64,000 nt of DNA from Amoebophrya sp. A120. Taxonomy: Eukaryota > Protista > Dinoflagellata. A program made the translations under genes and the position numbers. This document shows positions 1 through 64,000 of this stretch, one piece after another. The notes beneath the pieces were generated by a model. The model saw nothing but the letters and a program-made list of their open reading frames with translations, did no database searches and was not told where the DNA came from. Within the stretch, counting starts at the first letter, position 1; every line of letters begins with the position of its first letter. The DNA lies in assembly GCA_905178155.1 (NCBI GenBank), contig CAJINV010000004.1, positions 690,629 to 754,628 of the forward strand, read 5' to 3'.

Positions 1-545
1 CGGGCACATGAGCCGAGTACTCGCGCCCCACATGTAGTGGGCCAGCGAGGAGGGCGGCGCCGGCCTGGGGGGCATGTGGCCACGAGGGGCGGGGGACAGC
101 GTGGGCGCGCCGGCAAGTCGGCGACAACAGCTGGCTCCTTCGCTCTATTTGATGACGGGCCCACCACTAATCGCATGGACGTCCTCGGTTGCCTTGTTCC
201 CGAAGGTGAAATTGGTCGGCGTGGACGACCACACAAGCGCAGTGGCCCCAGGTTGTCCGGCTTCCAGCCATCCACTCCAAGCGATGCCACAGGCCTTCGC
301 GCTTCGATGCGCTTTGCCAAAACACGAAGAAGGACAGAGGGCGCGCGGCATTTATTGCTGGCCCTAGCTGGCGAATGAAAGATGAATAATACGCGCGCGC
401 GCCTCCAGAATACCTTTGCCGCTGCTGCTGTGGGGGCTACCTGGCGGCAATTTTCAGGCATGCTGGCGGTCGAGTGGCCCCGGCCCTAGGCTCGGAGCGT
501 GGCTTCGCCCCCGGTTGACATTTCGAAGCGTCATTTATGGGGGAG

Positions 546-662
546 GCCAATTTCAAAACGAAATTCATCCCACAGGCCAATTTCAAAACGTGATTCAAAT
601 TTCCCGCCAATTTCAAAACGTATTTCAAATTCCCCGCCAATTTCAAAACGAAATTCAAATCT
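546..662 (+). repeat. 30-bp tandem repeat, about 4 copies (GCCAATTTCAAAACG core)
   Basis: GCCAATTTCAAAACG starts at 546, 576, 606 and 636. Confidence 0.9.
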
Positions 663-1845
663 CCGTTCAATTTCCGTTCAAAATCCGTTCAAAGCCCCTT
701 CCCCATATATAGGGCCTAACTTTCGACGTGAAACGCCTCTCCATTCTCGCGGAAGCACTACGTTTGCGCGAGAATGGCAAAGAATTTCATGCAGATGCGA
801 AGCCCACCACGAGAATCATTCTCGCGCCGCAAGTTATGGGAGCCTGCCCGCAGCAACCCGGAAGCACACGGAAAATGCCCGGGGCCTGGGGGAAAACTGC
901 TGGCGCTTGCCAAAAATGCAGCGCGCCGACGGCAATACCGGGGCCGGCCAGAAGGCCAGAGGGAGGGCGGGAGGCTGCAGGCGCCCTTGTCGTCGGAGGG
1001 AGGGCGGTATTGCGGGAGTCTGCAGGGCGGGAGGCTGCAGGGCATTGCCTTGTTCCCGAAGGTGAAATTGGTCGTGTGTTTTTTCACTGCGACGCGTTCC
1101 GATGAGATAACTAAAAGCGGAATTTCGTGGAATTTTGCGTCTCGAAAATTGGCAGCAGGGCGCTACGTCCCTCGCCCTGGCAACATTGGTCCATTGGGTA
1201 GACCTGCGCGATGTTTTCTCGCCCTGGCCCCCAGCCGTTCTTTGTGTATTTTTTCTTCTCGGCGTGCCCTTTTTTCCAGGTGCGCCGATTTTGTGTCATG
1301 GGCCAGAAACGATACCCGGGGGGAGCGCGTAAGCGCCAACTCGCACCAAGATAAAGCTTCGCGGGCTCTCAGGGCAATAACAGTCGGAAGCCATGCAGCG
1401 CCTCTCCTTCAGTATTACCATATGCGTGGGGTCCGACAAGGGCCACAAATTCTGCGCCAGTGGCCGGCGAATACGCCAGAAGGACCACGCAGAAGTTTTC
1501 TTTTTGCCCTTTCGGATTCCTTCCTTGGCGAGGCCCCTGGCTACGTTCGCGGGACCCCCTGCCTTCCAAATGCAAATCTTTGGAATTTGCTTGGAATTTG
1601 CTGGCTTTTTCGTTGGAGTTTTCTGGGTTTTTTTTGGAATTCGAAGCACTTTTTTTGGATTTTGTCTGGAATTTTTTTGGAATTTCGCTAAGAGAATTCG
1701 GGAATTTCGTCATAGCGTCGTGGCTGGCAAATTCCAGATAAATTCCAAATGAATTCCAGACAAATTTCCTACACAAGGAAAACAAAAAGAAAACAAATTT
1801 CTGGCAAATGTCAAACATGAGGATCCAGAGGACTAACACGACCTC

Positions 1846-1874
1846 CGACCTAGGTCGCGACCTAGGTCGCGACC
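1846..1874. repeat. Tandem 12-bp palindrome (CGACCTAGGTCG)x2 followed by CGACC
   Basis: Read directly; 1846-1869 is a perfect 24-bp palindrome. Confidence 0.9.
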
Positions 1875-2401
1875 CACCCGGAAGCAACCACAAGACAACA
1901 CAACTCTTCCAAAGTCCGGGGCACAAATATCCGATATGGCACTACACCCAAGCGGCACATTGCACTACCGGGCGCCAGAATAGGGGCAACAGGCGAAAAA
2001 GCTACAGCTTTGCCCTGCGTGGGCAGTTCGGGTCCAGGACTGCGAATAATTGGCGCAAGAAATAGGCTTCATGTTATCGGGATTCGACTACCCTCAAGAG
2101 CACGACGCTGCTGTCTGTTTCCCCACGCTTGCTATTATGTGCCCCCATATTTGGACAGAACGAGACGCGGGTAGTCTACCCCGATAACCTGCGCCAGAGA
2201 ACACGCCGGCTGCTGTCCCTGCGGAAAAATCTCGGTTGCCTTGTTCCCGAAGGTTGCCTTGTTCCCGAAGGTGAGATTGGTCGTGTGTTTTTGTAGCTTT
2301 GGAGAGCCTAAAAATATTATGTTCTTCTTGTTCGACACCTTCCCACCATGACTGCTACTTACGGAGGTCGTTCTTGCGCACCTAAAGATCGATGAACAAT
2401 A

Positions 2402-3164
2402 TCAGGTTGTACTGAAGCAGCAGTCAAGAGTTAATATTCTGGCGGGAATAGAAGACGACAATGAATGGAATGAAAGACCCGAAGGTAGAATTAGATCCTA
2501 CTCCTTGACAGATACATTATGGTACTCGAGATTCTGCCGCGCTGGCTTTTTTAGTACAGCAAAATGTGGTATGTGAATGTGTATGTGTATGAAAAGTGGT
2601 AAAAATTGAATAAACACGAATATTAAAGACGGTTGTTGTACTTCAGCAGGGGAAGTACGTCGAAATTGTATGTGATTGTGAAACACAAGTCATATAACTT
2701 TTACTCATAACTACTACATTTTTCCAGCAGTGGTAAACTCCTCCTGCTCGTCGAGGATAACGCAAGTACAATCCTTTCGCACTGCGCCTTGCTGTGTGGT
2801 GGATTATCTTTCGGAAAGATTCGACATCGCCTGCAGGTGGAGTACTGTGAAGCCTTCTATCTAATACTTCCACCTCTTCCCAGGGAGGGGCGGAAGGATT
2901 TTTTGTGCTGGTAAATCTATATGTAGAGTACAAGTTCAAGTGCGAAAAAACTATGCGTGAATAATTATCACAAAAAACAAGCGAGGAGCATCATGTCAAG
3001 GGGATGACGTTTGGAATGTATTTTGCTGCTCTTCTCGCTTCTCGGGTCGTGTTGTTTTTTTTTCGTGTGTCGCGAAAGAAGTCCTTGTCCGCTGTTTTCT
3101 GTTGTTCTAGAAGTTCTCTACTTCGAACAAAAAGCTCATCTCCGATCGGAGTTTTTATTTTCAT
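2402..3164 (-). CDS. Possible small spliced hypothetical protein
   Basis: Short protein-like ORFs 2991-3221 and 2643-2939, and a possible GT-AG intron at about 2498-2717. No homology recognised and the first junction is unresolved. Confidence 0.2.
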
Positions 3165-3674
3165 AATTTGTTCCCTGCTTCGTCGAGGTTCGCGTTCGTA
3201 TGCTCTACTAGTAGCGCACAAAGTTATTGTACATTGCGATGGTATTAAACTAGAACTACACGAAGGAGTAGGAAAACAAAATAATTACGGTGGCTTTCTG
3301 AAGGAGAAGTGAGTCGCTGGCGCTTTCTTTCATTTCTAGAAGTGTGTTGATTGTTGTCTTTTTCTTTATCAAAAAAATTAATAGTACGTGGTAAAATTCT
3401 ACCATTGCAGCCCCTTATTCCTGAAAAGAAGAACATTTTTGCGGCTCTAAAGTACGATTTTCAACATCGTCAAAAGTTGAAAGCATTTTTGCTCTTACAG
3501 ACAGAGAACAACTACTACTGCGTGCTTTTTTTCTACTACACAGTGTGGTGATGTCCTCCACGACAAGTAGACTTCTGCACCCGAATAGACTTAGACCTAA
3601 AAAAAGCTACAACGTCAAAAAAAAAAAATGACGCTGCAGAGCCGAAAACATGTTCTGAAATAGATTTAGATCTA

Positions 3675-6307
3675 TCATAGTTTTGGCGTGAAGAACGCTT
3701 TGAATTCGTCCCAATCGACTTTCCCGTCGCCGTTTTTGTCTAGTCGGGCGATCATTTGTCGCACTTGTGACGCGTCGGGGCTGATATTTCCGAGCCCAAA
3801 CTCCGCGCCGCGGGTGAGGAGTTGCCCAATTTCGTCGATAGATAGTGACCCGCTGTGGTCCACGTCGATTTTCTGGAAGGCCTTCCAGAGCATCGCGTCC
3901 AGGTTGTTGTCAAAGAAGTTGAGGCAGCCTGCGACGAATTCTGTGTACTCCACGTAGCCGGAGTTATCGACGTCCAGGGACTCCGCGGCCCGTTTGCACA
4001 CGGCGGGGTCCACCCCCAGTTCCTGCAGCGCGCCGGCCAGTTCGTCCATGGAAAGCGTGCCGTTGTTGTCCACGTCGTATTTGCGGAAAATCGCGTTCAG
4101 CTTGGGGAGTTTGTTGGCGGAAAGCTGGGACGCGACCTGCATGCGGACCACCTTTTCGAGGTCGGACCGCTCGTGGTACTTCATAAGCTCGTCCATCGTG
4201 TTCTCGGACAAATGCACGTCCTTCATGCCTGGCGCGTCCCGGAACCACTGGAATTGCAGGCACTCGCTGCAGGTGGGTCGCTTGTTTTCGTCCACCGTAA
4301 GCATGGACGAGAGAAGCTGGCGGACCTGTTGTATATGTATAATAGGGGGTTGGAGTTCTTGTTGATACGAAAAAAAACTACGTACTTGTACTTGGTGTGT
4401 GTTTTTAGACAAGTTCTTGTAGATTCTTGACAAGGGCGGGGTCTACTAGCGAAGATCTTCCCAAATAGAAAGTGTAAGACTCAGAAACAATTATCGGCAT
4501 AAAAAAAGAAAATAAAGCAGATCACAAGTAGAACAAGTAGAAATACCGGCTGACTGGCGTGTTCTACTCTTTTCCAGTTTGGTGGCACGGTCAAGACTGC
4601 GAGCCAGTCCTTTTTCTTGCACGTTTTTGCGATGAAGGGCAACTTTCCAGAGAGAAGCTGGTACAATACCACTCCCAAGGACCACACGTCGCACTTCGGG
4701 CCGAAACTCTGGTTCCATACCTCTGGCGCCATGGTAACCGGGGTTCCCGCGATATTTTTTGATTTGCCAGTGACCTGTGATGTGGTTTTTGTAGATGCAG
4801 CGTTTTTGTATGACCACGACACATCTCATCTTAATAAGCTAAAACTGCTTTTATTTCACAAACGCCATTTTTCCTGATACTCAAAAATTTGCGGAAAGCA
4901 CTTACAAGTTTTTGTATCATCAAAGTATAATCCTTTTTTTCGCAAGACGAGATTGCGTGTCACAGTTAGTACCTTGTCAAACATTTCCGCTAGCCCAAGA
5001 TCAATGACGACCGCGTGTGGCTGTGTTGCTGAGTTCCCGTCGTCCAAAAGCATGATGTTTTCCGCCTTCAGGTCCTTGTGCATGATGCCCCGCGCGTGCA
5101 CGTATGAGATCGCGTTTAAGACCTGCGTATACACCACACTTATCCACTGCTCGTTGAGTCTGTACCCCGCCTTGTAGTTCGACTCGATGACGTCCAGCAA
5201 CTCGCCGCCCTTGGCGGTCTCCATCACGATGTAGATGTTGTTGTAGTCCTCGAAGTACTCAAAGAGGCGGATAATGTGCGGGTGGTCGAGAGACTTCAAA
5301 GTGTCAATCTCCAGCTGCAGCTCCTCCGGGGGCATGGCCGACTTCGCCTTGTTGACGACTTTGAGCACCTATGAACTGCAAATATGTCTGGGTCCTCTGG
5401 TAGATTGCGAGATCTGTCATGCTAGTCTGGCATGACTGTGAGCTCTGTATTGCGTGGCCGCGAAGAGCTCCTCTTGCCCATCATGCAGAAACGCAGGCTG
5501 TCATGCGGAGTACGCAACTCAGAACCACGGAAAAACTTATCATGCTGGGCAGCGCATTACAGTGCTTCCACTCTTCCCTTCCTTGCATCACAAGTTTCCA
5601 GGCCCAGACATTTTTGCAGTGCATAGCACCCGCTCCTGGTGGGAGGAAAGATCCTCCACGAGGTAGACGAGGCCGAAGGACCCCTCGCCCAGTTTTTTCA
5701 GCGTTTTGTAGAAGTCTTCCGGCTTCCCGGTTTTGTTCTTGTCAATGAAGAAATCTCGGCGAATCCCCGCCTTGATGTATTTGTCCCGCACGCGGCGCAG
5801 GATGGCCGCGTACAGGCAGAGGAACTCGGTGAATTCCAGGAATCCGTTTTTGTTCGTGTCGAACTTCTTCATCAACGCATCCAGGAGCCGGTCGTCGTTC
5901 AACGGGGGCAACCCAATCTCGCTGTTCAGCGCCTCGATGCATTTTCGTAGTTCCTCCTGGTTCAGCTGCCCGGGCTTGCCCACGTTGTACTTCTTGTACC
6001 AAACCTTCCCGGCCTTGGTGGTCTCGTCGTTGGTGGATAAGACCTTCTGGATCAGCTTCAGCTGCTCCTTGCTTGGTGCGTACTGCGCTTGGTTCCCCCC
6101 GCCCTCGGACTTCCGGGCGCCGATCTTGAAAGAAGTGGCCCCGCCACCCGCCCCACCCGCGTGCACGTCCCAGCACTGCTGGATGGTCATGTACTTTTTT
6201 CCGCTCGCCTTGTGCAGGTAAGAAACCTGCCCGGGTCGCGACGAAGAGGGGACCACGACAAAACCCGGAGGGAGCTTCGCAATGTCCGGATGGTTAGGGT
6301 CCGCCAT
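3675..6307 (-). CDS. Calcium-dependent protein kinase (CDPK) with extra N-terminal EF-hands and a WW/MBD-like N-terminus, about 650 aa, 4 exons
   Basis: Exons 6307-5630, 5368-4973, 4774-4547 and 4325-3675 join in frame through GT-AG introns. Kinase motifs: GEGSFG, VLK, HPHIIRL, HKDLKAEN, DLG, GTPVTMAPE, DVWSLG. Four C-terminal EF-hands (DVDNNGTLSMDE, DVDNSGYVEYTE, DVDHSGSLSIDE, DKNGDGKVDWDE) and an N-terminal DTNKNGFLEFTE. Confidence 0.93.
4326..4546 (-). other. Canonical GT-AG intron (CDPK intron 3)
   Basis: CCG|GTATTT...ACAACAG|GTC joins HASQP to VRQLL in frame. Confidence 0.85.
4775..4972 (-). other. Canonical GT-AG intron (CDPK intron 2)
   Basis: AAG|GTACTA...TCACAG|GTC joins MFDK to VTGKSKNIAGTP in frame. 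Confidence 0.85.
5370..5625. mobile_element. TIR introner, family A (256 bp), in CDPK
   Basis: TIRs TATGAACTGCAAATATGTCTGGGTCC / GGCCCAGACATTTTTGCAGTGCATA; TSD gcacc at 5365-5369 and 5626-5630. Intron 5369-5629 is GT-AG using TSD bases and restores QERVLKVV. Confidence 0.92.
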
Positions 6308-7842
6308 TTTCGATTAATAATATTCTTGGGCTAATTATTATATCCACGAAAATGTTTTTTTTTGTATATCAGGTGTTGATCGTGATTGAATATGAAATGT
6401 CGTGAAGAAAGCTGACAAAATACGAGGGGGCTACTCGTACTCTAGTCAAACTACTTCTGTGAAGATTCTTGTTGGGGTCGAAAAACAAAAAGTTGCGCCT
6501 TCACAGTTGATGTAATAGGTACGGTTTGTCAAGCGAAAAGAGTGATTTCAAACGGAATTAATATGGGTCGAAATAAAGTAATAAGCGATGGTCTAGTACA
6601 ACTACAACTTTCTCAGAAGCAGAGTTTTGACTTCGTATTCGCAATCGATTATCGTGGATAGCCTCCTCTTCACGATAAAGGTAAGTATAAGGCCTTTATT
6701 CGAGGAAACTGTTGCTCCTCGTGTCGCCGTCGCGTGTCGCTGTGTTGAATTGTGACGTCGAACCGATTCCGAGCCGTAAGTAATTCTAAATCTGTACGAA
6801 TTTTTTTGAAGCGAGGGACCACTACTCTACTGCAACTGATAGACGATTAGATAAATAAAGATCCTTCAGTCAGACCACTATGCATGGTGGTATTAATGAT
6901 CGTCTACTAGTGCGGCACATTGTGCTGATGATGGCCCTCCTAAAGGGACCACCAGGATGCAAGTCCTCGGGCAACATGTTTTACTATTGCAATGATCAAT
7001 CTAGGCGTGAAAGGATCTCTACTATAGAAAGCTATAATGAGTGGTCGCAAAAAATATCAAATGGAATAGTAGTTGTATTAGACAAGGAGCGTTGGGGGCC
7101 TGTGGTGATGATATTTTGTGGGACGAGGAGGTGAAGGAGAAGATGAAGAAACCGCCAGAGAGACACCTTTCCCGAGCAGAACCACCTGGCGCAGTTGTGA
7201 AGTTCCATCAAAGCGACCGACCATGATGTTGGGTTGTTCTGACACGAGACATGGCGACCGATCTACTTTTTCGATGAACGATATCCAATAGCAATAAATG
7301 GAGCACGTTTTGATTTTTCTTTTCGACGTTGCGTAGAACCACGTTACTGCGTCTTGTTGTTCTGCTTCTTGCACGATATTATCAATACCACGAGTATCTT
7401 CTCTAATAAATTGCTGCACGAACCGACTCTACAACTTCCACGAGTACCGAAAAGTTCTTGGTATCGTATCTGTAGTCATCAAGCACAGACCGCGAAGGAA
7501 CGAGCGTGGGCGGGCTAATGCTAACTTGCTATTTTTTGTAGCTCCTGCAGAAAATACACGTTGACGATAGTCCTCTGTGATGAGTTTGTTTGTAAATGCG
7601 TCAGTGCCTTCTCATCTCGAGCTCGAAGTAGTCCTAGTCGCACAACAAAGGTCGTAGTTGAGTGGGATGAAACTACAACAAATCCTATCGTGCCCCGTCA
7701 TCCTCATCTTCGGGAGAAATCATTCAATGCAATCTGGTGTGTCTTGGCAGGGGAAAAATTTGTATGTGCAGTTTTACGCTCTACTTCTACAACTTCCGTG
7801 GTGCTCCAGCTCGTGCACCTAAAATCTTTTTCGTAAAAATCT

Positions 7843-10800
7843 TCAATATGTTAAATATTGCGAAGAGCCTCCTCCTGCTTCTGTTTGAAAATCAGCGTCG
7901 TCTTGTAGTCCTGTTTGCAGCCCAACAACAACGTCCGCAAAGTCACTCTCGGAGAGCTGCTCATCATCGTCGCCATACACTTCTTCTTCACTCTCCGACG
8001 TCGATGCCCCTTCCGGCTTCTTGGATTTGGCTTTCTGGTTCTCCTGCGTGGCCTTTTTACTGCTTACACCGTGGCGCTTTTTTTGTTTCTTCTGTTCCCG
8101 CTCGCTCGGTAACGTTTTTGAGTTTTTCTTGTTCGCCCCCGAGACTACACTTGATTTAGAAGGTTTTTTCGGTGGAGTCGGATTGCTCGAGTCAACAACC
8201 TCCACGTCTTGGTCATCAACTCCAACGTCTTCTTGCAGAGAAGTTGACCTAGAGCTTCTTTTTTTTGTGCGCTCTTTGTCTTTGCCCGGCAGCGCACTAG
8301 TTGTACTTGTCTTCGGCGCTACAGTAGTGTCTTCTTTATTTTCACCGGTGGAACCAAAGGAAAAATTTGCTGCAAACGCGGCATTTTTGTCGGACGACGA
8401 CCTAGCTTCTTGCTGTCCTCGCGCACCCTGTATGTTTGTTCCTGGTCTTATCGTCCTCTCGTCAGCTCCTGCGCCTCTGCTCCTTGCACTCCTCCCGGGG
8501 AGGTGGACGACCCCCGACGGGTCTCCCTCGGACGACGACCGCGCGACAGCGATGAGGTAGGTCGCCAGCGCAGCCCCGGTACAGAGGCAGAACACCAAGG
8601 CGACAATTAAGAACGTCGTACATTTGCAGCAAGCCGCTTCGGCCTCCGGGGTGTCGGGCCAGGGGAGCGGTGCGATGTCCCGGAAGGCCGAGAGACTTGG
8701 TGGTGGATTGTATCGCGTCTCGGGGACTTGTTCGTGGAAAGCGTGTCCGCCAAGATCTTCAGGATCCAGGGTCGTGGTGGTAGTAGTCGTTGATGTGGTT
8801 GTACTAGTCGTCGTCGTCGTATCCCGAGAAAAAAGTGTTACAGTTACACGTTTGCGTTTGTCGCATTTTTCAGGTTCATCTTTGGCGATACAAATTTTCT
8901 TTGCAGGAGCATGACAGACACAGAGAAAATTAGGATTTGAGTTCAGAGATCATAAGCGAGGCCACGCATCGACAAACTAGGCTCGGGAGGAGCATATCCG
9001 ACATCATGACAGGAGTGCTCTGTCTCGCTCCGCCTACAACGCAGTGTGTAAAAAGTACTGTAGCGCTTTTTTCTTTGCATATGTCGTCGTGCACTGTTCT
9101 TCCTGTTGGTACGGGTTCCAGTGGTCATCGGCAGTTTTGTATCCAACCAAAAGAGATTGTAGGTGCAACTTTGATGTGATGCGCAACATGCGAATTGATT
9201 GCGTCCTCTCCTGTCATGCTGGTCCTCATGCATTGCAGGGCCCACAACTAAGCGCGTGTCGGTGTCCACGTACTATCTGCGCAACCACGTGACAGGTTTT
9301 TATTGCTGTCTTCAACATGCCAGACAGATCTCGAATGTTGTTCTGCAAAGAAGGGCTCACGACCTACAACGTTTTTTTCTTGGATATTTTGAAAAGTTGA
9401 AACAGATCGACGTGGCCAGGCAAATTTTCCCCGACTTCTTCTTCGTCCGCTTCCAACAGTTGAAGCCGCTCATCCGAGGAGAAGTCGGAGAAGCTTCCGG
9501 AAGGCACGAAGGGCAAAACGTTTCCGACGTCGATTTCTTCCGGCGGGGGCGGGGTGTACTGATCCATGCCGGCGAAGGTGAATTGAAATGTGTGCGCAGC
9601 TTTTACGGCTATCAAATGCAAAAATGTCTGGGTCTGGAAGAAGACCCTTGTTTGTCATGCATTCTTTGGATTATGCAAATGGTCTGTAATGCACGCAAAA
9701 GCATTACAGGTTTTGCGCAGGCCTTCTGATGCCTATCCTGCATGAGAAATTCCCAATTTGCGTAGCACGAAATGGGCAGCTTTTGGCGATCATGCAACAC
9801 AAATTTTTGCCCATTCCAGAATCCGCATCACAAGTTCCAACCTTCCAGACCCAGACATATTTGCAATCCATAACGGCCCGTAGGGTTGCCGTGTAATCCA
9901 GCAACGGATCGCGCCCGTTTTGGATGTTGACCGCAATGTCCGTCTCTTGGGGTGCCCCATTGTCAGTATCTTCCGAAAAGTAGACCACCTTGACTGTGTA
10001 CACGCCAGCCTGGGGCTGGGGGGTGTCGTCCCGGGCCCACCGAATGTTTTCCACGGGACTGAGGCTACAACTGGAACGAACATTCATGTCCACGTCAAGC
10101 TTGCCCCCGAAATCGCCTTCCATATGCATTGCAAATATGTCTGAATCTGGATGAGTGCGGAAGCTTGTGGTCATTCTGATTTCGGATCATGCCCCGCGAG
10201 GGCCGCTGGAACAATACAGGGACAGGGTACATCACAGGTTTTAATTATAAATATATATTTTCATATAAGGCGGGCTAAGTAGTAGCCCGCCTTATGGTTA
10301 AGTTAACCATAAGGCGGGCCTTATGTGATATGTACTCGCAAAGCGAGTTAAAAAAATATAAATGAATCGCATAGCGGCTTAACGTTAACCAGGTTAACGT
10401 TAAGCCGCTTTGCGATTCATAATATCCCGCATGACCAGCAGGGCCACCGTTTTCGCAGTGCCAAAAGTGGGCATCTTTGCTACCTGCGCAAAACGAGTTT
10501 TTTTGTTTTCATCTGCGGGACGCATCACATCAAATTGCATCCTTCCAGAAGACCCACCAGACAGGCATAGTACTTGCAATGCATATTCCTTGTTGGCCCA
10601 ATACACTTCCTCTTCACTTGGCGTGATGACATGGAGATCGATGTCATTGCAGTTGCTCCAGGAAAGTGTAACCCGGATGGCATTGTTATCGACTTGCCCG
10701 CCCGCATCTTGTATCCAGTGCAGAAGTATCGTACTGATTGCAATCATGCACTCCAAGTTTAGGTTCTAAATCAGCATATCATAACAAATTCTTCTATTCG

Positions 10801-13800
10801 TATTCGATTCCACCTGCTTCTGAAAAGCCAAAAACTTCTTGGGTTGTTGTAATTTCTATCAATGCAATACTTCTGCAATGCATATCTTCCACCAGCTGCA
10901 ACACGGGGTCAATGGGCACTACTTCGTCGCGGAAGGGCTTGAAGCCGGGCACGTACCGCTCGCTCTGCTGGGCTTGTATCATTTGTAAAAACGTCCCCAC
11001 CCCATAGCTGTCATGCAAATCTGCATGCTCAAATGCTTTCTCATGCGGAGCCCCATGACAGGCATTCTCTAGGCGATTTTTGGATTTTGTAGCACTCCAA
11101 TCAGCATAATAGGGTAGATCTGTGATGCTGCTGAACAAGCTGAACCGGATTACACTACGAGTCCAAACTTGTCATGCGCAACACCCAAAGCTGACAGATT
11201 TGTCTAGCAGATTCGCCATCTTGACTATGGGGTGGGGAGATTTTTCCTCACAATAGCTTGCGCGGCGTAGTCGTAGTATTCCTGCGCGTACAGGTACGCG
11301 CGCAAATCCACGGAACGGTCACTCTTGCACCGCGCCTCTTTGTTCTCGTAGGCGGGACAGGCGAAGACGGGCGGAAACTCCGCCGCCAGAGCATCTCGCC
11401 GGGCTGCCACCTCGGCCTTGAGAAACGGGAGGCACCGGAGCTTGGACTCGAAGGAGTCCTTCAGAACGAGGGCCGCGTCCACGCAGACGACCGCGTAGTG
11501 CTTGAGTTCCCGGTATGCAATACAAATTTCGCGTACATGCACAAGATGCATCACAAATTTCACCAATTTGGAGTGTGCTGACACTTGTCATGCTAAACTA
11601 GAATCGGAGTCAAGTTTTGTCATGCAGGGGCACCAGCATTTGTACTACGTCTACGTGTACGGGAAATTTACTGTGGATACCCGGAAGGCTTCTTCCTCGG
11701 CGGCATACGGGCCGGTAGAAAAGATTTTCGTGCACGCGGAGAACCGCTGCCGTCCGGTAAAAGGGTCAAAGAACCGGACCCAGGTCGTCACGTTCGTCGC
11801 AGCCTCCCGCTCGACTTCGACCCGCTTCCGCGTCTCTGCTCGCGCGTACCGCGAGATCGTGTCTGCCATGTCGTCTTCCCAAGAAGTAGTTGTAGCAGAA
11901 CCTCCCGTTGTTCCGTCACCACCACCCTGGTTCTTGTAGTCAAGCAGAACGGGATAGCTCGAGCCGTGGTTGCTTGACAACGTGGTGAAGTCGTTCCACC
12001 GCGTGATCGAGGCGTCTGGGGAAATATCGAACAAAAAAGCATTAGCGTTAGCGTTTTCAAATTTTTTCAAACAAGCGAAATTTTTTTCGATTTTGCATGT
12101 TAAGTTAGCAAGTTCACGCTCAGACGAACATCTGTCAGCTAAGTGTGTATCCTTCTCCTCCCGTGCAACAGGAAGCCGGCGCCCCTTCGTATCCTCCAGC
12201 ATTTTGTTGCAGATCCTCTCCGCCGTTGGTCCGTACTTCAGTGCCCAAGCGTTGATGGTGTTATCCACCCGCCATCGGGCTGCCACCATCGTCGCCGGGC
12301 TTTTGCCTGATTTGACCAGGTTCGGGGCAGATTGTAATGCGGGTTTGCATTTCTTTTGGGTGTCTACTGGCGTTTCGTGGCCGAGCCATCAAAAATCTAC
12401 AGATTTGATGGCCAGCTGATGCAAATTTGAGTGGTCAACAGAAAAAACGCTAATGGTGAAATTTTTTTTCCAGCTATAGGTCGCGTCAAAGTCTGTCATT
12501 AGCGTTTTTTACAGGCACCCAAAAAAACGCTAATGCCAAAAATTTTTTTTTAGCGTTAGGTCGTGCCAAACTCCGCCATTAGCGTTTTTTTCCGAACCGC
12601 ACAAAAGCCGCACTTTTTTTGGGCGCCCGGAATAAACGCTAATGCCAGACTTTGGCACGAGCTAATGCTGCAAAAAAAAATTTAGCATTAGCGTTTTTTC
12701 GGGTACCAGGAAAAAACGCTAATGCCAAACTTTGGCACGACCTGTAGCTGGAAAAAAAAGTTTGGTGTTAGCGTTTTTTTTGTGGACCATTCAAATTCGC
12801 CTCTGCTCGGGGGGTCAAAATGACCTCCGAGGACAGAAACGCTAATGCCAGACTTTGGGAAGCTTGATCATCTTGCTCGGGCTCAAGAGCCGCGAGCCAA
12901 AAACGGGTCTCCAGGCACTCCAGGAGCGACGGCTTGTCAGCCCGCCGCATGGTCAGGAGGTCGCGTAGCCGGGAGTCCCTGGAGCCCCAGACATGCGCGC
13001 GGCCAAGCTGTCGCCCAGATCTTTGGCGGTATCATCTCCGATCCGCTCCGCGGCCGAAGAGACTGCTTCCACTGCTTCCAGTTAGCGCGAATCTGTCTGA
13101 ACGGAACACAGCTACCTCACTAGCTAGAATGAAAAAAAATTTGGCTTTCGCCAGCAAATGTCAAAACGCTAACGCTAATGCTTTTTTGTTAGATAGGAAA
13201 CGACGTAGGCCGACAGGGTGATGCTCCACCCGACCGGGAACAGGGCTTGCAAGTCCGTCTCCCAGTCTACGTCGTCAAACCGCAAAGAGTTCGCGTCCGC
13301 GTCCGTGACTAGGAGAACCATAGCGTGGCAAAAGTCCCGGTCCTCGAGGCAGGGCTGCGCCACGGTATCACAGGCAAAACTGTTTTTAAAGAACGGCTTT
13401 ATTCACGCATTTTTGCAGTCATGCATGGCAATGCAAATATATCGTGCATGCTATGCAATACAAATAAAAGTATTTTGGGCACCTTTTCTCTTTATGCATC
13501 AGCATTGATTCATTACTGCATGGCAAATTACGATCTTTGTCTTTCCTTTGATACGCGGTGGTCGGAAAGCCGTCGGGAAAGGACGGTCCCCCGGTCCCGG
13601 CCGCAATCGTGAGCCCGAGAAACGCGGCGGGGGGCAGCGTGTACCACAAATCTACGGACTCAAAGTCGTCTCGCGCGCCCAGCCAGTCGAGCCCCGCCTG
13701 TTTGTTCTCCTCCGTGGCAACCACGAAGTGCACCGAGAACACGTCCCCCCAACTTTCCCTTTCCACGCCGGTGTAGAGAAACAAAGAAAACCGGTCGTGT

Positions 13801-16040
13801 TGGGTGAGCGAGCTGATCGCTTTCTGCACCGCGGTTTTCACCGCGGGCCATTTGCCGCTTTCTAACATCGATCCGCTGCAGTCGATAGCGAAGACCACGT
13901 TCTTGGTGACCCGGTGTTCCAGGCCCTTTTCGTACCACGGTGCTTGTCGCGCGTCGTAGTTTTCCAGCGACGATGTGGCTTTTGGGGCTGGGAGAGGACG
14001 GCGCTCCTGGAGGTCGTGGCTCGAAGTAGCGGAGGTGCTTATTTGCGGCAAAGTTGCATTCGAAACTGCACTTGCTGCGCTAGAAATACCACTAGTGTTC
14101 ATCGCGGGTGCTGATGCATCAGCTAGTAACGAGCTTGGTGGAGGAGGAGGACCACTCGCGGCTGCTGCAAATAAAGCCGCTGCTGGGCGGTTCCTGGAGG
14201 TCTGAACTTCGGTGAAAGACGACGCCACAGTGTGCTGCTCTTCTTCCGCCTCCTCCAGATTCATGTCCACATTCGGCCACTCAACCACTCTCCCAGTGGT
14301 AGCGAACCCGAAGTTGGCGTAAGCGACGTAGGTTGTTGGTCCAGTGTACACTTCTTGTTCGGAGGTCTCATCCCCACCATCTTGCAGCTCATGATCTGGT
14401 GGTCCGAAGTGCTTTACGAAGATTTTTCCGACCTGCGCGGCGACGCAGTCGTCAAAGTTTTTTTCGTCTTGCAAATCGTCCTGCACGCTGCTCACTCCCG
14501 GAAAAATAACCATGGGATCGCGAGTCGTGATCAAGCCGTCCGATGTGATCCGCGCCCCCGTGCTGCTGTAGCGGGGTGATGTCGATTCGTCCCCCTGATC
14601 GTCCACCTGCCAGCGGGCGGGTAGGACGGCAAAGTAGCTTTCTTCCAGCCCGGACCGGTCAAAAAACCCGTCCCCGTCAGACGCCGCGGCGAGGTGGAAA
14701 TTGCCGAGAACAGATACGCCGGATTTTTGCGTTTGTCCTGCAAGAGCAAGATCAGCACTGTCACCAGTGTGGTCACTGCGGAGATCAGGAGTGTTGTCCC
14801 AGTCCCAACCTCCGTAGTTTCCATAATTGTCCCAGTCACCCGTGAGCGGAACGCAAGCAGTTCTTGGACTAGAAGTGCCGACGCTAGAAGCTGCACCAGT
14901 TGCAGCTCCATCGGCATTCGCGTCGCTACATACGCCGAATTTCTCAGCCATGAATCCACTCGGAGAAGTTGTTCGCAGCAGCTCTGCCTTCTGCGCCAGC
15001 GAGGCGGAGGAGTTGGCGTCTCTTTGCACTTTACGACACCCCGTAGCTCTTTCGCTGGTAGTTGACAAGAGCACGGTGTCTTCAATTTCTTTTTTTAATT
15101 GCAAGACCTTTTCCTCCACACGCGTGAGCTGGTCCTGGGTGAAGGTCCGGTGCTGGTCGGTGGTCAGGTTTCTTCTCGCGTAGTACGTGTGGGGAAGGGT
15201 CGTGGTCGTGGTGGAAGTAGTACTGGAATTAGTAGTAGAGTCAGATGAATTGCTTCTACTAGAAGACGAGGAAGCTTGCTGCATAGAGGATTCAGCAGGA
15301 GAAGCAGGTCCTGTTCCTGCTATTAGCTGCATTGACTCGTTTATTGTTGCGTTTGAGGATGTCAATTGCACCACAGTCGAGTAGTTGGTAGCACTAGCAG
15401 TTAAAGCGTTCTTGGTCGCTGTCGTGTCAACATCCTCTTCGGGTTCTCGTACTAGCAGCTGCTGCTGCGAAAGAATCTCCGAATTATGCGCTTGAAGAAG
15501 CCGATCCTGCTGTTCTCGTCTCTGCTGGTGGTCATCTTCAGCAGGGCTGCCCACGACGAGGTGTTTTCCATTTCGATTTCGTTTTCTGCCCTGTTCCTGC
15601 AACATGACTTTATTCGCCCTCTCCCGAAGAAATGAGGACGAAGATGATGATGACGTAGGAGAATCATCTTCCGCAACGTCAAGAAACCCAGGGGCGGTGT
15701 CCACATCTTTTCCGACCACCCCACTCGTGCTCCTGCTTTTCGTCGTGGAGGTGCTCCTTTTAGCAGCTGCTGATCTGGCTTTATTACGTTCATCTTGTGC
15801 AAGAACTGGTGCGCCGGCGGTTTTGTCCTTCTTCAAGCGAAGAGGGTGATGCTGCTGCGCCGCGTTCTTGTATACAGTGTAGCCCGCACAGGTGGGAGGC
15901 GCCACTGAGTGGAATACATAAGAAATGAAAATCAAACAAGAAGCTGGTCGTGTAAATGAAAGATGTCTGCAGGAGCTAGTAGCTCGATATGAACAACCCG
16001 GCTGGGGTCGCCTCGGGCTGTAAAGGAAAAACAAAAACAT
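7843..16040 (-). CDS. Multi-exon type-I membrane protein: vWA domain, DUF2135/YfaP-like domain, Thr-rich stalk, TM helix, charged tail
   Basis: vWA MIDAS motif VVFAIDCSGSM and a later VLLVTD motif. DUF2135-like IRVTLSWSNCNDIDLHVITP..GGKLDVDMN..VENIRW. Poly-Thr at about 8770-8820 and TM helix FLIVALVFCLCTGAALATYLIAV. Exons are joined by removing about 9 elements; the two 3'-most junctions are less certain. Confidence 0.72.
8908..9239 (-). other. Probable non-canonical intron or degenerate introner
   Basis: 7-bp direct repeat ttgcagg at 8901 and 9233, with GCATGACAG/CTGTCATGC inverted motifs. Removal gives in-frame VVGPAKKICIA; boundaries are uncertain. Confidence 0.45.
9273..9409. mobile_element. 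Probable degenerate introner
   Basis: Flanks acgta/acgtg and a short imperfect inverted repeat CTATCTG..CAAC / GTTG..CAGATCG. Removal joins PGHV to DTDTR in frame. Confidence 0.5.
9610..9872. mobile_element. TIR introner, family A (263 bp)
   Basis: TATCAAATGCAAAAATGTCTGGGTCTGGAAG / CTTCCAGACCCAGACATATTTGCAATCCATA; TSD acggc; restores TLRAV-KAAHTF. No GT-AG register exists. Confidence 0.92.
10123..10585. mobile_element. Family A-like introner (463 bp) with an internal hairpin cluster
   Basis: Ends TATGCATTGCAA / TTGCAATGCATA; flanks ttcca/ttcct; restores YWANKE-GDFGGKLDVD. Confidence 0.85.
10362..10420. repeat. Near-perfect palindrome with 29-bp arms and a 1-nt loop
   Basis: ATGAATCGCATAGCGGCTTAACGTTAACC-A-GGTTAACGTTAAGCCGCTTTGCGATTCAT, one mismatch. 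Confidence 0.95.
10712..10884. mobile_element. TIR introner (173 bp)
   Basis: TATCCAGTGCAGAAGTAT / ATACTTCTGCAATGCATA; flanks tcttg/tcttc; restores LVED-AGGQVDNN. Confidence 0.87.
10977..11255. mobile_element. TIR introner, family B (279 bp)
   Basis: TATCATTTGTAAAAACGTCCCCACCCCATAG / CTATGGGGTGGGGAGATTTTTCCTCACAATA; TSD gcttg; restores AAQA-QQSER. Confidence 0.9.
11514..11679. mobile_element. TIR introner (166 bp)
   Basis: TATGCAATACAAATTTCGCGTACA / TGTACGGGAAATTTACTGTGGATA; TSD cccgg; restores EAFR-ELKHY. Confidence 0.9.
12025..13195. mobile_element. Large foldback-like introner (1171 bp)
   Basis: About 33-bp TIR TATCGAACAAAAAAGCATTAGCGTTAGCGTTTT and its reverse complement; perfect TSD ggaaa; internal alternating AAAACGCTAATG / CATTAGCGTTTT array; restores SAYVVS-PDASITRW. 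Confidence 0.92.
13366..13553. mobile_element. TIR introner (188 bp) inside the vWA domain
   Basis: TATCACAGGCAAAAC / GTCTTTCCTTTGATA; flanks cacgg/cgcgg; restores FPTT(V/A)AQPC. Confidence 0.82.
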
Positions 16041-16936
16041 ATTTTGCAAAAAGTACTAAGCGAGCAACCACTTTAGTGAAATTTAGATTTTGGGGAAATA
16101 CAAATAGAAAATCGAAAATCTAGATGTGGTATCTTACTCCTGGTCGTGAGAATTTTTTGCGACACGATGTTTTCGTCGTGATAATTGTCTTTTGATGAGA
16201 GTTCGAGTTGTACGATCAACTAGTCAACATTGCTAAATCGATATCACACACGACAACGCTGTACGAACAAATGGAAAGGTTGAGCTGAAGAAGACCGAAT
16301 CCGAAACACCACCTTTTCATGTTGATTAGGACGAACGAGGTACGAACAAAAACGAACGGCACGACGGCGACGCTACAAATCGAACGGCAAACGGACGTGT
16401 ATTAATTTACGAAAAATCCTATCCTGGAACTGCAGGCAAGATTCTATTGCACGAAGATCAAGAAGATACCGATTTGTGATAAAAAAGTGATCAACTTGTT
16501 AACACGGAATACGAGTGAAGCACGACGATTCTATCTCTAGAAGTTTCGTTTTAAAGTTAAACTTAGACGAAGACGACTGCAATAACAATTCAGCCACTTT
16601 GATGTTCGGGGACAACGCCTCCTGAAACGAACGTATAGACCAAGGAAGTGGGATGCGGGAGAGGAAGGAGTGCCGACGTCGCGGTTTGATATAGGTAGAA
16701 CTTCGCACTTTTGCGAACACCAATGGCAATGATTCGTATTTGCGGCAGTGGAAACAAGCTCTTCGTTTTTTTTAGATCACCTCTGTCGTTGTATTTCAGA
16801 TTCATCGTCATCTACATCTACTAACTTACTTGTCGTTTCAAAAGAAGCTCGCATTTTTTTTACCAAGCGCCGCTGCGGTTGCGAGTGCGACTCTAGCTGC
16901 TTGCCAATTAGGATCTCATAAGCCAGGCCGCCGCGT

Positions 16937-19900
16937 TTACTTGTCTTCTGGTGATTTGTTCTTTGAAGAGTGCTTTGATGTCGCTTTGGATTTCATTGGC
17001 ACTTTCTTATTCGTCTCAGCAGTTGCTTCACAACTTTTGTCCGCAACATCAACGGGAGCAGCGACTTGAGCTTTTTCTTTTTTTGCTTTTTTTGTCGCGT
17101 CACTTTTGGAAGATGAAGCTGGGTCTGCTCCTCCGCGTGAAACCGCTGGCCCACCGTTAGAATTGTTGCGAGCGTTTCTCTTCTTTCCCGTTTGAGCAAC
17201 TACTTCTTGAAGTGCAGCGGAAGCACTTGACGAACTAGCTGCACTGGAAGACGCCGGGACATCATCATTATTTGCAGTAGTTGTTGAAGACGCTTTCTTC
17301 ATTGCTCTCCTGCCAGCGGGCGAAGCACCACGTGCAGTTGGTGCTACCGTATTTCCTTCTGCTTCAGTGTTCATCTTTCTCGAAGTATCTTCACGCTCCA
17401 CCGCTTTAGAAGACGAAAGTGTTGAGCTACCGTCCAGAAGATCTTGAAGATTTTTATCCGCGGATGAAGCAGCTCCTGCTCCGGTGTCCCCGCCTGTGGC
17501 CTTGTTCGCCTTTGCCTTTGGTTTTGCTTTTGGTGACTGCTTAATACCCGTTGCAGGAGTTGTTGCTCTTCGACGACCCGCTTTGGCGTTTTGCGCAGCA
17601 GGCACCACAAGATCATTTGTTCCGCTGCGAGCCGGCTCTTTCGCTGTCGCTTTTTTACCTGCCTCGTCATCTTGCAGGAGCTTGACAGACTTCATAGACT
17701 TGTTCCTTTTTGGAGTGGATGGTTGCGCTGGGGGTGGAGGCATTTTTCTTCCAGAATCTACCTCATGGACCGGAGCCCCCACTGGAGGCGCAGCTTTTGC
17801 TGTAGCACCACGGGTACTGCGACTACGGCTTCTTGCTCCCGCCGACATTATTTTTATTGGTGGCACAGCCGGTTGTGAAGCTTTCGCCTTCGCAGCTTTC
17901 GGCGACGCTGGAACAGAATTTGACTTGGCGCTCGTCTGTTCTTTCCCTTGCAGTTTCATCACCCCACCAGCTGGACTTTTCGGAGATGGTGCGAGAATAG
18001 AAACGCCTGATGAAGATTCTGGCCCATCAGCGGCTAGTACTACTACTGAGGCCCTCCCAGCCTCAGGCTTAGCGGCCTTAGGTGCCTTGGCCTTTGCTTT
18101 TGGCGTACTTGGTGTTTTCCCTTTTTTCAGGTTCTCATTTTCATCTTCGTCGCCGGCGGGGGCTTGCTGTGATCTACTGGATGAGTTCACAACTACCACC
18201 GGAGGAGGGGGGGCCTTTTTGTCTACCTCTACTCCGTCATGCCGATCCAGCAATTCTTGTTTCTCTTTTTTGCGGCGCTTCTTCTTTGAGTCGGCTAATC
18301 CTAATAGTAATACTTCTGCAGGCTCTATTACTCCTTCGTCTACTCCGCGTCCAGATGTTTGTGCCAATGTTGCCGGTTTTGCAGTATTATGTTGTTGAGA
18401 CTTCGCCTCACTGTAGTTGCTTTCGGCGTCCGATACGAACGCTGACCCTTTTCGGCTCCGTTTCATGGGCGTCGCAGACGGAGCTTTTTTACACGAGACG
18501 GAGAAGCGCTTGCTGCTGTTCGGGCGCTTTTCATCTTCGGCGTTTTGCGGTCCTCCTGAATGTGCGATATCGTCTGCCGGTAGCGGAGGTTTATTTGAAG
18601 AACATGGCGCGGCGGGCGTTGATCTTGATGGTACGACGTCCTGCGGTCCTTCTTGTTCAATTTTGGCTTTCTTATTCCGGCGCTTCATGGATGTTGATAT
18701 CGTAGACGCGCTGGATTTGATATCCTCTTGCGCGTCTTGATCTCGCACAACTTGACGATTGCGGTTCCCTATTTCTTTCTTTTTTCCATTGTCGAAGAGG
18801 TCTCCCTCCGCTACAGGTGTAGATCGTGTAGACGTGTTTCTTCTGGTGCGCTTCTTGTTCATCTTCTTGCCGTCAAGGTCAACGCCGGCTGTAGAACTTG
18901 CTGCTTCTTCTGCTTCTGAAAATGAAATTTGTAACTGTGGTGCTACTTCTTCCCCTTCCGGTGCAAGGGCGCCAGCTTTTTGACCTTGCTCGTCTTCGCC
19001 GTCCGACTTCGTCGATTGCTTTTGCGCTTTTGCTTTCTTTACCTGCTGTGTGGCCTTGCCCTTTTTCATACTGGTAGCATAAGAACTTTCATTTTTATGA
19101 GGATCTTCATTTTCGTTTTGAAGAGCCTGAGCTGACGCACGAGCTGCAGCAGCGACGCCGTGACCGTCAGCCAGTTGGTCCGGCTCAACTTCAATATTCG
19201 CCGGCGCGGCCAGGGCCACCTCGTCCTTCTTTTTACCTGCTTGTCCTGGTTCCGCATTCGAGTCCGACATCACCTCCACAACAGAACTCTTCCTACCTCG
19301 CTTCATCGGAGTTTTTCCGGCGGGAGCGTTTTTCATCGGCGTGATGATCATCGTCTTCGTCTTCTTCACTGGGGGAGCTTTTTTGCAGGACACCGAGTAG
19401 CGGCGACCGCCCTTGTCGTTTTGTGAACTACAACTGGACAACTCCTCTCCTGCGCCTCTTTCGGCGTGGTCGGTCTCCGCCAGAAGTTCTTGTTGTGTAG
19501 TTCCTGGTAGTTCGTGTTCTGTCCCTTCATGTTTACTCTTTTCCACCGGGACCTCCTCTTCCCAAACAACCTTGCGCTTATTCTGCTGGCCGCGATCTCC
19601 CCCAGCTGCAACGGAAGTTTGATTGGAAGTAGTCAGGGCCGCTCCTGAACGAAGTAGGTCGCTGCTAGTTCTTTTCAAAGAAGCCGCGGGAGCGTTTTGT
19701 TCTGCTTCTGCACCAATGAGGCTATGACGGAGTCGGAATGTAGGCTCCACCTGCCGTTCGTCGTGGAGCAGCACGGCGGCGGCGGTTGTGGCTTTGGAAC
19801 TCTTGGAAATAGACATCGAGGACGCGGCCGGAACCCTTTCCCTTCCAGTTCCACCTGCCGCATCATCTCCTGCAAGAGCTACATCATGATAAATCGGCAG

Positions 19901-22900
19901 GGAGTATCTCCGACAAAATCCCCACAGACTGGCGCCCCACAGCTTCGCGTCCCTTTCGACGATTCGCAGCCAGATTGCTGGGAATTCGGGTATATCGAGC
20001 CAGGTTTCGGAGAAACAGCTTTCCACCAGACGGAGTAGTTGGTGTTGTGGTCCGCTCGACGGAGTAGAGAAAAACGCTGTCGATGCTGCAGTTGGAGATT
20101 CTCTTGCTTCGTCAAATGTTGAAGACTTGGAAGAGGTTTTTAGGCTACAACTTTTGCTCCGAACTACAAACGGCTGCAGCAGATTCATCAATCGCGTTTT
20201 CGCCGGTGGAGGTCGTATATTTGCAGCTCCTAGTGCACGAGATAGCTGCCTCTCCCCGTCATCGTGAGCGCCACGACCCGGCAAGAAGCTCCTGTTGACA
20301 GCGCTGCGGCCGTCGCTCGTATTCTTCTTCTCCAGCACAGGCCTCCTGCGGGGGCCGACTGCCGCCAGGAGGAGGATTTTCGCGAAGACGACGAGGTGTT
20401 GACCCGAGACTGGTGTACTAGGTGTTGAAGACGATGCTGGGGAAATAGATGCTGCCACTGCAGCTTTTGATTTTGGTGTCCTTGATCCGCTGTCTACCGC
20501 CCAATACAGGCTTTCCAACCGATCACGGTAGATCCCGACGAAGGCCGGGTTTGGACGGCAGGAGGAACTACCCTTGAAGTTCTCCACAGCACAGGCAAAA
20601 TTTGCACGACCCGTGGCTGAGCCCGCTGCACACGTCAGTCTCGTGCCTTCATCTTGTTCGCCCCGTTGGCTGTTCATGTTCTGTGTCGGGGGAGGGAATG
20701 CGATATCATGTTCGTCTTTGTTTTTCCCGTTCAAAAATTCTAGTTCTCCGTCTACAACTTCCAGCGACCCCTTCGGTGCAGCGCCAACTACGCTTTTTCT
20801 CGACGAGAGGCTTTTTCGCCGGGCACCGGGTCCGCCCACAGATAGCCGGCTGTTGCGGCTTTGCGGGTGCACCACGATCGGAGGAGCTGCAGGCTCTACC
20901 TGCGCGACGTCGACTGCTACAGATTGTGGGTTCACTTCTGTGTTCCAAGTTCTTCTTATGTCCAGTTTGTTCTGATTTCCAGATAGCATGAGAAGTTTCA
21001 TTTTCCGCTGCTGCTGCTCAATTTCATAGGCGAACGGTTTGAAAATGAGCGACGCGTCGAGACCGCTGCCACGGGGGGGAGCTGGTACAACTGCTGCAGG
21101 AATTCCATCACGGGACGCGGCTGGAGGTAATATACCACGATCACCTGCCGAACCACCAGAGACAGCACACTGCGTCATCGATAGGGGCACCATGATGTTG
21201 CAAAAAAACCAATCGGGCACCAGCTCCTTGCACAGAATCGCCCCGGTGTCCTTCCTCGTCAGCAGCTCCAGTACCCAGAGCCATGCGCTCGTGGTAGACT
21301 GGACTTGGAGGCACTTCAACAGCGCGGCGAAAAGCCAGGCCAGTTCGGTTTTCTCAAAGTCCTTTCTGGTCTCGTTGGGGGATTTTCGGGTCGTCGTGGA
21401 ACAAACAGAGGTCCTCCGAGGGGCAGGTTTATGTTCTTTTTGGCTGTAGATGCCGTTTGCGGCCTCTTCTCTTTCGTCGCCCTCTAGGTTGTCAACATCT
21501 CCAGGTTTTTTCCAAAACCTCCGTTGTCGCGGCTTCTTGTCTTTACCGCGCTCGGATTTCCGGCGCTTGCGCGGCGGGCCGTCTTGATAAAGCGTATCCG
21601 CGTCATCTCCGAGGCGACTTGCGGTGCCAAAGGTGCTGTCGGACAGGTAGCCGGTCACGTCGGTTTGATTTCCATCGTGGTCCTCGATTTCATCTTCCTC
21701 GTCTGACACAGAGAGGCCGATGATTTTACTATTTGATGAGCGAACGTTTTTGTTTTTCTGCTGCCGCCTCATTTTTCCGTTCAGAATTTCTCGTGCCGGA
21801 TCTCGAAGTTCAATTTCCGTGCCGTCTTTCCGCGAAAGAAGAAATCGTCCCACAAGCGGACTAAACTTCTCTTGCACCTTTTGGTTCCACAAGGTGACGT
21901 CGCGAATTCTGTTAGCACGACCTGAGCCTGCTTTTATGATCATTTCCTTCTTGTTCATTTCCTCCCGCGCTTTCGGCTTCGGGGCGATCTTCTTGCGCGT
22001 CGTTTTCTTTGTGTTGTCGTCCGCCAACAGATCGTCCTCTTCGTCTTCAATGTCGTCGTCAATATTGTCGCTGGCAGCAGCGAGAGATTCTCCATTTTTG
22101 TCACCATCGTGTTCGTCTCCATCTTCTCGAAACAGCGCATCCAGTTCGTCGTCTTGCTCTTCTTCAGGCAGGGCCGTCGCTTGGCCTCTTCCTTGTGCTT
22201 TCTTCCTGCTCTCCAAATCTTCCCGCACCTCGTCCAGCCGATCCTGGTGGTCGCAGTTCAAGACGCACCGGAAGAACAGCGGACTTGCCTCGCAGTCATC
22301 CAAGACTGGAGAACTAGCAACAGTCGCAGTCCCAGCTGCGGGGATATTGCTTCTTGCATTTTCATCACCCGCAGCACCGTGAACAACGTCGTTCCTCTTC
22401 TTTGGGCCCTCCGTTGTTGTGGTCTTATGCCACTCGAGGACTGAAGAATGTTTCCGACCTCCACCACTGTCATTGCAATTATACGACGCATTAACCCATT
22501 TACACACCAGTTTCAAGTAGCCGTCGAGCGTCTGCCCGCGGTTGCGTTTCCCGACCATCGTCTTTTCCTTCAGCCCGGTCTTCACGTATTCGATCAGCAG
22601 GGGTTCGCCGTCGCAATTCTGGAGGATGGAAATCCCCGTCTGCAGCATGGGCTGGAAGGAGAGAAGTCCGTGGGACCGTTTACAGTACTCGAACTTCAAC
22701 TCATCCCCAAACGTGGACGTCAGTCCGTGCATCGCCGACGCCTCCGTGCTGAAGCTGCTGTGGCTGTAGTTTGCGTTGGTCGTCAACGCGAATTTTGCGG
22801 CGGAATCGGATTCGAGGAAGAGAAGATTGGTGCGCGGTAACTCGAACGAACTCACGGCGGGTGGGGGAACTCCTGATGCACAGGAGTGTGAAGTAGAACT

Positions 22901-25900
22901 GCTGGCTGCTCCAGTGCTTTTCATCATGGCACCCGCATCATTTTCATCGTCTACAACTTCGTGGCCGTTTCTATTTCGCTTGTTTTTGGCCTTGTTTTGT
23001 TTCAGTTTTTCTTGTGCTTGTCCAGTCCCTTGTGGTCCTGCTGCTCTCGTGTCTGCGTAGTTGCCCGCCGCAGCATTATTCAGATTCTTCCCGTGCTGGT
23101 CCTGTTCCCCTTCCCGGACTCCGACGAAGGGCATCCAATGGGTCAGGAGTTTGTACACCGCCAGCCGGGAACACAAAGTTGCCTTCTGGCGGTCGCACAG
23201 GATCGCTTTCAGTTGGTCGTGCTTTTCCTGGAGGTCCCGGAAAATTCTCGCCCGAATTTCGTCCAGTTGCTCTTGGTCCAGCTCGACGTTTTGGAGGTCA
23301 TCCTCATCGTCCGCGGCGTCGCTGTCCGTCGCATCAGAAATTATACCATCATCTTCGGAGCTGCCGTCTGCGAACGAGGCATCTTCATCTCCTGCGGGCG
23401 ACGCCTTGTCTTCCTGCTCATCCGAACGAAGCACCTTTCCTTTATCCGAATCATGATCCGATGAAGATGCTTCCTCAAAGCGCCGCCGCTTATTCTTTAA
23501 CATTTCGGCCTTGGAGGTCATCTTCTTCTGGTTCTTGCTTCCCGGGAGGAGCGCCTTCTTTTGCTCGAGGGAGCAGCCCCCGCCCGCACGAGACGAGGAA
23601 GTCGGCTTCAAGTGGGAAGTAGATCTGGATGAATTAGTATTCTTTGCGGCTGCAGCCATCTCAGCCTGCTCTTTCTCAGCCCTTATTTTCCGCAAAAATT
23701 TCTCCTGCGTCTTCCGTTCCAACCTTTCCCGCTTTTCCGCCTTTCTTCTCTCCCGGTAGAATTTCGCCTCCTTCCTCCGCACGCTTGCCGTAAACGCGTC
23801 CAGCTTTTCCATTTCGTTTTTGTAGTACAGCTCCGGCATTTTCACCCGAAGCAAAAAGTCCCAAGCGAGAAAATCCCCTTCCAAGCGCGCGGACCGCTTC
23901 TTTTTCGATAAATCACTGTAGGCGAGCAGCGTTTCTTCCAAATACTGCTTCATTTCCTCGTACTTTTCCAGCCGCAACATCACCTCCAGCAACCGGCAAT
24001 TCAGGTACCGCCAGAGCTGGGGCTTGCGGAGTCGTTGCACCGAGAAGGTCGACGTAGAATTTTGCTTGTTAAACGTGATCCGCGCGTCCGCCGGGCGGAA
24101 ATTCTGGATCAAAATCCGGTAGAACTCCTCACAGATCGACAGTTTCTCGTTCTTGATGTGGCGGAAATTGTCTACTTCTTTATTTACCAGGGGCCGCGTC
24201 GATGTTTTTGGAATAAGATGCTGCGAAGTTGTGGAATGATCGTTTATTATGTCCTCGCTTGATGTAGTTCTCTGTCTCTTTTTTCCTGGTGCACTGCCAG
24301 CAGCAAGCGCCCGCGCTCGCGTTTGCGTCCGCGTTCCGCTTCCCCCTTTTTCATTTCGTCCCGCGACCTCCTCCTCCAACACGACCTCCGGTATGCAGAG
24401 CACCCGGCACCAGAGTCGGACCAAATCTGCGCAGCCGGAGAAGTGCAGGACCGTGTTTTCCTGCGCCCAGCGGTCGTAGAGGTGGTTCAGCTTTTCGTTT
24501 TTCTTCGGCCCCAGCTTGACTTTCTCCTGGAGCCGGAGCGCGGCCTGGAGGCGCGCGAGCGGGGGGCGGTGGTGATCGCGATGGTCTTGTGCACAAGTTC
24601 GATTTTCCACAACATCGCCGTCGAGCCTCTCGTCGTGCGTGAAGAGCGGCGCCGGGACAAAACCAAAAGAAATCGCATCCATGTCCAGTTTCAACTTGTT
24701 ACCGTTCTTTATTCCAGTTGGCTTATTTGTTCTACCACTCTGATGCTGTTGACTCTCAGCTCCACCATTTCTTGTCGGGAAGTGTGGAGGCAGCATGGTC
24801 GTCAAGATTCGGTGCACCGTCGATTCACCATTCGTTCCGGCTCCTGCAAGTAGCTGCCCTTTTTTCGAAACGAGCTCCCTGGCCTCCATCCATTCTTCGA
24901 AGAAGAATGGAAAGCGAAAGCTTTTGGCTCTAGTTCCCCCAGATGTTGAGAGTACATCAAGATCGGAGTAGTTCTGCTTCTGGACCAAATCTGCGTAGGA
25001 TTCGAGGGATTGTAGCGGAGAAAGAGGTCGTGCTGTCGTCGTGGGCCGGCGCGTGGTATCACGACCATCAGCTCCATTTCCTTTTTCTTCAACGGCCGTA
25101 AAAGAACGTTCCGGAGGACGGGCTGCTCCGGGTGAAAAATCTACTAGATCTTCTTCCATCAACAGCCGCAACAGTCGCCCCTCCCAGTCCGCCCCCTCGC
25201 AGTCCAAGACTTGGCAAAATTCCGAGCTGTACTCACTGAAAAAAGCCTCCAGCGGCATGGCGATTTCCTGCAGCTCCTGGTCCGCGTAGTCGATTTTGTT
25301 GGTCTGCTTCAAATCCTGAAACGGGTGCTGCTGCGCCGGCAGGTGCGTCAAATTCGGACGCTGCGTCAATAGGGCCGCGAACAGCTTCTCGTGGAAGTTC
25401 GTGAAGGTCGTTGTAATCGAAGGAGGATGAACATCTTCGCCACGTCGGGAATCTGGACGCGAACTGGATGAAGGAGCCGAAGTTCTTGTACCATGATTTT
25501 CTGTGCTGGCAGTATAACAATTCAGCGACTCGTGGAGCAAGGACACGAGCTCCGAGCGGTCGAGCTTCGCCTGGAAGCCCTGGGTGACAAGAAACTGACA
25601 CGGGTGGACGGCGGCGACAAACTTTTTCTCACGAAGATGCGCAGCAGTTTCCGTTTCGTCGTCTCCATCTTGTTCGGAATAATTAGCTTGGCGTCGTTTG
25701 GCTGGCGTTCCACTTTTCCCCCCGCCGGGAAGATGCTGAAAATTGTCCTGCTCGTTCTCCTTGTCCAACAAGCTCAACATTTCGGCATCCGAGTCCTCAA
25801 TCGCGCCAGCACGACTTCCTGGTTTGTCGTTGTTCCTCTTCCCATCTTCGCTTTCAACATTATTTCCAACAACGCTCCGCCGTCGCGAATGCCCTCCTCC

Positions 25901-26365
25901 TCCACCTACACTTTGCCCGGTTAGCATCCCCACCGTGCCACGAAAGAGCTCGTTTTTCCGAAAGTGGCTCCAAGGCTCGTGGTCGTGCGGCGCCCGGGCC
26001 CAGCTGTTGTGCAGGGTGGGGAAGGGATAGCGTGTCGTGTCATGCTGGTCGTGCATGACAGTGCCACCTTCTTTTGCTGGTGTCGTCGATGGTCTTCGCG
26101 TGTTTGATGTTCTTTCCCACGGCCGGGAGGACGACGACGAACTCCCGCCGATTTGCTCGTTAGGAAACAAGAGGGAGGAGCTTGAAGAACTCATTGTTCT
26201 GTTTAAGGTTTGTTGATCTTTACAATCTCGTGTAATACAGTAGTTCGGTTGTAATGGTAATAGAGCTCCATCCTGATTCAAAATCGATACAGAGGACGAG
26301 GGGATCGAATGTATAATGGAGCGGGAAAACAAATGTATACACTCAATAAGAGCTTGAGACTTCAC
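16937..26365 (-). CDS. Giant intronless hypothetical protein (about 3100 aa), largely low-complexity, Lys/Ala/Ser-rich C-terminus
   Basis: Uninterrupted 9.4-kb ORF; probable ATG at about 26194 (MSSSS). Helical-looking blocks are present but no family was recognised. Confidence 0.8.
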   Translation of the reverse strand: MKSQALIECIHLFSRSIIHSIPSSSVSILNQDGALLPLQPNYCITRDCKDQQTLNRTMSSSSSSLLFPNEQIGGSSSSSSRPWERTSNTRRPSTTPAKEGGTVMHDQHDTTRYPFPTLHNSWARAPHDHEPWSHFRKNELFRGTVGMLTGQSVGGGGGHSRRRSVVGNNVESEDGKRNNDKPGSRAGAIEDSDAEMLSLLDKENEQDNFQHLPGGGKSGTPAKRRQANYSEQDGDDETETAAHLREKKFVAAVHPCQFLVTQGFQAKLDRSELVSLLHESLNCYTASTENHGTRTSAPSSSSRPDSRRGEDVHPPSITTTFTNFHEKLFAALLTQRPNLTHLPAQQHPFQDLKQTNKIDYADQELQEIAMPLEAFFSEYSSEFCQVLDCEGADWEGRLLRLLMEEDLVDFSPGAARPPERSFTAVEEKGNGADGRDTTRRPTTTARPLSPLQSLESYADLVQKQNYSDLDVLSTSGGTRAKSFRFPFFFEEWMEARELVSKKGQLLAGAGTNGESTVHRILTTMLPPHFPTRNGGAESQQHQSGRTNKPTGIKNGNKLKLDMDAISFGFVPAPLFTHDERLDGDVVENRTCAQDHRDHHRPPLARLQAALRLQEKVKLGPKKNEKLNHLYDRWAQENTVLHFSGCADLVRLWCRVLCIPEVVLEEEVAGRNEKGGSGTRTQTRARALAAGSAPGKKRQRTTSSEDIINDHSTTSQHLIPKTSTRPLVNKEVDNFRHIKNEKLSICEEFYRILIQNFRPADARITFNKQNSTSTFSVQRLRKPQLWRYLNCRLLEVMLRLEKYEEMKQYLEETLLAYSDLSKKKRSARLEGDFLAWDFLLRVKMPELYYKNEMEKLDAFTASVRRKEAKFYRERRKAEKRERLERKTQEKFLRKIRAEKEQAEMAAAAKNTNSSRSTSHLKPTSSSRAGGGCSLEQKKALLPGSKNQKKMTSKAEMLKNKRRRFEEASSSDHDSDKGKVLRSDEQEDKASPAGDEDASFADGSSEDDGIISDATDSDAADDEDDLQNVELDQEQLDEIRARIFRDLQEKHDQLKAILCDRQKATLCSRLAVYKLLTHWMPFVGVREGEQDQHGKNLNNAAAGNYADTRAAGPQGTGQAQEKLKQNKAKNKRNRNGHEVVDDENDAGAMMKSTGAASSSTSHSCASGVPPPAVSSFELPRTNLLFLESDSAAKFALTTNANYSHSSFSTEASAMHGLTSTFGDELKFEYCKRSHGLLSFQPMLQTGISILQNCDGEPLLIEYVKTGLKEKTMVGKRNRGQTLDGYLKLVCKWVNASYNCNDSGGGRKHSSVLEWHKTTTTEGPKKRNDVVHGAAGDENARSNIPAAGTATVASSPVLDDCEASPLFFRCVLNCDHQDRLDEVREDLESRKKAQGRGQATALPEEEQDDELDALFREDGDEHDGDKNGESLAAASDNIDDDIEDEEDDLLADDNTKKTTRKKIAPKPKAREEMNKKEMIIKAGSGRANRIRDVTLWNQKVQEKFSPLVGRFLLSRKDGTEIELRDPAREILNGKMRRQQKNKNVRSSNSKIIGLSVSDEEDEIEDHDGNQTDVTGYLSDSTFGTASRLGDDADTLYQDGPPRKRRKSERGKDKKPRQRRFWKKPGDVDNLEGDEREEAANGIYSQKEHKPAPRRTSVCSTTTRKSPNETRKDFEKTELAWLFAALLKCLQVQSTTSAWLWVLELLTRKDTGAILCKELVPDWFFCNIMVPLSMTQCAVSGGSAGDRGILPPAASRDGIPAAVVPAPPRGSGLDASLIFKPFAYEIEQQQRKMKLLMLSGNQNKLDIRRTWNTEVNPQSVAVDVAQVEPAAPPIVVHPQSRNSRLSVGGPGARRKSLSSRKSVVGAAPKGSLEVVDGELEFLNGKNKDEHDIAFPPPTQNMNSQRGEQDEGTRLTCAAGSATGRANFACAVENFKGSSSCRPNPAFVGIYRDRLESLYWAVDSGSRTPKSKAAVAASISPASSSTPSTPVSGQHLVVFAKILLLAAVGPRRRPVLEKKNTSDGRSAVNRSFLPGRGAHDDGERQLSRALGAANIRPPPAKTRLMNLLQPFVVRSKSCSLKTSSKSSTFDEARESPTAASTAFFSTPSSGPQHQLLRLVESCFSETWLDIPEFPAIWLRIVERDAKLWGASLWGFCRRYSLPIYHDVALAGDDAAGGTGRERVPAASSMSISKSSKATTAAAVLLHDERQVEPTFRLRHSLIGAEAEQNAPAASLKRTSSDLLRSGAALTTSNQTSVAAGGDRGQQNKRKVVWEEEVPVEKSKHEGTEHELPGTTQQELLAETDHAERGAGEELSSCSSQNDKGGRRYSVSCKKAPPVKKTKTMIITPMKNAPAGKTPMKRGRKSSVVEVMSDSNAEPGQAGKKKDEVALAAPANIEVEPDQLADGHGVAAAARASAQALQNENEDPHKNESSYATSMKKGKATQQVKKAKAQKQSTKSDGEDEQGQKAGALAPEGEEVAPQLQISFSEAEEAASSTAGVDLDGKKMNKKRTRRNTSTRSTPVAEGDLFDNGKKKEIGNRNRQVVRDQDAQEDIKSSASTISTSMKRRNKKAKIEQEGPQDVVPSRSTPAAPCSSNKPPLPADDIAHSGGPQNAEDEKRPNSSKRFSVSCKKAPSATPMKRSRKGSAFVSDAESNYSEAKSQQHNTAKPATLAQTSGRGVDEGVIEPAEVLLLGLADSKKKRRKKEKQELLDRHDGVEVDKKAPPPPVVVVNSSSRSQQAPAGDEDENENLKKGKTPSTPKAKAKAPKAAKPEAGRASVVVLAADGPESSSGVSILAPSPKSPAGGVMKLQGKEQTSAKSNSVPASPKAAKAKASQPAVPPIKIMSAGARSRSRSTRGATAKAAPPVGAPVHEVDSGRKMPPPPAQPSTPKRNKSMKSVKLLQDDEAGKKATAKEPARSGTNDLVVPAAQNAKAGRRRATTPATGIKQSPKAKPKAKANKATGGDTGAGAASSADKNLQDLLDGSSTLSSSKAVEREDTSRKMNTEAEGNTVAPTARGASPAGRRAMKKASSTTTANNDDVPASSSAASSSSASAALQEVVAQTGKKRNARNNSNGGPAVSRGGADPASSSKSDATKKAKKEKAQVAAPVDVADKSCEATAETNKKVPMKSKATSKHSSKNKSPEDK

Positions 26366-27722
26366 TTACGACTCTATGTTGAATAGCTAACTTTCGTATT
26401 TTTACTTACTCACGGTACTTACTTAGAGATTTTCGACCTCCTGTAGCGTTTTTCACGAAATTCCGAATAATGTTGACAACACGAATTGAACCATGAGAAG
26501 AGAGTTGCGAAACATGATCGGATCATAATTTTTTCGGCCTAGAAAATGAGAACAATTTTCATTTTCTTCCGGTGCTTACCAAGCAACCTCGCAGGATTTG
26601 GTCTGAAGATCGATGGATACATTCCCATTATTTTTGATCGGGGTGATGAATCTGGATCCAGATTTTCATCTTCGTTATTTGTGATCAACAAACCAGGATC
26701 GTGCTGTGCCTTTGAGAATCAATCTTCTTTCCTGCTCCTACATGCGCGGTCTCCTGGGCACATGACGGGGAAGAAGAGCAAGTACGAAGATTTCGCAATG
26801 AATGATCTTGATCCACTCTATTTTCGACTTGCCGAAGTGCATCAATCCAACGACGATCTTGCGCTTGCCACTAAATTTTCACAGCGGACAAGAGGAGCAC
26901 GTAGCACTTACTCAAACCGACAATGGCATAGCATGGCTCGTCGTGGTTGATCTTATTATTATTCATCATTCGAGAGATGAACAACGCGGCTTGACACGCA
27001 GCATAATTGCACCTGCTACTCGTTTTGGCAACTCGCTTAAGCAAGACTCCGAGGCCGCTTTCTCGGGACATCTGAAGACCAAGAGTTATTTTTGTTGCGC
27101 CAGGAGAGAGATAAATTGTACGTATTGAAAGCGGAATTGTAACTCCGGTTTCTACCCCGATTTAGTCTCAGCAGCACAGTAATGATGCGGTGCTGGTCGT
27201 GCAGATATTTATTACGTAATAAATAGTAATTGTAATACAGGTATAATAGGCGGCATCAAACACAAACTCAGAGCAACAATTTCTTCCACGAGGAGGACAA
27301 GAGGTATCTATACGGTTTTTTCTTTTTCAGTACAAGTACAACAAGGGACAGCGCGATTTTAGAAAGGAATTAGCGATACTAGGGATAGTGGTGTGCTGGT
27401 CGTCTTTTTCACGCATTGAATTGCAAGAACATCTTTCTGAATACATCTGTGGCTGTAGGATAAAATGCAAACAAATGGGAATGAAACGCGCGTGAGCGTT
27501 AGAATTCCCTCGGCGTACCCCGAAGCGACAGGTCACCCTCATATTCAAAGTAAACCATGGATAGCAACAAGCTAGCAGAGGCAGTTGTAGCCATAAGCAT
27601 AACGTAGGTATAAACTTTCAGTAGAACAAGTAACGCTAACGCCATCACCCTCTTCAACATAGTTAGTGTCTACTGGACGAAGTAGACGATGAAGAACATA
27701 AACACTAACACACATAGGCAAC

Positions 27723-30700
27723 TCACTTTCTGGGATAGCAGGCGCGTTTGCTGCTGTGCCTCACTCCGCAGAGGCATCGCACTATTCCGTCGGTAGGGGC
27801 AAGAAAGCCCGTGCTGTCAACATTGTGGCTTTGTTTGCCTTCGTCCTGGATATCTTGTACTGCGTTTTGATTTGTGACACTAATGGCGGCAGGTGTTGAA
27901 CTTGAAGCGGTCCCGACGTGGTGGTCATCTCTCTGCTGGCCCCCAGGTACGACCAGTGCTTGCGCAAGACTGTCTTCGTCTCTCTGCTGGTCTTGTCGTT
28001 TTTCTTCTTTGTCTTGGACGACAACTGGCGCAACTCCAGAAGACCGCGCTGCCAATTCATTTTTGGTATAAGAAGTAGTCATCTTCCCGTGGTGATCTTT
28101 CTGTTCCCCAGGCACCACAATTTGCGCAAGCGGTTGCACCACGGCGTGCACCCAGGAGTCCCCGGAAGAAGTTCGGGGCTTCTTTTGGTAGTGGTGGGTC
28201 GTGGAAAATGTTTGTTCTTGTTGCTCTTTATCGACGACACTCGTCCTCTGCTTGTTCGGGGGAATCTGACCTTCTGGCATTGCAGCAGGCGATGCTGATG
28301 ATGCCCCTGGTGCCGGCGCTGTCCTCTCGCGGTGGTGGGGTACTATCTCGCCTTGCGGCTGCTCAGCGGATTTGTCTGCGGCACAGGGTGGAAACGATGT
28401 CGACAATTGGTTTCCATGAAAAATGTGCCTGCTTCCATTCGAGTTGCTGTCGAAGACAGACTGAAAGTCTTGATCATCGTCTAGTACTCCGGCAGAAAGT
28501 TCGTCCCGATCCTCCAAAACGTCGTCAAATGTCAACTTTCGCTTCGCAGTTTTCTTTTTTATCTCATTTTCATATTTGGAGGAACCTTCTCGCGCCGGGA
28601 TATCATGAGCCGCGAAATTGCTGCTATCTTGCTTTTGCTTTTTCGCTGCGGGAAGCAGTGGTCCCTCTTCTTGATCTACTTCTACTTCTTCCCGGTACTT
28701 AATATTGCTATCTTGACGTCGCTTCTTTTCAAAAAATTCAGCTGCAGCAGCTTCACGAATACTTTTCACAGCACCGACACTTCCTGCCGCCGCCACCGGT
28801 ACAGCTACAGCCCCGCCGCCCATGGAATCTTCCCTCGACAGGCTGTTGTTGAGTTGAAAGCTGTTATTCAGCGACGCGTTTACCGCCTCCAGCTCGCTGG
28901 AGTGGCCGCGGATCGGGCTCAGCTCCAAGGAGAAGTTACTCGACCGGGACTTTTTCTGGTCCTTCCGATTCGATAGTGCAGCTTGGTCCTGCTCGTTGGA
29001 GGTAGCGTTCATCACAATTGGCAGGTCTGCAGCACCGCCACCAGGAGCTCCTCCGCCTGTAGCTCGGGAGTTGAGGGAAGAGGTCTTTTTCGAAGAGGCT
29101 TTTTTCAAGCCCTGCAAAAGCTGCCCCGTTGCCCCGGTGATGAGCTCCGTGGAGAACCGGAGCATCGTCACCGCACGGCTTGTAGAGGACGAAGATGAAG
29201 ATGAACTTGAGGCCGCAGGAGGAGGAGCAGCAGTGGTTGGTTGTGCTGGCGGTTCATCCGGTTGCGGTTGTGCTTGTGGTCCTTGCTCACTTCTGCCCCT
29301 GTGGATATCTATTTCTTGGTCTACTTCGGAAGTACGCATAATTGGTGGATCATCGTCAACCACCACACTTCTTCTCGAGAATGCCGGCTGAGCAGGTGGG
29401 GCTTCGAGAAATCCTCCTGCCAAATTGTTGTCCTTATCGAAGAACATGCTGCCACTGGATAACCGGGCTCGACTGCGTTTCGCTTTGCCGTTCATCATCA
29501 TCTTTCCTTCCGCTAGTTGTAGTGCCTCACCATGGTCGTTTTTATCGTGTTTTCTTTCGGAATTGATTCTTTCCTCTTCCACATTATTTCCCCCGCTCTG
29601 TGGAGAGAAAAACATCTCGTCATCGTCAATGTTTTCTGTGTCCGCCCGTTGTACATGTTCATCTCCTTTTGAAGCCGCAACTGGACTGCGTATAACTTCA
29701 TGTAGTTGATGAGGCCCCCCAGCAAATCTTGTTGAACCTTCTGCTTCTTCACGTTTTGCGGTTTGATGTGCGTCTGCTTGGTGCGACTTTATTGTAGCCT
29801 CAGTTGTTTCATTCCCAAGAAACAAAGTTGAATGCTGCTCCATTTCATCAATCCCTGCTCGTGCTGCAATTGGCGATTGCAAAGTGGGAAAGTTTTTATC
29901 CACCCGCCCAGAAGATGAAGTATCGAGTTCTGCTCCTGTCATCTCAGGGATGAATGACGGCCGCTTCAGCCTCCGCGTAGAAGTCTCATTTCGGGTTGCG
30001 GCATGATTTTTTCCACCTACATTCATTCTCCCAACTACCGCTGCGTCTTTCTCCTTGTCGCTTCCACAAGGTGCAGTTGCGTTTTTCTTCTCAGCAAGAT
30101 TTTCTTCTTCATCACAAAATATGACTTGCTCAAACGTTACAATCTCAAGCGTTACAATAGAATGTGAGATTTGTCTTGCATGATGAGCATGACAGACTCG
30201 CAGAGCGTTCCACTTTCTGCAATACAAATTTCGCCAGATTGTAGTGGGGTTTGATGCTCCGGAACCTGTCATGCGCAATCCTATGAGAATTGGCTAGATC
30301 ATGCATTCTTGCATCACAGATTTCCAAATTCTATTGTAACGTTTGAGATTGTAACACCTGAGCGGGTTATACAAAACCTGTCGTTTTTCAACAGTTGAAA
30401 GTTCGGTCTTTCCCACACCCTATCAACTGTAAAAGTGTCTGGGTCTGGAAGAATTCATGTTTGTCATGCTTGTCTGGCATGACTCTTAAATCTGTCATGC
30501 ACGTTACCAAAGAGCTCCGTTTTTCTGTGATGCAGAAGCGCACTTTGTCATGCAGAATAGGCAACACCTAGGAGCTCAGAAACTTGCCATGCTGAGCCAG
30601 CATTTGCAGCCTCATCATGAGACGCGACCCAGCATCACAAGTTTCCAGACCCAGACATTTTTACATTTGATACACCCCGGATTTCCGTCGCTGGCGGTTG

Positions 30701-33700
30701 CTCCCCCCAGAGGATGGCGACAACACATTTGAGCGCTGCGAGTTCTGGGAAAAAGCGGAGAAGGCAGAGCGTTGGGAGAACTGCGAAAAGGGCGGGTCTT
30801 TATTGTTATTTTCGTAGTTGGACCTCTGCGAATTCTGGGAGAAGTACTGCGATTTGTTCGTTTTGCCCGTCTTTTGTAGAGAACCGTCCGAACTGCAGCT
30901 GCCGCCGGTGAAAAACACGTTGGAGTTGACGGACGAGAGAGCGTGACTGTGCTGGCCGTTATTGTTCATCTGCTTGTGGTTCCGATTGTTGTTCTGCAGT
31001 ACCGGGGTCAGCAAGGTCGTCGTGCTCGAGGAGCTCGCGCCGGCTCCTGCTCCTGTGCCTATTGCTTTTGCAGCGCCGTCTGCGCTCGCATTATGAAATA
31101 ACGGAGGTGAAGAAGAAGATGCTGCCCCACCAGCGGTCACGGTCTGTAGATCATTTGAGGTGCTGGTTATCTGGTGTTTATTCGCAGCTTCATCGACGTC
31201 CAAGGAGTTTGCCACTCCCACTTCCGCTAGAGGTACGTCTGCACGTGCAGCTGCAACTACATCTTCCACAACCACAGCTTCCTCCGGCGGCGCATCCGGA
31301 TCCGGCTGCGAAAAGAACTGCAATTCCACATCGTGAGTTTTGTCTTGATCCCCTCCAGATGGAGGGAGCTCCTGCTGCTGCTGCAGCATTAGAAACTCTT
31401 CGCTTTCCCTTTCATCGTCCGTTGTGTTTAACCTGACGAAAAGGTCCAGACCGGTCGTGTTCAGCGGATCATTCTCCTCGTCGAGAAGAAAGCTGTCATC
31501 CGAATTGCGCAGCTTATTGATCATAGCATTTGATGAACATGTTGGCTCATGATCCCCGCCTGTAGAGGACAAGAACGGGTGGAGAAAGCCCCCGCTTCTA
31601 GAAGTGCTGCGCTGTACTTGTCCAGAAGTAGTTCCTGTTCCACCGGCCGCTTGGTGGTCAAAGCGGGCCCCCGCCCAAAAGCTAGAAGACGAGGATCCTC
31701 CTGCAGTGCAGGAGCCCGTGCGGCCGTTTGGATCACCGGCAGAAGCCTGGTGGGCCCCGAGCGACGTTGTTTGAGCAGAAGTTGTACCACCTCCTCCCGC
31801 CGCGATTTCTTCCAGCGTTTCCACCTCCAAGTTTCGCTCGTACACCTCGTCGACGACCTCGCCGTGTACGGTGTAGGGAATCGGGCACGGGGGGTCCACG
31901 TCCTCCGATAATTGGTTGCCCGACGCGGACCGCAGCCGCCACAACTGGCTGATTTCTTCCTCGTGCCGGCTGATCTCGTACTCCCGGACCTCGCACTGCA
32001 CGGAACTCACCTGCGACAACAAACTCGACCGCAGCGGCGTCCCGGGCGGGCCGAGTGAGGACTTGTTGTGCTTGCTGCTGGAACGCCCACGGTTGCCGCC
32101 GCGATCGGGGCTCGGGGCAAAGATTTTCGACTGCGGCGACCCGCGGAGGGGCGAGGAGCGGAGGTTGAAAAGAACGGCCCCCGTGGCCGTTGTCTCAGGC
32201 GGGTGAAGAAGATCATGATCTCCCTGTCCACGACTTGGGTAGTTGTGTTCCTCTTTTTCTTGGTCACCGCCAGCACTGAATGAAGAGCGCTTCGAACTTC
32301 TTCTGCCATTACATCCGGCACGGATCCGCGGCGGAGATGCGGGCGGCTCATCTGCTGGACCACCATCACAATCATCGTCTTCGTCGAACAAGAAGCTTTG
32401 GTTCATCAGATCTCTTTTTGAGCGCTTATTTGGTCGCTTCGGAAGATTACTTCTTGCACCTGCATTTCCATTTCCTCCATTTTGATGGGTTGACATCAAG
32501 TCAGCATCGTCTCGCTGCTCCTCCTCCGAACTGCCGTCTAGACCGGGAAAGTGCACTTTGTCCATGAAAGAAACTTCCTCGTCGATGGTCACTTTCGATT
32601 TCGGCTTTCTTGGTGTGTTCGGCTTCTTCTTCTTGCTTTTGTGTTCACCAACATTTCTACTTGAAGTAGACGTGGTCGCAGCAGCAGCCCCCGGGTGGGC
32701 GAGGTCCTTTTCATCTTGGTGTTTGCCTACTCCTTCTTGTTGGTCTTTACTTCCACTGCTGCGACTCTCCGCACTTCTGCTCTTTTCGAACATGACCTGC
32801 TCGCCGGGCATCACGAAGGTTACGGGTTCGAAAGAGCGCGGCGGGGGCGAAGAGGAGGCGGAGGACGCCGGCGCGCCGGGTGCAATTACTTCTAAAGACC
32901 CCTTGTTCATCTTTGTCGCAGGTCTTGCAGCTCCTTTTTCATCATGAACTCCACAGAAACCGTCGTTCTCATCAAATACCCGGACGGAAACGGCGCTTCG
33001 TGCTTGTTTTCCATCGACTTCCACCTGGCTCGCTGACTCGCGGCCAACATCCTCTCCCTGGCGTTCTTCTTGATCTTCGTTTTTCTTCTCGCTGATGCGT
33101 GGCAAGAAGGCATCAAGTTGTTCTTGTGGGCTACTGCTGCTCCCACCCGCATTGTTCAAATTATCGAACATCAGCCGTACTCCGAATACTTCTTCCATCG
33201 GCGACGAAGCTGGGAGGTTAGAGTGAGCATCATTTTCCCTTCCAAACGCTCCACCCAGATTTTCCAGGAACGGATGGTGCTGACCGCGTATAATTCCATC
33301 ATGCGGCTGCAGGCCACGAGAAGCGCCGGCGGAGGTCCCGTAGTTGCTACAACTCGGCCCTCCAAAAAGAGTGGTTCCCCCACCGCAGTTTTTGGTATTA
33401 TCGCTCTGAGCGGGATGTTGACCACCTGCAACTCTAACAAGGCCTCCCCGCGCGCTCCCGCTGAGCAGGCCCCCCCGCTTGTTGGCGCTCCGGTGGCTGT
33501 GCAGTCCAAACCGCTTCTTGGTGCTGGAGAAATGGACGCGATTCTTGATACTCTGCTCCAGTAGCTGCCCCCCTCGGCAGCTGCTGCCTGGCGGTGGGGT
33601 CTTGTTGTTCAAGAATGGCGCATTCTCCTGCTTTCTCGCGCTCTTCAAACAACTCCTCAAAATCGACCCCGGCCCGCCCTGAGGGGTCGGAAGCGCGTCG

Positions 33701-33903
33701 GATCGCTTCGATTGGTTCGAATTCTGCAGGGAAGACAGCAAGTGGTTGGAGCTGCGGGGCAGGGCCTGTTTCGGCGTGGTGATCTGTTTCGGGGTTTCCA
33801 ACATGCGCAGCGCGGACGTGGGTGGCAGGTTGTCCGGCGAACCGGCGGGAAGGCTCTGCTCGAGTGGGAATGGACCTGAGGAGTGGGGTAAAGTGAATTT
33901 CAA
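27723..33903 (-). CDS. Large low-complexity hypothetical protein, 3 exons
   Basis: ORFs 30661-33903 and 27723-30278 are joined through a 62-nt exon (30358-30419, GVGKTELSTVEKRQVLYNPLR) after removing two TIR elements. Confidence 0.7.
30136..30355. mobile_element. TIR introner with a 28-bp TIR; predicted GT-AC intron 30136-30357
   Basis: GTTACAATCTCAAGCGTTACAATAGAAT / ATTCTATTGTAACGTTTGAGATTGTAAC; only a 2-bp flanking repeat; joins NPLR to FEQVIF. Confidence 0.8.
30421..30672. mobile_element. TIR introner, family A (252 bp)
   Basis: Left TIR TATCAACTGTAAAAGTGTCTGGGTCTGGAA, right TIR TTCCAGACCCAGACAT..ACATTTGATA; TSD caccc; interior similar to 5370-5625. Confidence 0.92.
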
Positions 33904-34555
33904 TTTTTTTCATTGGTCGTTTCTTTTGCTGTGATTGTCACCTGAGTATTTGCTGAAAAGTAACACGAAATCATGGAAACGCAAGCATCAGGACATTGCC
34001 ATGTTGAAGACACGGGTAAGTGAGCAAATGCGACGGGGGTAAAGTAAGTAAAGAAGGAACAACTTCGACAAGCGCGACGAGACCGGCCAGACAATGACAA
34101 GCCAGTACATGAGATGAAGCGGAAACTACAAGAAAGGTGGGAAACACCAGGAACGAGAGAAGAACTGTGGGGGAGAAGCTCTTCGTCCAACGAACGCATA
34201 AACGTCTGCTCGTCGTATGTGATACGCAGAGGCAACTCCTCGTACAAGAAGACGCACAGGGGTTGGAGTGGCTCTGTCTCCAACTCGCTTGACCCAGAAA
34301 CGTGCGGAACTCAGCCTGCCCATCTTTTGTCGAAGGTGAAGATTGTCGTGCGTGTGGTAAAGTCGTCGATCTTCTTGCAGCTGCAGAAGCTTATTTATTC
34401 GATCCTTTACTGTAGAAGAAGTTGAAGTTTTGGTTTTCTTGGATTGATGTTTTTCGTAGTTCTGCTTCCAATAGAACGTCAATGTCCTGGCTTAGCTCAG
34501 CACCGACAGGCACAGCTAATAAAACTTTGCGGGGGGGCAGTTCATTAGTCCCGTG

Positions 34556-37500
34556 TCAACTTCGACGCACATTGGTATCGTCTAGAACGATGAGGGAGTC
34601 GAGCTGCAAGGCCACGGTTTCGCGGTAGTGCCGGTGCCGCTCTGGGGAAATCAAATCGAGGTCGCTTTTGAAGTTCGATGACGCGTTGGTGGTTCTCGCA
34701 GATGTAACTATCTTCAAAGATCGCAGATTTTGAAACACCAGTCTCCGTGCCAGTTCTTCGATGGTCGTGGCATTCTCGTCGTTCACGTAGACCTCGCTGA
34801 AGAAATCCCCTAATGCCTGCAGGGTTTCGTCGTTTTGGTTAGTCCTTGCATCAAACGTGCTTTCACCTGGTGCTGGAGTTCTACTTTCATCGTCCTCGTC
34901 GGGACTACGATGCTGGCGTTGATCCACTTCATCTTCCAAGCCAACAAACCAGTCATTGTCACTGACATCCAGAATCGTCAGTGCGGTGAGGTGGCGCAAA
35001 GCGGCGATGCTGGGGAACAAGGTAAAGCAGGGCGAAGTAGTTGATGCTGTCGTGTTCGATTGCGCTGGCGCCGGTCGGTCTCTTTCGTCGACGTCACCTA
35101 CCGAAACAAAAACAGGGGTAGACGCCTCATCTGGTCGTTCCTCATCAACGTGAACATCAGCGCTCAGCACTCCTCTTCGCCCACCGCGACGACCCCGACC
35201 TAGCAAGTTCCTGCTCGCATTGAGTTGCTTCAGTTTCGGAAGCTGCTGCTGGTGCGCGTGAGTGGCCGTGGAGTTGAAGTCCAAATGCGTGATGCGGTTG
35301 TCCGAAATATCCAGGACAACTAAATTCTGCGGCAAGTCACCGCTCGAAAAAACACCCGACAGCTCGTTCTTCATCAGGTAGAGCTGCTGCAAGTTTCGCA
35401 ACGGTAACAGGGCCCCAGGTGGTTCTGGACGAAGTGAAGCGTGAGAGCTACTAGGGGTAGGGCCAGGCCCTTCTTTCGTCACAGACAACACGCCGGCGGT
35501 CATGCTTGTGAAAAAGGAGCTCAGTGTAGATTTTGCAGCGTCGAGAACTGCACCACCAGTGGTCGCTGCAGGTAATCGTAATGCTGTGTCGGATTCGGGG
35601 TCGTCGACTGGGTTGTGCGTGGGACTTGCTTTGGTGCCGCCTGTAGGATTACCGTCTGGGCGGGAAGTAGAAGCTCTCGGGTCCTCTCCCTCTGCGACGT
35701 CAATTTGTTGGCTTTCTTTGCCGTCTTCGTCGACCGGCAGAGCTATTTCGCCTGGCATCTTCCCGGCCCCTGGCGACCGGATCTTCGGTTGCTGAGAGGC
35801 CGCAGGAGCTTCTTCCTCGTTGTCCACATTTTTTTCGAACACTCCAGCACGTAGTTGATCTTCGTCCACCTCGGGTACCTGGATGGGTGTACCCTCCTCT
35901 TCCAGCAGCCCAAGCACATAATTCTTCTGCGGCTCGAAATCATCTACCGGCGGAGCAGAAAAGGAATTGGTAGCTTGAGCAAGAACCTCATTTGTAGAGA
36001 GCCTCCGGTCATCGTCATGTTCTTGCGATTGTGGTGGAGGTTCTCGTGCGTCGGTCGAGGTGCCTCTCCTGTTCTCGACATGCTCCGTTTCTAGAACTAC
36101 ACGGCTCGTTGTCTTCTTGTCCAGCACCCGCCCATCTCTAGCCATGGAGCCACTAGCAGCTCCTCCACCTCGTCCACTACATACGCCTCCAGCTGCATCC
36201 TGTTCGTTTCGAGCTTTTTTACGTCCACCGAGGGCACTGTCAAAGGTCTTCAAGGTCCGCAAACCGCAATTATCCAGAAACAGCGTCTCCAGCTGCAACG
36301 GACTGGACAAGAAATAAAATGAGGCATCTTGCTTTGTTTCTGCGAAAAGACCATAGTAGAACCGGTGCTGATCTTGATTCTGCTCGTCCTTATTTGCGTT
36401 TGTCCATAAAGACCAGCCACCTGCACCTGCACGGGACGAAGCCGGATGAATACCGCTGCTTTCGTTGTCACGACCTCCAATCTCGGCGACGCCGCTAGTA
36501 CTGGTAGCTTCATTTCCACCAAAGTAACCAGACCACCACAAGGACGAAGTTTGCTGTTCATCTCGTTCATCTTCGGCACCTAGTAGTGAAAACACACCCG
36601 GGGCGAACCCGCGAAGCTTGAAATTCGACAGCACCAGCTCCGTGTTGAACTCGGTGTGGTGCGCAAACCCATTGCGCTCGCGCAGGATTTTCTCGACTAA
36701 CTGCTTGGTTAAGAGTGGTCGGCGGTCGGAAGATTCTAATTCTGCTGGTGATAGTACGTCATTTTCAGGTGCTGCGGTGTGCAGCTGTCCACCTCGTCGT
36801 GTAGTAGAGTTATGCGCCGGCGCTCCGGCAGCTATGGTCGCTATTGTTTTAGCACCCGGGGCACCAGGATCTCCTTCCTGCGGGCAGTCAGCATCTCGGT
36901 CGGGGGCGGAACCAGAAGCGCAGCTACTGTCTTCGTCTTTCGTGCCTTCGGTTTCAACAGCTCCAGCTGTTGCCTGGTGCACAAATTTCAAACTGCGAGC
37001 AGCACCCGCGGAGGCGCCGATCCCGCCCAAGCTTGCACGAAGCGAAGCCGTGTAGTCACTGATCATAGTCGGCTTGTCGTGAAGGGAGGAATGTGATTGT
37101 GAATGTCAGAACGCAGAGGACGAAGAGATGGAAATAGAGTAAGAGTGCACATGAGTGAGAGCGGCTGCTTGCGCAAAGCCACGGAAAATCGCAACACATC
37201 AAAACAGGGTAGCGAACGGAGGAGGGTAGTATAGATAGGTAGGTGAACGAGCAGAAGCAGGGCCGGAAATGGGTGAGGCTGTCTATGTTGTGAGGGCGCT
37301 CGTGTACTTTTATACAAGGGTGGAATGGGCGGAGGTGATAGTAATAAGAGTGACGGGGCGGGGTGAAGTTCGTCAGGGTTCGATGGGTGCCTGGTGGTAC
37401 CACGCAGCGTTGGAGTTAGAAGTGAAAGAACATCAACATGCCTCAAAAAATGCATATGCAACACACATAAGAACTTACGCGACGTAAAGAATGCATACTA

Positions 37501-39671
37501 TCCTTTATCTGCTCTAGTGCAATAAAATACTCAGCGAAGGAGCTCCCACCTAAACCTATCGCTCGATCTCGATAATACATCTTCTCCCGTGTCCTCTTCA
37601 GCTTCTCAATCTCAACCGACGTGTACTAATTTCTAGAAGAACTGGTGCGGACCTCTTCCACGAAACAACATGCTGCTAGTAAGCAGGTCTAGTACATCAA
37701 CGTAACGCATCAACAAGAGTCGAAAACAAAAACTTAAACTGTATAGTACCTCCGGATGATGACGACGACAGCACTGTTCCACTATGATTTGCTGGAACAA
37801 GGTTTTGATGGCTCGCTTGCTCCTTCAATGCAGCCTCCACCTGGACTCGTTCCTCCGGAGTCAGCAAACTGTCCCGCTTCAGCATCAGCTTACAAACGGC
37901 GCGCCCATTACCGCCGAGACCCGAGAACGAGACCCGGACGAAGCCAAAACGAGGCCAGGCCTGTCGCTTTTTGGCATTCGCGCGGGCGCCGACAACGTCG
38001 CGGCCGGGGGCTGTGTAGCTCTACTCCATGCCGCCGGCGCGTGGTCCCTGCAACTGCCTCAGAATGACGAGCGCGCCCCGCGGAGTCTAAATTATTTTCT
38101 TCATATTGATGCCCATACTGGGGCATGGGCCACGGGGCTATCGATTCGCGGGCAGCATGCCACGCGGCCCAAATTTTGAGCCGCATCGGATTGCGACCAG
38201 AAAGATAGTACCCGCGCTAGTCAATGACCACGCCAGAGCTCGTCTACCGGGTGCCCCCACCTAGACGCCGCTCGCTGTCCAAAATAAGAAAGTCCTCGCG
38301 CCTGCTGCGGAAGTTGGGCCCATGCCCCTGCTGCAGATAATGGCCCAGAACGGTCCGAAAGGGCGCAGGCCAAAACGAAGCCAAAACCAGGCCAAAACGA
38401 AGCCAAAGCCGTCCGAAAAAAATGCGGCCAAGCCTTGCAACTTTTTGCCGGAAAGATGAGGCCCAGAATTAGGCCGCGGGGCCTCGTTTTGGCCTCGTCT
38501 GGGCCTCGTTTTGGTGTCGCTTCCACGGCGGCACGGCAGCGCGAGCCGGGCGACGACAAAAATCCAAAACTTATCGCGTTCCCCTTCCAGACACGAAACG
38601 CGGTTGCCTGGCCTCGTTTTGGCCTCGTTTTGGCCTCGTTCTGGCTTCGTTTTGGCCTCGGCTTTTTTGCCCTTTGGCTTCGTTTTGGCCTCGTTTTGGC
38701 TTCGGTTTTCCGGCGATGCCGGCAAGGGGTGGACGCGTGCAAATATCTACTGGGCCAAAGTGCGGCCGTAACGATTTGAATATAGCAGGCACTGCGCGGG
38801 GCGCTGGGGCTTCGCATAGTAGCCACAGGCAGGCAAGACGAAAGCGGCGCCCCCTGGGCATGTGGGAAGCGCAAAGCGCTGCGACGCCGACAGCCAGGGC
38901 CTTTTGCGTTTGCTGTAGTGCCATGCGGCTCAAAAATTGAGCCCGGCGGCACGCTGCGTCGCCGGCGGGCTTCTCCCTATGCTTAAGGCGATGCGCCCGA
39001 GCCCACAGAGCGAACAACGCAAATGGCGCCCCCGCTTACTTGCAGCAGAAACGCCAGAGGCTGGGGGCCCTGTAAACGTCTCGGCCGACCACTATGGGAA
39101 AACTTGCCGGCGTTTTGCGTTGCCAGAGGTGGGCCCTTGTAAAAGCTGCCCGATTGGCTTCGTTTTGGCTTCGTCCTGGTCTCGTTATCGTGCGAGGACG
39201 GTAACGGGGGTCGCCGTTTGTAATCAGCTCCCGGTTGAGGTTCGTGTTGCGGTGCAGCTGCACGATGTCCTGGGCTACCTGCTTGGTGACGAACAAGTGG
39301 TCTTTGGAATCTTCCTCGTGCGAGTGAGGTAGTAGAGAGGCATCATCTTCTACTTCTGGGTCCCCGTCCTTGATGACCAGGTTTTTGTGATGGTCTTGAC
39401 TCGTCGAGCCGGGGGCATGATTTCCTCCTTCCTCCTCCTGCGACAAAGACAAGGAGGCTCCGCGCGGCAATGCCTGCTGTGCTCCGGAATCAGCAGGTGG
39501 AGAGGCCAGCCGGCCAGCCACGAGCTCCTGTGATGCTGGTGGTGGAACAGCAGCAGTGGGTGGTTGCTCGTCATCGTGTGCTCCAGGTCCAGCTCCAGGT
39601 AGTTGGCCTGCATGATTTTCTGGGGAGCTGCCGTCGTGGATCCCCGGATTCGTGAAGGTGGTGGGGAACAT
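34556..39671 (-). CDS. Leucine-rich-repeat protein resembling DNAAF1/LRRC50; exon structure only partly resolved
   Basis: LRRs LETLFLDNCGL, LQQLYLMKNEL, LVVLDISDNRI, LKQLNASRNLL and LTILDVSDN; LRRcap-like HYRETVALQLDSLIVLDD; N-terminal LTKQLVEKIL..EFNTELVL. The link between the upstream exons (39671-39224 and 37889 to about 37750) and the 37066 ORF, and the 3' end, are uncertain. Confidence 0.6.
37890..39223. mobile_element. Large foldback-like introner (1334 bp)
   Basis: About 65-bp imperfect TIR starting TTACAAACGGCG..AACGAGACC(C/A)GGACGAAGCCAAAACGA; TSD tcagc; internal 11-bp GCCAAAACGA(A/G) arrays in both orientations; restores NREL-MLKRDS. Confidence 0.92.
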
Positions 39672-41850
39672 CTTCGTGCTTGATGTAGCAGTCCAGGGTC
39701 AACAATAAAACGTCGTGACTTCTATGGCCGTGCAGAAAGTAGAATGCAGCCAAGACAGGACGAAGTAACAAGTAGATGGTGGTGGAGTCGAGTAAACGAT
39801 CTACTCCTTCAGCAATGCTTCTGTTCTACAGTCACGTAACAAAGCCGCCGGCAATCTGGGCGGTCGTCCGCGCGAAAAGGATTCTTTTTCATCAAGCTGG
39901 AAAGCGGTGGACACACGCAGCAACCACTGGCACACGATAAAGTTGAAGTTCTTGTCAATAAAGTATTTCTTGAGTACTGTTACTTATTAGTAGGAGGTCG
40001 CTTGGTCGTACTCCGCCAACAGTGCGTCCTTGGATATTTTCTGTCCCCATCAATTCTAGAAAAAACCATTTCTACTGTCTGGATGGTCACCGGAAAGCAG
40101 AACTTCTAGTGAATTGAATCTACACTTTCAAATTGAAATCGAATTCGCATATAACGTTTTGTTCAAGCTGCAGAAGAAAATAACGTGTAGCAAGCCTGCT
40201 ATTGAAAAAAAGCTGCTACAAATCAATCACAAGCTCATTCTCAACAACGGGTTCTTCACTTTTCACCACCTCCTCTGTTCTTGTCAATTTCACACAATAA
40301 CGGCAAAAGCCTATTATCACAATCAACAAGCAGCAACTACTCTCCTCATCGTCTCTTTGAAGCAGCTCTGCAGCAACATCAAAGCTCATCACATATGCAA
40401 CACGCGCAAGACAGTCTCGACCTTTTTTTCCGTCTCGCCAACAATTAATTTAACGAGACGACGAGCGAAGGCGAAATCTCAATATATCACGAACGAGGAG
40501 AACAATATGGCATCAAACTTGCTCCACCAATCCTAGGACGAGTGAATTATCAACCGGGACAGGTCACCGGCACTGCTCGTCCACTCCGCTGCCTCAGCCT
40601 CATAAAAGAGGTCTTCACAAGCTTTGACGTCTCTCGTCCTAGAAAAAAGTTGTTGAATTCAAAATTATCAAATCAGAAAAGTCTGTCATCACCACGAATG
40701 GTGCGCTGAGACATGACCAAAGCGATCGAAACTGTGGCCCACTTTGGGCTTCTTTTGGCTATTTGTCGGGGAAAATTTCTAGTATCGAAGCGGCATCGAC
40801 GAGGGGTCGAGGTGAAAATACGATCATTTTAATTTTATTCAATTTGATGGCTATTTGAAGATTTCCATTTCGCTTTGGAAGAAAACTACACCGAAAAATT
40901 TGTCCACCTCCACGACGAGGGCTCTGCGTAAACTGTAGTTTGTTTCTGCTCTGTGTCAGCGTCTGTCCCGCGGTTCATTCTGAGAAATAAAACAAGCACA
41001 GAAGGCGACATGCTAGAATCGGGAAATATCTAACGGAGCCAGCACTGCTTTTCATTTTAGCATTGATTCTTCTGAGTTCTGGGTGCACTTTTAAAACACA
41101 TGGAAACAAAAAAAAGTTCGCGTTAAGTTCTTCGAGTCTGTCAAGTAAAACTAAAAGTAGCGCCACGACTGTGACTGTGACTTCAAACTCAAAATCCACA
41201 AACATAAATCGTGAAGATCAGCTGCAGAAGGGCGGGATCAAACAAATCAAACTGCTCGGTACCATTAGATTGAAGTCATATTTTCCGCTACCTCGTTTTC
41301 ACTTGCTAACAACTACTAGTAAAGTAGAGAGCTGTCGCTCTGCTTCTCCTGTATCGTTCAGATTCGTTTTTCAAAAAAGTATTACACCACGCTCTTGAGG
41401 AGCTTGAGGGTGGTCCTTGAATGTACGAAAAAACTTTTAGAGCGGAGGCTTGTTGCAAGAAAACATTCAAAATATTGTATTTCTTCGCCCAATAAAGAAA
41501 CAGGAAATTTTCCGACTCGATGGTCGGCAAGAAAAGGTGGAAACGCTAGAAAACATCCGACGACAAACAAATTCGGCGACTGCGATTAGATGTTTTTAGT
41601 TCACGAAGCTCCACTCTGCTGTGGGTGTCTTTGGATATCGTACAAAAATTCATCCTGATGTTCATTGTGTACCAAAGAATAATGTCAATGATAGAAAAGG
41701 GAATAAACTCAAATGATTTGTATCAAAATTTTCATCCAGCACCACTGGTGCTGGTGACCATCACCTAAAAATCGTACACCCGGATGAAAAACAAGTACTT
41801 GCTATCCTAATACCAGTTCACTTTTTCATTTTTTCAATCCTACCATTTCT

Positions 41851-44800
41851 TCACTTTTTCTGTTTCTTCGCCGGCGGCGGCTTCGCGACGTCGTCCGCCA
41901 ACAGGTCATCTTCTTCGTCTACGATTTCATCGTCGCCGTCGTCGTCAGAGTGGTTTTCCCCCACTTGTTGTTCTTCAACTTCATCATCTGCATCTCCAAC
42001 GAAATCCATCGCAGCGTCCTCGTCCTGCTCGTTTGCTTCTTGGTGCGGTGCGGCCATTTCAACATCTGGTGCATCAAAAGCATCCACTTGATCCACCGAC
42101 GTGATCCGTGCAGCTTTATCATCCTTCTGCTTGTTTTCATCGCCGTTTGTCCGGCTACGCTTATTGCTTTGACGAGGATCGTGCCGGCCAGCCGACATAG
42201 ATTGCGGGATGATCTGCGCACGACCATCGCTCCTCGCTGAAGCCGACTGATTCAAGAAGGAAGACTGGTTCAGACTTTTACCGGTTGTATTTGCAGCTCC
42301 ATCTTCAGGACCCAGCAACTGATTCCCGCTCTGCATGGAGAGAAGATGACTGCTTGTTCCCGTTAGAAGTCCCGACGTCGCTGCACCAGAGTTGTTCATG
42401 AAGAGAACAGAGGTATCTCCGTAGTTTCTCATGATCTCGTCAAAGGAAAGCGAGTTGCTCAGAAAGGTTTTCGCGAGAAACAGTTGCGCGCCCGACCGCT
42501 TGTGCGTGGACTGGAGCAGCATCGAGTTCACGTCTTGCGTGGATGCGGGGGGTTGCTGGAGGTGGTTGTAGTTCTTTTTGTCCTTATTTCTCGAAGAAGT
42601 AGGTGGACCTCCAGATGAGTCCTTGTTTTGTCCATTCTTGCTTGTCGCCTTGGCTAACAGCTGCTGCATCACGAGCAGCTCCTGTTCGCCGGACGAAGTG
42701 GAAGACTTGGAAGCGGCCTTGTTGTTGCCTTTGCTTTTCTTCCCTTTTATCAACTGCAAAAATGTCATCTAGGTCTGGAAGAATCCAAGATTTGCCATGC
42801 ATATTTCTCACGACCCATGATGCCTGTAATGCGTGACCTAGCATCGCAGACTTTTAGAGGGCTTCGTGATGCACCTTCCGCATCCTGTCCGTGTAGCACA
42901 AATCGCACTCCCCTCTTGCTGGTCATGCAATACAAATTTTTTTACAGTCCAAAAACAGCATGACAAGTTCCAATCTTCCAGACCCAGACATTTTTGCAGT
43001 TGATACCTTTCACGAAACTGTCCATTTCCTGGTCCACGTAGTCCTGTAAGACCGAAGAAAATTCGAAGTCCAGGCTGAAGGAGTTGTGATTTTTCACATT
43101 TTTATCATGTTCTACTTCCATGACATCACCATGCGCGCCGGATGCGGTCGACTGGTTCAGGCTCTTGTTGAACAACAAGTCTTCCTTTTTCATCGCAGCC
43201 GAGGCAGACACGACACCTCCAGACAGCAGTACTTTGCTCAAGATCTCCTTTTGCAGCAGGCTCTTCCGCGACTGGGCCGTCAACCGCGCGACGAAAGGTT
43301 CAAGAACGTAGCCCAGGAAGGCGCTGTCAACAGTAGAAGTTTTTGTTTTATCCATGATCATCATGTTGTTTTTGCTTCTGGTCCTCTTCATCTTCCTTCC
43401 ACAGTAGTTCCGTAGCTCGAGTTTCACGATTTCGTAGTACTCTCTATACTCCGCCTTGGGGATTTGCACCGGGCAGTAGGTCTTCAGCCACAGGGAATTG
43501 AGGATCTTGGTCCGAAAATGCGCCAGCTTCTGTTCGATCGAGGGGATGCGGATCTTATTTGCACTCTTGTTGGTCATGTTACTAGTCTTCCCCAGCGCCA
43601 CGTCTTCAAACGAAAGTTCTGGTTTTTCTTTTTTAGGTCCTGTGTGGAGCAGCCCACCGTTTGGTTTCTGCAGCAGGTAGTGCTCCGCGTTGGAGCAGGA
43701 AGCCGAGCGGGAGTGAGAGGAGACAGCGGAGTGCTTCGTGAGCCCGCCCCGCGGGAGCGACAAACCCGCTGTTGCACCTGAAATAGAAGTAGAAGCAGTA
43801 TCTTCTTATCATGAAGCTCATGTGCAATGGCAATACATAGATACATAGTGACCACAGGGAGACATTTTGGTGCTGACGCTATTTCATAACGCGCCGCCGA
43901 CGTCGGCAGCTATGAAAATGATGAAAACAAAGATGGTGATGAAGTGCTGATGCTGCTCCTCTTGTTCTGTAACTGAATTCTGCACGTCAGCATGAACTTC
44001 TTATCATACCTGACAAAGGCAATGCAGTCCCGCGCCCGCCATCCATTGCGCCCATCAAGTCCGAAAATCCCATGCCGTGCCCCAACACGCACCAGTTGTA
44101 GTGGCGCTTCGCTTATCCTCGGCAAAAGTATCGCACAACTCGCTTTGATTGCAGTCATCGTCATGCATATACAGCAGGTTTAAATCTAATTTCTTCTACT
44201 TCTACTTCATCACCCGTCCACACAATGTCAAACAACGTGAATACTACAAGTCGTCATGCAATTTTAGAACTAAGCAGTACAACAGACACTTTTGCATGTT
44301 GCATATTGCCACATCGAAGAAGGTCCGCAGTATCTCCGCCACAGGGAGGTTTTTCTTCGCACGCACAATCAAAAACCGCGCCGCGGCGGCGGACGCTTCC
44401 AGAAAGCGGTCTGCTGGTAGCCCGCTGGTGTTCGAAGTGGAGGTGGCCCGCAGGGCATAATGATCCTCGTGAAGATCATTGTTTGCATCTTGATCTTGTC
44501 CACCATTGTTCCTGTCATGGTCCACTTCCATACCAGTTCCGGTTTCGATCACCGTGCCAGAGTTAGTACTTCCAACATCCTCAAAGAACAACTCCCGCAC
44601 GCAACTTGTTTTCGCGTGTTCCTGGAGAGGTATATGAAGCGGTAAAGTGTTAACGTTATCTAACGGCTTTGGTTTTCACAGGACAAGAATGCAGCTTGTT
44701 TTTCCCATCACGCACAAACAGTATCACGCAATGCAAATTTCAGGAATGTGTTTCAGATTTAGTACCTACGTGTTTGTGTAGGAACTCTTACTGCATGCGG

Positions 44801-47800
44801 ATGTGCATCACAAATCCCGTTGATTAACGTTAACACTTTATTTCGCTGGGATAAACCACGCGGGTGAGGGCGTTGCCGAGCGGGAAGTGGGTGCGCTCGC
44901 CAATCAGGAGAATGAGAGCGTTGAGTTGCACTTCTGCTTGGCGACTGCTGATCGTGGTCAAGGTTGTACTTGAAAGAGTTGTTCCCGTCACGACCTGTGT
45001 AGTTGCTGCAACCATGTTGAAGAAAAGGGAAAAGAGTGCAGGAATTTTCGCGGTACTTCTGCTTTCTTCGCTAGTAGAGGTGGAGCAGAAACTCTGGCGA
45101 CTAACATTTGCGTAGTTCCCAGAAAACTCCGTGAAGAGTTTCGCGCGAAACGCTTCAAAGTTATCGGACATCAAATCGCTGGATTCCAGATTGATGATAT
45201 CTTCCGGGAAGAGCTGGGAACGGGAAATAAAGCTATCTCTCCTACTAGCTCCGACGTCGGTATTTTTCGCGTTGTTTAGCTTGTCCATGTGGTCCTCTAC
45301 GTCCATCTCATTCCCATCGTCGTCCGTTCCGGACATCCCGGCTCCTTCGAAAGCCCGACAAGAACTCCCCGCGGAGAACGCACGACCGAAAAAGGCCTGG
45401 TCCCGCAACTATGGAAAGAAAAAAGTTTGTCACAGTCACTAACTTGCAGGTTTTGCATTACAAATTTTTTTAGCATCACAAGTCTTCCTTGTATTGCAGA
45501 AACACTAGGGAAATCCTCTATGAAGCTTGGCTGTCATGCATTTTTACGCATGGCAGCCAATTTTGTATTGCAAAAATGCGCATGAGTGATCGTGACGAAC
45601 TTTTTTTGTTTGATATCAACCGGCAGAACTGCAATCGGAAAAACTGTACCGCCTTCGCCATGATCTCGTTCGAAAGGAGGTCCTCTCCTGGGTCGTCCCT
45701 GCTCCTGGGACTGCTTTCCATGATGAGAAGAATCGCTAGACCGAGAAACGCACAACACGTAGAGGTTTGCTCGGAAGAACAAAGGTTGAGCGATTTCTTT
45801 TGCGCGCTCGTCGGCGGCGTTCGTGCTTGCAGTTGCTTCTGATGTTGTCCGCTGTTGTTTTTTTCCTCATCCTCGTCTTCAGCGTCGGCAGCGGCTGGTT
45901 TTTCGCCTACGGTTGTAGCTGCCCCTGCTACACTCTTCGCGCAGCGCTCCAAAATGTAGGCAATACGGTCGAGCAACTTTCGTTCCAGGAATGCTTTGTT
46001 GACCTTGTTGTTGCGCCGCTCATCTGCAGAAGCTCTTCCCGAGCCGAATGGAGAAAAACCCGCTGCGCCATCTTTTTTGGCGGCAGCCACCGCGGCCATG
46101 TCCGCCTGTTCTGCACCACCACCGTCTCCTTGAGCGTCGACGCTCATCTCGTCTGCATCTAATCTCGATTTCATCATCTCTTCAGATGAGGGTTGGGCAT
46201 TATTCATCCCCTCGACCAACAACTGTGCGCCAGATGAAGCTGCGCTCGCGTAGTTCGTGTAAAGGTTGAACAAGGTGGTCAGGACGAACAGGGCTGTTTC
46301 ATCATCTTCCGGGCAGCTCGCCTGTCCGCGGAACAACGCCGTGGCCGCACCTTCGCCAATTTTCGCAGCATTCTTGTTACTGCTGTGGCCGTCAAAATGG
46401 TCGAAAACGGCAGCGAAGAGCTCGCTATTCTGTAACATCAAACCGTCGTGGTTTTCGTCAGCATGGTCTTCTTGTTCTACCTGTTTTTTATTACTATGAC
46501 CTCCCGACGCCGACAAAGTAGAGTCCTGGAAGACGGCTATTCCTGGAATGGTCGACAAAGCCGCGACTTTCTGTGCCAAAGACCGAAGAAGTAACACACG
46601 ATTGCTCCTGCTCGATACGTTTGTTTCAACGACATGCTCGATTTTGTTGCGTTTTTCGTGGTCCTTCTTTCCTTTCACAGGAGGATGTCCTCGCTTGGAA
46701 TTTTTCGTTTTCTTGGATGATCGATTGATGTCCTTCGTAGCGTCCTCGTCGTTCTCGAAAATGCCGTGCATTTTAATGTCATCCTTACCCTGCACGTGGT
46801 CCAACTCGGCCCGCAGTTCAACAAACTTTCGCAAGCAATCAAGCCAAACCTCGCGGAGCGTCTGTTGGAAGCGGGCAGAATTTGTTTTAGAGGACTCTAG
46901 AAGTTCTTGTGCGACGAGAAGCCGGTCTGCATTTTTCCTCTCTATTGCTAAAGATGATCCAGAACCAGATCCACCACCAAGCTCTTCTTCACTTGCCGTC
47001 GACGCGGCTAGAAGCACCGCCTTGCCAACAGCCAGGACCTGGGCGCCGCTCTGCAGGACGGGAAAAGACGTAAAGCTCAACGTCGCCGGAGCTGCAGTAC
47101 CACGTGGCTGGTGTGTGCCGTGGTTCTTTCCTTCCTCGTGTTGAAACAGTTTGTCCAGCACCGAGTTGGTAAGAACTTTCTGCAGCAAGCCAAAAAGGTG
47201 AAGAGCTTCCTGTTCCTGTCCTCGTGCTGCTGACAGGTGCAGGTGCTCGTCGTTTTCTTGTTCATTATTGTCTTGATGATCCTCACCCAGCAAAAGCTCT
47301 TTATTTTCCGCTGAGATGACCGGCTGTTGTTTTAATAAACCCACACCATTTGATGTTGATGTAGCAGCCCTGGCTGCAAGAATGCCGGCCCCGCAGAGGC
47401 TGTTGTGCAAGTTGTTCAAGGAGTTGCGCAGCACTGCGAACAGAGATAGCTGGAGTTGCTCCCGTAGCAGACGGTGCTGGAGAGAAGCGAATCTGTTGGA
47501 CTTTGATGATAATACTGCTGTTTGTTCATTGACGTCACCGACGTGATTCTCGGTTTCCAGCGTCCCATCCTGATTGCCGAAGGAATTCGCACTCGCGGCC
47601 CGTTTCAACTTCTGCAGTTCTGACCCTTCTTCATGTTGTTCCTGTTCTGCCAGGTCCTGATCGTTGTCCACGTTTGCCAGCCGCATGAGTTTTTCAAAAT
47701 TCCCCAGAAAGAAACGCAGGTCCTTGTTGTAGTGTACAAATAGCCAAGAGGTATTAAATTCATTGCCGTGCTGTAGTCCTTCGGTCCTCTCAACATCAAC

Positions 47801-50800
47801 AAGTGACCTCCTGCTCGTGTTTTTGTACCGCAGTAGCTCCAGCGCGATCCACTTTTGTTGCAGGGTTGGTCGTGTCGGACTAGCGTCGCTCTTCTCCTCA
47901 TCGGCATTTTCGCCAAGAGCTGTACCCTCGTCCTGATGATCTTCCCGCAAACAAAATCGCACTACGCTCGCCAGCGAAACGGCCGCGTCGAACGTTTTCA
48001 CGACAGATTTTTCGAAAACGTTATCACACGTGGAGGAGTTCTTGTTCTTCTTGCTGTTGTTCAGTTTTATTTCCTGGTCGGTATCTTCGAACGCTGCAGC
48101 GCCAGCGTCTTCATGCAGGAGTTCGAGTTCCACTTCTAGTCCTCCACCAAGGTCGTCATGTAGCACTTGATCTAACTTTTTTCCTCGTTTCAATCGGTCC
48201 ACACCATGACTCACGTCGCCCGTAGAAGTACAACCCTGGCCTCCTTTCTGATCTTCCATTGTCAAGCGGTGGAACAAGCAGTGTCGCATTTTCTCGCTGT
48301 GGCAGACGAAGCGCTCGATGAAGTGGCTGCTGTATTTCTCGTCCTGCACAGGAGGAGCACTCGGCGCGTCGACGCAGCTCTGCCCGTGTTCATCATTATC
48401 TTTTTCCTCATCTCGAAGTTCCCCCACGACGGAGGCTTCGTTTCTCGCGGCATCGAAATACGCTTCGAGGAAAGAAACCGCCTGGTTCAAGGTTTGACTT
48501 GCTGCTAGGATCTTGCTACTCGAGTCGAAGCTCTCGGCAGCATGTAGTCCGTATTGTCCACCATCCTTTCCTTTTCCTTCCTTCAAACTCTTCTGGACCA
48601 GGTGTAGTCCTTGCCCGCTATCATCCACGCCAATGTTCATGATTTCGTCCTCGTCACAATCTCCTCCACAGCAGGACGACGAGGCAGCACTGCAACTTTC
48701 CTCGATCTGCAGCCAAACGAGACGCGCGGCTTCGGCTCCCAGGCCGTTGATGCTGCTGCTGTGCGTCGACGTTGAGGTCGAGGAGCAGTGGTCGCCGCCT
48801 GGTTGGTATGCATTGCAAAAGTGTCTGGGTCTGGAAGATTTCTAGACTTGTCATGCATATTTTCCATGACCCATGATGTCTGTGATGCATGCCGTAGCAT
48901 CACAGATTTTTAGAGCGCTTTGCGATACCTCTACAGCATGAGAAATGACCTCTCCGCGTAGCACAAACTAGAGTCCTCTACTTGCTGGTCATGCAATACA
49001 AATTTTTTCAGAATCCAAAAACAGCATGACAAGCTGCAATCTTCCAGACCCAGACATTTTTGCAGTTGATAGCTGGAAGACGAGCATGCAGAGAACCCGC
49101 TTTGCATCCGCCGAAAACAGGTCCACGCCGTTCTGGATCAAGTTTACCACGATGCGGAGTATGCATTGCAAGAGCATCGTATGACGTAGAAATCGCAATA
49201 CAAATACATTTCTCAGAATGTACTTAGTTGAAAAATTGAGTTGCCTTTGCTCGTGCTGAGTTGCTCTTGCCTAGGCTTGGACAGTTAGAGGTTACTTACG
49301 GTTTGTCTTTGCATGAGGAGTAGTACGAGTACGATAGTCTTTTTGCAATGCATACGGAGTGCCAGCGCACGGTTGTGCTCCTCTTCGGCCAGGTCCACGG
49401 CCCGGTGGTAGATCACCGAAAAGAGGTAGTACAGCAAGTGGAATTCTTCCGTAGAAAAGGCGGAGTTCTTGTCTACTGCAATCGGATCTTCCTCGGGGTT
49501 GAGGTTTTTCCTTTTCTTTCCTTTGTTGTTCACGGTCTTCATCTTCTTCTTGGGCTTGTTGCTCTATGCATTGCAAAAGCTGTTGTACCATCGTGGGGCT
49601 AGTAGTCGTAATATTTTTGGCATTTACAATTTCACTGTCAAAATGGAGTTTGTCATGCAGGTTCAGGTGAGACAGAAGATCTGGCATGCACAGATGCAAC
49701 TAGTACGAGCACGATAGCACTTTTGAAGATGCACGGGATAAACCCGCTCCCATGTTGGTGACGATCTTCTCTCCGTTCCACAGATCGCCCTGCATGTCGT
49801 CGTGAATGAAGTCCAGAAATATCAAGCAAAATAAACCTGTGTAGTTGCAGTTGTAACTCTCCTTTTTCTTTTGCTGGGGAAACAGCATGACAGATCTTCC
49901 GTGTGGCATGACAGCGAATATTAAAGGAGCTTGCCGTGGTCCGCAGGCAATACGTGTAAACGTAAAGAATGCTTTACATGACACTTCTTGGTCTGCTACA
50001 CAGAGTTACACTACATACAGGGGTTTTTTCTTGCGTATGAAACCGCTGCACTTTCGTGCTGGATGAAGTAGGACTTTGCTGCTGGTGGTGTTGTTTGTTT
50101 AGCGATTTTTTATTGCTTCCGATCATGTTGAGGGTGTCACAATTCTCGTCCGTCCGGCTGACGAGGTAGAGGTCTTTTTGCAACAACACGTCCAGCACAA
50201 AATCCAGGGACACGATAGAAGGCGAAGATGAACTTGTTGAACAAAATAACGGGTCCACCTCGTTGGAACTGCTCGAAGGGGTATCCTGTCAAAAAACGTC
50301 CCCACGAGGAGCTCAGAGCTGTCTCATTGAAATCTGCAAGCCTAAAATGTTTCTCATCATGCGTACTAACCTCCACCCCAATGCGCCCATGAGCAACATT
50401 CTCCACTACATCTTGCCCGGCTGGAGCGGGGACGTTTTTACACAGGATAAGAGGATAGAGCATTTTTCGCATTGATGTTTCTGGTCGCTTCGATGGTCGC
50501 AGACGCGGCTACGGCACTCGTGATCGTTCTTTTTTGAAGAAAGACCTCAGGGATCCTGTGCAAAAGTTGTATCGGAGACGTAGCTGTATAGATAGAAATT
50601 TACAGCAACGGCAGTACAATCAAATCACATGCCGAAGGACCGCAAGCATTTTTCACTCTGAAACCAACACCAAGTAATTGTTATTTAATGTAATATATGC
50701 GATTTATACTTCTAGAGCTACTTTCGCCAATACAACTTTTGCCAGGCCTATCAAGGGCCCTTCGTCGCACTTCGCTGTTTTTCGTGTCCAGCAAGGCCTG

Positions 50801-53800
50801 GAGAAGCACGCAGTACAAAGAAAGTTTCATCTTGCTAGTACAACTGGCCGTCCCAGTTGTTCCTGCCAAAAGAGAAGCAGGACGACCTTTATCATAATTC
50901 TTTTTTCTGGGAGCAGCACCAGTTCTTGCAGCTGCTGCAAAGACTTTTTCCTCGTAGCTGAGCTGAAACAGCCAGTCGCCCACTGCATCGACGCAATCCA
51001 GATTCACCAGCACGTTTTCGTCCCCGCAGGCGTAATCCAGGTAAAACGGCAGGACTTTCTGCTCCAAAAAGGTTTTGCAGGAGGTGGACGTGGAGTGAAC
51101 AGGTTCTTGTAAGGAAAAATGCGGCTTTTTTGTTTTGTCACGGTGATCTTGGTGTAGTTGTTCCGCCTCGGACGGCGCATCTTTCTTATTCTTCTCGTTC
51201 TGCAGTAGACTGCCACGCCCATGCCCAGATTTGGAGCCGAAAACTTCATCCTCAAGGTTCTCGTCTTGTAAAAGGAGTTCGTGTAGTTCATCGTCATCCT
51301 CTTGTTGCAGTAGGAGCCTCTGGCGATGACTATTTTTACCACTTAATCCGCGCCGCTCCTTCTGCTGCTGTTTGCTCAAAAACTTCGTGTCAATGTCATC
51401 ACCAGAATTCATTTTCCGGCCATCCCCGAACCCAGCAGCTGCGAAGAACAATCTTTTTGCCAAGAAGCTTCGCAGCCCGAGAAACGCGATGCGTCGCCAC
51501 AACGGCACCGGAGAAGATTCCGCGAAGGCTCGCAAAAGGAGGCACATCTTCTGCAGCAGGAGCATGGCCGGAGAGGACGAGAGATGATCACTTGTACAAT
51601 TTTTACCAGAAGAACAACCTTGTCCAGCAGCTTCATCATCCTGCAGCTGCCCTTTCTCTCCCCGCAGCAGATTCTCCATTACCTGCACGCCCTCGAGCAG
51701 TTCCGCAGCCAGTTCCTCGGTGAAAAGGATCCAGCACTGCCGCGCCCGGTCTGCCTGTTTCTTCGTCCGCGTCTTCATGTCAAGCCTCAAAGCTGCTTGT
51801 CCTGCGTGGTTCTGGTCGTGATTGCCACGACGACGACGCTTCGCGACTTATGAACTGCAAAAGCATCGTCGTGCTTACACTGAGTATACATCGCATGACA
51901 AATTTCCTCAGCATGAAAAAGAAAATTTGTAATGCGGATTGAACCTGAGAAAGAAATTTGTAATGCATGATTACAATACGAGTACGATACTTTTGCACAG
52001 GATACGACTTTCTCGCCCGCAACTTTTCCGCCCGCGAGTTCGGCTGGATCTTGACCTTCTTCATTGATGTCCGAGATGGACAAATCGTCAGCGTCCTCCT
52101 CGAGAAAATGTACCTCCTGATGGTCAGCTGCCTCGTCAGTAGACGTTCTGTGATGTTGTCTACTACTGCTTCCACCACCAGTTGAAGTTGAGCAGCTCTT
52201 TTGCACGCAGGCCTCGACGAACCGCTGCAGGCTTTCGTCGGAGACAACTACAGGGTTAATATCGGGAGTTTTGCTGATGTTACGATTTGATTCCGATTCG
52301 CGTTGGCGGTCAGCAAGTTGCACTTCTAGCGCCGGTCGTGCGCGAGCGCGGCGGTCGAGAGGCGCAGACGAGCATGACAGGGTCAGGCTTGAAATCGATA
52401 AAGTTGAAATGATCTATTGCAGCGCATGATGCAGCATAAAACCGACATCAGCATTTAGACAAATTTAGCAGCACCAGAACTGACTTTTTCGTGCCATTAT
52501 TTGGGGAAAGAAGGGCTCCTTTTTCGTGCCGTTTTATCAGCTCTATCTCCAACGCGAAGAACCTGAACCACATACAGGCTTAAAATATGTAGACTTTATT
52601 GCAAGGTAGTTCCACTTCATCGATTTCGATTCTGACACAACTCTCATACAGCAATGTTCGTCTTGAGTGCGGCAAGGTCAGCACCTTTTTCGTCGGGAGG
52701 AAAATTCGCGATGGTCCCTGTCGCTGCTGCTGTGGTAGTAGTGTTCTTCTCGCCGGGAAAGTGCGTATAAGAGTGCACAACCAGTCCCCGTCGTTCCCCT
52801 CATTCGTCATGCAAAATGCTATATCCAGCCTCTTATTTCATTTTATGGAAGTGTTTCAATGAAAGATTATTGTAGAATCCGAAACAGCACAATACCCCGG
52901 CTACCGCTCGTGCTAGATACTGCTACATACAACAGTTGTCCGCGGGTAGAAGATTTGTCATGCGAACAAACATACAGTGCTGGTGGTGGTGACCATACGG
53001 TGTGTTTCTTGCTATAACAGCTACATTTCCCAATGCGCGGAACGACAACGAGGGGGACGAGTTGTTCACTCTCATAGTGACCTTCGGCGAAACAGTATCC
53101 AGGAAAAAATCTGTTTAAGTGTAACTCTGTAGGAAGATGAACAGCATCGCAGATTCGTTTTGCATTTTACAATCTCAATCATGCGAAACACGTACGAAAG
53201 TTGCCTATGACGCACATCCAGCACGACAAGCGTATACAGTTTTGCATTCCCTGCGTCACAGACTTACACTTACAGTTTTTTTCTTGCATAAACAGCTCTT
53301 CGCGTGGCACACGTCCAGGAAGAAGACGGCAAAAGCCTCAAGCAGATCGTTGATTTTGCTGTTTCGGGTCGAAGTGGTTTCCTGCCTTTTTAGCTCCCGC
53401 ACAGCCTGATCTTGGAAGATATCCAGCTTCGCACTTTTGTTTTTGATATTTGCTGCGTTTATTTTCTTAGTACTTCCGGCAGCGGCAGCGGAGGCGCCAC
53501 TACGATTAGATTTGTTGTTTTTTTCCTTCCCCGGACCCTTGTTCTCTAGCTGTAGTACTTCGTCAGAGTCATTCTCCTCGTCCTCGTCCTCGTGGGAAGT
53601 GGCCATCAGTTCCACCTTCGCCAGAAACGCCGCGGCTTGCTTTCGTGCCCACGAGCGGCTCAGTGATGTTTTGGTCTTGTTGATTCCGGAGGATAAGAGG
53701 GAGTTGAGCATGACAGTAACAGAAGGTTGTGATGAAGGTGGGCCGGCACGTGGTTCCGGCTTACTTCCTGCTCCTGCTTTTTTATCCTCTGCAAAAGTAA

Positions 53801-54099
53801 TATCGTACGTAGCCGAATTCACCTGTAGGCAGAGCTCTTTACAACTCGATTTTTTAGCATGTCGAATTGCAGAAGTTGAATATATAATATGCATCGTCGT
53901 CATGCAGTTGCAGTTGCAAATTCAAAAAATAAAGATTTTGATTTCCATGCAGCAATTCCTGCTAGCCCAGTACGAATCGATAGCTTTGCACTGCGTACGC
54001 TGTGTTGGCGCTTGGAGCTACAATGGAGGCCTCGGCCTCCATGGTCTTGTCCACCATAGAAGAAGATGAAGAAGACGACGTCGCGGCTTGCTTCTTCAT
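41851..54099 (-). CDS. SCC3: Divergent, expanded cohesin subunit Scc3/STAG (stromalin)-like protein with many exons
   Basis: STAG-like motifs SSPVPLWRRIAFLGL and DYACGDENVLVNLDCVDAVGDWL..LLQALLDTKNSEVRRRALEVF, comparable to the stromalin RD..IR..CI..IG.W...LHD...EVRLKCL pattern. Most exons join in frame after element removal; junctions at about 52390-53030 are unresolved. Confidence 0.55.
42748..43005. mobile_element. TIR introner, family A (258 bp)
   Basis: TATCAACTGCAAAAATGTC / GACATTTTTGCAGTTGATA; TSD ccttt; GT-AG register 42744-43006 is possible; restores FVKG-KKSKG. Confidence 0.93.
43777..44305. mobile_element. Degenerate introner or intron with only one recognisable TIR
   Basis: Right end CAGACACTTTTGCATGTTGCATA; flanks ttgca/ttgcc; removal gives in-frame FDVA-TAGLSL. 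Confidence 0.5.
44645..44838. mobile_element. TIR introner flanked by a TA dinucleotide
   Basis: TA-AAGTGTTAACGTTATCTAACGG / CCGTTGATTAACGTTAACACTT-TA; removing the element plus one TA gives in-frame PSEI-PLHIP. Confidence 0.8.
45410..45615. mobile_element. TIR introner (206 bp)
   Basis: TATGGAAAGAAAAAAGTTTGTCAC at the left end and GTGACGAAC(T)nGTTTGATA at the right end; flanks gcaac/tcaac; restores FCRL-RDQAF. Confidence 0.87.
48807..49071. mobile_element. TIR introner, family A (265 bp)
   Basis: TATGCATTGCAAAAGTGTCTGGGTCTGGAAGATT / AATCTTCCAGACCCAGACATTTTTGCAGTTGATA; flanks gttgg/gctgg; interior alignable with 42748-43005; restores LVFQ-PGGDH. Confidence 0.92.
49160..49354. mobile_element. 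TIR introner (195 bp)
   Basis: TATGCATTGCAA..ATCGTA / TACGAT..TTGCAATGCATA; TSD cggag; restores LALR-IVVNL. Confidence 0.9.
49564..49747 (-). other. Introner-derived intron, predicted GC-AG
   Basis: Left end TATGCATTGCAAAAG with a degenerate right end; GGA|GCG...CATAG|AGC joins TNMG to SNKPKK in frame. Confidence 0.55.
49820..50037. mobile_element. TIR introner, family C (218 bp)
   Basis: TATCAAGCAAAATAAACCTGT..TGTAACTCT / AGAGTTACA..ACAGGGGTTTTTTCTTGCGTA; flanks agaaa/tgaaa; restores VQRF-LDFIHDD. Confidence 0.85.
50282..50449. mobile_element. TIR introner, family B (168 bp)
   Basis: TATCCTGTCAAAAAACGTCCCC / GGGGACGTTTTTACACAGGATA; flanks agggg/agagg; in-frame join to SSSSNEVDP. Confidence 0.87.
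50552..50750. mobile_element. TIR introner (199 bp)
   Basis: CCTGTGCAAAAGTTGTATCGG..GTAGCT / AGCTAC..CCAATACAACTTTTGCCAGG; flanks tcagg/tcaag; restores EVRRRAL-EVFLQK. Confidence 0.8.
51849..52004. mobile_element. TIR introner (156 bp)
   Basis: TATGAACTGCAAAAGCATCGT / ACGATACTTTTGCACAGGATA; TSD cgact; restores GEKV-AKRRRR. Confidence 0.9.
53096..53290. mobile_element. TIR introner, family C (195 bp)
   Basis: TATCCAGGAAAAAATCTGTTTAAGTGTAA / TTACACTTACAGTTTTTTTCTTGCATA; TSD aacag; restores AKSC-FAEGHY. Confidence 0.9.
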
Positions 54100-55687
54100 G
54101 TTTTTCTTTTTCAAAATTTTGTCAAATTTATTAGCGAAGAAAAAAAAATTTTATCGTCCTCTAATATTGCTGTAACATCAGAAAGAGTGAGAGAGATGAA
54201 GTTGAAGTGGATAAAGAGCCCTGAGGCAGGAGACACTTTCGTCTGCATCAAACTGTCCGGCGTTGCAACTCTGCCATTATTTTGCGGAGGACTTCAAGTT
54301 CAAGCATAGTCAATATCACTTTTGTGGTCGTTTTGTTTTTGATGTCTGAAACAAGAAATGCGATCCAGTACTGCAGCCTCTTTGTTGATGCGCTGAGATT
54401 GCTTGACATGCAGCTGGACCGCGAGGTGTTTGTTCTAGGAGGGTGGAAAAACTTCTCTGATTTTGTTCGACGCCAGCACTTGCTTCTACATGACTTTTGC
54501 GCTCTCGAAATATCCGCTCGAAGACGAAGAAAGAGTAGTGAAAAAAAAATAAAAACAACAGAAGCAAAAAGCTCACTGCACTCGTGGTTTGATTTCAATT
54601 TTATCTTTAAGAAAAAGAAAGTGAAAGGAGTAAAAAATCAAAACCAGCCGTAGCTGGTGCTGCGTTCGAAAGTACAAGCTGTGCCGTCTACTTGCTGTGA
54701 CAGGTCGACGCGCTGCACAGGACGAGGAATCAATGAGCCTACAAGTGGTCATTTTTTGAATTTCTCATAGTGAATAGGGCATGCGAATCAAAAACCCGGG
54801 GACTCGTCAACACGGGCAGACATTGACGCACCTTCCACTCAGTCAACGACTTCCACTCTTCTACTCGGCAGATTTGGTTTTCCCTTTTGAGATGGTAGGC
54901 AGTGGCAGATGAAGAGAAAAAATCAACACGAAGTCGCACACGAGTTAGTTGCAGAGGCCCAAAATGAAGAAATAGAAAAAGTAAAAGATGCGAAGATCAT
55001 GCGTTCGTGGTCCTTCTCTTTCGTGCAACGACCGTCGCTAATTCACTCAAAACCAGACTAAGCAGGTTTTTTCTTCGTGAAAGAGAAAGAACCGATAGTG
55101 CTCCTAATGAACAAAAAAACGAAGTGGCTCCTACTTGCGCTTTTCATCAAGCGGCTCTTTTTTCTGGGAACGACATGAAGAGCGAACACCAACACGAGTA
55201 CATCTGGGAGAAATGTGTCCAGCTCTGCTCTAGTGCGAGTGACAGAGCCAGCGAGGCTTCGTTTTTTTTGGTTTTTTTTATGTAGTTTTTTCTTGCTGTC
55301 TTTAGGTAGTCTTTATCTTTTCTTTTGTGTTTATCTTAAAAATTATGATTGCAATCGACCGCGGCCCCTCGCAACGAACAAAACTTGCAGAAATACGATA
55401 TTGTAGAAAATTATAGTTGGAAAATTTAAGGAAGCGAATTTTGGTTGCTCCAAGAGCGATCTCGGCGTCTCTCGGGGAAGTAGAGCCGCGCCGAAATAAT
55501 CGCCACAAGGGGCTGGTGTAGCTTGTAGATTACCATCGTATAGCAAAACCTCTACTCGAGAAGATGTAGCTTAGGCATCTTTGTAAGCAAACGACTTGCT
55601 CAAGCAGAATCGTAGGAAGCAGATTGTGGCACAGAATAATTGCAGCTCATCAATAGTAGTATATCATCGTCCTTCCTTGACGAGTTC

Positions 55688-55736
55688 CTGTCGCTGGAGC
55701 CATTCTCAACAACATCTGTCGCTGGAGCCATTCTCA
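55688..55736 (+). repeat. Short direct duplication CTGTCGCTGGAGCCATTCTCA x2
   Basis: Copies at about 55688 and 55716. Confidence 0.85.
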
Positions 55737-58700
55737 GCTATTCCTCCCCTTGCGCCTGCTAGATGAAACCGCTACAAGCTGCACTTGAAGGAACTGAAAC
55801 TACACAGAATCAAAAATGACACCTTCATGATTAGGCACGAGAATCACAACAGCCGCGTGGCAGCGCGGACCGATCGTTGCTTCGTTCAGAAATTACATGA
55901 TGATAAACTACGAAGTAGCGCGCTTTTCCGATAGATACAGGTAGTATATTGCACTGAGTCCTCGCTTCTTCCTCATATTGAAAGTTTAGAAAACTAAAAG
56001 TATGCTTGACTTACAAAAATGGCCTGCTCTTACCCGGGACGACAAAAGCGAATTTTTTGGTTCAGAAAAAACATAATTTAACACTTTGAATGCACAACAC
56101 AAACTTGGGGGAGGGTCATCCGGAGGTGAGAGCTACAAAGAAAGGAACGCTATACGATGACTCAATAGTAAACATAATCAAACAGAACATGCTGAACAAA
56201 AAAGAAGTACGACTTCACTGGGACAGACTCATACAGACTTCGATAACGATAACAAATTGGAATGATGCGCTAAAAGTACATCATCCCTCTCTGTAGTAAC
56301 TGTAATCGCTCATATTAATTGTGTAACAATTATATCTTTGATTGTCTAGTGCGAGGACGGTAGAGCGCTGCGCTGCCAGTTGTACAGAATTGTGGTGAGA
56401 AGTGTTCACTGAGCCGCATGTAAAATTCAGCACGATCTTGATTATATTTGATACAAACTAGAACTACAACTACTTACGCAGGAACTGTCGGAGCAGGGTG
56501 ACACGATAGAATACGAGAGGGGCGCTGCCTTGCAATTCTTTAGCTTTTTGGTACTTTACTTAGTCAATTTTTATTTTAGTAATCGAGACTATAAAATTCA
56601 AAATAACAAAACGTCGGGGACATGCATCGCTTATGCTTTACTAGGTTTTGATGTAAAGATTTAGTGGGCGTGAAGTTAAGACATTCGATTATATCACAAA
56701 TGAAATTCCGGTGAAAGTGGCATGACGGTAAAAAAAAAGAAAAAGAATTGCGAGTAGTATATGTGATGTAGGTGTTACTACATTCTCTGTCTTCGCCCGA
56801 GGCGGGAACGCTTTGACTTTGACGCAGATGCTTAAGTATGCTCTGTGGCTTTGATGTAGCGGACACGAGTGTAAACAGGATGCGCCCGAAAGCGCTTTTT
56901 TACACCCCAGGAGGAGCTCCGTCAAGTTCTTTCATGCAGTTTGATAACCATTTTCTTTTTCGCGGCAAGTGAGATTTTTAAGTAAGTACTACCCTACGTG
57001 AAAGAAAAAGTGTGAGAGAAAAAGTATATCGGTCAGATAAGAAGTAGCCTCCACCAACCCGGTGTCGCAATAAAATTTCGAGGGATCCACCTGTCGTGAG
57101 AGTAGTTTCGTTGTGCACCTTGAAACGAACTGCTCTCTGTCCCGGTCTCGTCCCTTTCTTGTATTTTTTTGAGGCTTGCTTTTTTTTTCGTAGTTTCTTC
57201 TTGTACTTGTGGTTTGGCTTCGGCAGGCGCAGGGCTTGGACATTTTGCGTACTGAAACTTAGAAACTGAAAATCAAAAAAAAGGCTCTAGCTCAATGTCC
57301 CCACTTCTACATTTGTGTATCTATGAAAGTGGATAAGACGCCCCCTTCGCCCTCATTGCAAGGCGGATATGATCGACGACTCGACGGGCAACAACGCGCC
57401 AAATTCTGTTTTTATAAAAACCGCACGAAACTGTAGTACCTACTGTCTCGCTGGTTGGTGCAATACTGTATCTCTTAGTGCCGCCTTGGCGTTCCACCGG
57501 GATGCAGAAACTACAAAAACAGAATTAACATTAAGGTTAGAAGAGGCAAACCAGAGCAGAGAAAGTTGTTTGTGTTGTTTGTTGGTAATGGATACACGGA
57601 ATCCGGGTGAAGTTTTTCTTCTCGCGTGTGTTCTAGCGCTATTTCAATAAAAATACCAGTTAGAGTGAGCCACTTTGAGCTCCTTCTTGAGAAAAACAGT
57701 ACAGACTGGCAAAACGAAGATGGAAAAGCTTTGTTGCTAAAAGTGATTTATTCCAAAAGTTGAAATCGACAGCGAACGTCTAAAAGTTGAAAAGCTTTGG
57801 TAGTTGAAAGTTATTCGAGAAAACAGAGGAAGGTTCTTGAACAGAGAAAAATAAAAGCGATCGTAGAGACTAGCCAACGTGTTTTTGAGAAAAGTTGTTT
57901 CTGAAGAAAGGGAGTTTTGAAATAAAGTCTTGCTGTTGACGAGCGTTTTGCTTTTTGTGTTTTTAGTTAAAGAGTTGAGCGGATTTGGAATTTTCCATCA
58001 TGACATATGAATCTAATCACAATGAGGTAAAGTGGCGCGCGTCCACTGTCGTAATGAGTCGCTTCAGAGCTCGTTCCAATGTTCTTCCTCGAATGATCGG
58101 CCTGCTACTCCTCGTGGTGGACCTCGACGTAGTTTTTTCTTTATTCATACACGGCATAAATGACAGGTACGCTGCTGCTATTTGTTGCACCTAGCTTTGG
58201 TATAAAAGGAAAAGATACCACCTTTTTTTTTCTTTGTTGGCGATGAAGGAAAGTTTTGACTTGTGCGCGAGATGAGTGGCAAGATGATACAACCGTCGTT
58301 AGCAGAAATGAAGTGTGATTGTCGGTGGACAAGCACATGGAATACGTAATGTGCGACCGGGAGCATTATATAAAGTCAGCAGCTTCCTTTTGTTTGACGA
58401 GATCGACAAAAATGGTTGAAGTTGAAGATTAGTGGTCAGCACATGATATATAGTTATAGAGTGAACGAGAAATAGTGTACGAGTCGCCTAAATCTGAGCA
58501 AAAAAAAAAAATATTGCGTCTGCGAATCGTGGCCCTGTCGCTGCGCTGCTTCCTCAAATTGAAATCGAGATATCGAAACGAGTACTTCTATCGCTGAAAT
58601 CACTTCGAGTAGCAGTGAAATTAACTGGCTTGAGCATGTGCAGAAACGGAATCGACCCGAGACCACCGCAGCCATCGATCGATCACGAGTTCTGTTGGCC

Positions 58701-59098
58701 GGGTTTCATGACATTGCCAAGCGCGCCTACATGTTAACTTTAACTTGATGACGGAAATTCAAAAACAATAGCCGAATCGTAAACTGAAACTGCAACTCAT
58801 AAGTTTAAGTAGTGATAGGCCCACCTCCCGTTTCCATATTACATGGCTGCGCCGTAGTACTCCAACAGCCACAATATTGTCACGTTTCCTCATACGTGAT
58901 ATTGCGCACCAGAAGGAATAGGGAAACCATAAAATCGAAATTCAAAATTCGCCATGCTTGCAATAAAAAGATGAAGAACTTCACCCGGTTTATTTATCAT
59001 AGTAATAACTTTTCGCTTTCATACTATCTTTCAATGTCGTACAATTATATGGAGATGAAGCTTGATGGCACGTCGAATGGTACAGGAATAGAAATATC

Positions 59099-62000
59099 CT
59101 AAATGCTTTCCAAATACACGGTGTCCACGCCCGGCACTCCCCATTGCTTGCCAAGCTCTGGGCCGAATTGTTGGTACTCGCGGAAGGTGACAGAAGGTGG
59201 TCCACCGAGAAAGTCGAGGGCGGACGGGCTGCTGATAACACGGTAATTGGTTTCGAAGAACTCCTTGCGTTCCTTTCGCCCGTCCTTCCCATCGCCGAGG
59301 AATTCCGCAACTATGTGAATGAAGTCTTGGGACATGACGGGAGAAGGGAAACGTCGCGGCATAATTTCGCGCGCAACATAGGTGCTCAAATAGGCAAAGT
59401 TTTTTTGCGTACATTCGGGGGGCAGCTCTTGTTCGCTTCCCCCAGAGGAAGGAGCGTTACCCTCCGCCTTCGGCGGGTTACACTGAGGAGAGGTGCTACT
59501 GTCAGCAGGTGGAACAGCAAGACTCAGCTTGGTGTGATCTTCGTGGTCTTGAAGGATTTCAAAGTACTCTCCCGCCAGCGCTTTGATCCGTTCACTTTCT
59601 TCTGATGAACATTTGTTGGCAGAGCCAAACCGAGGATTTTTAGACTCCCGCGGCGCCAGGGCTTTGACGTTTGGTGCATTGGAATATCCTCTCGCGGCTT
59701 TCGACGGATTGGATGTCGCCGGCGCGTCGCCTCCCACGCCCATGTTTAAATCGCAAGTGATGTACAAAACCTTGGCAACCACAAAGTCGTCAAACAGTGA
59801 CTGCACCATCAGTAGCGGCGTCTGGATGCGCGCATCGTGGTTTTGCATTTCCATCCCTTTTACCCCCATGGTTGGTTTTGTATAAAATTGCGGAAAAAGG
59901 CAGACGTCTTTGTTTGTCGGGTACTTTTTCTGGCACATTTCGGGTAGAGACTCGAAGTTTGGGTCGGCCAGTTTGAAAACGCGCTTTAGCTGATTTCCGT
60001 AGTAGTTGGGCTCCAACCTATCGCTGTCGAGCATGTATTTTTTGCGTTGAGTGTCCTGGTCCATGACGTTTGTCGGCAGCACCAGTGGGAGGAGCTTCTC
60101 ATTGAAGACGCCTTTATTGAGGTAAAGGCCACCATTGGGAATGGCGTAGATCTCCATCTTGCTCTTCGGGTCGGGAGCACCCAAGACGAGCTCTCGGACT
60201 TTTTGCGCCATGGCATCAACGTGATAGTACAGAGTCGTGCCGCCGAAACCATGCCCATGAAAGACGATCTTGCTGTTGCCCTCCGCGTATCGTCGCTGGT
60301 TGTCCTCGCTTGACTTGATGACCTGTTTGACAATACTGTCCAGCAGATCGGGAAGAATTTTTTGATAGCCTTGAAAGGTGATTGTGTAATCCCCTTGGCC
60401 CGCGTTCTCTGCCATTGGCAGATTCTTTCCTTGCTTTTCATTGAGTAAGGCATGGAACTCGTTTTTCTCTTTGTTAATCATTTGGTTCAGCTGAGCCTGG
60501 CGGTCCGCGCTCTCACCTGGTGTTAGGGCGGGGTTTACGTTATCAGCCGCGATCACTAGTCGCTCGTCGAGCTTAAAAGTTGCGGGCCCCCGATTGCCAC
60601 TGAACGCCGCCCCGTCGCATGGTTTAACATTAATGTAAACGTAGTCCTTCGCCAGATCCACCATGTCGGGGCGCCGGCGAATATTTTCGTAACGGAACGT
60701 ACTCTCCCCGCCATTGGGGCCCAAGGCGTAAAAAGCACACTGAAGCAATGTGTCACCAAGGTGCACTGTTGGCCCATCCATTCCACATACGCCGTCTCCT
60801 TCGAAGTCGATGAAAACACCCTTCTTGGTCTTCGCCTCCCACACAGCCGCATCCGTGTGGCCTTGTGTCTCCAAGTAATACGCAGCCGGCGTGCCATCGA
60901 GGCATTTCGTGCCTTCCAGCGGCACTTTTTTCATGTTGAAGGGGCATCGCATTTCGAGCTCGGTGAGGACACTTCGCACACTGATGTCGCTTGCAATGTT
61001 TGCGGTGACGGCGTTCCCATTCCCGGGAAGCACATTGCTGGGGTTTTGCAACTCGGCGTAGCACTCTTGGGCCAGCCCTCTCCTGTGTTGGCTCGGCAAT
61101 CGTTGGACGGGATCGAATTTCGCCGCGACATGCCTCTTGTCCCTCTGGTAGCCCAGAACCGAATTGACAAACATGCGACACTTCGTTACATACCTAGTTG
61201 TGCCGTCCGCTGAGCGCACGCTGCCGTCAAACGGATTTTTCGCTTGATTTTCGCTTCCTTTGCCTTGAAAACAGAACTGGTCACCGAAGTCGAAAAAGTC
61301 TCCTGCTTTGTCGACGCGGAGAAAGTCTCTCGCAATCCCTGTCAGTTCGTGCGCCCTGATCTTTTGCTCCTTGCGAATTGTCTGCATTTCGCTAAGCCAG
61401 CCTGCGTCGTCCTCGCATGATAGCCAGTCGCCGCTGCTTGTCAGAGAAAAGTCGCCCCCGTTCAGGGGAGTCAAAGCCCCTACTTTGCCTGTTTCTTTAC
61501 CAAGTGCAATCTTCCGATAGAATTGAGAAACATGGGATGTTCGTTGGTTGTCCGACGGACGGAATTGAATTAAATCATACTCACACGAACCGCCATTGTT
61601 GATGCGGCAGCTCATGTCGTGGCTCTTCCAATATTCGTAGCTTTCGTATCCATTGCCCTTCATGTAGTGTAGTTCGGGGTTGCTACGGTGCACACTTGCG
61701 CCGCCCTCTTGCCAAACCTCTTCGATGACAGCTTCGATGCGAGAATTCGCGTTGCGGTTGCCCTCCCCGCCGCCCGCGTCGTTTGTAATTTTATAGTGGC
61801 ATCGCCAGCGGTCGGGCACCACTAGGTGCATTTCTCCGATTGTCGTTGCACTCAGAAGACGATTCATTTTGTAGGCATCGATCATGGATTTCAGCGTCGT
61901 CGCATGAACATTTTTCAATACCATGGGTGTTAAATCCACATCAGTGCCCGGCATCACGAAGTGCGACAAAGCTGGAGGCTGAACTGCCTGTACCCCCACC

Positions 62001-64000
62001 TGGCTTCCCGATTCCTGGTTCAGGTTTTTGAAATGCATGTGGTCGGCAGCCGCTAGCCGTAACCACGCAGAACACTGCGCCTGTTGGGGACGTAATTCAC
62101 CTCCTTCTTCCGGCGTGGTGCGCCGCCCCGCCGTCGTTGCACGCACATGTTGCCGCAGGTGTACCGCAAGCGGATCGGACTCGTCCTTCCTACTGGCCGC
62201 CTCGCACACAGGCTGGAATTCAACTCCCTCTGCTGCTTCCAGAGCAGTTCTCGTTTTCCGAATTTCTGGTGGTGCCTGCGTACCCTCGGGAAGGTTGATC
62301 TCCCTCTGCCGTTCGAGCTCGACCAGTTGGTGCTGCAGTTGAGACCACTTAAGCACATGCTTGTAGATTTGGTGGCCAGAGTCAACCAGGATTCCGAAGA
62401 TTCTAGGCTTTTTACGCTCTCGCCCGATTCTCGCCAGTTCCTGTTGCTGCTGATCTGCAGTTTCACACGGAAACCAGACTCCGTCGCTCGCTATTGAGAG
62501 GAAAAATCCCCCCTCCCCATATTCTTGACGAAAAGCTACATATGCTTCCGAAAATTTCTTGCGCTGCTGACCATTTGCGGCGACGGAGCGGAGTGGGTGT
62601 GCCAGAAGACAAGCGCACGCCCAGAGGCTTCTGCTGGCCCATTGCCACTATACAAATGCCTTCGCATGCTGCTGGGGCCCCGGGGGCAGCCGTTTGCAGC
62701 AATGCTATTGAACAACTAGACCCAAGCGCCCCTAGTGCCTCGGCTGAGGGTCTGGTGGCAGTAGTGCCTTACTGCAAAACAAAGCGCATCTATGTACGCA
62801 GATCCAGCATCAGAAACTTCGTTTGGATATGGGGAGGGAAGATTTTTCCTTTCGATACTCGTCACAGGTTGCTTTTTGACGGCATCCCCGCCGAGTTGCT
62901 TGGGCGTTTTGCCTTCTTCCACGCCGTTGTACACGCCCGACATGAAGTCATCAATCGACTTCTTCCCCGCCCCGCCGTCGTCCCCAGGTCCCCCGGAAGA
63001 TCCGGAACTGATTGACTTCACGGCGAATTTTGCGCCGCACTTGGCATCCGGGTTCAGCTTCGGATCGCCGTCGCACTGTTTGGCCATATTGGTCTTGAAC
63101 TCGTTGTAAGCCTGGAGCCCCCACCCCTTTTTCAACGTTATTCCGTCTTCCTCCGATAAGTTGGGGTTTGCGGCATGGACGGCCTGGCCACCCGCTTTCC
63201 ACTGTTCCCAGTTGAGACCTCTATGAATTGCGCACATTATGTCTAGGTCTGGTGCGGGATTTGAATGTGTGAAGATGCTGATCTCGAAACGGAAGCAGCA
63301 GAGATCTATAAATTTCTTCTATAGGTGATCTGCTGCATTAATGCACCAACAGGATTCGGAGTGGCGCGCAGCTTCTCTGTCGTGCTAGGAGTCCTTTCGT
63401 ATTTCTAATACCACGTACTAAATACTTACGAACGAATAATTCGTCCACCCCACACACCAGGTTCTTTCACTCCAGGAAAATGACTTGTCACGCGTGTAAC
63501 AAGTACTGTATCGAGGAAAGAATAACGACTCATTATATAAAAACATCGATCAATAATCGGCACCAAAAGCAGGCAAATTGTAGCGATCAACAGCTGCAAC
63601 ATGATTTTTGCACCAGACCGAGACAATTTTTTTTCGAGTCGATAGGCTTCGATGTGATGCAGCTTCCCGCTGTTCTCGTCAAGAACAAGCTTGAAGAAGC
63701 ATTGCCACTTTTCCGGCTGAACGAGATCCATTTCCGTGGGTGTGACCGAACTCAAAAACCGGTTGTCTTGGTATGCATTGCAAATTTGTCTGGGTCTGGA
63801 AACTTGTAAAAGTTCTAGATTGTCTTTGTCGTGATTGTGAAAAATGAACGCTCTGTAAAAATGCACAGTAAACAAGTATGAGAAATATTTACGCAGCTAC
63901 GGCGTGTTCGCTTTCGCATGACAAGACACGCTTCTTCATGACAAGCTCTACAGCGACAGCCATGTCAGATCAGCATGACAAAAACAAACTTAGCAATCTT
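59099..64000 (-). CDS. Pectin acetylesterase/Notum-family domain protein with a long N-terminal extension; 5' end outside the window; probable pseudoenzyme
   Basis: CLDGTPAAYY, FIDFEGDGVC, YVYINVKPCDGAAFSG, IVFHGHGFGG, CLFPQ and TPLLMVQSLFD match the family motif order. Upstream exons join in frame after removing 62492-62857 and 63222-63644. Confidence 0.85.
62492..62857. mobile_element. TIR introner (366 bp)
   Basis: TATTGAGAGGAAAAATCCCCCCTCCCCATAT / ATATGGGGAGGGAAGATTTTTCCTTTCGATA; flanks ctcgc/ctcgt; restores QPVTS-DGVWF. Confidence 0.9.
63222..63644. mobile_element. Family A-like introner (423 bp) with a decayed TSD
   Basis: TATGAA..TGTCTAGGTCTGGTGC / GCACCAGACCGAGACA..CGATA; removing the element plus 5 nt joins HHIE to GLNWEQW. 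Confidence 0.75.
63772..64000. mobile_element. Family A introner truncated by the window edge
   Basis: TATGCATTGCAAATTTGTCTGGGTCTGGAA at 63772. The window ends in GCAATCTT, the sequence that precedes the right TIR in copy 48807-49071. Confidence 0.85.

What the first reader, a model, noticed from the sequence alone, without database searches (positions are those of the whole stretch)
5370..64000. System of TA-ended TIR elements with 5-bp TSDs acting as frame-restoring non-canonical introns
Seen: more than 20 insertions in coding exons share the layout [5-bp repeat]-TA(T)..TIR..(A)TA-[5-bp repeat], although their TIR and interior sequences fall into many different families. Removing the element plus one repeat restores the frame and rebuilds split motifs (kinase ERVLK, DUF2135 NKEGDFGGKLD, STAG EVRRRALEV). 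Sliding the junction through the repeat gives GT-AG only for 5370 and 42748. The others can only be, for example, CC-AG (9610), GT-GG (11514), GT-CC (49160) or GT-CT (53096), and the G-less repeat TTTCC at 12025 allows neither site. Inference: the ends are defined by the TIR stem and direct repeat rather than by splice dinucleotides, alongside ordinary GT-AG introns in the same genes. Known: introners, and inverted-repeat non-canonical introns in Amoebophrya, are already described, but to my knowledge their excision mechanism and mobilising enzyme are unresolved.
Basis: partly seen in the sequence, partly recalled or inferred. Interest (0 to 1): 0.92.

Follow-up and report, generated by a model that had tools for sequence, protein, structure and literature searches.

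The report
Transposon introns with one fixed cut
Short mobile-DNA inserts that interrupt genes of a parasitic marine microbe are missing from its messenger RNA although they lack the usual intron signals; this oddity is already known, but here every informative insert is cut at the same place, one base before and four bases after it, likely by an altered form of the normal splicing machine.

Summary
Observation confirmed. The window is Amoebophrya sp. A120 (two proteins 100% identical). It holds 29 complete inserts, 21 with TA...TA ends and 5-bp repeats at least 4/5 identical. An RNA-type run lacks 10 of 10 covered inserts plus exactly 5 nt each; a transcript-based protein model removes 15 more. 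These are the introner elements of Farhat et al. 2021; a 2025 supplement already notes '5-bp TSD, TA/TA termini' for one family. The class is known.

What I add: the cut register, left unknown in that paper, appears fixed. Eleven protein junctions and two RNA junctions agree only on intron = N-TA...TA-NNNN (chance about 0.009). A second assembly gave 303 such elements with strictly 5-bp duplications, both orientations and a shared internal motif. Likely excision: relaxed U2 spliceosome (0.55) or stem-guided cutting (0.3). No transposase found. The scan noted similar hairpin introns in two other dinoflagellate genomes (untested here).

The parts
5370..5625 (-). TA-ended TIR element, main family, 256 nt, perfect 5-bp repeat; in a kinase/EF-hand gene; ends CT-TG in the fixed register (GT-AG possible in another register)
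   Evidence: (joint skips 261 in X3, depth 0 in X1)
8820..9081 (-). TIR element, 262 nt, repeat 4/5; RNA keeps the downstream copy's fifth base (register at most 4); AT-AC
9140..9386 (-). TIR element, 247 nt, perfect repeat; AT-AA
9610..9872 (-). TIR element, main family, 263 nt, perfect repeat; TT-CG
10123..10585 (-). TIR element, 463 nt, repeat 4/5 (register at least 1); AT-GA; splits NKEGDFGGKLD
10712..10884 (-). TIR element, 173 nt, repeat 4/5 (register at least 1); AT-AG
10977..11255 (-). TIR element, 279 nt, perfect repeat; CT-AG
11514..11679 (-). TIR element, 166 nt, perfect repeat; GT-GG; adjacent RNA pieces skip exactly 171 nt
12025..13195 (-). Long TIR element, 1171 nt, internally palindromic, no long ORF; CT-TC
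13366..13553 (-). TIR element, 188 nt, repeat 4/5; RNA and protein keep the upstream copy's fourth base (register 4 or 5); GT-GT
30120..30371 (-). TIR element, 252 nt, perfect repeat; GT-TT; removal not tested on RNA or protein
30421..30672 (-). TIR element, main family, 252 nt, perfect repeat; GT-GT; removal not tested on RNA or protein
37890..39223 (-). Long GC-rich element, 1334 nt, TTA ends, perfect 5-bp repeat; removal joins two open frames; not tested on RNA or protein
42748..43005 (-). TIR element, main family, 258 nt, perfect repeat; GT-AG in the fixed register
44114..44305 (-). Aged TIR element, 192 nt, repeat 3/5; AT-CG; no terminal helix predicted
44633..44853 (-). Aged TIR element, 221 nt (one end uncertain by 2 nt), repeat 2/5; register 4 or 5; TT-CC
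45410..45615 (-). TIR element, 206 nt, repeat 4/5 (synonymous mismatch); AT-TG
48807..49071 (-). TIR element, main family, 265 nt, repeat 4/5 (synonymous mismatch); CT-AA
49160..49354 (-). TIR element, 195 nt, perfect repeat; GT-CC
49565..49740 (-). Aged TIR element, 176 nt, repeat 2/5; register 2-4; TT-GC; no terminal helix predicted
49820..50037 (-). TIR element, 218 nt, repeat 4/5; register at most 4; AT-TC; no terminal helix predicted
50282..50449 (-). TIR element, 168 nt, repeat 4/5; register at least 3; TT-CC
50552..50750 (-). Aged TIR element, 199 nt, 3' end TC instead of TA, repeat 4/5; register at least 2; splits VRRRALEV
51849..52004 (-). TIR element, 156 nt, perfect repeat; GT-TC
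52373..52648 (-). Decayed element, 276 nt (ends fitted by hand), repeat 1/5; register 2-4; GT-CG
52766..53076 (-). TIR element, 311 nt, repeat 3/5; register at least 1; CT-CA; follows a 14-nt exon
53096..53290 (-). TIR element, 195 nt, perfect repeat; TT-GT
53783..53997 (-). Aged TIR element, 215 nt, repeat 1/5 yet removed as element+5; register 4 or 5; GT-AA; no terminal helix predicted
62492..62857 (-). TIR element, 366 nt, repeat 4/5; GT-GA; removal not tested on RNA or protein
63773..64000 (.). Main-family element cut by the window end; host strand not settled
4326..4546 (-). Ordinary GT-AG intron of the kinase gene
   Evidence: (joint)
4775..4972 (-). Ordinary GT-AG intron of the kinase gene
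   Evidence: (joint)
43778..44009 (-). Ordinary GT-AG intron, 232 nt, in the P0001 gene
3675..6307 (-). Host gene: kinase with EF-hand domains (CDPK-like; label inferred from domains)
7846..16040 (-). Host gene of P0002 (1646 aa; weak VWA, DUF2135-like part), nine elements
41854..54099 (-). Host gene of P0001 (2896 aa; no Pfam family), fifteen elements and one GT-AG intron

Best explanation
These inserts are short non-coding transposons with TA ends and 5-base target duplications that sit in protein-coding exons and are missing from the RNA together with exactly five flanking bases, cut one base before the first TA and four bases after the last TA in every informative case, likely by a relaxed U2-type spliceosome that would read the element's own end sequence instead of GT-AG. 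Step 1 (inferred): a DDE transposase, probably integrase-like, binds a motif shared by many families and inserts the element in either orientation with a 5-nt stagger. Step 2 (shown for 10 elements in RNA contigs, for 15 through a transcript-based protein model): element plus 5 nt leaves the transcript and the frame is restored. Step 3 (supported by 13 constraints): the register is fixed, intron = N-TA(T)...(A)TA-NNNN, so U+2 and A+3 come from the TIR and match the host's own GT-AG donors (GTAT, GTAC). Step 4 (inferred, untested): the spliceosome accepts any +1, -2 and -1 base and sets the 3' cut by distance from the 3' TIR, whose U-run and near-invariant A at -7 could serve as tract and branch site. 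Because both ends carry the same motif, either orientation works, which explains why thousands of exonic insertions are tolerated. My odds: class 0.97, fixed register 0.85, spliceosome 0.55, integrase-like mobiliser 0.6.
For: RNA: X3 contig 11 skips 171 nt at 11514; its two unresolved gaps measure 723 and 165 nt, exactly the genomic spans minus six and two elements with +5 each; the same run skips two GT-AG introns, and DNA run X1 reads through the elements. Register: 11 of 24 junctions mapped on P0001/P0002 are informative and intersect at register 4 only; chance 0.0015, or 0.009 allowing any of six registers; RNA adds 8820 (at most 4) and 13366 (at least 4). The gene models come from BLAT-aligned transcripts, not ab initio prediction (PMC7789003 section 25). 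At register 4, +2 is U in 29 of 29, +3 A in 28, -7 A in 28, -6 U in 28. Repeat-poor elements keep the register. No sign that pairing is selected in RNA. A120 has U2, U4, U5, U6 and 83 of 89 spliceosomal proteins sought. All 9 commonest A120 and all 9 commonest A25 non-canonical end pairs in Table S4 have T at +2. Precedent: Fritillaria transposon-derived non-GT-AG introns are spliceosomal. Transposon side: 69 of 80 main-family pairs have a perfect 5-bp repeat, none of 6-9 bp; 41 sense and 44 antisense; shared motif 623 times against 1.4 in shuffles, in 109 of 121 elements outside the main family.
Against: No spliceosome-like preference at free positions among 149 oriented elements: G+1 49 vs 45 expected, AG 17 vs 11.3 (p 0.09), 51 of 64 possible end pairs used; G.G plus A.C terminal pairs 33 vs 22.3 from window codon usage (p 0.02) but equal to what the data's own margins give (about 19 and 15). 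No clear strand-specific interior signal (best: one hexamer, 42 vs 14). U1 was not found in A120. U+2 is invariant by construction, since TA is also the transposase end; only the choice of register (1 in 6) is informative. Table S4 is not independent: 8 of the 9 A120 pairs also have A at -2, which an aligner favouring GT-AG half-matches would produce, and the published annotation gives GC and GA donors for about 10% of the largest family (fam3: 191 and 212 of 3852), impossible at register 4; I read this as arbitrary placement inside perfect repeats, but real heterogeneity is not excluded. Only two register constraints come straight from RNA, from contigs that drop rare forms; ends of 52373 and one end of 44633 were fitted by hand. 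The TTA-ended 37890 element does not fit the TA rule. No transposase was found.
Confidence: 0.55

Rival explanations
1. Spliceosome-independent removal: the TIRs pair into a stem and an endonuclease-ligase (tRNA-splicing-like or euglenid-like) cuts at fixed offsets, 1 nt outside the stem on the 5' side and 4 nt outside on the 3' side, releasing linear or circular introns.
For: Fixed stagger relative to the TIR; indifference to +1, -2, -1; both orientations equally common; the terminal three pairs have probability above 0.8 in 12 of 27 folded window elements; U1 not found; euglenid non-conventional introns pair +4..+6 with -8..-6 and leave as circles (review PMC11282704 section 6).
Against: G-U 74 vs A-C 64 among TIR mismatches in the sense strand (p 0.44) and no sense-strand gain in duplex energy (p 0.18); positions 4-7 match between ends in 33 of 120 vs 34.2 expected if independent; no terminal helix predicted for 44114, 49565, 49820, 51849, 53783, and the outermost pairs are unpaired in 30120, 50552, 62492. 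Most second-assembly elements are young, so selection may not yet show.
Confidence: 0.3
2. A sequence-specific protein (for example a domesticated transposase domain) recognises the TAT-N7-AAA end motif on DNA or nascent RNA at both ends and positions either machinery; neither snRNA pairing nor a stem sets the ends.
For: TIR positions 1-3 and 11-13 are 97-100% conserved across families while 4-10 vary (the detector required TA and an A-run, so this is partly built in); a related motif recurs inside most elements.
Against: No such protein identified; the motif is fully explained by transposase binding; aged elements that lost the A-run or the terminal base are still removed (52373, 50552).
Confidence: 0.08
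3. The skipped forms are reverse-transcriptase template switches across a hairpin between short direct repeats, and the genes are broken or retain the inserts.
For: Hairpin plus direct repeat is the known setting for such artefacts (recalled; PMC2923612 seen in a search listing only). Raw reads of X8 run from a flank into a related element, so some RNA keeps an element.
Against: One contig lacks all nine inserts of a gene at even depth, X3 depth is 0 in four bins inside unique elements; repeat-poor elements are removed in the same register; only removal restores 1646- and 2896-aa proteins, a kinase, and in the second assembly a SNF2 helicase (145 of 149 homologue alignments span that junction).
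Confidence: 0.04
4. The elements are excised from DNA (like TA-bounded ciliate IESs) before transcription.
For: TA-bounded ends; X3 is only guessed to be RNA.
Against: X1 contigs read through 8820, 9140, 10123, 10712 and 13366 without mismatch and show depth 0 for the 5370 joint; X3 also skips ordinary GT-AG introns. Only the 15 best joints were listed, and contigs drop rare forms.
Confidence: 0.03

Closest known systems
Introner elements / non-canonical introns of Amoebophrya sp. A120 (Farhat et al. 2021, PMC7789003; read: abstract, sections 10, 11, 12, 16, 25, 32, supplement parts 2-3 as text, figures not seen)
   Same: Same organism and proteins; IR starting TAT, seven variable bases, then at least three A; 3-5-nt direct repeats (5 bp in Fig. 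S19 legend); RNA-supported removal; no internal transposase; mixed with GT-AG introns.
   Different: The paper calls splice sites variable relative to the hairpin, border position unknown and no dinucleotide signature; here one register fits all informative junctions, the repeat is strictly 5 bp, and it is dispensable for cutting.
A120 introner families in Gozashti et al. 2025 (PMC12130899; read: passages, section 6, 50 of 58 A120 rows of supplement file 8)
   Same: Mostly 'TIR DNA, unknown superfamily'; family 38 is noted as 'Ginger; 5-bp TSD, TA/TA termini' with integrase-related ORFs.
   Different: Automatic TSD calls there range from 2 to 6 and the TA/TA plus 5-bp note is on 1 of the 50 rows read; here it holds across many families; the register is not addressed in what I read.
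IS3EU/GingerRoot DNA transposons (PMC6839031, PMC10045372; passages)
   Same: TA...TA termini, TIRs, little target sequence preference, integrase-related DDE transposase as candidate mobiliser.
   Different: Usually 6-bp duplications and, in GingerRoot, 100-150-bp TIRs; here 5 bp and about 14-35 bp; no transposase seen.
Ginger2/TDD (PMC2836005; passages)
   Same: TDD-4 and TDD-5 make 5-bp duplications with an integrase-like transposase.
   Different: TGTNR termini and AT-rich targets, not TAT ends and free targets.
Fritillaria borealis non-canonical introns (bioRxiv 2025.08.15.670264 abstract and discussion; review PMC11282704 section 6)
   Same: Transposon-derived TIR/TSD introns without GT-AG, removed by a modified U2 spliceosome.
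   Different: There AG-AC and AG-AT dominate and about half of the ends form isosteric terminal pairs; here +2 is U and the terminal pair is free.
Euglenid non-conventional introns (review PMC11282704 section 6)
   Same: TIR stem, TSD-like repeats, fixed offsets to the stem, unknown enzyme.
   Different: CAG/CTG pairing at +4..+6 with -8..-6 and a pyrimidine-purine junction; here +2..+4 faces -5..-7 with TAT/ATA; circles not tested.

Membership tests
Amoebophrya A120 introner elements | Host is Amoebophrya sp. A120 | tested here: met
   Two window exons match proteins named A120 at 100%
Amoebophrya A120 introner elements | IR begins TAT, seven variable bases, at least three A | tested here: met
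   25 of 29 5' ends and 26 of 29 3' ends read TAT/ATA; A at positions 11-13 in 97-99% of second-assembly ends (partly required by the detector)
Amoebophrya A120 introner elements | 3-5-nt direct repeat at the boundary | tested here: met
   13 of 29 perfect, 10 with 4/5; 69 of 80 perfect at 5 bp in the second assembly
Amoebophrya A120 introner elements | Removed from transcripts at non-GT-AG ends | tested here: met
   10 of 10 covered elements absent from X3 contigs; GT-AG reachable for 2 of 29
Amoebophrya A120 introner elements | Repeated families without transposase | tested here: met
   44 clusters among 308 interiors, largest 167; no Pfam hit for 3 ORFs of the 37890 element; no long TIR-bounded coding element found
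IS3EU/GingerRoot | TA...TA termini | tested here: met
   definition
IS3EU/GingerRoot | 6-bp target duplication | tested here: not met
   0 of 80 at 6 bp, 69 of 80 at 5 bp
IS3EU/GingerRoot | Integrase-related DDE transposase in an autonomous copy | tested here: inconclusive
   None in the window or in 497 kb of loci; the whole genome is not held
Ginger2/TDD | TGTNR termini | tested here: not met
   Ends read TATC/TATG; definition
Ginger2/TDD | 4- or 5-bp target duplication | tested here: met
U2-type spliceosomal intron | GT (or GC) donor and AG acceptor | tested here: not met
   1 of 29 window and 5 of 149 second-assembly elements are GT-AG at register 4
U2-type spliceosomal intron | U at +2, purine at +3 | tested here: met
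   29 of 29 and 28 of 29 at register 4; element-encoded
U2-type spliceosomal intron | Isosteric +1/-1 pair (G.G or A.C) | tested here: not met
   33 of 149, no more than the margins predict
U2-type spliceosomal intron | Lariat intermediate and snRNA dependence | not testable with these tools
   needs lariat sequencing or inhibition
Euglenid non-conventional introns | Conserved CAG/CTG pairing at +4..+6 / -8..-6 | tested here: not met
   positions read T-S-N and S-A-T
Euglenid non-conventional introns | Terminal RNA stem maintained by pairing | tested here: inconclusive
   predicted in many elements, absent in 5 of 27; no G-U excess
Euglenid non-conventional introns | Released as full-length circles | not testable with these tools
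   needs RNase R sequencing

The most novel reading that the evidence does not exclude
Amoebophrya A120 runs a splicing system with no need for G+1, AG or a terminal base pair: one transposon end motif, read from either strand, sets a 5' cut one base outside it and a 3' cut four bases outside it, so that every insertion of a whole IS3EU/Ginger-like lineage is a perfect intron at birth. This would be either the most relaxed spliceosome known or a new cut-and-join chemistry, and a universal 'scarless' insertion tag.
Probability: 0.4. Interest if true: 0.85.

Novelty: already known. Interest (0 to 1): 0.5.

Why it matters
How Amoebophrya removes more than 60% of its introns without GT-AG is an open question, and the published picture (variable, unknown borders) gave nothing to test. 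A single register, N-TA...TA-NNNN, turns it into precise predictions: where lariat or circle junctions must lie, which bases are free, that an A at -7 is the candidate branch site, and that the direct repeat is only the transposition scar. It also explains why the elements spread in exons: a 5-nt target stagger and a 1+4 cut add up to a clean excision in both orientations. A shared internal motif points to one mobilising enzyme lineage that can be sought in the genome. I did not find the fixed register in print (searches; Roy et al. 2023 not held, figures and two supplement files unseen).

Tried and rejected
Whole-genome analysis: no genome held. X8 and X9 raw RNA reads cover only a shared TIR (97 and 2 reads), so they say nothing on these genes; including DNA run X1 filled the 15-row joint table with cross-element joints (367 rows unseen). 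No listed holder is on record as RNA; X3 is a guess, supported by its skipped GT-AG introns. Read-level junctions for the P0001 gene were not obtained, so its register rests on the protein model. TIR pattern in viral contigs: 0 hits. Orientation bias suggested by five window copies: rejected (41 vs 44). Selection towards GT or AG, terminal-pair covariation, G-U excess: none. Upstream +1 purine bias at mismatched repeats (6 of 6 in loci) and C depletion at +1 (17 of 122, p 0.002): probably codon-phase effects, not used. Autonomous element: none among TIR pairs up to 9 kb; contigs behind loci could not be searched. Homologue searches from second-assembly exons gave no spliced model: low-complexity hits only, SNF2 relatives and the contig's own ORF, so its relation to A120 is open; the SNF2 mismatch junction was uninformative. 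Mismatches at 8820, 44114, 45410 and 48807 are synonymous and give no protein constraint. Table S4 as independent proof of the register: rejected because of aligner tie-breaking. 'STAG' label: unconfirmed. Structure and complex prediction were not used; no candidate enzyme existed.

Full report
Identity. No genome is held for the window, but two exons match proteins named Amoebophrya sp. A120 at 100% over their whole length: P0001 (2896 aa) and P0002 (1646 aa). This is the strain in which Farhat et al. 2021 (PMC7789003) described non-canonical introns and introner elements with IRs beginning TAT, seven variable bases and an A-run, and 3-5-nt direct repeats.

Observation. A strict scan found 18 TA-ended TIR pairs, 7 with perfect repeats, against 0-4 and none perfect in five shuffles. 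A relaxed scan and protein mapping bring the count to 29 complete elements and one cut by the window end. A codon model puts all 29 in minus-strand genes (partly trained on these exons). GT-AG can be reached by sliding in 2 of 29. Interiors fall into many families: 11 window elements join 7 clusters shared with a second assembly, 18 are singletons.

Removal from RNA. Run X3 (contigs, guessed to be RNA) skips two GT-AG introns and 261 nt at 5370, where DNA run X1 shows no joint. Its contig 11 matches four stretches without mismatch; it skips 171 nt at 11514, and its two unlisted gaps of 723 and 165 nt equal the genomic spans minus six and two elements with five extra bases each. These six junctions are known by their sum and by P0002, not one by one. 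X1 contigs read through the elements. P0001 removes 15 further elements and one GT-AG intron; the models are built from BLAT-aligned transcripts. Four elements (30120, 30421, 37890, 62492) were tested by frame only.

The register. Let k be the number of bases of the upstream repeat kept in the exon. Perfect repeats hide k. RNA gives k at most 4 for 8820 and at least 4 for 13366. Of 24 junctions on the two proteins, 11 restrict k, and they intersect at k = 4 alone; with independent uniform k this has probability 0.0015, or 0.009 for any common register. The cleanly bounded elements alone (8820, 13366, 49820, 50282) also leave only 4. Seven junctions exclude k = 1, the mirror register; none demands k below 4. 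The intron is thus N-TA(T)...(A)TA-NNNN: U at +2 in 29 of 29, A at +3 in 28, A at -7 and U at -6 in 28, with +1 and -4 to -1 free. Caveats: two direct RNA constraints only; the ends of 52373 and one end of 44633 were fitted; 13366 counts in both the RNA and protein sets.

What the paper says. Its Fig. [quoted passage not shown] All 18 commonest non-canonical end pairs in Table S4 have T at +2, but 8 of the 9 for A120 also have A at -2, so aligner tie-breaking could produce this. The annotation counts in Gozashti et al. 2025 include GC and GA donors (191 and 212 of 3852 in fam3), which k = 4 cannot give; by my rough estimate they fit a mix of k = 4 and k = 1 placements inside perfect repeats (inference).

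The repeat is a scar, not a signal. At 53783 the copies agree at 1 of 5 bases and at 49565 at 2 of 5, both with clear TIR ends, yet element plus five bases is removed in a register that includes 4.

A second assembly. Of 80 main-family pairs 69 have a perfect 5-bp repeat and none a 6-9-bp one. A general detector found 303 distinct elements (242 perfect repeats) against 0-1 in shuffles. Of 279 with enough flank, removal of element plus 5 gave the best coding frame in 188 (52 and 39 for the other two); 149 could be oriented, and the tests below use those. The main family lies 41 times in sense and 44 in antisense. Nearest copies are 74-97% alike. A motif defined on these elements occurs 623 times in interiors against 1.4 in shuffles, in 109 of 121 elements outside the main family and in 17 of 29 window elements; it resembles the TIR itself and probably marks transposase binding (inference). 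One element splits a SNF2 helicase at a place spanned by 145 of 149 homologue alignments. No RNA was tested for these loci, and their relation to A120 is open.

Mechanism of excision. Against a pairing-defined stem: G-U and A-C mismatches are equally common in the sense strand (74 vs 64), duplex energies do not differ by strand, TIR positions 4-7 vary independently at the two ends (33 matches vs 34.2 expected, n = 120), and 5 of 27 folded window elements have no predicted terminal helix. Against an ordinary spliceosome: no excess of G+1 or AG, 51 of 64 end pairs in use, no +1/-1 covariation beyond the margins, and U1 unreported. For a relaxed spliceosome: of six registers, the one used makes the TIR supply U+2 and A+3, as in the host's GTAT and GTAC donors; the 3' TIR supplies a U-run and an A at -7; U2, U4, U5, U6 and most proteins are present; Fritillaria is a precedent. 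I put the spliceosome at 0.55 and a euglenid-like or tRNA-splicing-like cut at 0.3. This step is inferred, not shown.

Mobilisation. TA...TA ends define IS3EU/GingerRoot, which usually make 6-bp duplications; TDD-4/5 make 5-bp duplications but end in TGT. Gozashti et al. describe an A120 family with TIRs and integrase-related ORFs and label it 'Ginger; 5-bp TSD, TA/TA termini'. An integrase-like DDE transposase is the likely mobiliser (0.6); membership in either superfamily fails one defining test, and I found no autonomous copy.

Verdict. The feature is real and already known as a class, in this same strain. The new points are the fixed 1+4 register, the dispensable repeat, the lack of RNA-level stem selection and the shared motif. 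I did not find them in the papers searched, but Roy et al. 2023 is not held, figures were not visible, and 8 of 58 A120 rows and two supplement files of PMC12130899 were not read. Interest 0.5.

Noticed in passing
window 37890-39223: 1334-nt GC-rich, repeat-laden element with TTA ends (the A25-type triplet) and a perfect 5-bp repeat; removal joins two open frames. Read with TA ends the repeat is 7 bp, so it cannot follow the 1+4 rule around TA.
   Followed up: partly
L001-L172 (second assembly): Junctions at register 4 fall in phase 0 in 71 of 122 well-framed cases (p 2e-8), but only 11 of 29 in the window; a symmetric target profile predicts 43%. Unexplained.
   Followed up: partly
main family, window and L001-L172: TIR positions 4-7 come from a small set of variants that pair at random between the two ends of an element, unusual for a MITE family.
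   Followed up: partly
window 9610-9641, run X8: RNA-seq reads of another sample run from a foreign flank into a main-family TIR (71 reads) on both mate strands: the family exists there and is retained in some molecules or in contaminating DNA.
   Followed up: no
window 53077-53095: A 14-nt exon (after removal of the repeats) lies between two adjacent elements and is kept in the protein model.
   Followed up: partly
window 1-2300: GC-rich, repeat-laden stretch with short tandem and inverted repeats and a thrice-repeated 20-30-nt motif; may be the end of another large element.
   Followed up: no
window 12025-13195: The long element holds a 193-nt internal palindrome (12414-12807) and has relatives elsewhere in the DNA run; a family of about 1.18 kb with TIRs is listed for A120.
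   Followed up: partly
window 16937-26365: A 3142-codon open frame without any element, next to genes with 9 and 15; insertions are strongly clustered by gene.
   Followed up: no
window 26030-26060 and 26740-26770; 43800-44000: Isolated copies of the internal motif outside recognised elements, one inside the GT-AG intron region; possibly decayed elements.
   Followed up: no
P0003: A second A120 protein (2618 aa, 38% identity over 43% of the query) is a paralogue of P0002; its intron positions could show empty sites.
   Followed up: no

Follow-up and report, generated by a model that had tools for sequence, protein, structure and literature searches.

Background

The closest described relatives of the locus analyzed here are the introners of Amoebophrya sp. 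A120. Farhat et al. 2021 (PMC7789003) describe them as having an inverted repeat (IR) of TAT, 7 nt and AAA and a direct repeat of 3-5 nt. Their analysis covered introns of 40-1,000 nt, with a mean of 240 nt for the non-canonical introns of A120. In the part of that report that was available, U1 is given as undetected in A120 and no transposase is reported. Gozashti et al. 2025 (PMC12130899), also available in part, list 58 A120 families, including TIR families of 0.8-1.6 kb, one with simple repeats and several that are palindromic. The family fam38 is annotated there as 'Ginger; 5-bp TSD, TA/TA Termini' (supplementary file 8). According to the available portion of PMC10045372, IS3EU/GingerRoot elements have TA..TA termini and a TSD that is usually 6 bp, and Ginger2 has a TSD of 4-5 bp.

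The window is a 64,000-nt stretch of A120 DNA (contig CAJINV010000004.1, positions 690,629 to 754,628). It contains a non-autonomous TIR element of 1,171 nt with TAT..ATA termini at 12025..13195. The element is a large member of the published A120 introner class, and both the class and the position of the intron in the public gene model were already known. It resembles the introners of Farhat et al. in its TAT IR, 3-5-nt repeat, non-canonical boundaries, lack of a transposase, exon-joining hairpin and organism label. Like them it is repeated in the genome, as indicated by foreign flanks and by diverged copies in runs X1 and X2. However, it is longer, beyond the 40-1,000-nt range, and its TIRs span 33-100 nt compared to 8-20 nt. 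Neither a central array of the TIR motif nor arms of equal length are described for the introners in the available part of that report, and the open-access introner literature that could be consulted in part contains no description of a mirrored internal array.

The most similar families of Gozashti et al. were fam38, fam103, fam135 and fam86, which were compared by description only. The element shares TA/TA termini and a 5-bp TSD with fam38, but fam38 is ~808 bp and has ORFs resembling Copia/Gypsy proteins, whereas the element has no coding similarity. The A120 families of ~1.18 kb are listed with 16-bp TIRs, in contrast to the 33-nt core found here. Since the family rows available carry no sequences, the element family may already be among them. 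TA..TA termini are also shared with IS3EU/GingerRoot, but the repeat is 5 nt instead of the usual 6 bp. This holds for all 11 window elements with TAT..ATA or TTA..TAA ends, 11/16 or more TIR matches and a repeat of 4 nt or longer: in each of them the repeat is exactly 5 nt. The element was therefore not filed under IS3EU/GingerRoot, whose TSDs are usually 6 bp. Its 5 nt agree with the 4-5 bp of Ginger2, but it has no transposase by which to place it. What is new here is the position of a palindrome, 389 nt from one end and 388 nt from the other, together with an unrelated element of 1.33 kb in the same window that has a similar plan.

Boundaries of the element and the host gene

The element starts with TATC and ends with GATA. 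Its first 33 nt (12025-12057) match the reverse complement of its last 33 nt (13163-13195) at 32 of 33 positions, and the likeness continues imperfectly beyond these cores, at 72% out to 101 nt (left TIR 12025..12125, with two tandem motif copies; right TIR 13095..13195). The TIRs begin with TAT-CGAACAA-AAAA and TAT-CTAACAA-AAAA, which corresponds to the TAT, 7 nt and at least three A of the A120 introners, and as in those introners there is no internal transposase gene. A perfect 5-nt TSD, GGAAA on the plus strand (TTTCC on the sense strand), flanks the element at 12020..12024 and 13196..13200, within the 3-5 nt of introner direct repeats. The preliminary description had proposed that the TSD lacks a G on the sense strand and makes a canonical splice site impossible, and this is the case. 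None of the six possible intron cuts (TA..CC, CT..TC, CC..TT, TC..TT, TT..AT and TT..TA) has GT/GC-AG or AT-AC ends, so the intron is not a canonical U2 or U12 intron.

The host gene lies on the minus strand (7846..16040) and encodes a 1,646-aa protein with a weak vWA match. The element separates exon 2 (13196..13360, upstream on the sense strand) from exon 3 (11680..12019, downstream). For exon 3 a single homolog was found, the host protein itself, to which it is 100% identical ('unnamed protein product [Amoebophrya sp. A120]', P0001). This public protein maps to 10 exons between 16040 and 7846 and already joins the two exons across the element. All 9 introns of the gene start with TAT and end with ATA beside a short direct repeat, some of which are imperfect. 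Eight of them are ~170-470 nt, and the intron formed by the element is 1,176 nt. Removal of the element and one TSD copy restores an open minus-strand frame, and retention results in a stop a few codons into the element. The host protein also has a predicted-looking hydrophobic stretch near its C-terminus.

The intron as removed (12020..13195, minus strand) consists of the element and one TSD copy, and the position of the cut is ambiguous by 5 nt (12025-13200 at the other extreme). Runs X3 and X4 are contigs of one sample whose RNA status is a guess and which carry no strand or splicing-efficiency information. Contig 12 of run X3 (5,313 nt) contains 11256-11508, 11680-12019, 13196-13360 and 13554-14100 at contiguous record coordinates with 0 differences. 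Since the four exon pieces are contiguous, this contig lacks the element as well as the neighboring introns 11509-11679 and 13361-13553. A contig of run X4 has the joint 12019-13196, a skip of exactly 1,176 nt at which 5 letters fit either side. Removal at non-canonical boundaries, as in the A120 introners, is therefore seen in contigs of both runs, with their RNA status guessed. The earlier reading of a TIR element acting as a non-canonical intron is borne out by these contigs and by the public protein. That reading would have been called into question by a single-copy element and flanking exons not joined in mRNA; instead the exons are joined in the RNA-guess contigs and the public protein, and the element is multicopy. 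It is very likely that the element plus one TSD copy is spliced precisely as a non-canonical intron.

In the predicted fold of the whole element, 32 of the 33 TIR pairs have a pairing probability of at least 0.88. The 33-nt TIR stem may bring the exon ends together, as it would in the other eight introns of the host gene. The cut would fall within the 5-nt repeat and is somewhat more probably than not the work of a divergent A120 spliceosome, in which U1 is undetected. Alternatively, the intron could be removed by a non-spliceosomal endonuclease-ligase that recognizes the terminal stem. The lack of a spliceosomal dinucleotide at any cut, the near-certain terminal stem in the predicted fold and the undetected U1 (PMC7789003) are all consistent with such an enzyme. 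However, the available part of the same report gives 83 of 89 spliceosomal proteins and U2, U4, U5 and U6 for A120, and finds the same IR and direct-repeat layout in 15% of canonical A120 introns, so an endonuclease-ligase is a tentative possibility. In splicing, the internal array probably has only a passenger role, since short introns without an array are spliced from the same transcript.

The central palindrome

The center of the element is a 394-nt palindrome (12414..12807), a predicted transposase-binding array with a geometry of 193 + 8 + 193 nt and 80% complementarity. It contains four 80-nt units (12441-12520, 12521-12600, 12621-12700 and 12701-12780), two in each orientation, which are identical to one another at 60-66 of 80 positions. 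Each unit is an inverted pair of the TIR motif AAACGCTAATG, 52 nt apart. This motif occurs nine times internally, at 12445+, 12497-, 12525+, 12577-, 12634+, 12686-, 12714+, 12766- (2 mismatches) and 12837+, and also twice in each TIR. The orientation alternates strictly between plus and minus, with spacings of 52, 28, 52, 57, 52, 28, 52 and 71. Eight of the nine copies fall in the 80-nt units, and the ninth is at 12837..12858 (plus strand). The motif is not found outside of the element in the 64-kb window at up to 1 mismatch. A 17-nt form of it has 11 matches in the 64 kb, every one within the element, compared to 0.23 expected, and this number was reached by 0 of 100 shuffles.

The preliminary description had counted about nine alternating copies between ~12440 and 12850, which agrees with this array, but the chain of hairpins that it predicted does not hold. 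On the sense strand, the palindrome RNA is predicted to form a single rod of -221 kcal/mol. Local hairpins only reach -117 kcal/mol, which makes the rod ~105 kcal/mol more stable, and 60 shuffles gave -100 +/- 5 kcal/mol. On these energies the hairpin chain was discarded as the most stable fold, although it could appear transiently while the RNA is being transcribed. A search of Rfam gave 6 generic hairpin matches, all far under the gathering score.

The same motif is present at the outer end (TIR) and deeper inside (array) of each arm, which is an IR/DR-type layout. The Sleeping Beauty IR/DR ends (PMC7827188, available in part) likewise have a motif at the outer end and deeper in each long arm, with arms that are not identical. 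The comparison with these ends and with Galileo-type long-TIR foldback elements (PMC3688188, available in part) is an analogy of layout only. Sleeping Beauty is a Tc1/mariner element with a TA target and Galileo belongs to the P-superfamily, whereas the inner site here is a 160-nt array of inverted pairs ~390 nt inward, with predicted binding. Unlike a classical foldback element, in which the arms are alike along their whole length, the arms here are alike over the outer 101 nt and the inner 193 nt, and the middle 288 nt are at shuffle level.

A second large element in the window (37890-39223; 1,334 nt, TTA..TAA, 5-nt repeat) is similar in plan and unrelated in sequence (no significant similarity, best E 0.19). 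Its TIR is 69 nt long, an inner inverted repeat of 35 nt lies at offsets 262/266, and the center contains inverted arrays of the element's own 11-nt TIR motif, which also starts with AAAACG; the arrays are less symmetric. Its removal leaves open minus-strand frames. An alternative reading of its ends is TAC..GTA with a 7-nt repeat.

Relatives of the first element differ in their modules. A sister family in runs X1 and X2 joins the TIR region at 12065 to 12412 with 23 nt between, and the left spacer is absent; a long left spacer is therefore not universal. In this family a related TIR leads almost directly to the start of the palindrome, after which the sequence diverges. Three contigs diverge left of 12768. 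One X2 contig joins 12347 to 12800 on opposite strands and would represent a copy in which the inner left arm resembles the right arm, which suggests arm-to-arm conversion or a more symmetric ancestor.

These relatives bear on whether the palindrome belongs to the element. It may be a separate foldback insertion, or a template-switch duplication made during gap repair, inside of a simpler TIR element, in which case the spacers are filler and the equal arms a coincidence. In favor of this are the lack of any relation between the two spacers, the exchange of modules among relatives (the missing left spacer, the three contigs divergent left of 12768 and the opposite-strand joint 12347-12800) and the many A120 families given as palindromic in the available part of PMC12130899. 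However, the array is made of the element's own TIR motif, and offsets of 389 and 388 nt have a chance of ~3/777 under uniform placement, an estimate made after the data were seen. A degenerate motif copy in the left spacer (near 12366-12376) also roughly mirrors the ninth copy, and the unrelated element at 37890-39223 shows a similar plan. A separate origin of the palindrome is considered unlikely.

The spacers and their coding content

Two unique spacers separate the palindrome from the TIRs. The left spacer (12126..12413, 288 nt) is missing from the sister family, and the right spacer (12808..13094, 287 nt) is common to diverged copies. There is no evidence for coding in either one. The likeness between left and right is not detectable, since 248 of 500 shuffles score equally high, and a mirror homology between the spacers was rejected as the alignment score is at shuffle level. 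Their folding is not unusual (z of -1.3 each).

The preliminary description had called these segments ORF-like and suggested that they may carry captured sequence. Open frames do exist, and a minus-strand frame at 12026-12388 is open for 121 codons, but coding content is not supported. A codon-position model trained on long window ORFs gave maxima of -2.3 for the left spacer and +0.3 for the right spacer, compared to +3.5 to +7.1 for three true exons. No Pfam family passes for the spacer frames, and a search of longer proteins gave no homologs of the spacer ORFs (0 of 55 candidates and 0 of 669). An Atlas search with both spacer ORFs returned nothing usable. The sole phmmer match among 1.84 billion proteins (P0002) is a protein of tandem repeats whose local score does not exceed 26.9 bits, and it was rejected as an artefact. 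Transposase domains were found in 0 of 51 window ORFs and 12 local frames, and these included no autonomous partner of the element. Among the variants listed between copies, the best of six frames in the right spacer has 10 of 23 synonymous variants and no new stop, and the best frame in the left spacer has 3 of 6; the synonymous bias among these variants is not significant in either spacer.

Record 12 of run X4, a 505-nt contig of guessed RNA status, contains 59 nt of the left spacer (12243-12301) with 11 differences. Three of its variants also occur in the other copies seen in DNA. The contig may derive from the transcript of a relative or a donor gene. This contig, the 121-codon frame and the 10 of 23 synonymous variants without a new stop would all fit spacers that are captured pieces of host exons or remnants of a transposase gene (a Pack-type element). 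However, the 10 of 23 is itself the best of six frames among the variants listed, the model scores remain below those of true exons, and the homology searches gave no Pfam family, no homolog among longer proteins and nothing beyond the tandem-repeat match. Capture gains no support from these protein-level searches, and a Pack-type origin is improbable.

Copies of the element

The summed contig depth in run X1 was 105-451 over the element and 36-43 over the flanking exons, and in run X2 it was 47-445 compared to 19-27 (two bins wholly in the flanks); these depths are not copy numbers. Run X2 has foreign flanks in at least 1 contig at the left end and at least 3 at the right end, and its versions of the right spacer have 2/192, 9/138 and 36/259 differences. 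With its foreign flanks, diverged copies and sister family, the element family is therefore small, multicopy and modular. Near-identical internal pieces of the element also occur at a depth of 2-4 in runs X8 and X9, which are small-share metagenomes and indicate presence only.

Contigs of run X1 cross both element-exon junctions with 0 differences, and the left junction is also crossed without differences, at a depth of 2.9, in a run from an estuary metagenome (X10). Therefore, the insertion is not an assembly artefact. An empty DNA allele, or a product of DNA excision, could also account for the joined form. This idea gains from the guessed RNA status of X3 and X4 but is very improbable, since the X3 contig also lacks two other introns exactly, the joint 12019-13196 has a depth of 0 in the DNA-like run X2 and both junctions are present in X1.

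A scan with the TIR pattern also gave 12 viral loci, which are one identical unrelated sequence, and 14 metagenome loci with no partner TIR or TSD and no blastn match at E<=0.01. Both sets were treated as chance.

Other features of the window

The window also has an introner family of ~250-260 nt with TAT..ATA ends and a common TIR of ~30 nt. Its members at 5370-5625, 9610-9872, 30421-30672 and 42748-43005 each have a 5-nt TSD, and there is probably a further one at ~48810-49065. The minus-strand region 3678-6313 contains protein kinase and EF-hand exons, like a calcium-dependent protein kinase gene, with a 256-nt introner within. A 3,142-codon open frame at 16940-26365 (minus strand) matched no Pfam family at E<=0.001. 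The minus strand carries nearly all of the long frames in the window.

Proposed origin and mechanism

The element is quite probably a gene-less, multicopy TIR element inserted into a coding exon. It is likely a non-autonomous DNA transposon composed of two back-to-back ends of ~585 nt, with paired ends that are predicted to mark the splice junctions, and together with one TSD copy it is missing from likely-mRNA contigs. In each end, the outer TIR would be followed ~390 nt inward by an array of the same 17-nt motif. By analogy, this layout may be compared to IR/DR ends, and the arm motifs are fairly likely to be binding sites for a transposase supplied in trans. The TA..TA termini and 5-nt TSD could point to an integrase-like DDE enzyme (IS3EU/GingerRoot/Ginger-like), an assignment held with about even confidence. 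On the simplest reading of the two large elements, an autonomous transposon would have lost its coding core, and its two ends, each with outer and inner binding sites, would then have become joined. The suggestion in the preliminary description of a deletion derivative of an autonomous element is plausible. The equal length of the arms could be partly due to chance, since the spacers have no detectable similarity, and the sister family without a left spacer argues against a strict spacing rule.

Significance

Two questions about the A120 introners are which enzyme mobilizes them and how introns that are not GT-AG are cut, and the element is useful for both. Longer copies can be searched for specifically with its long arms and 17-nt motif, which can also serve as bait in binding assays. 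Since there is no G at any possible cut and the interior is structured over 1.2 kb, the element lends itself to clean lariat and stem-mutation tests. The removal pathway of A120 takes out a kilobase-scale, highly structured insert precisely.

A more general and doubtful proposal is that the A120 introners of 1-1.6 kb keep the full cis-architecture of an undescribed superfamily with TA..TA termini and a 5-bp TSD. Its arms would be equal in length and unrelated in sequence, and each would carry a TIR on the outside and an array of paired, predicted binding sites on the inside. If true, selection in these introners would act on the length of the arms and not on their sequence, and the arrays would serve as bait for the transposase, undetected in A120, that is behind the tens of thousands of non-canonical introns of its genome.
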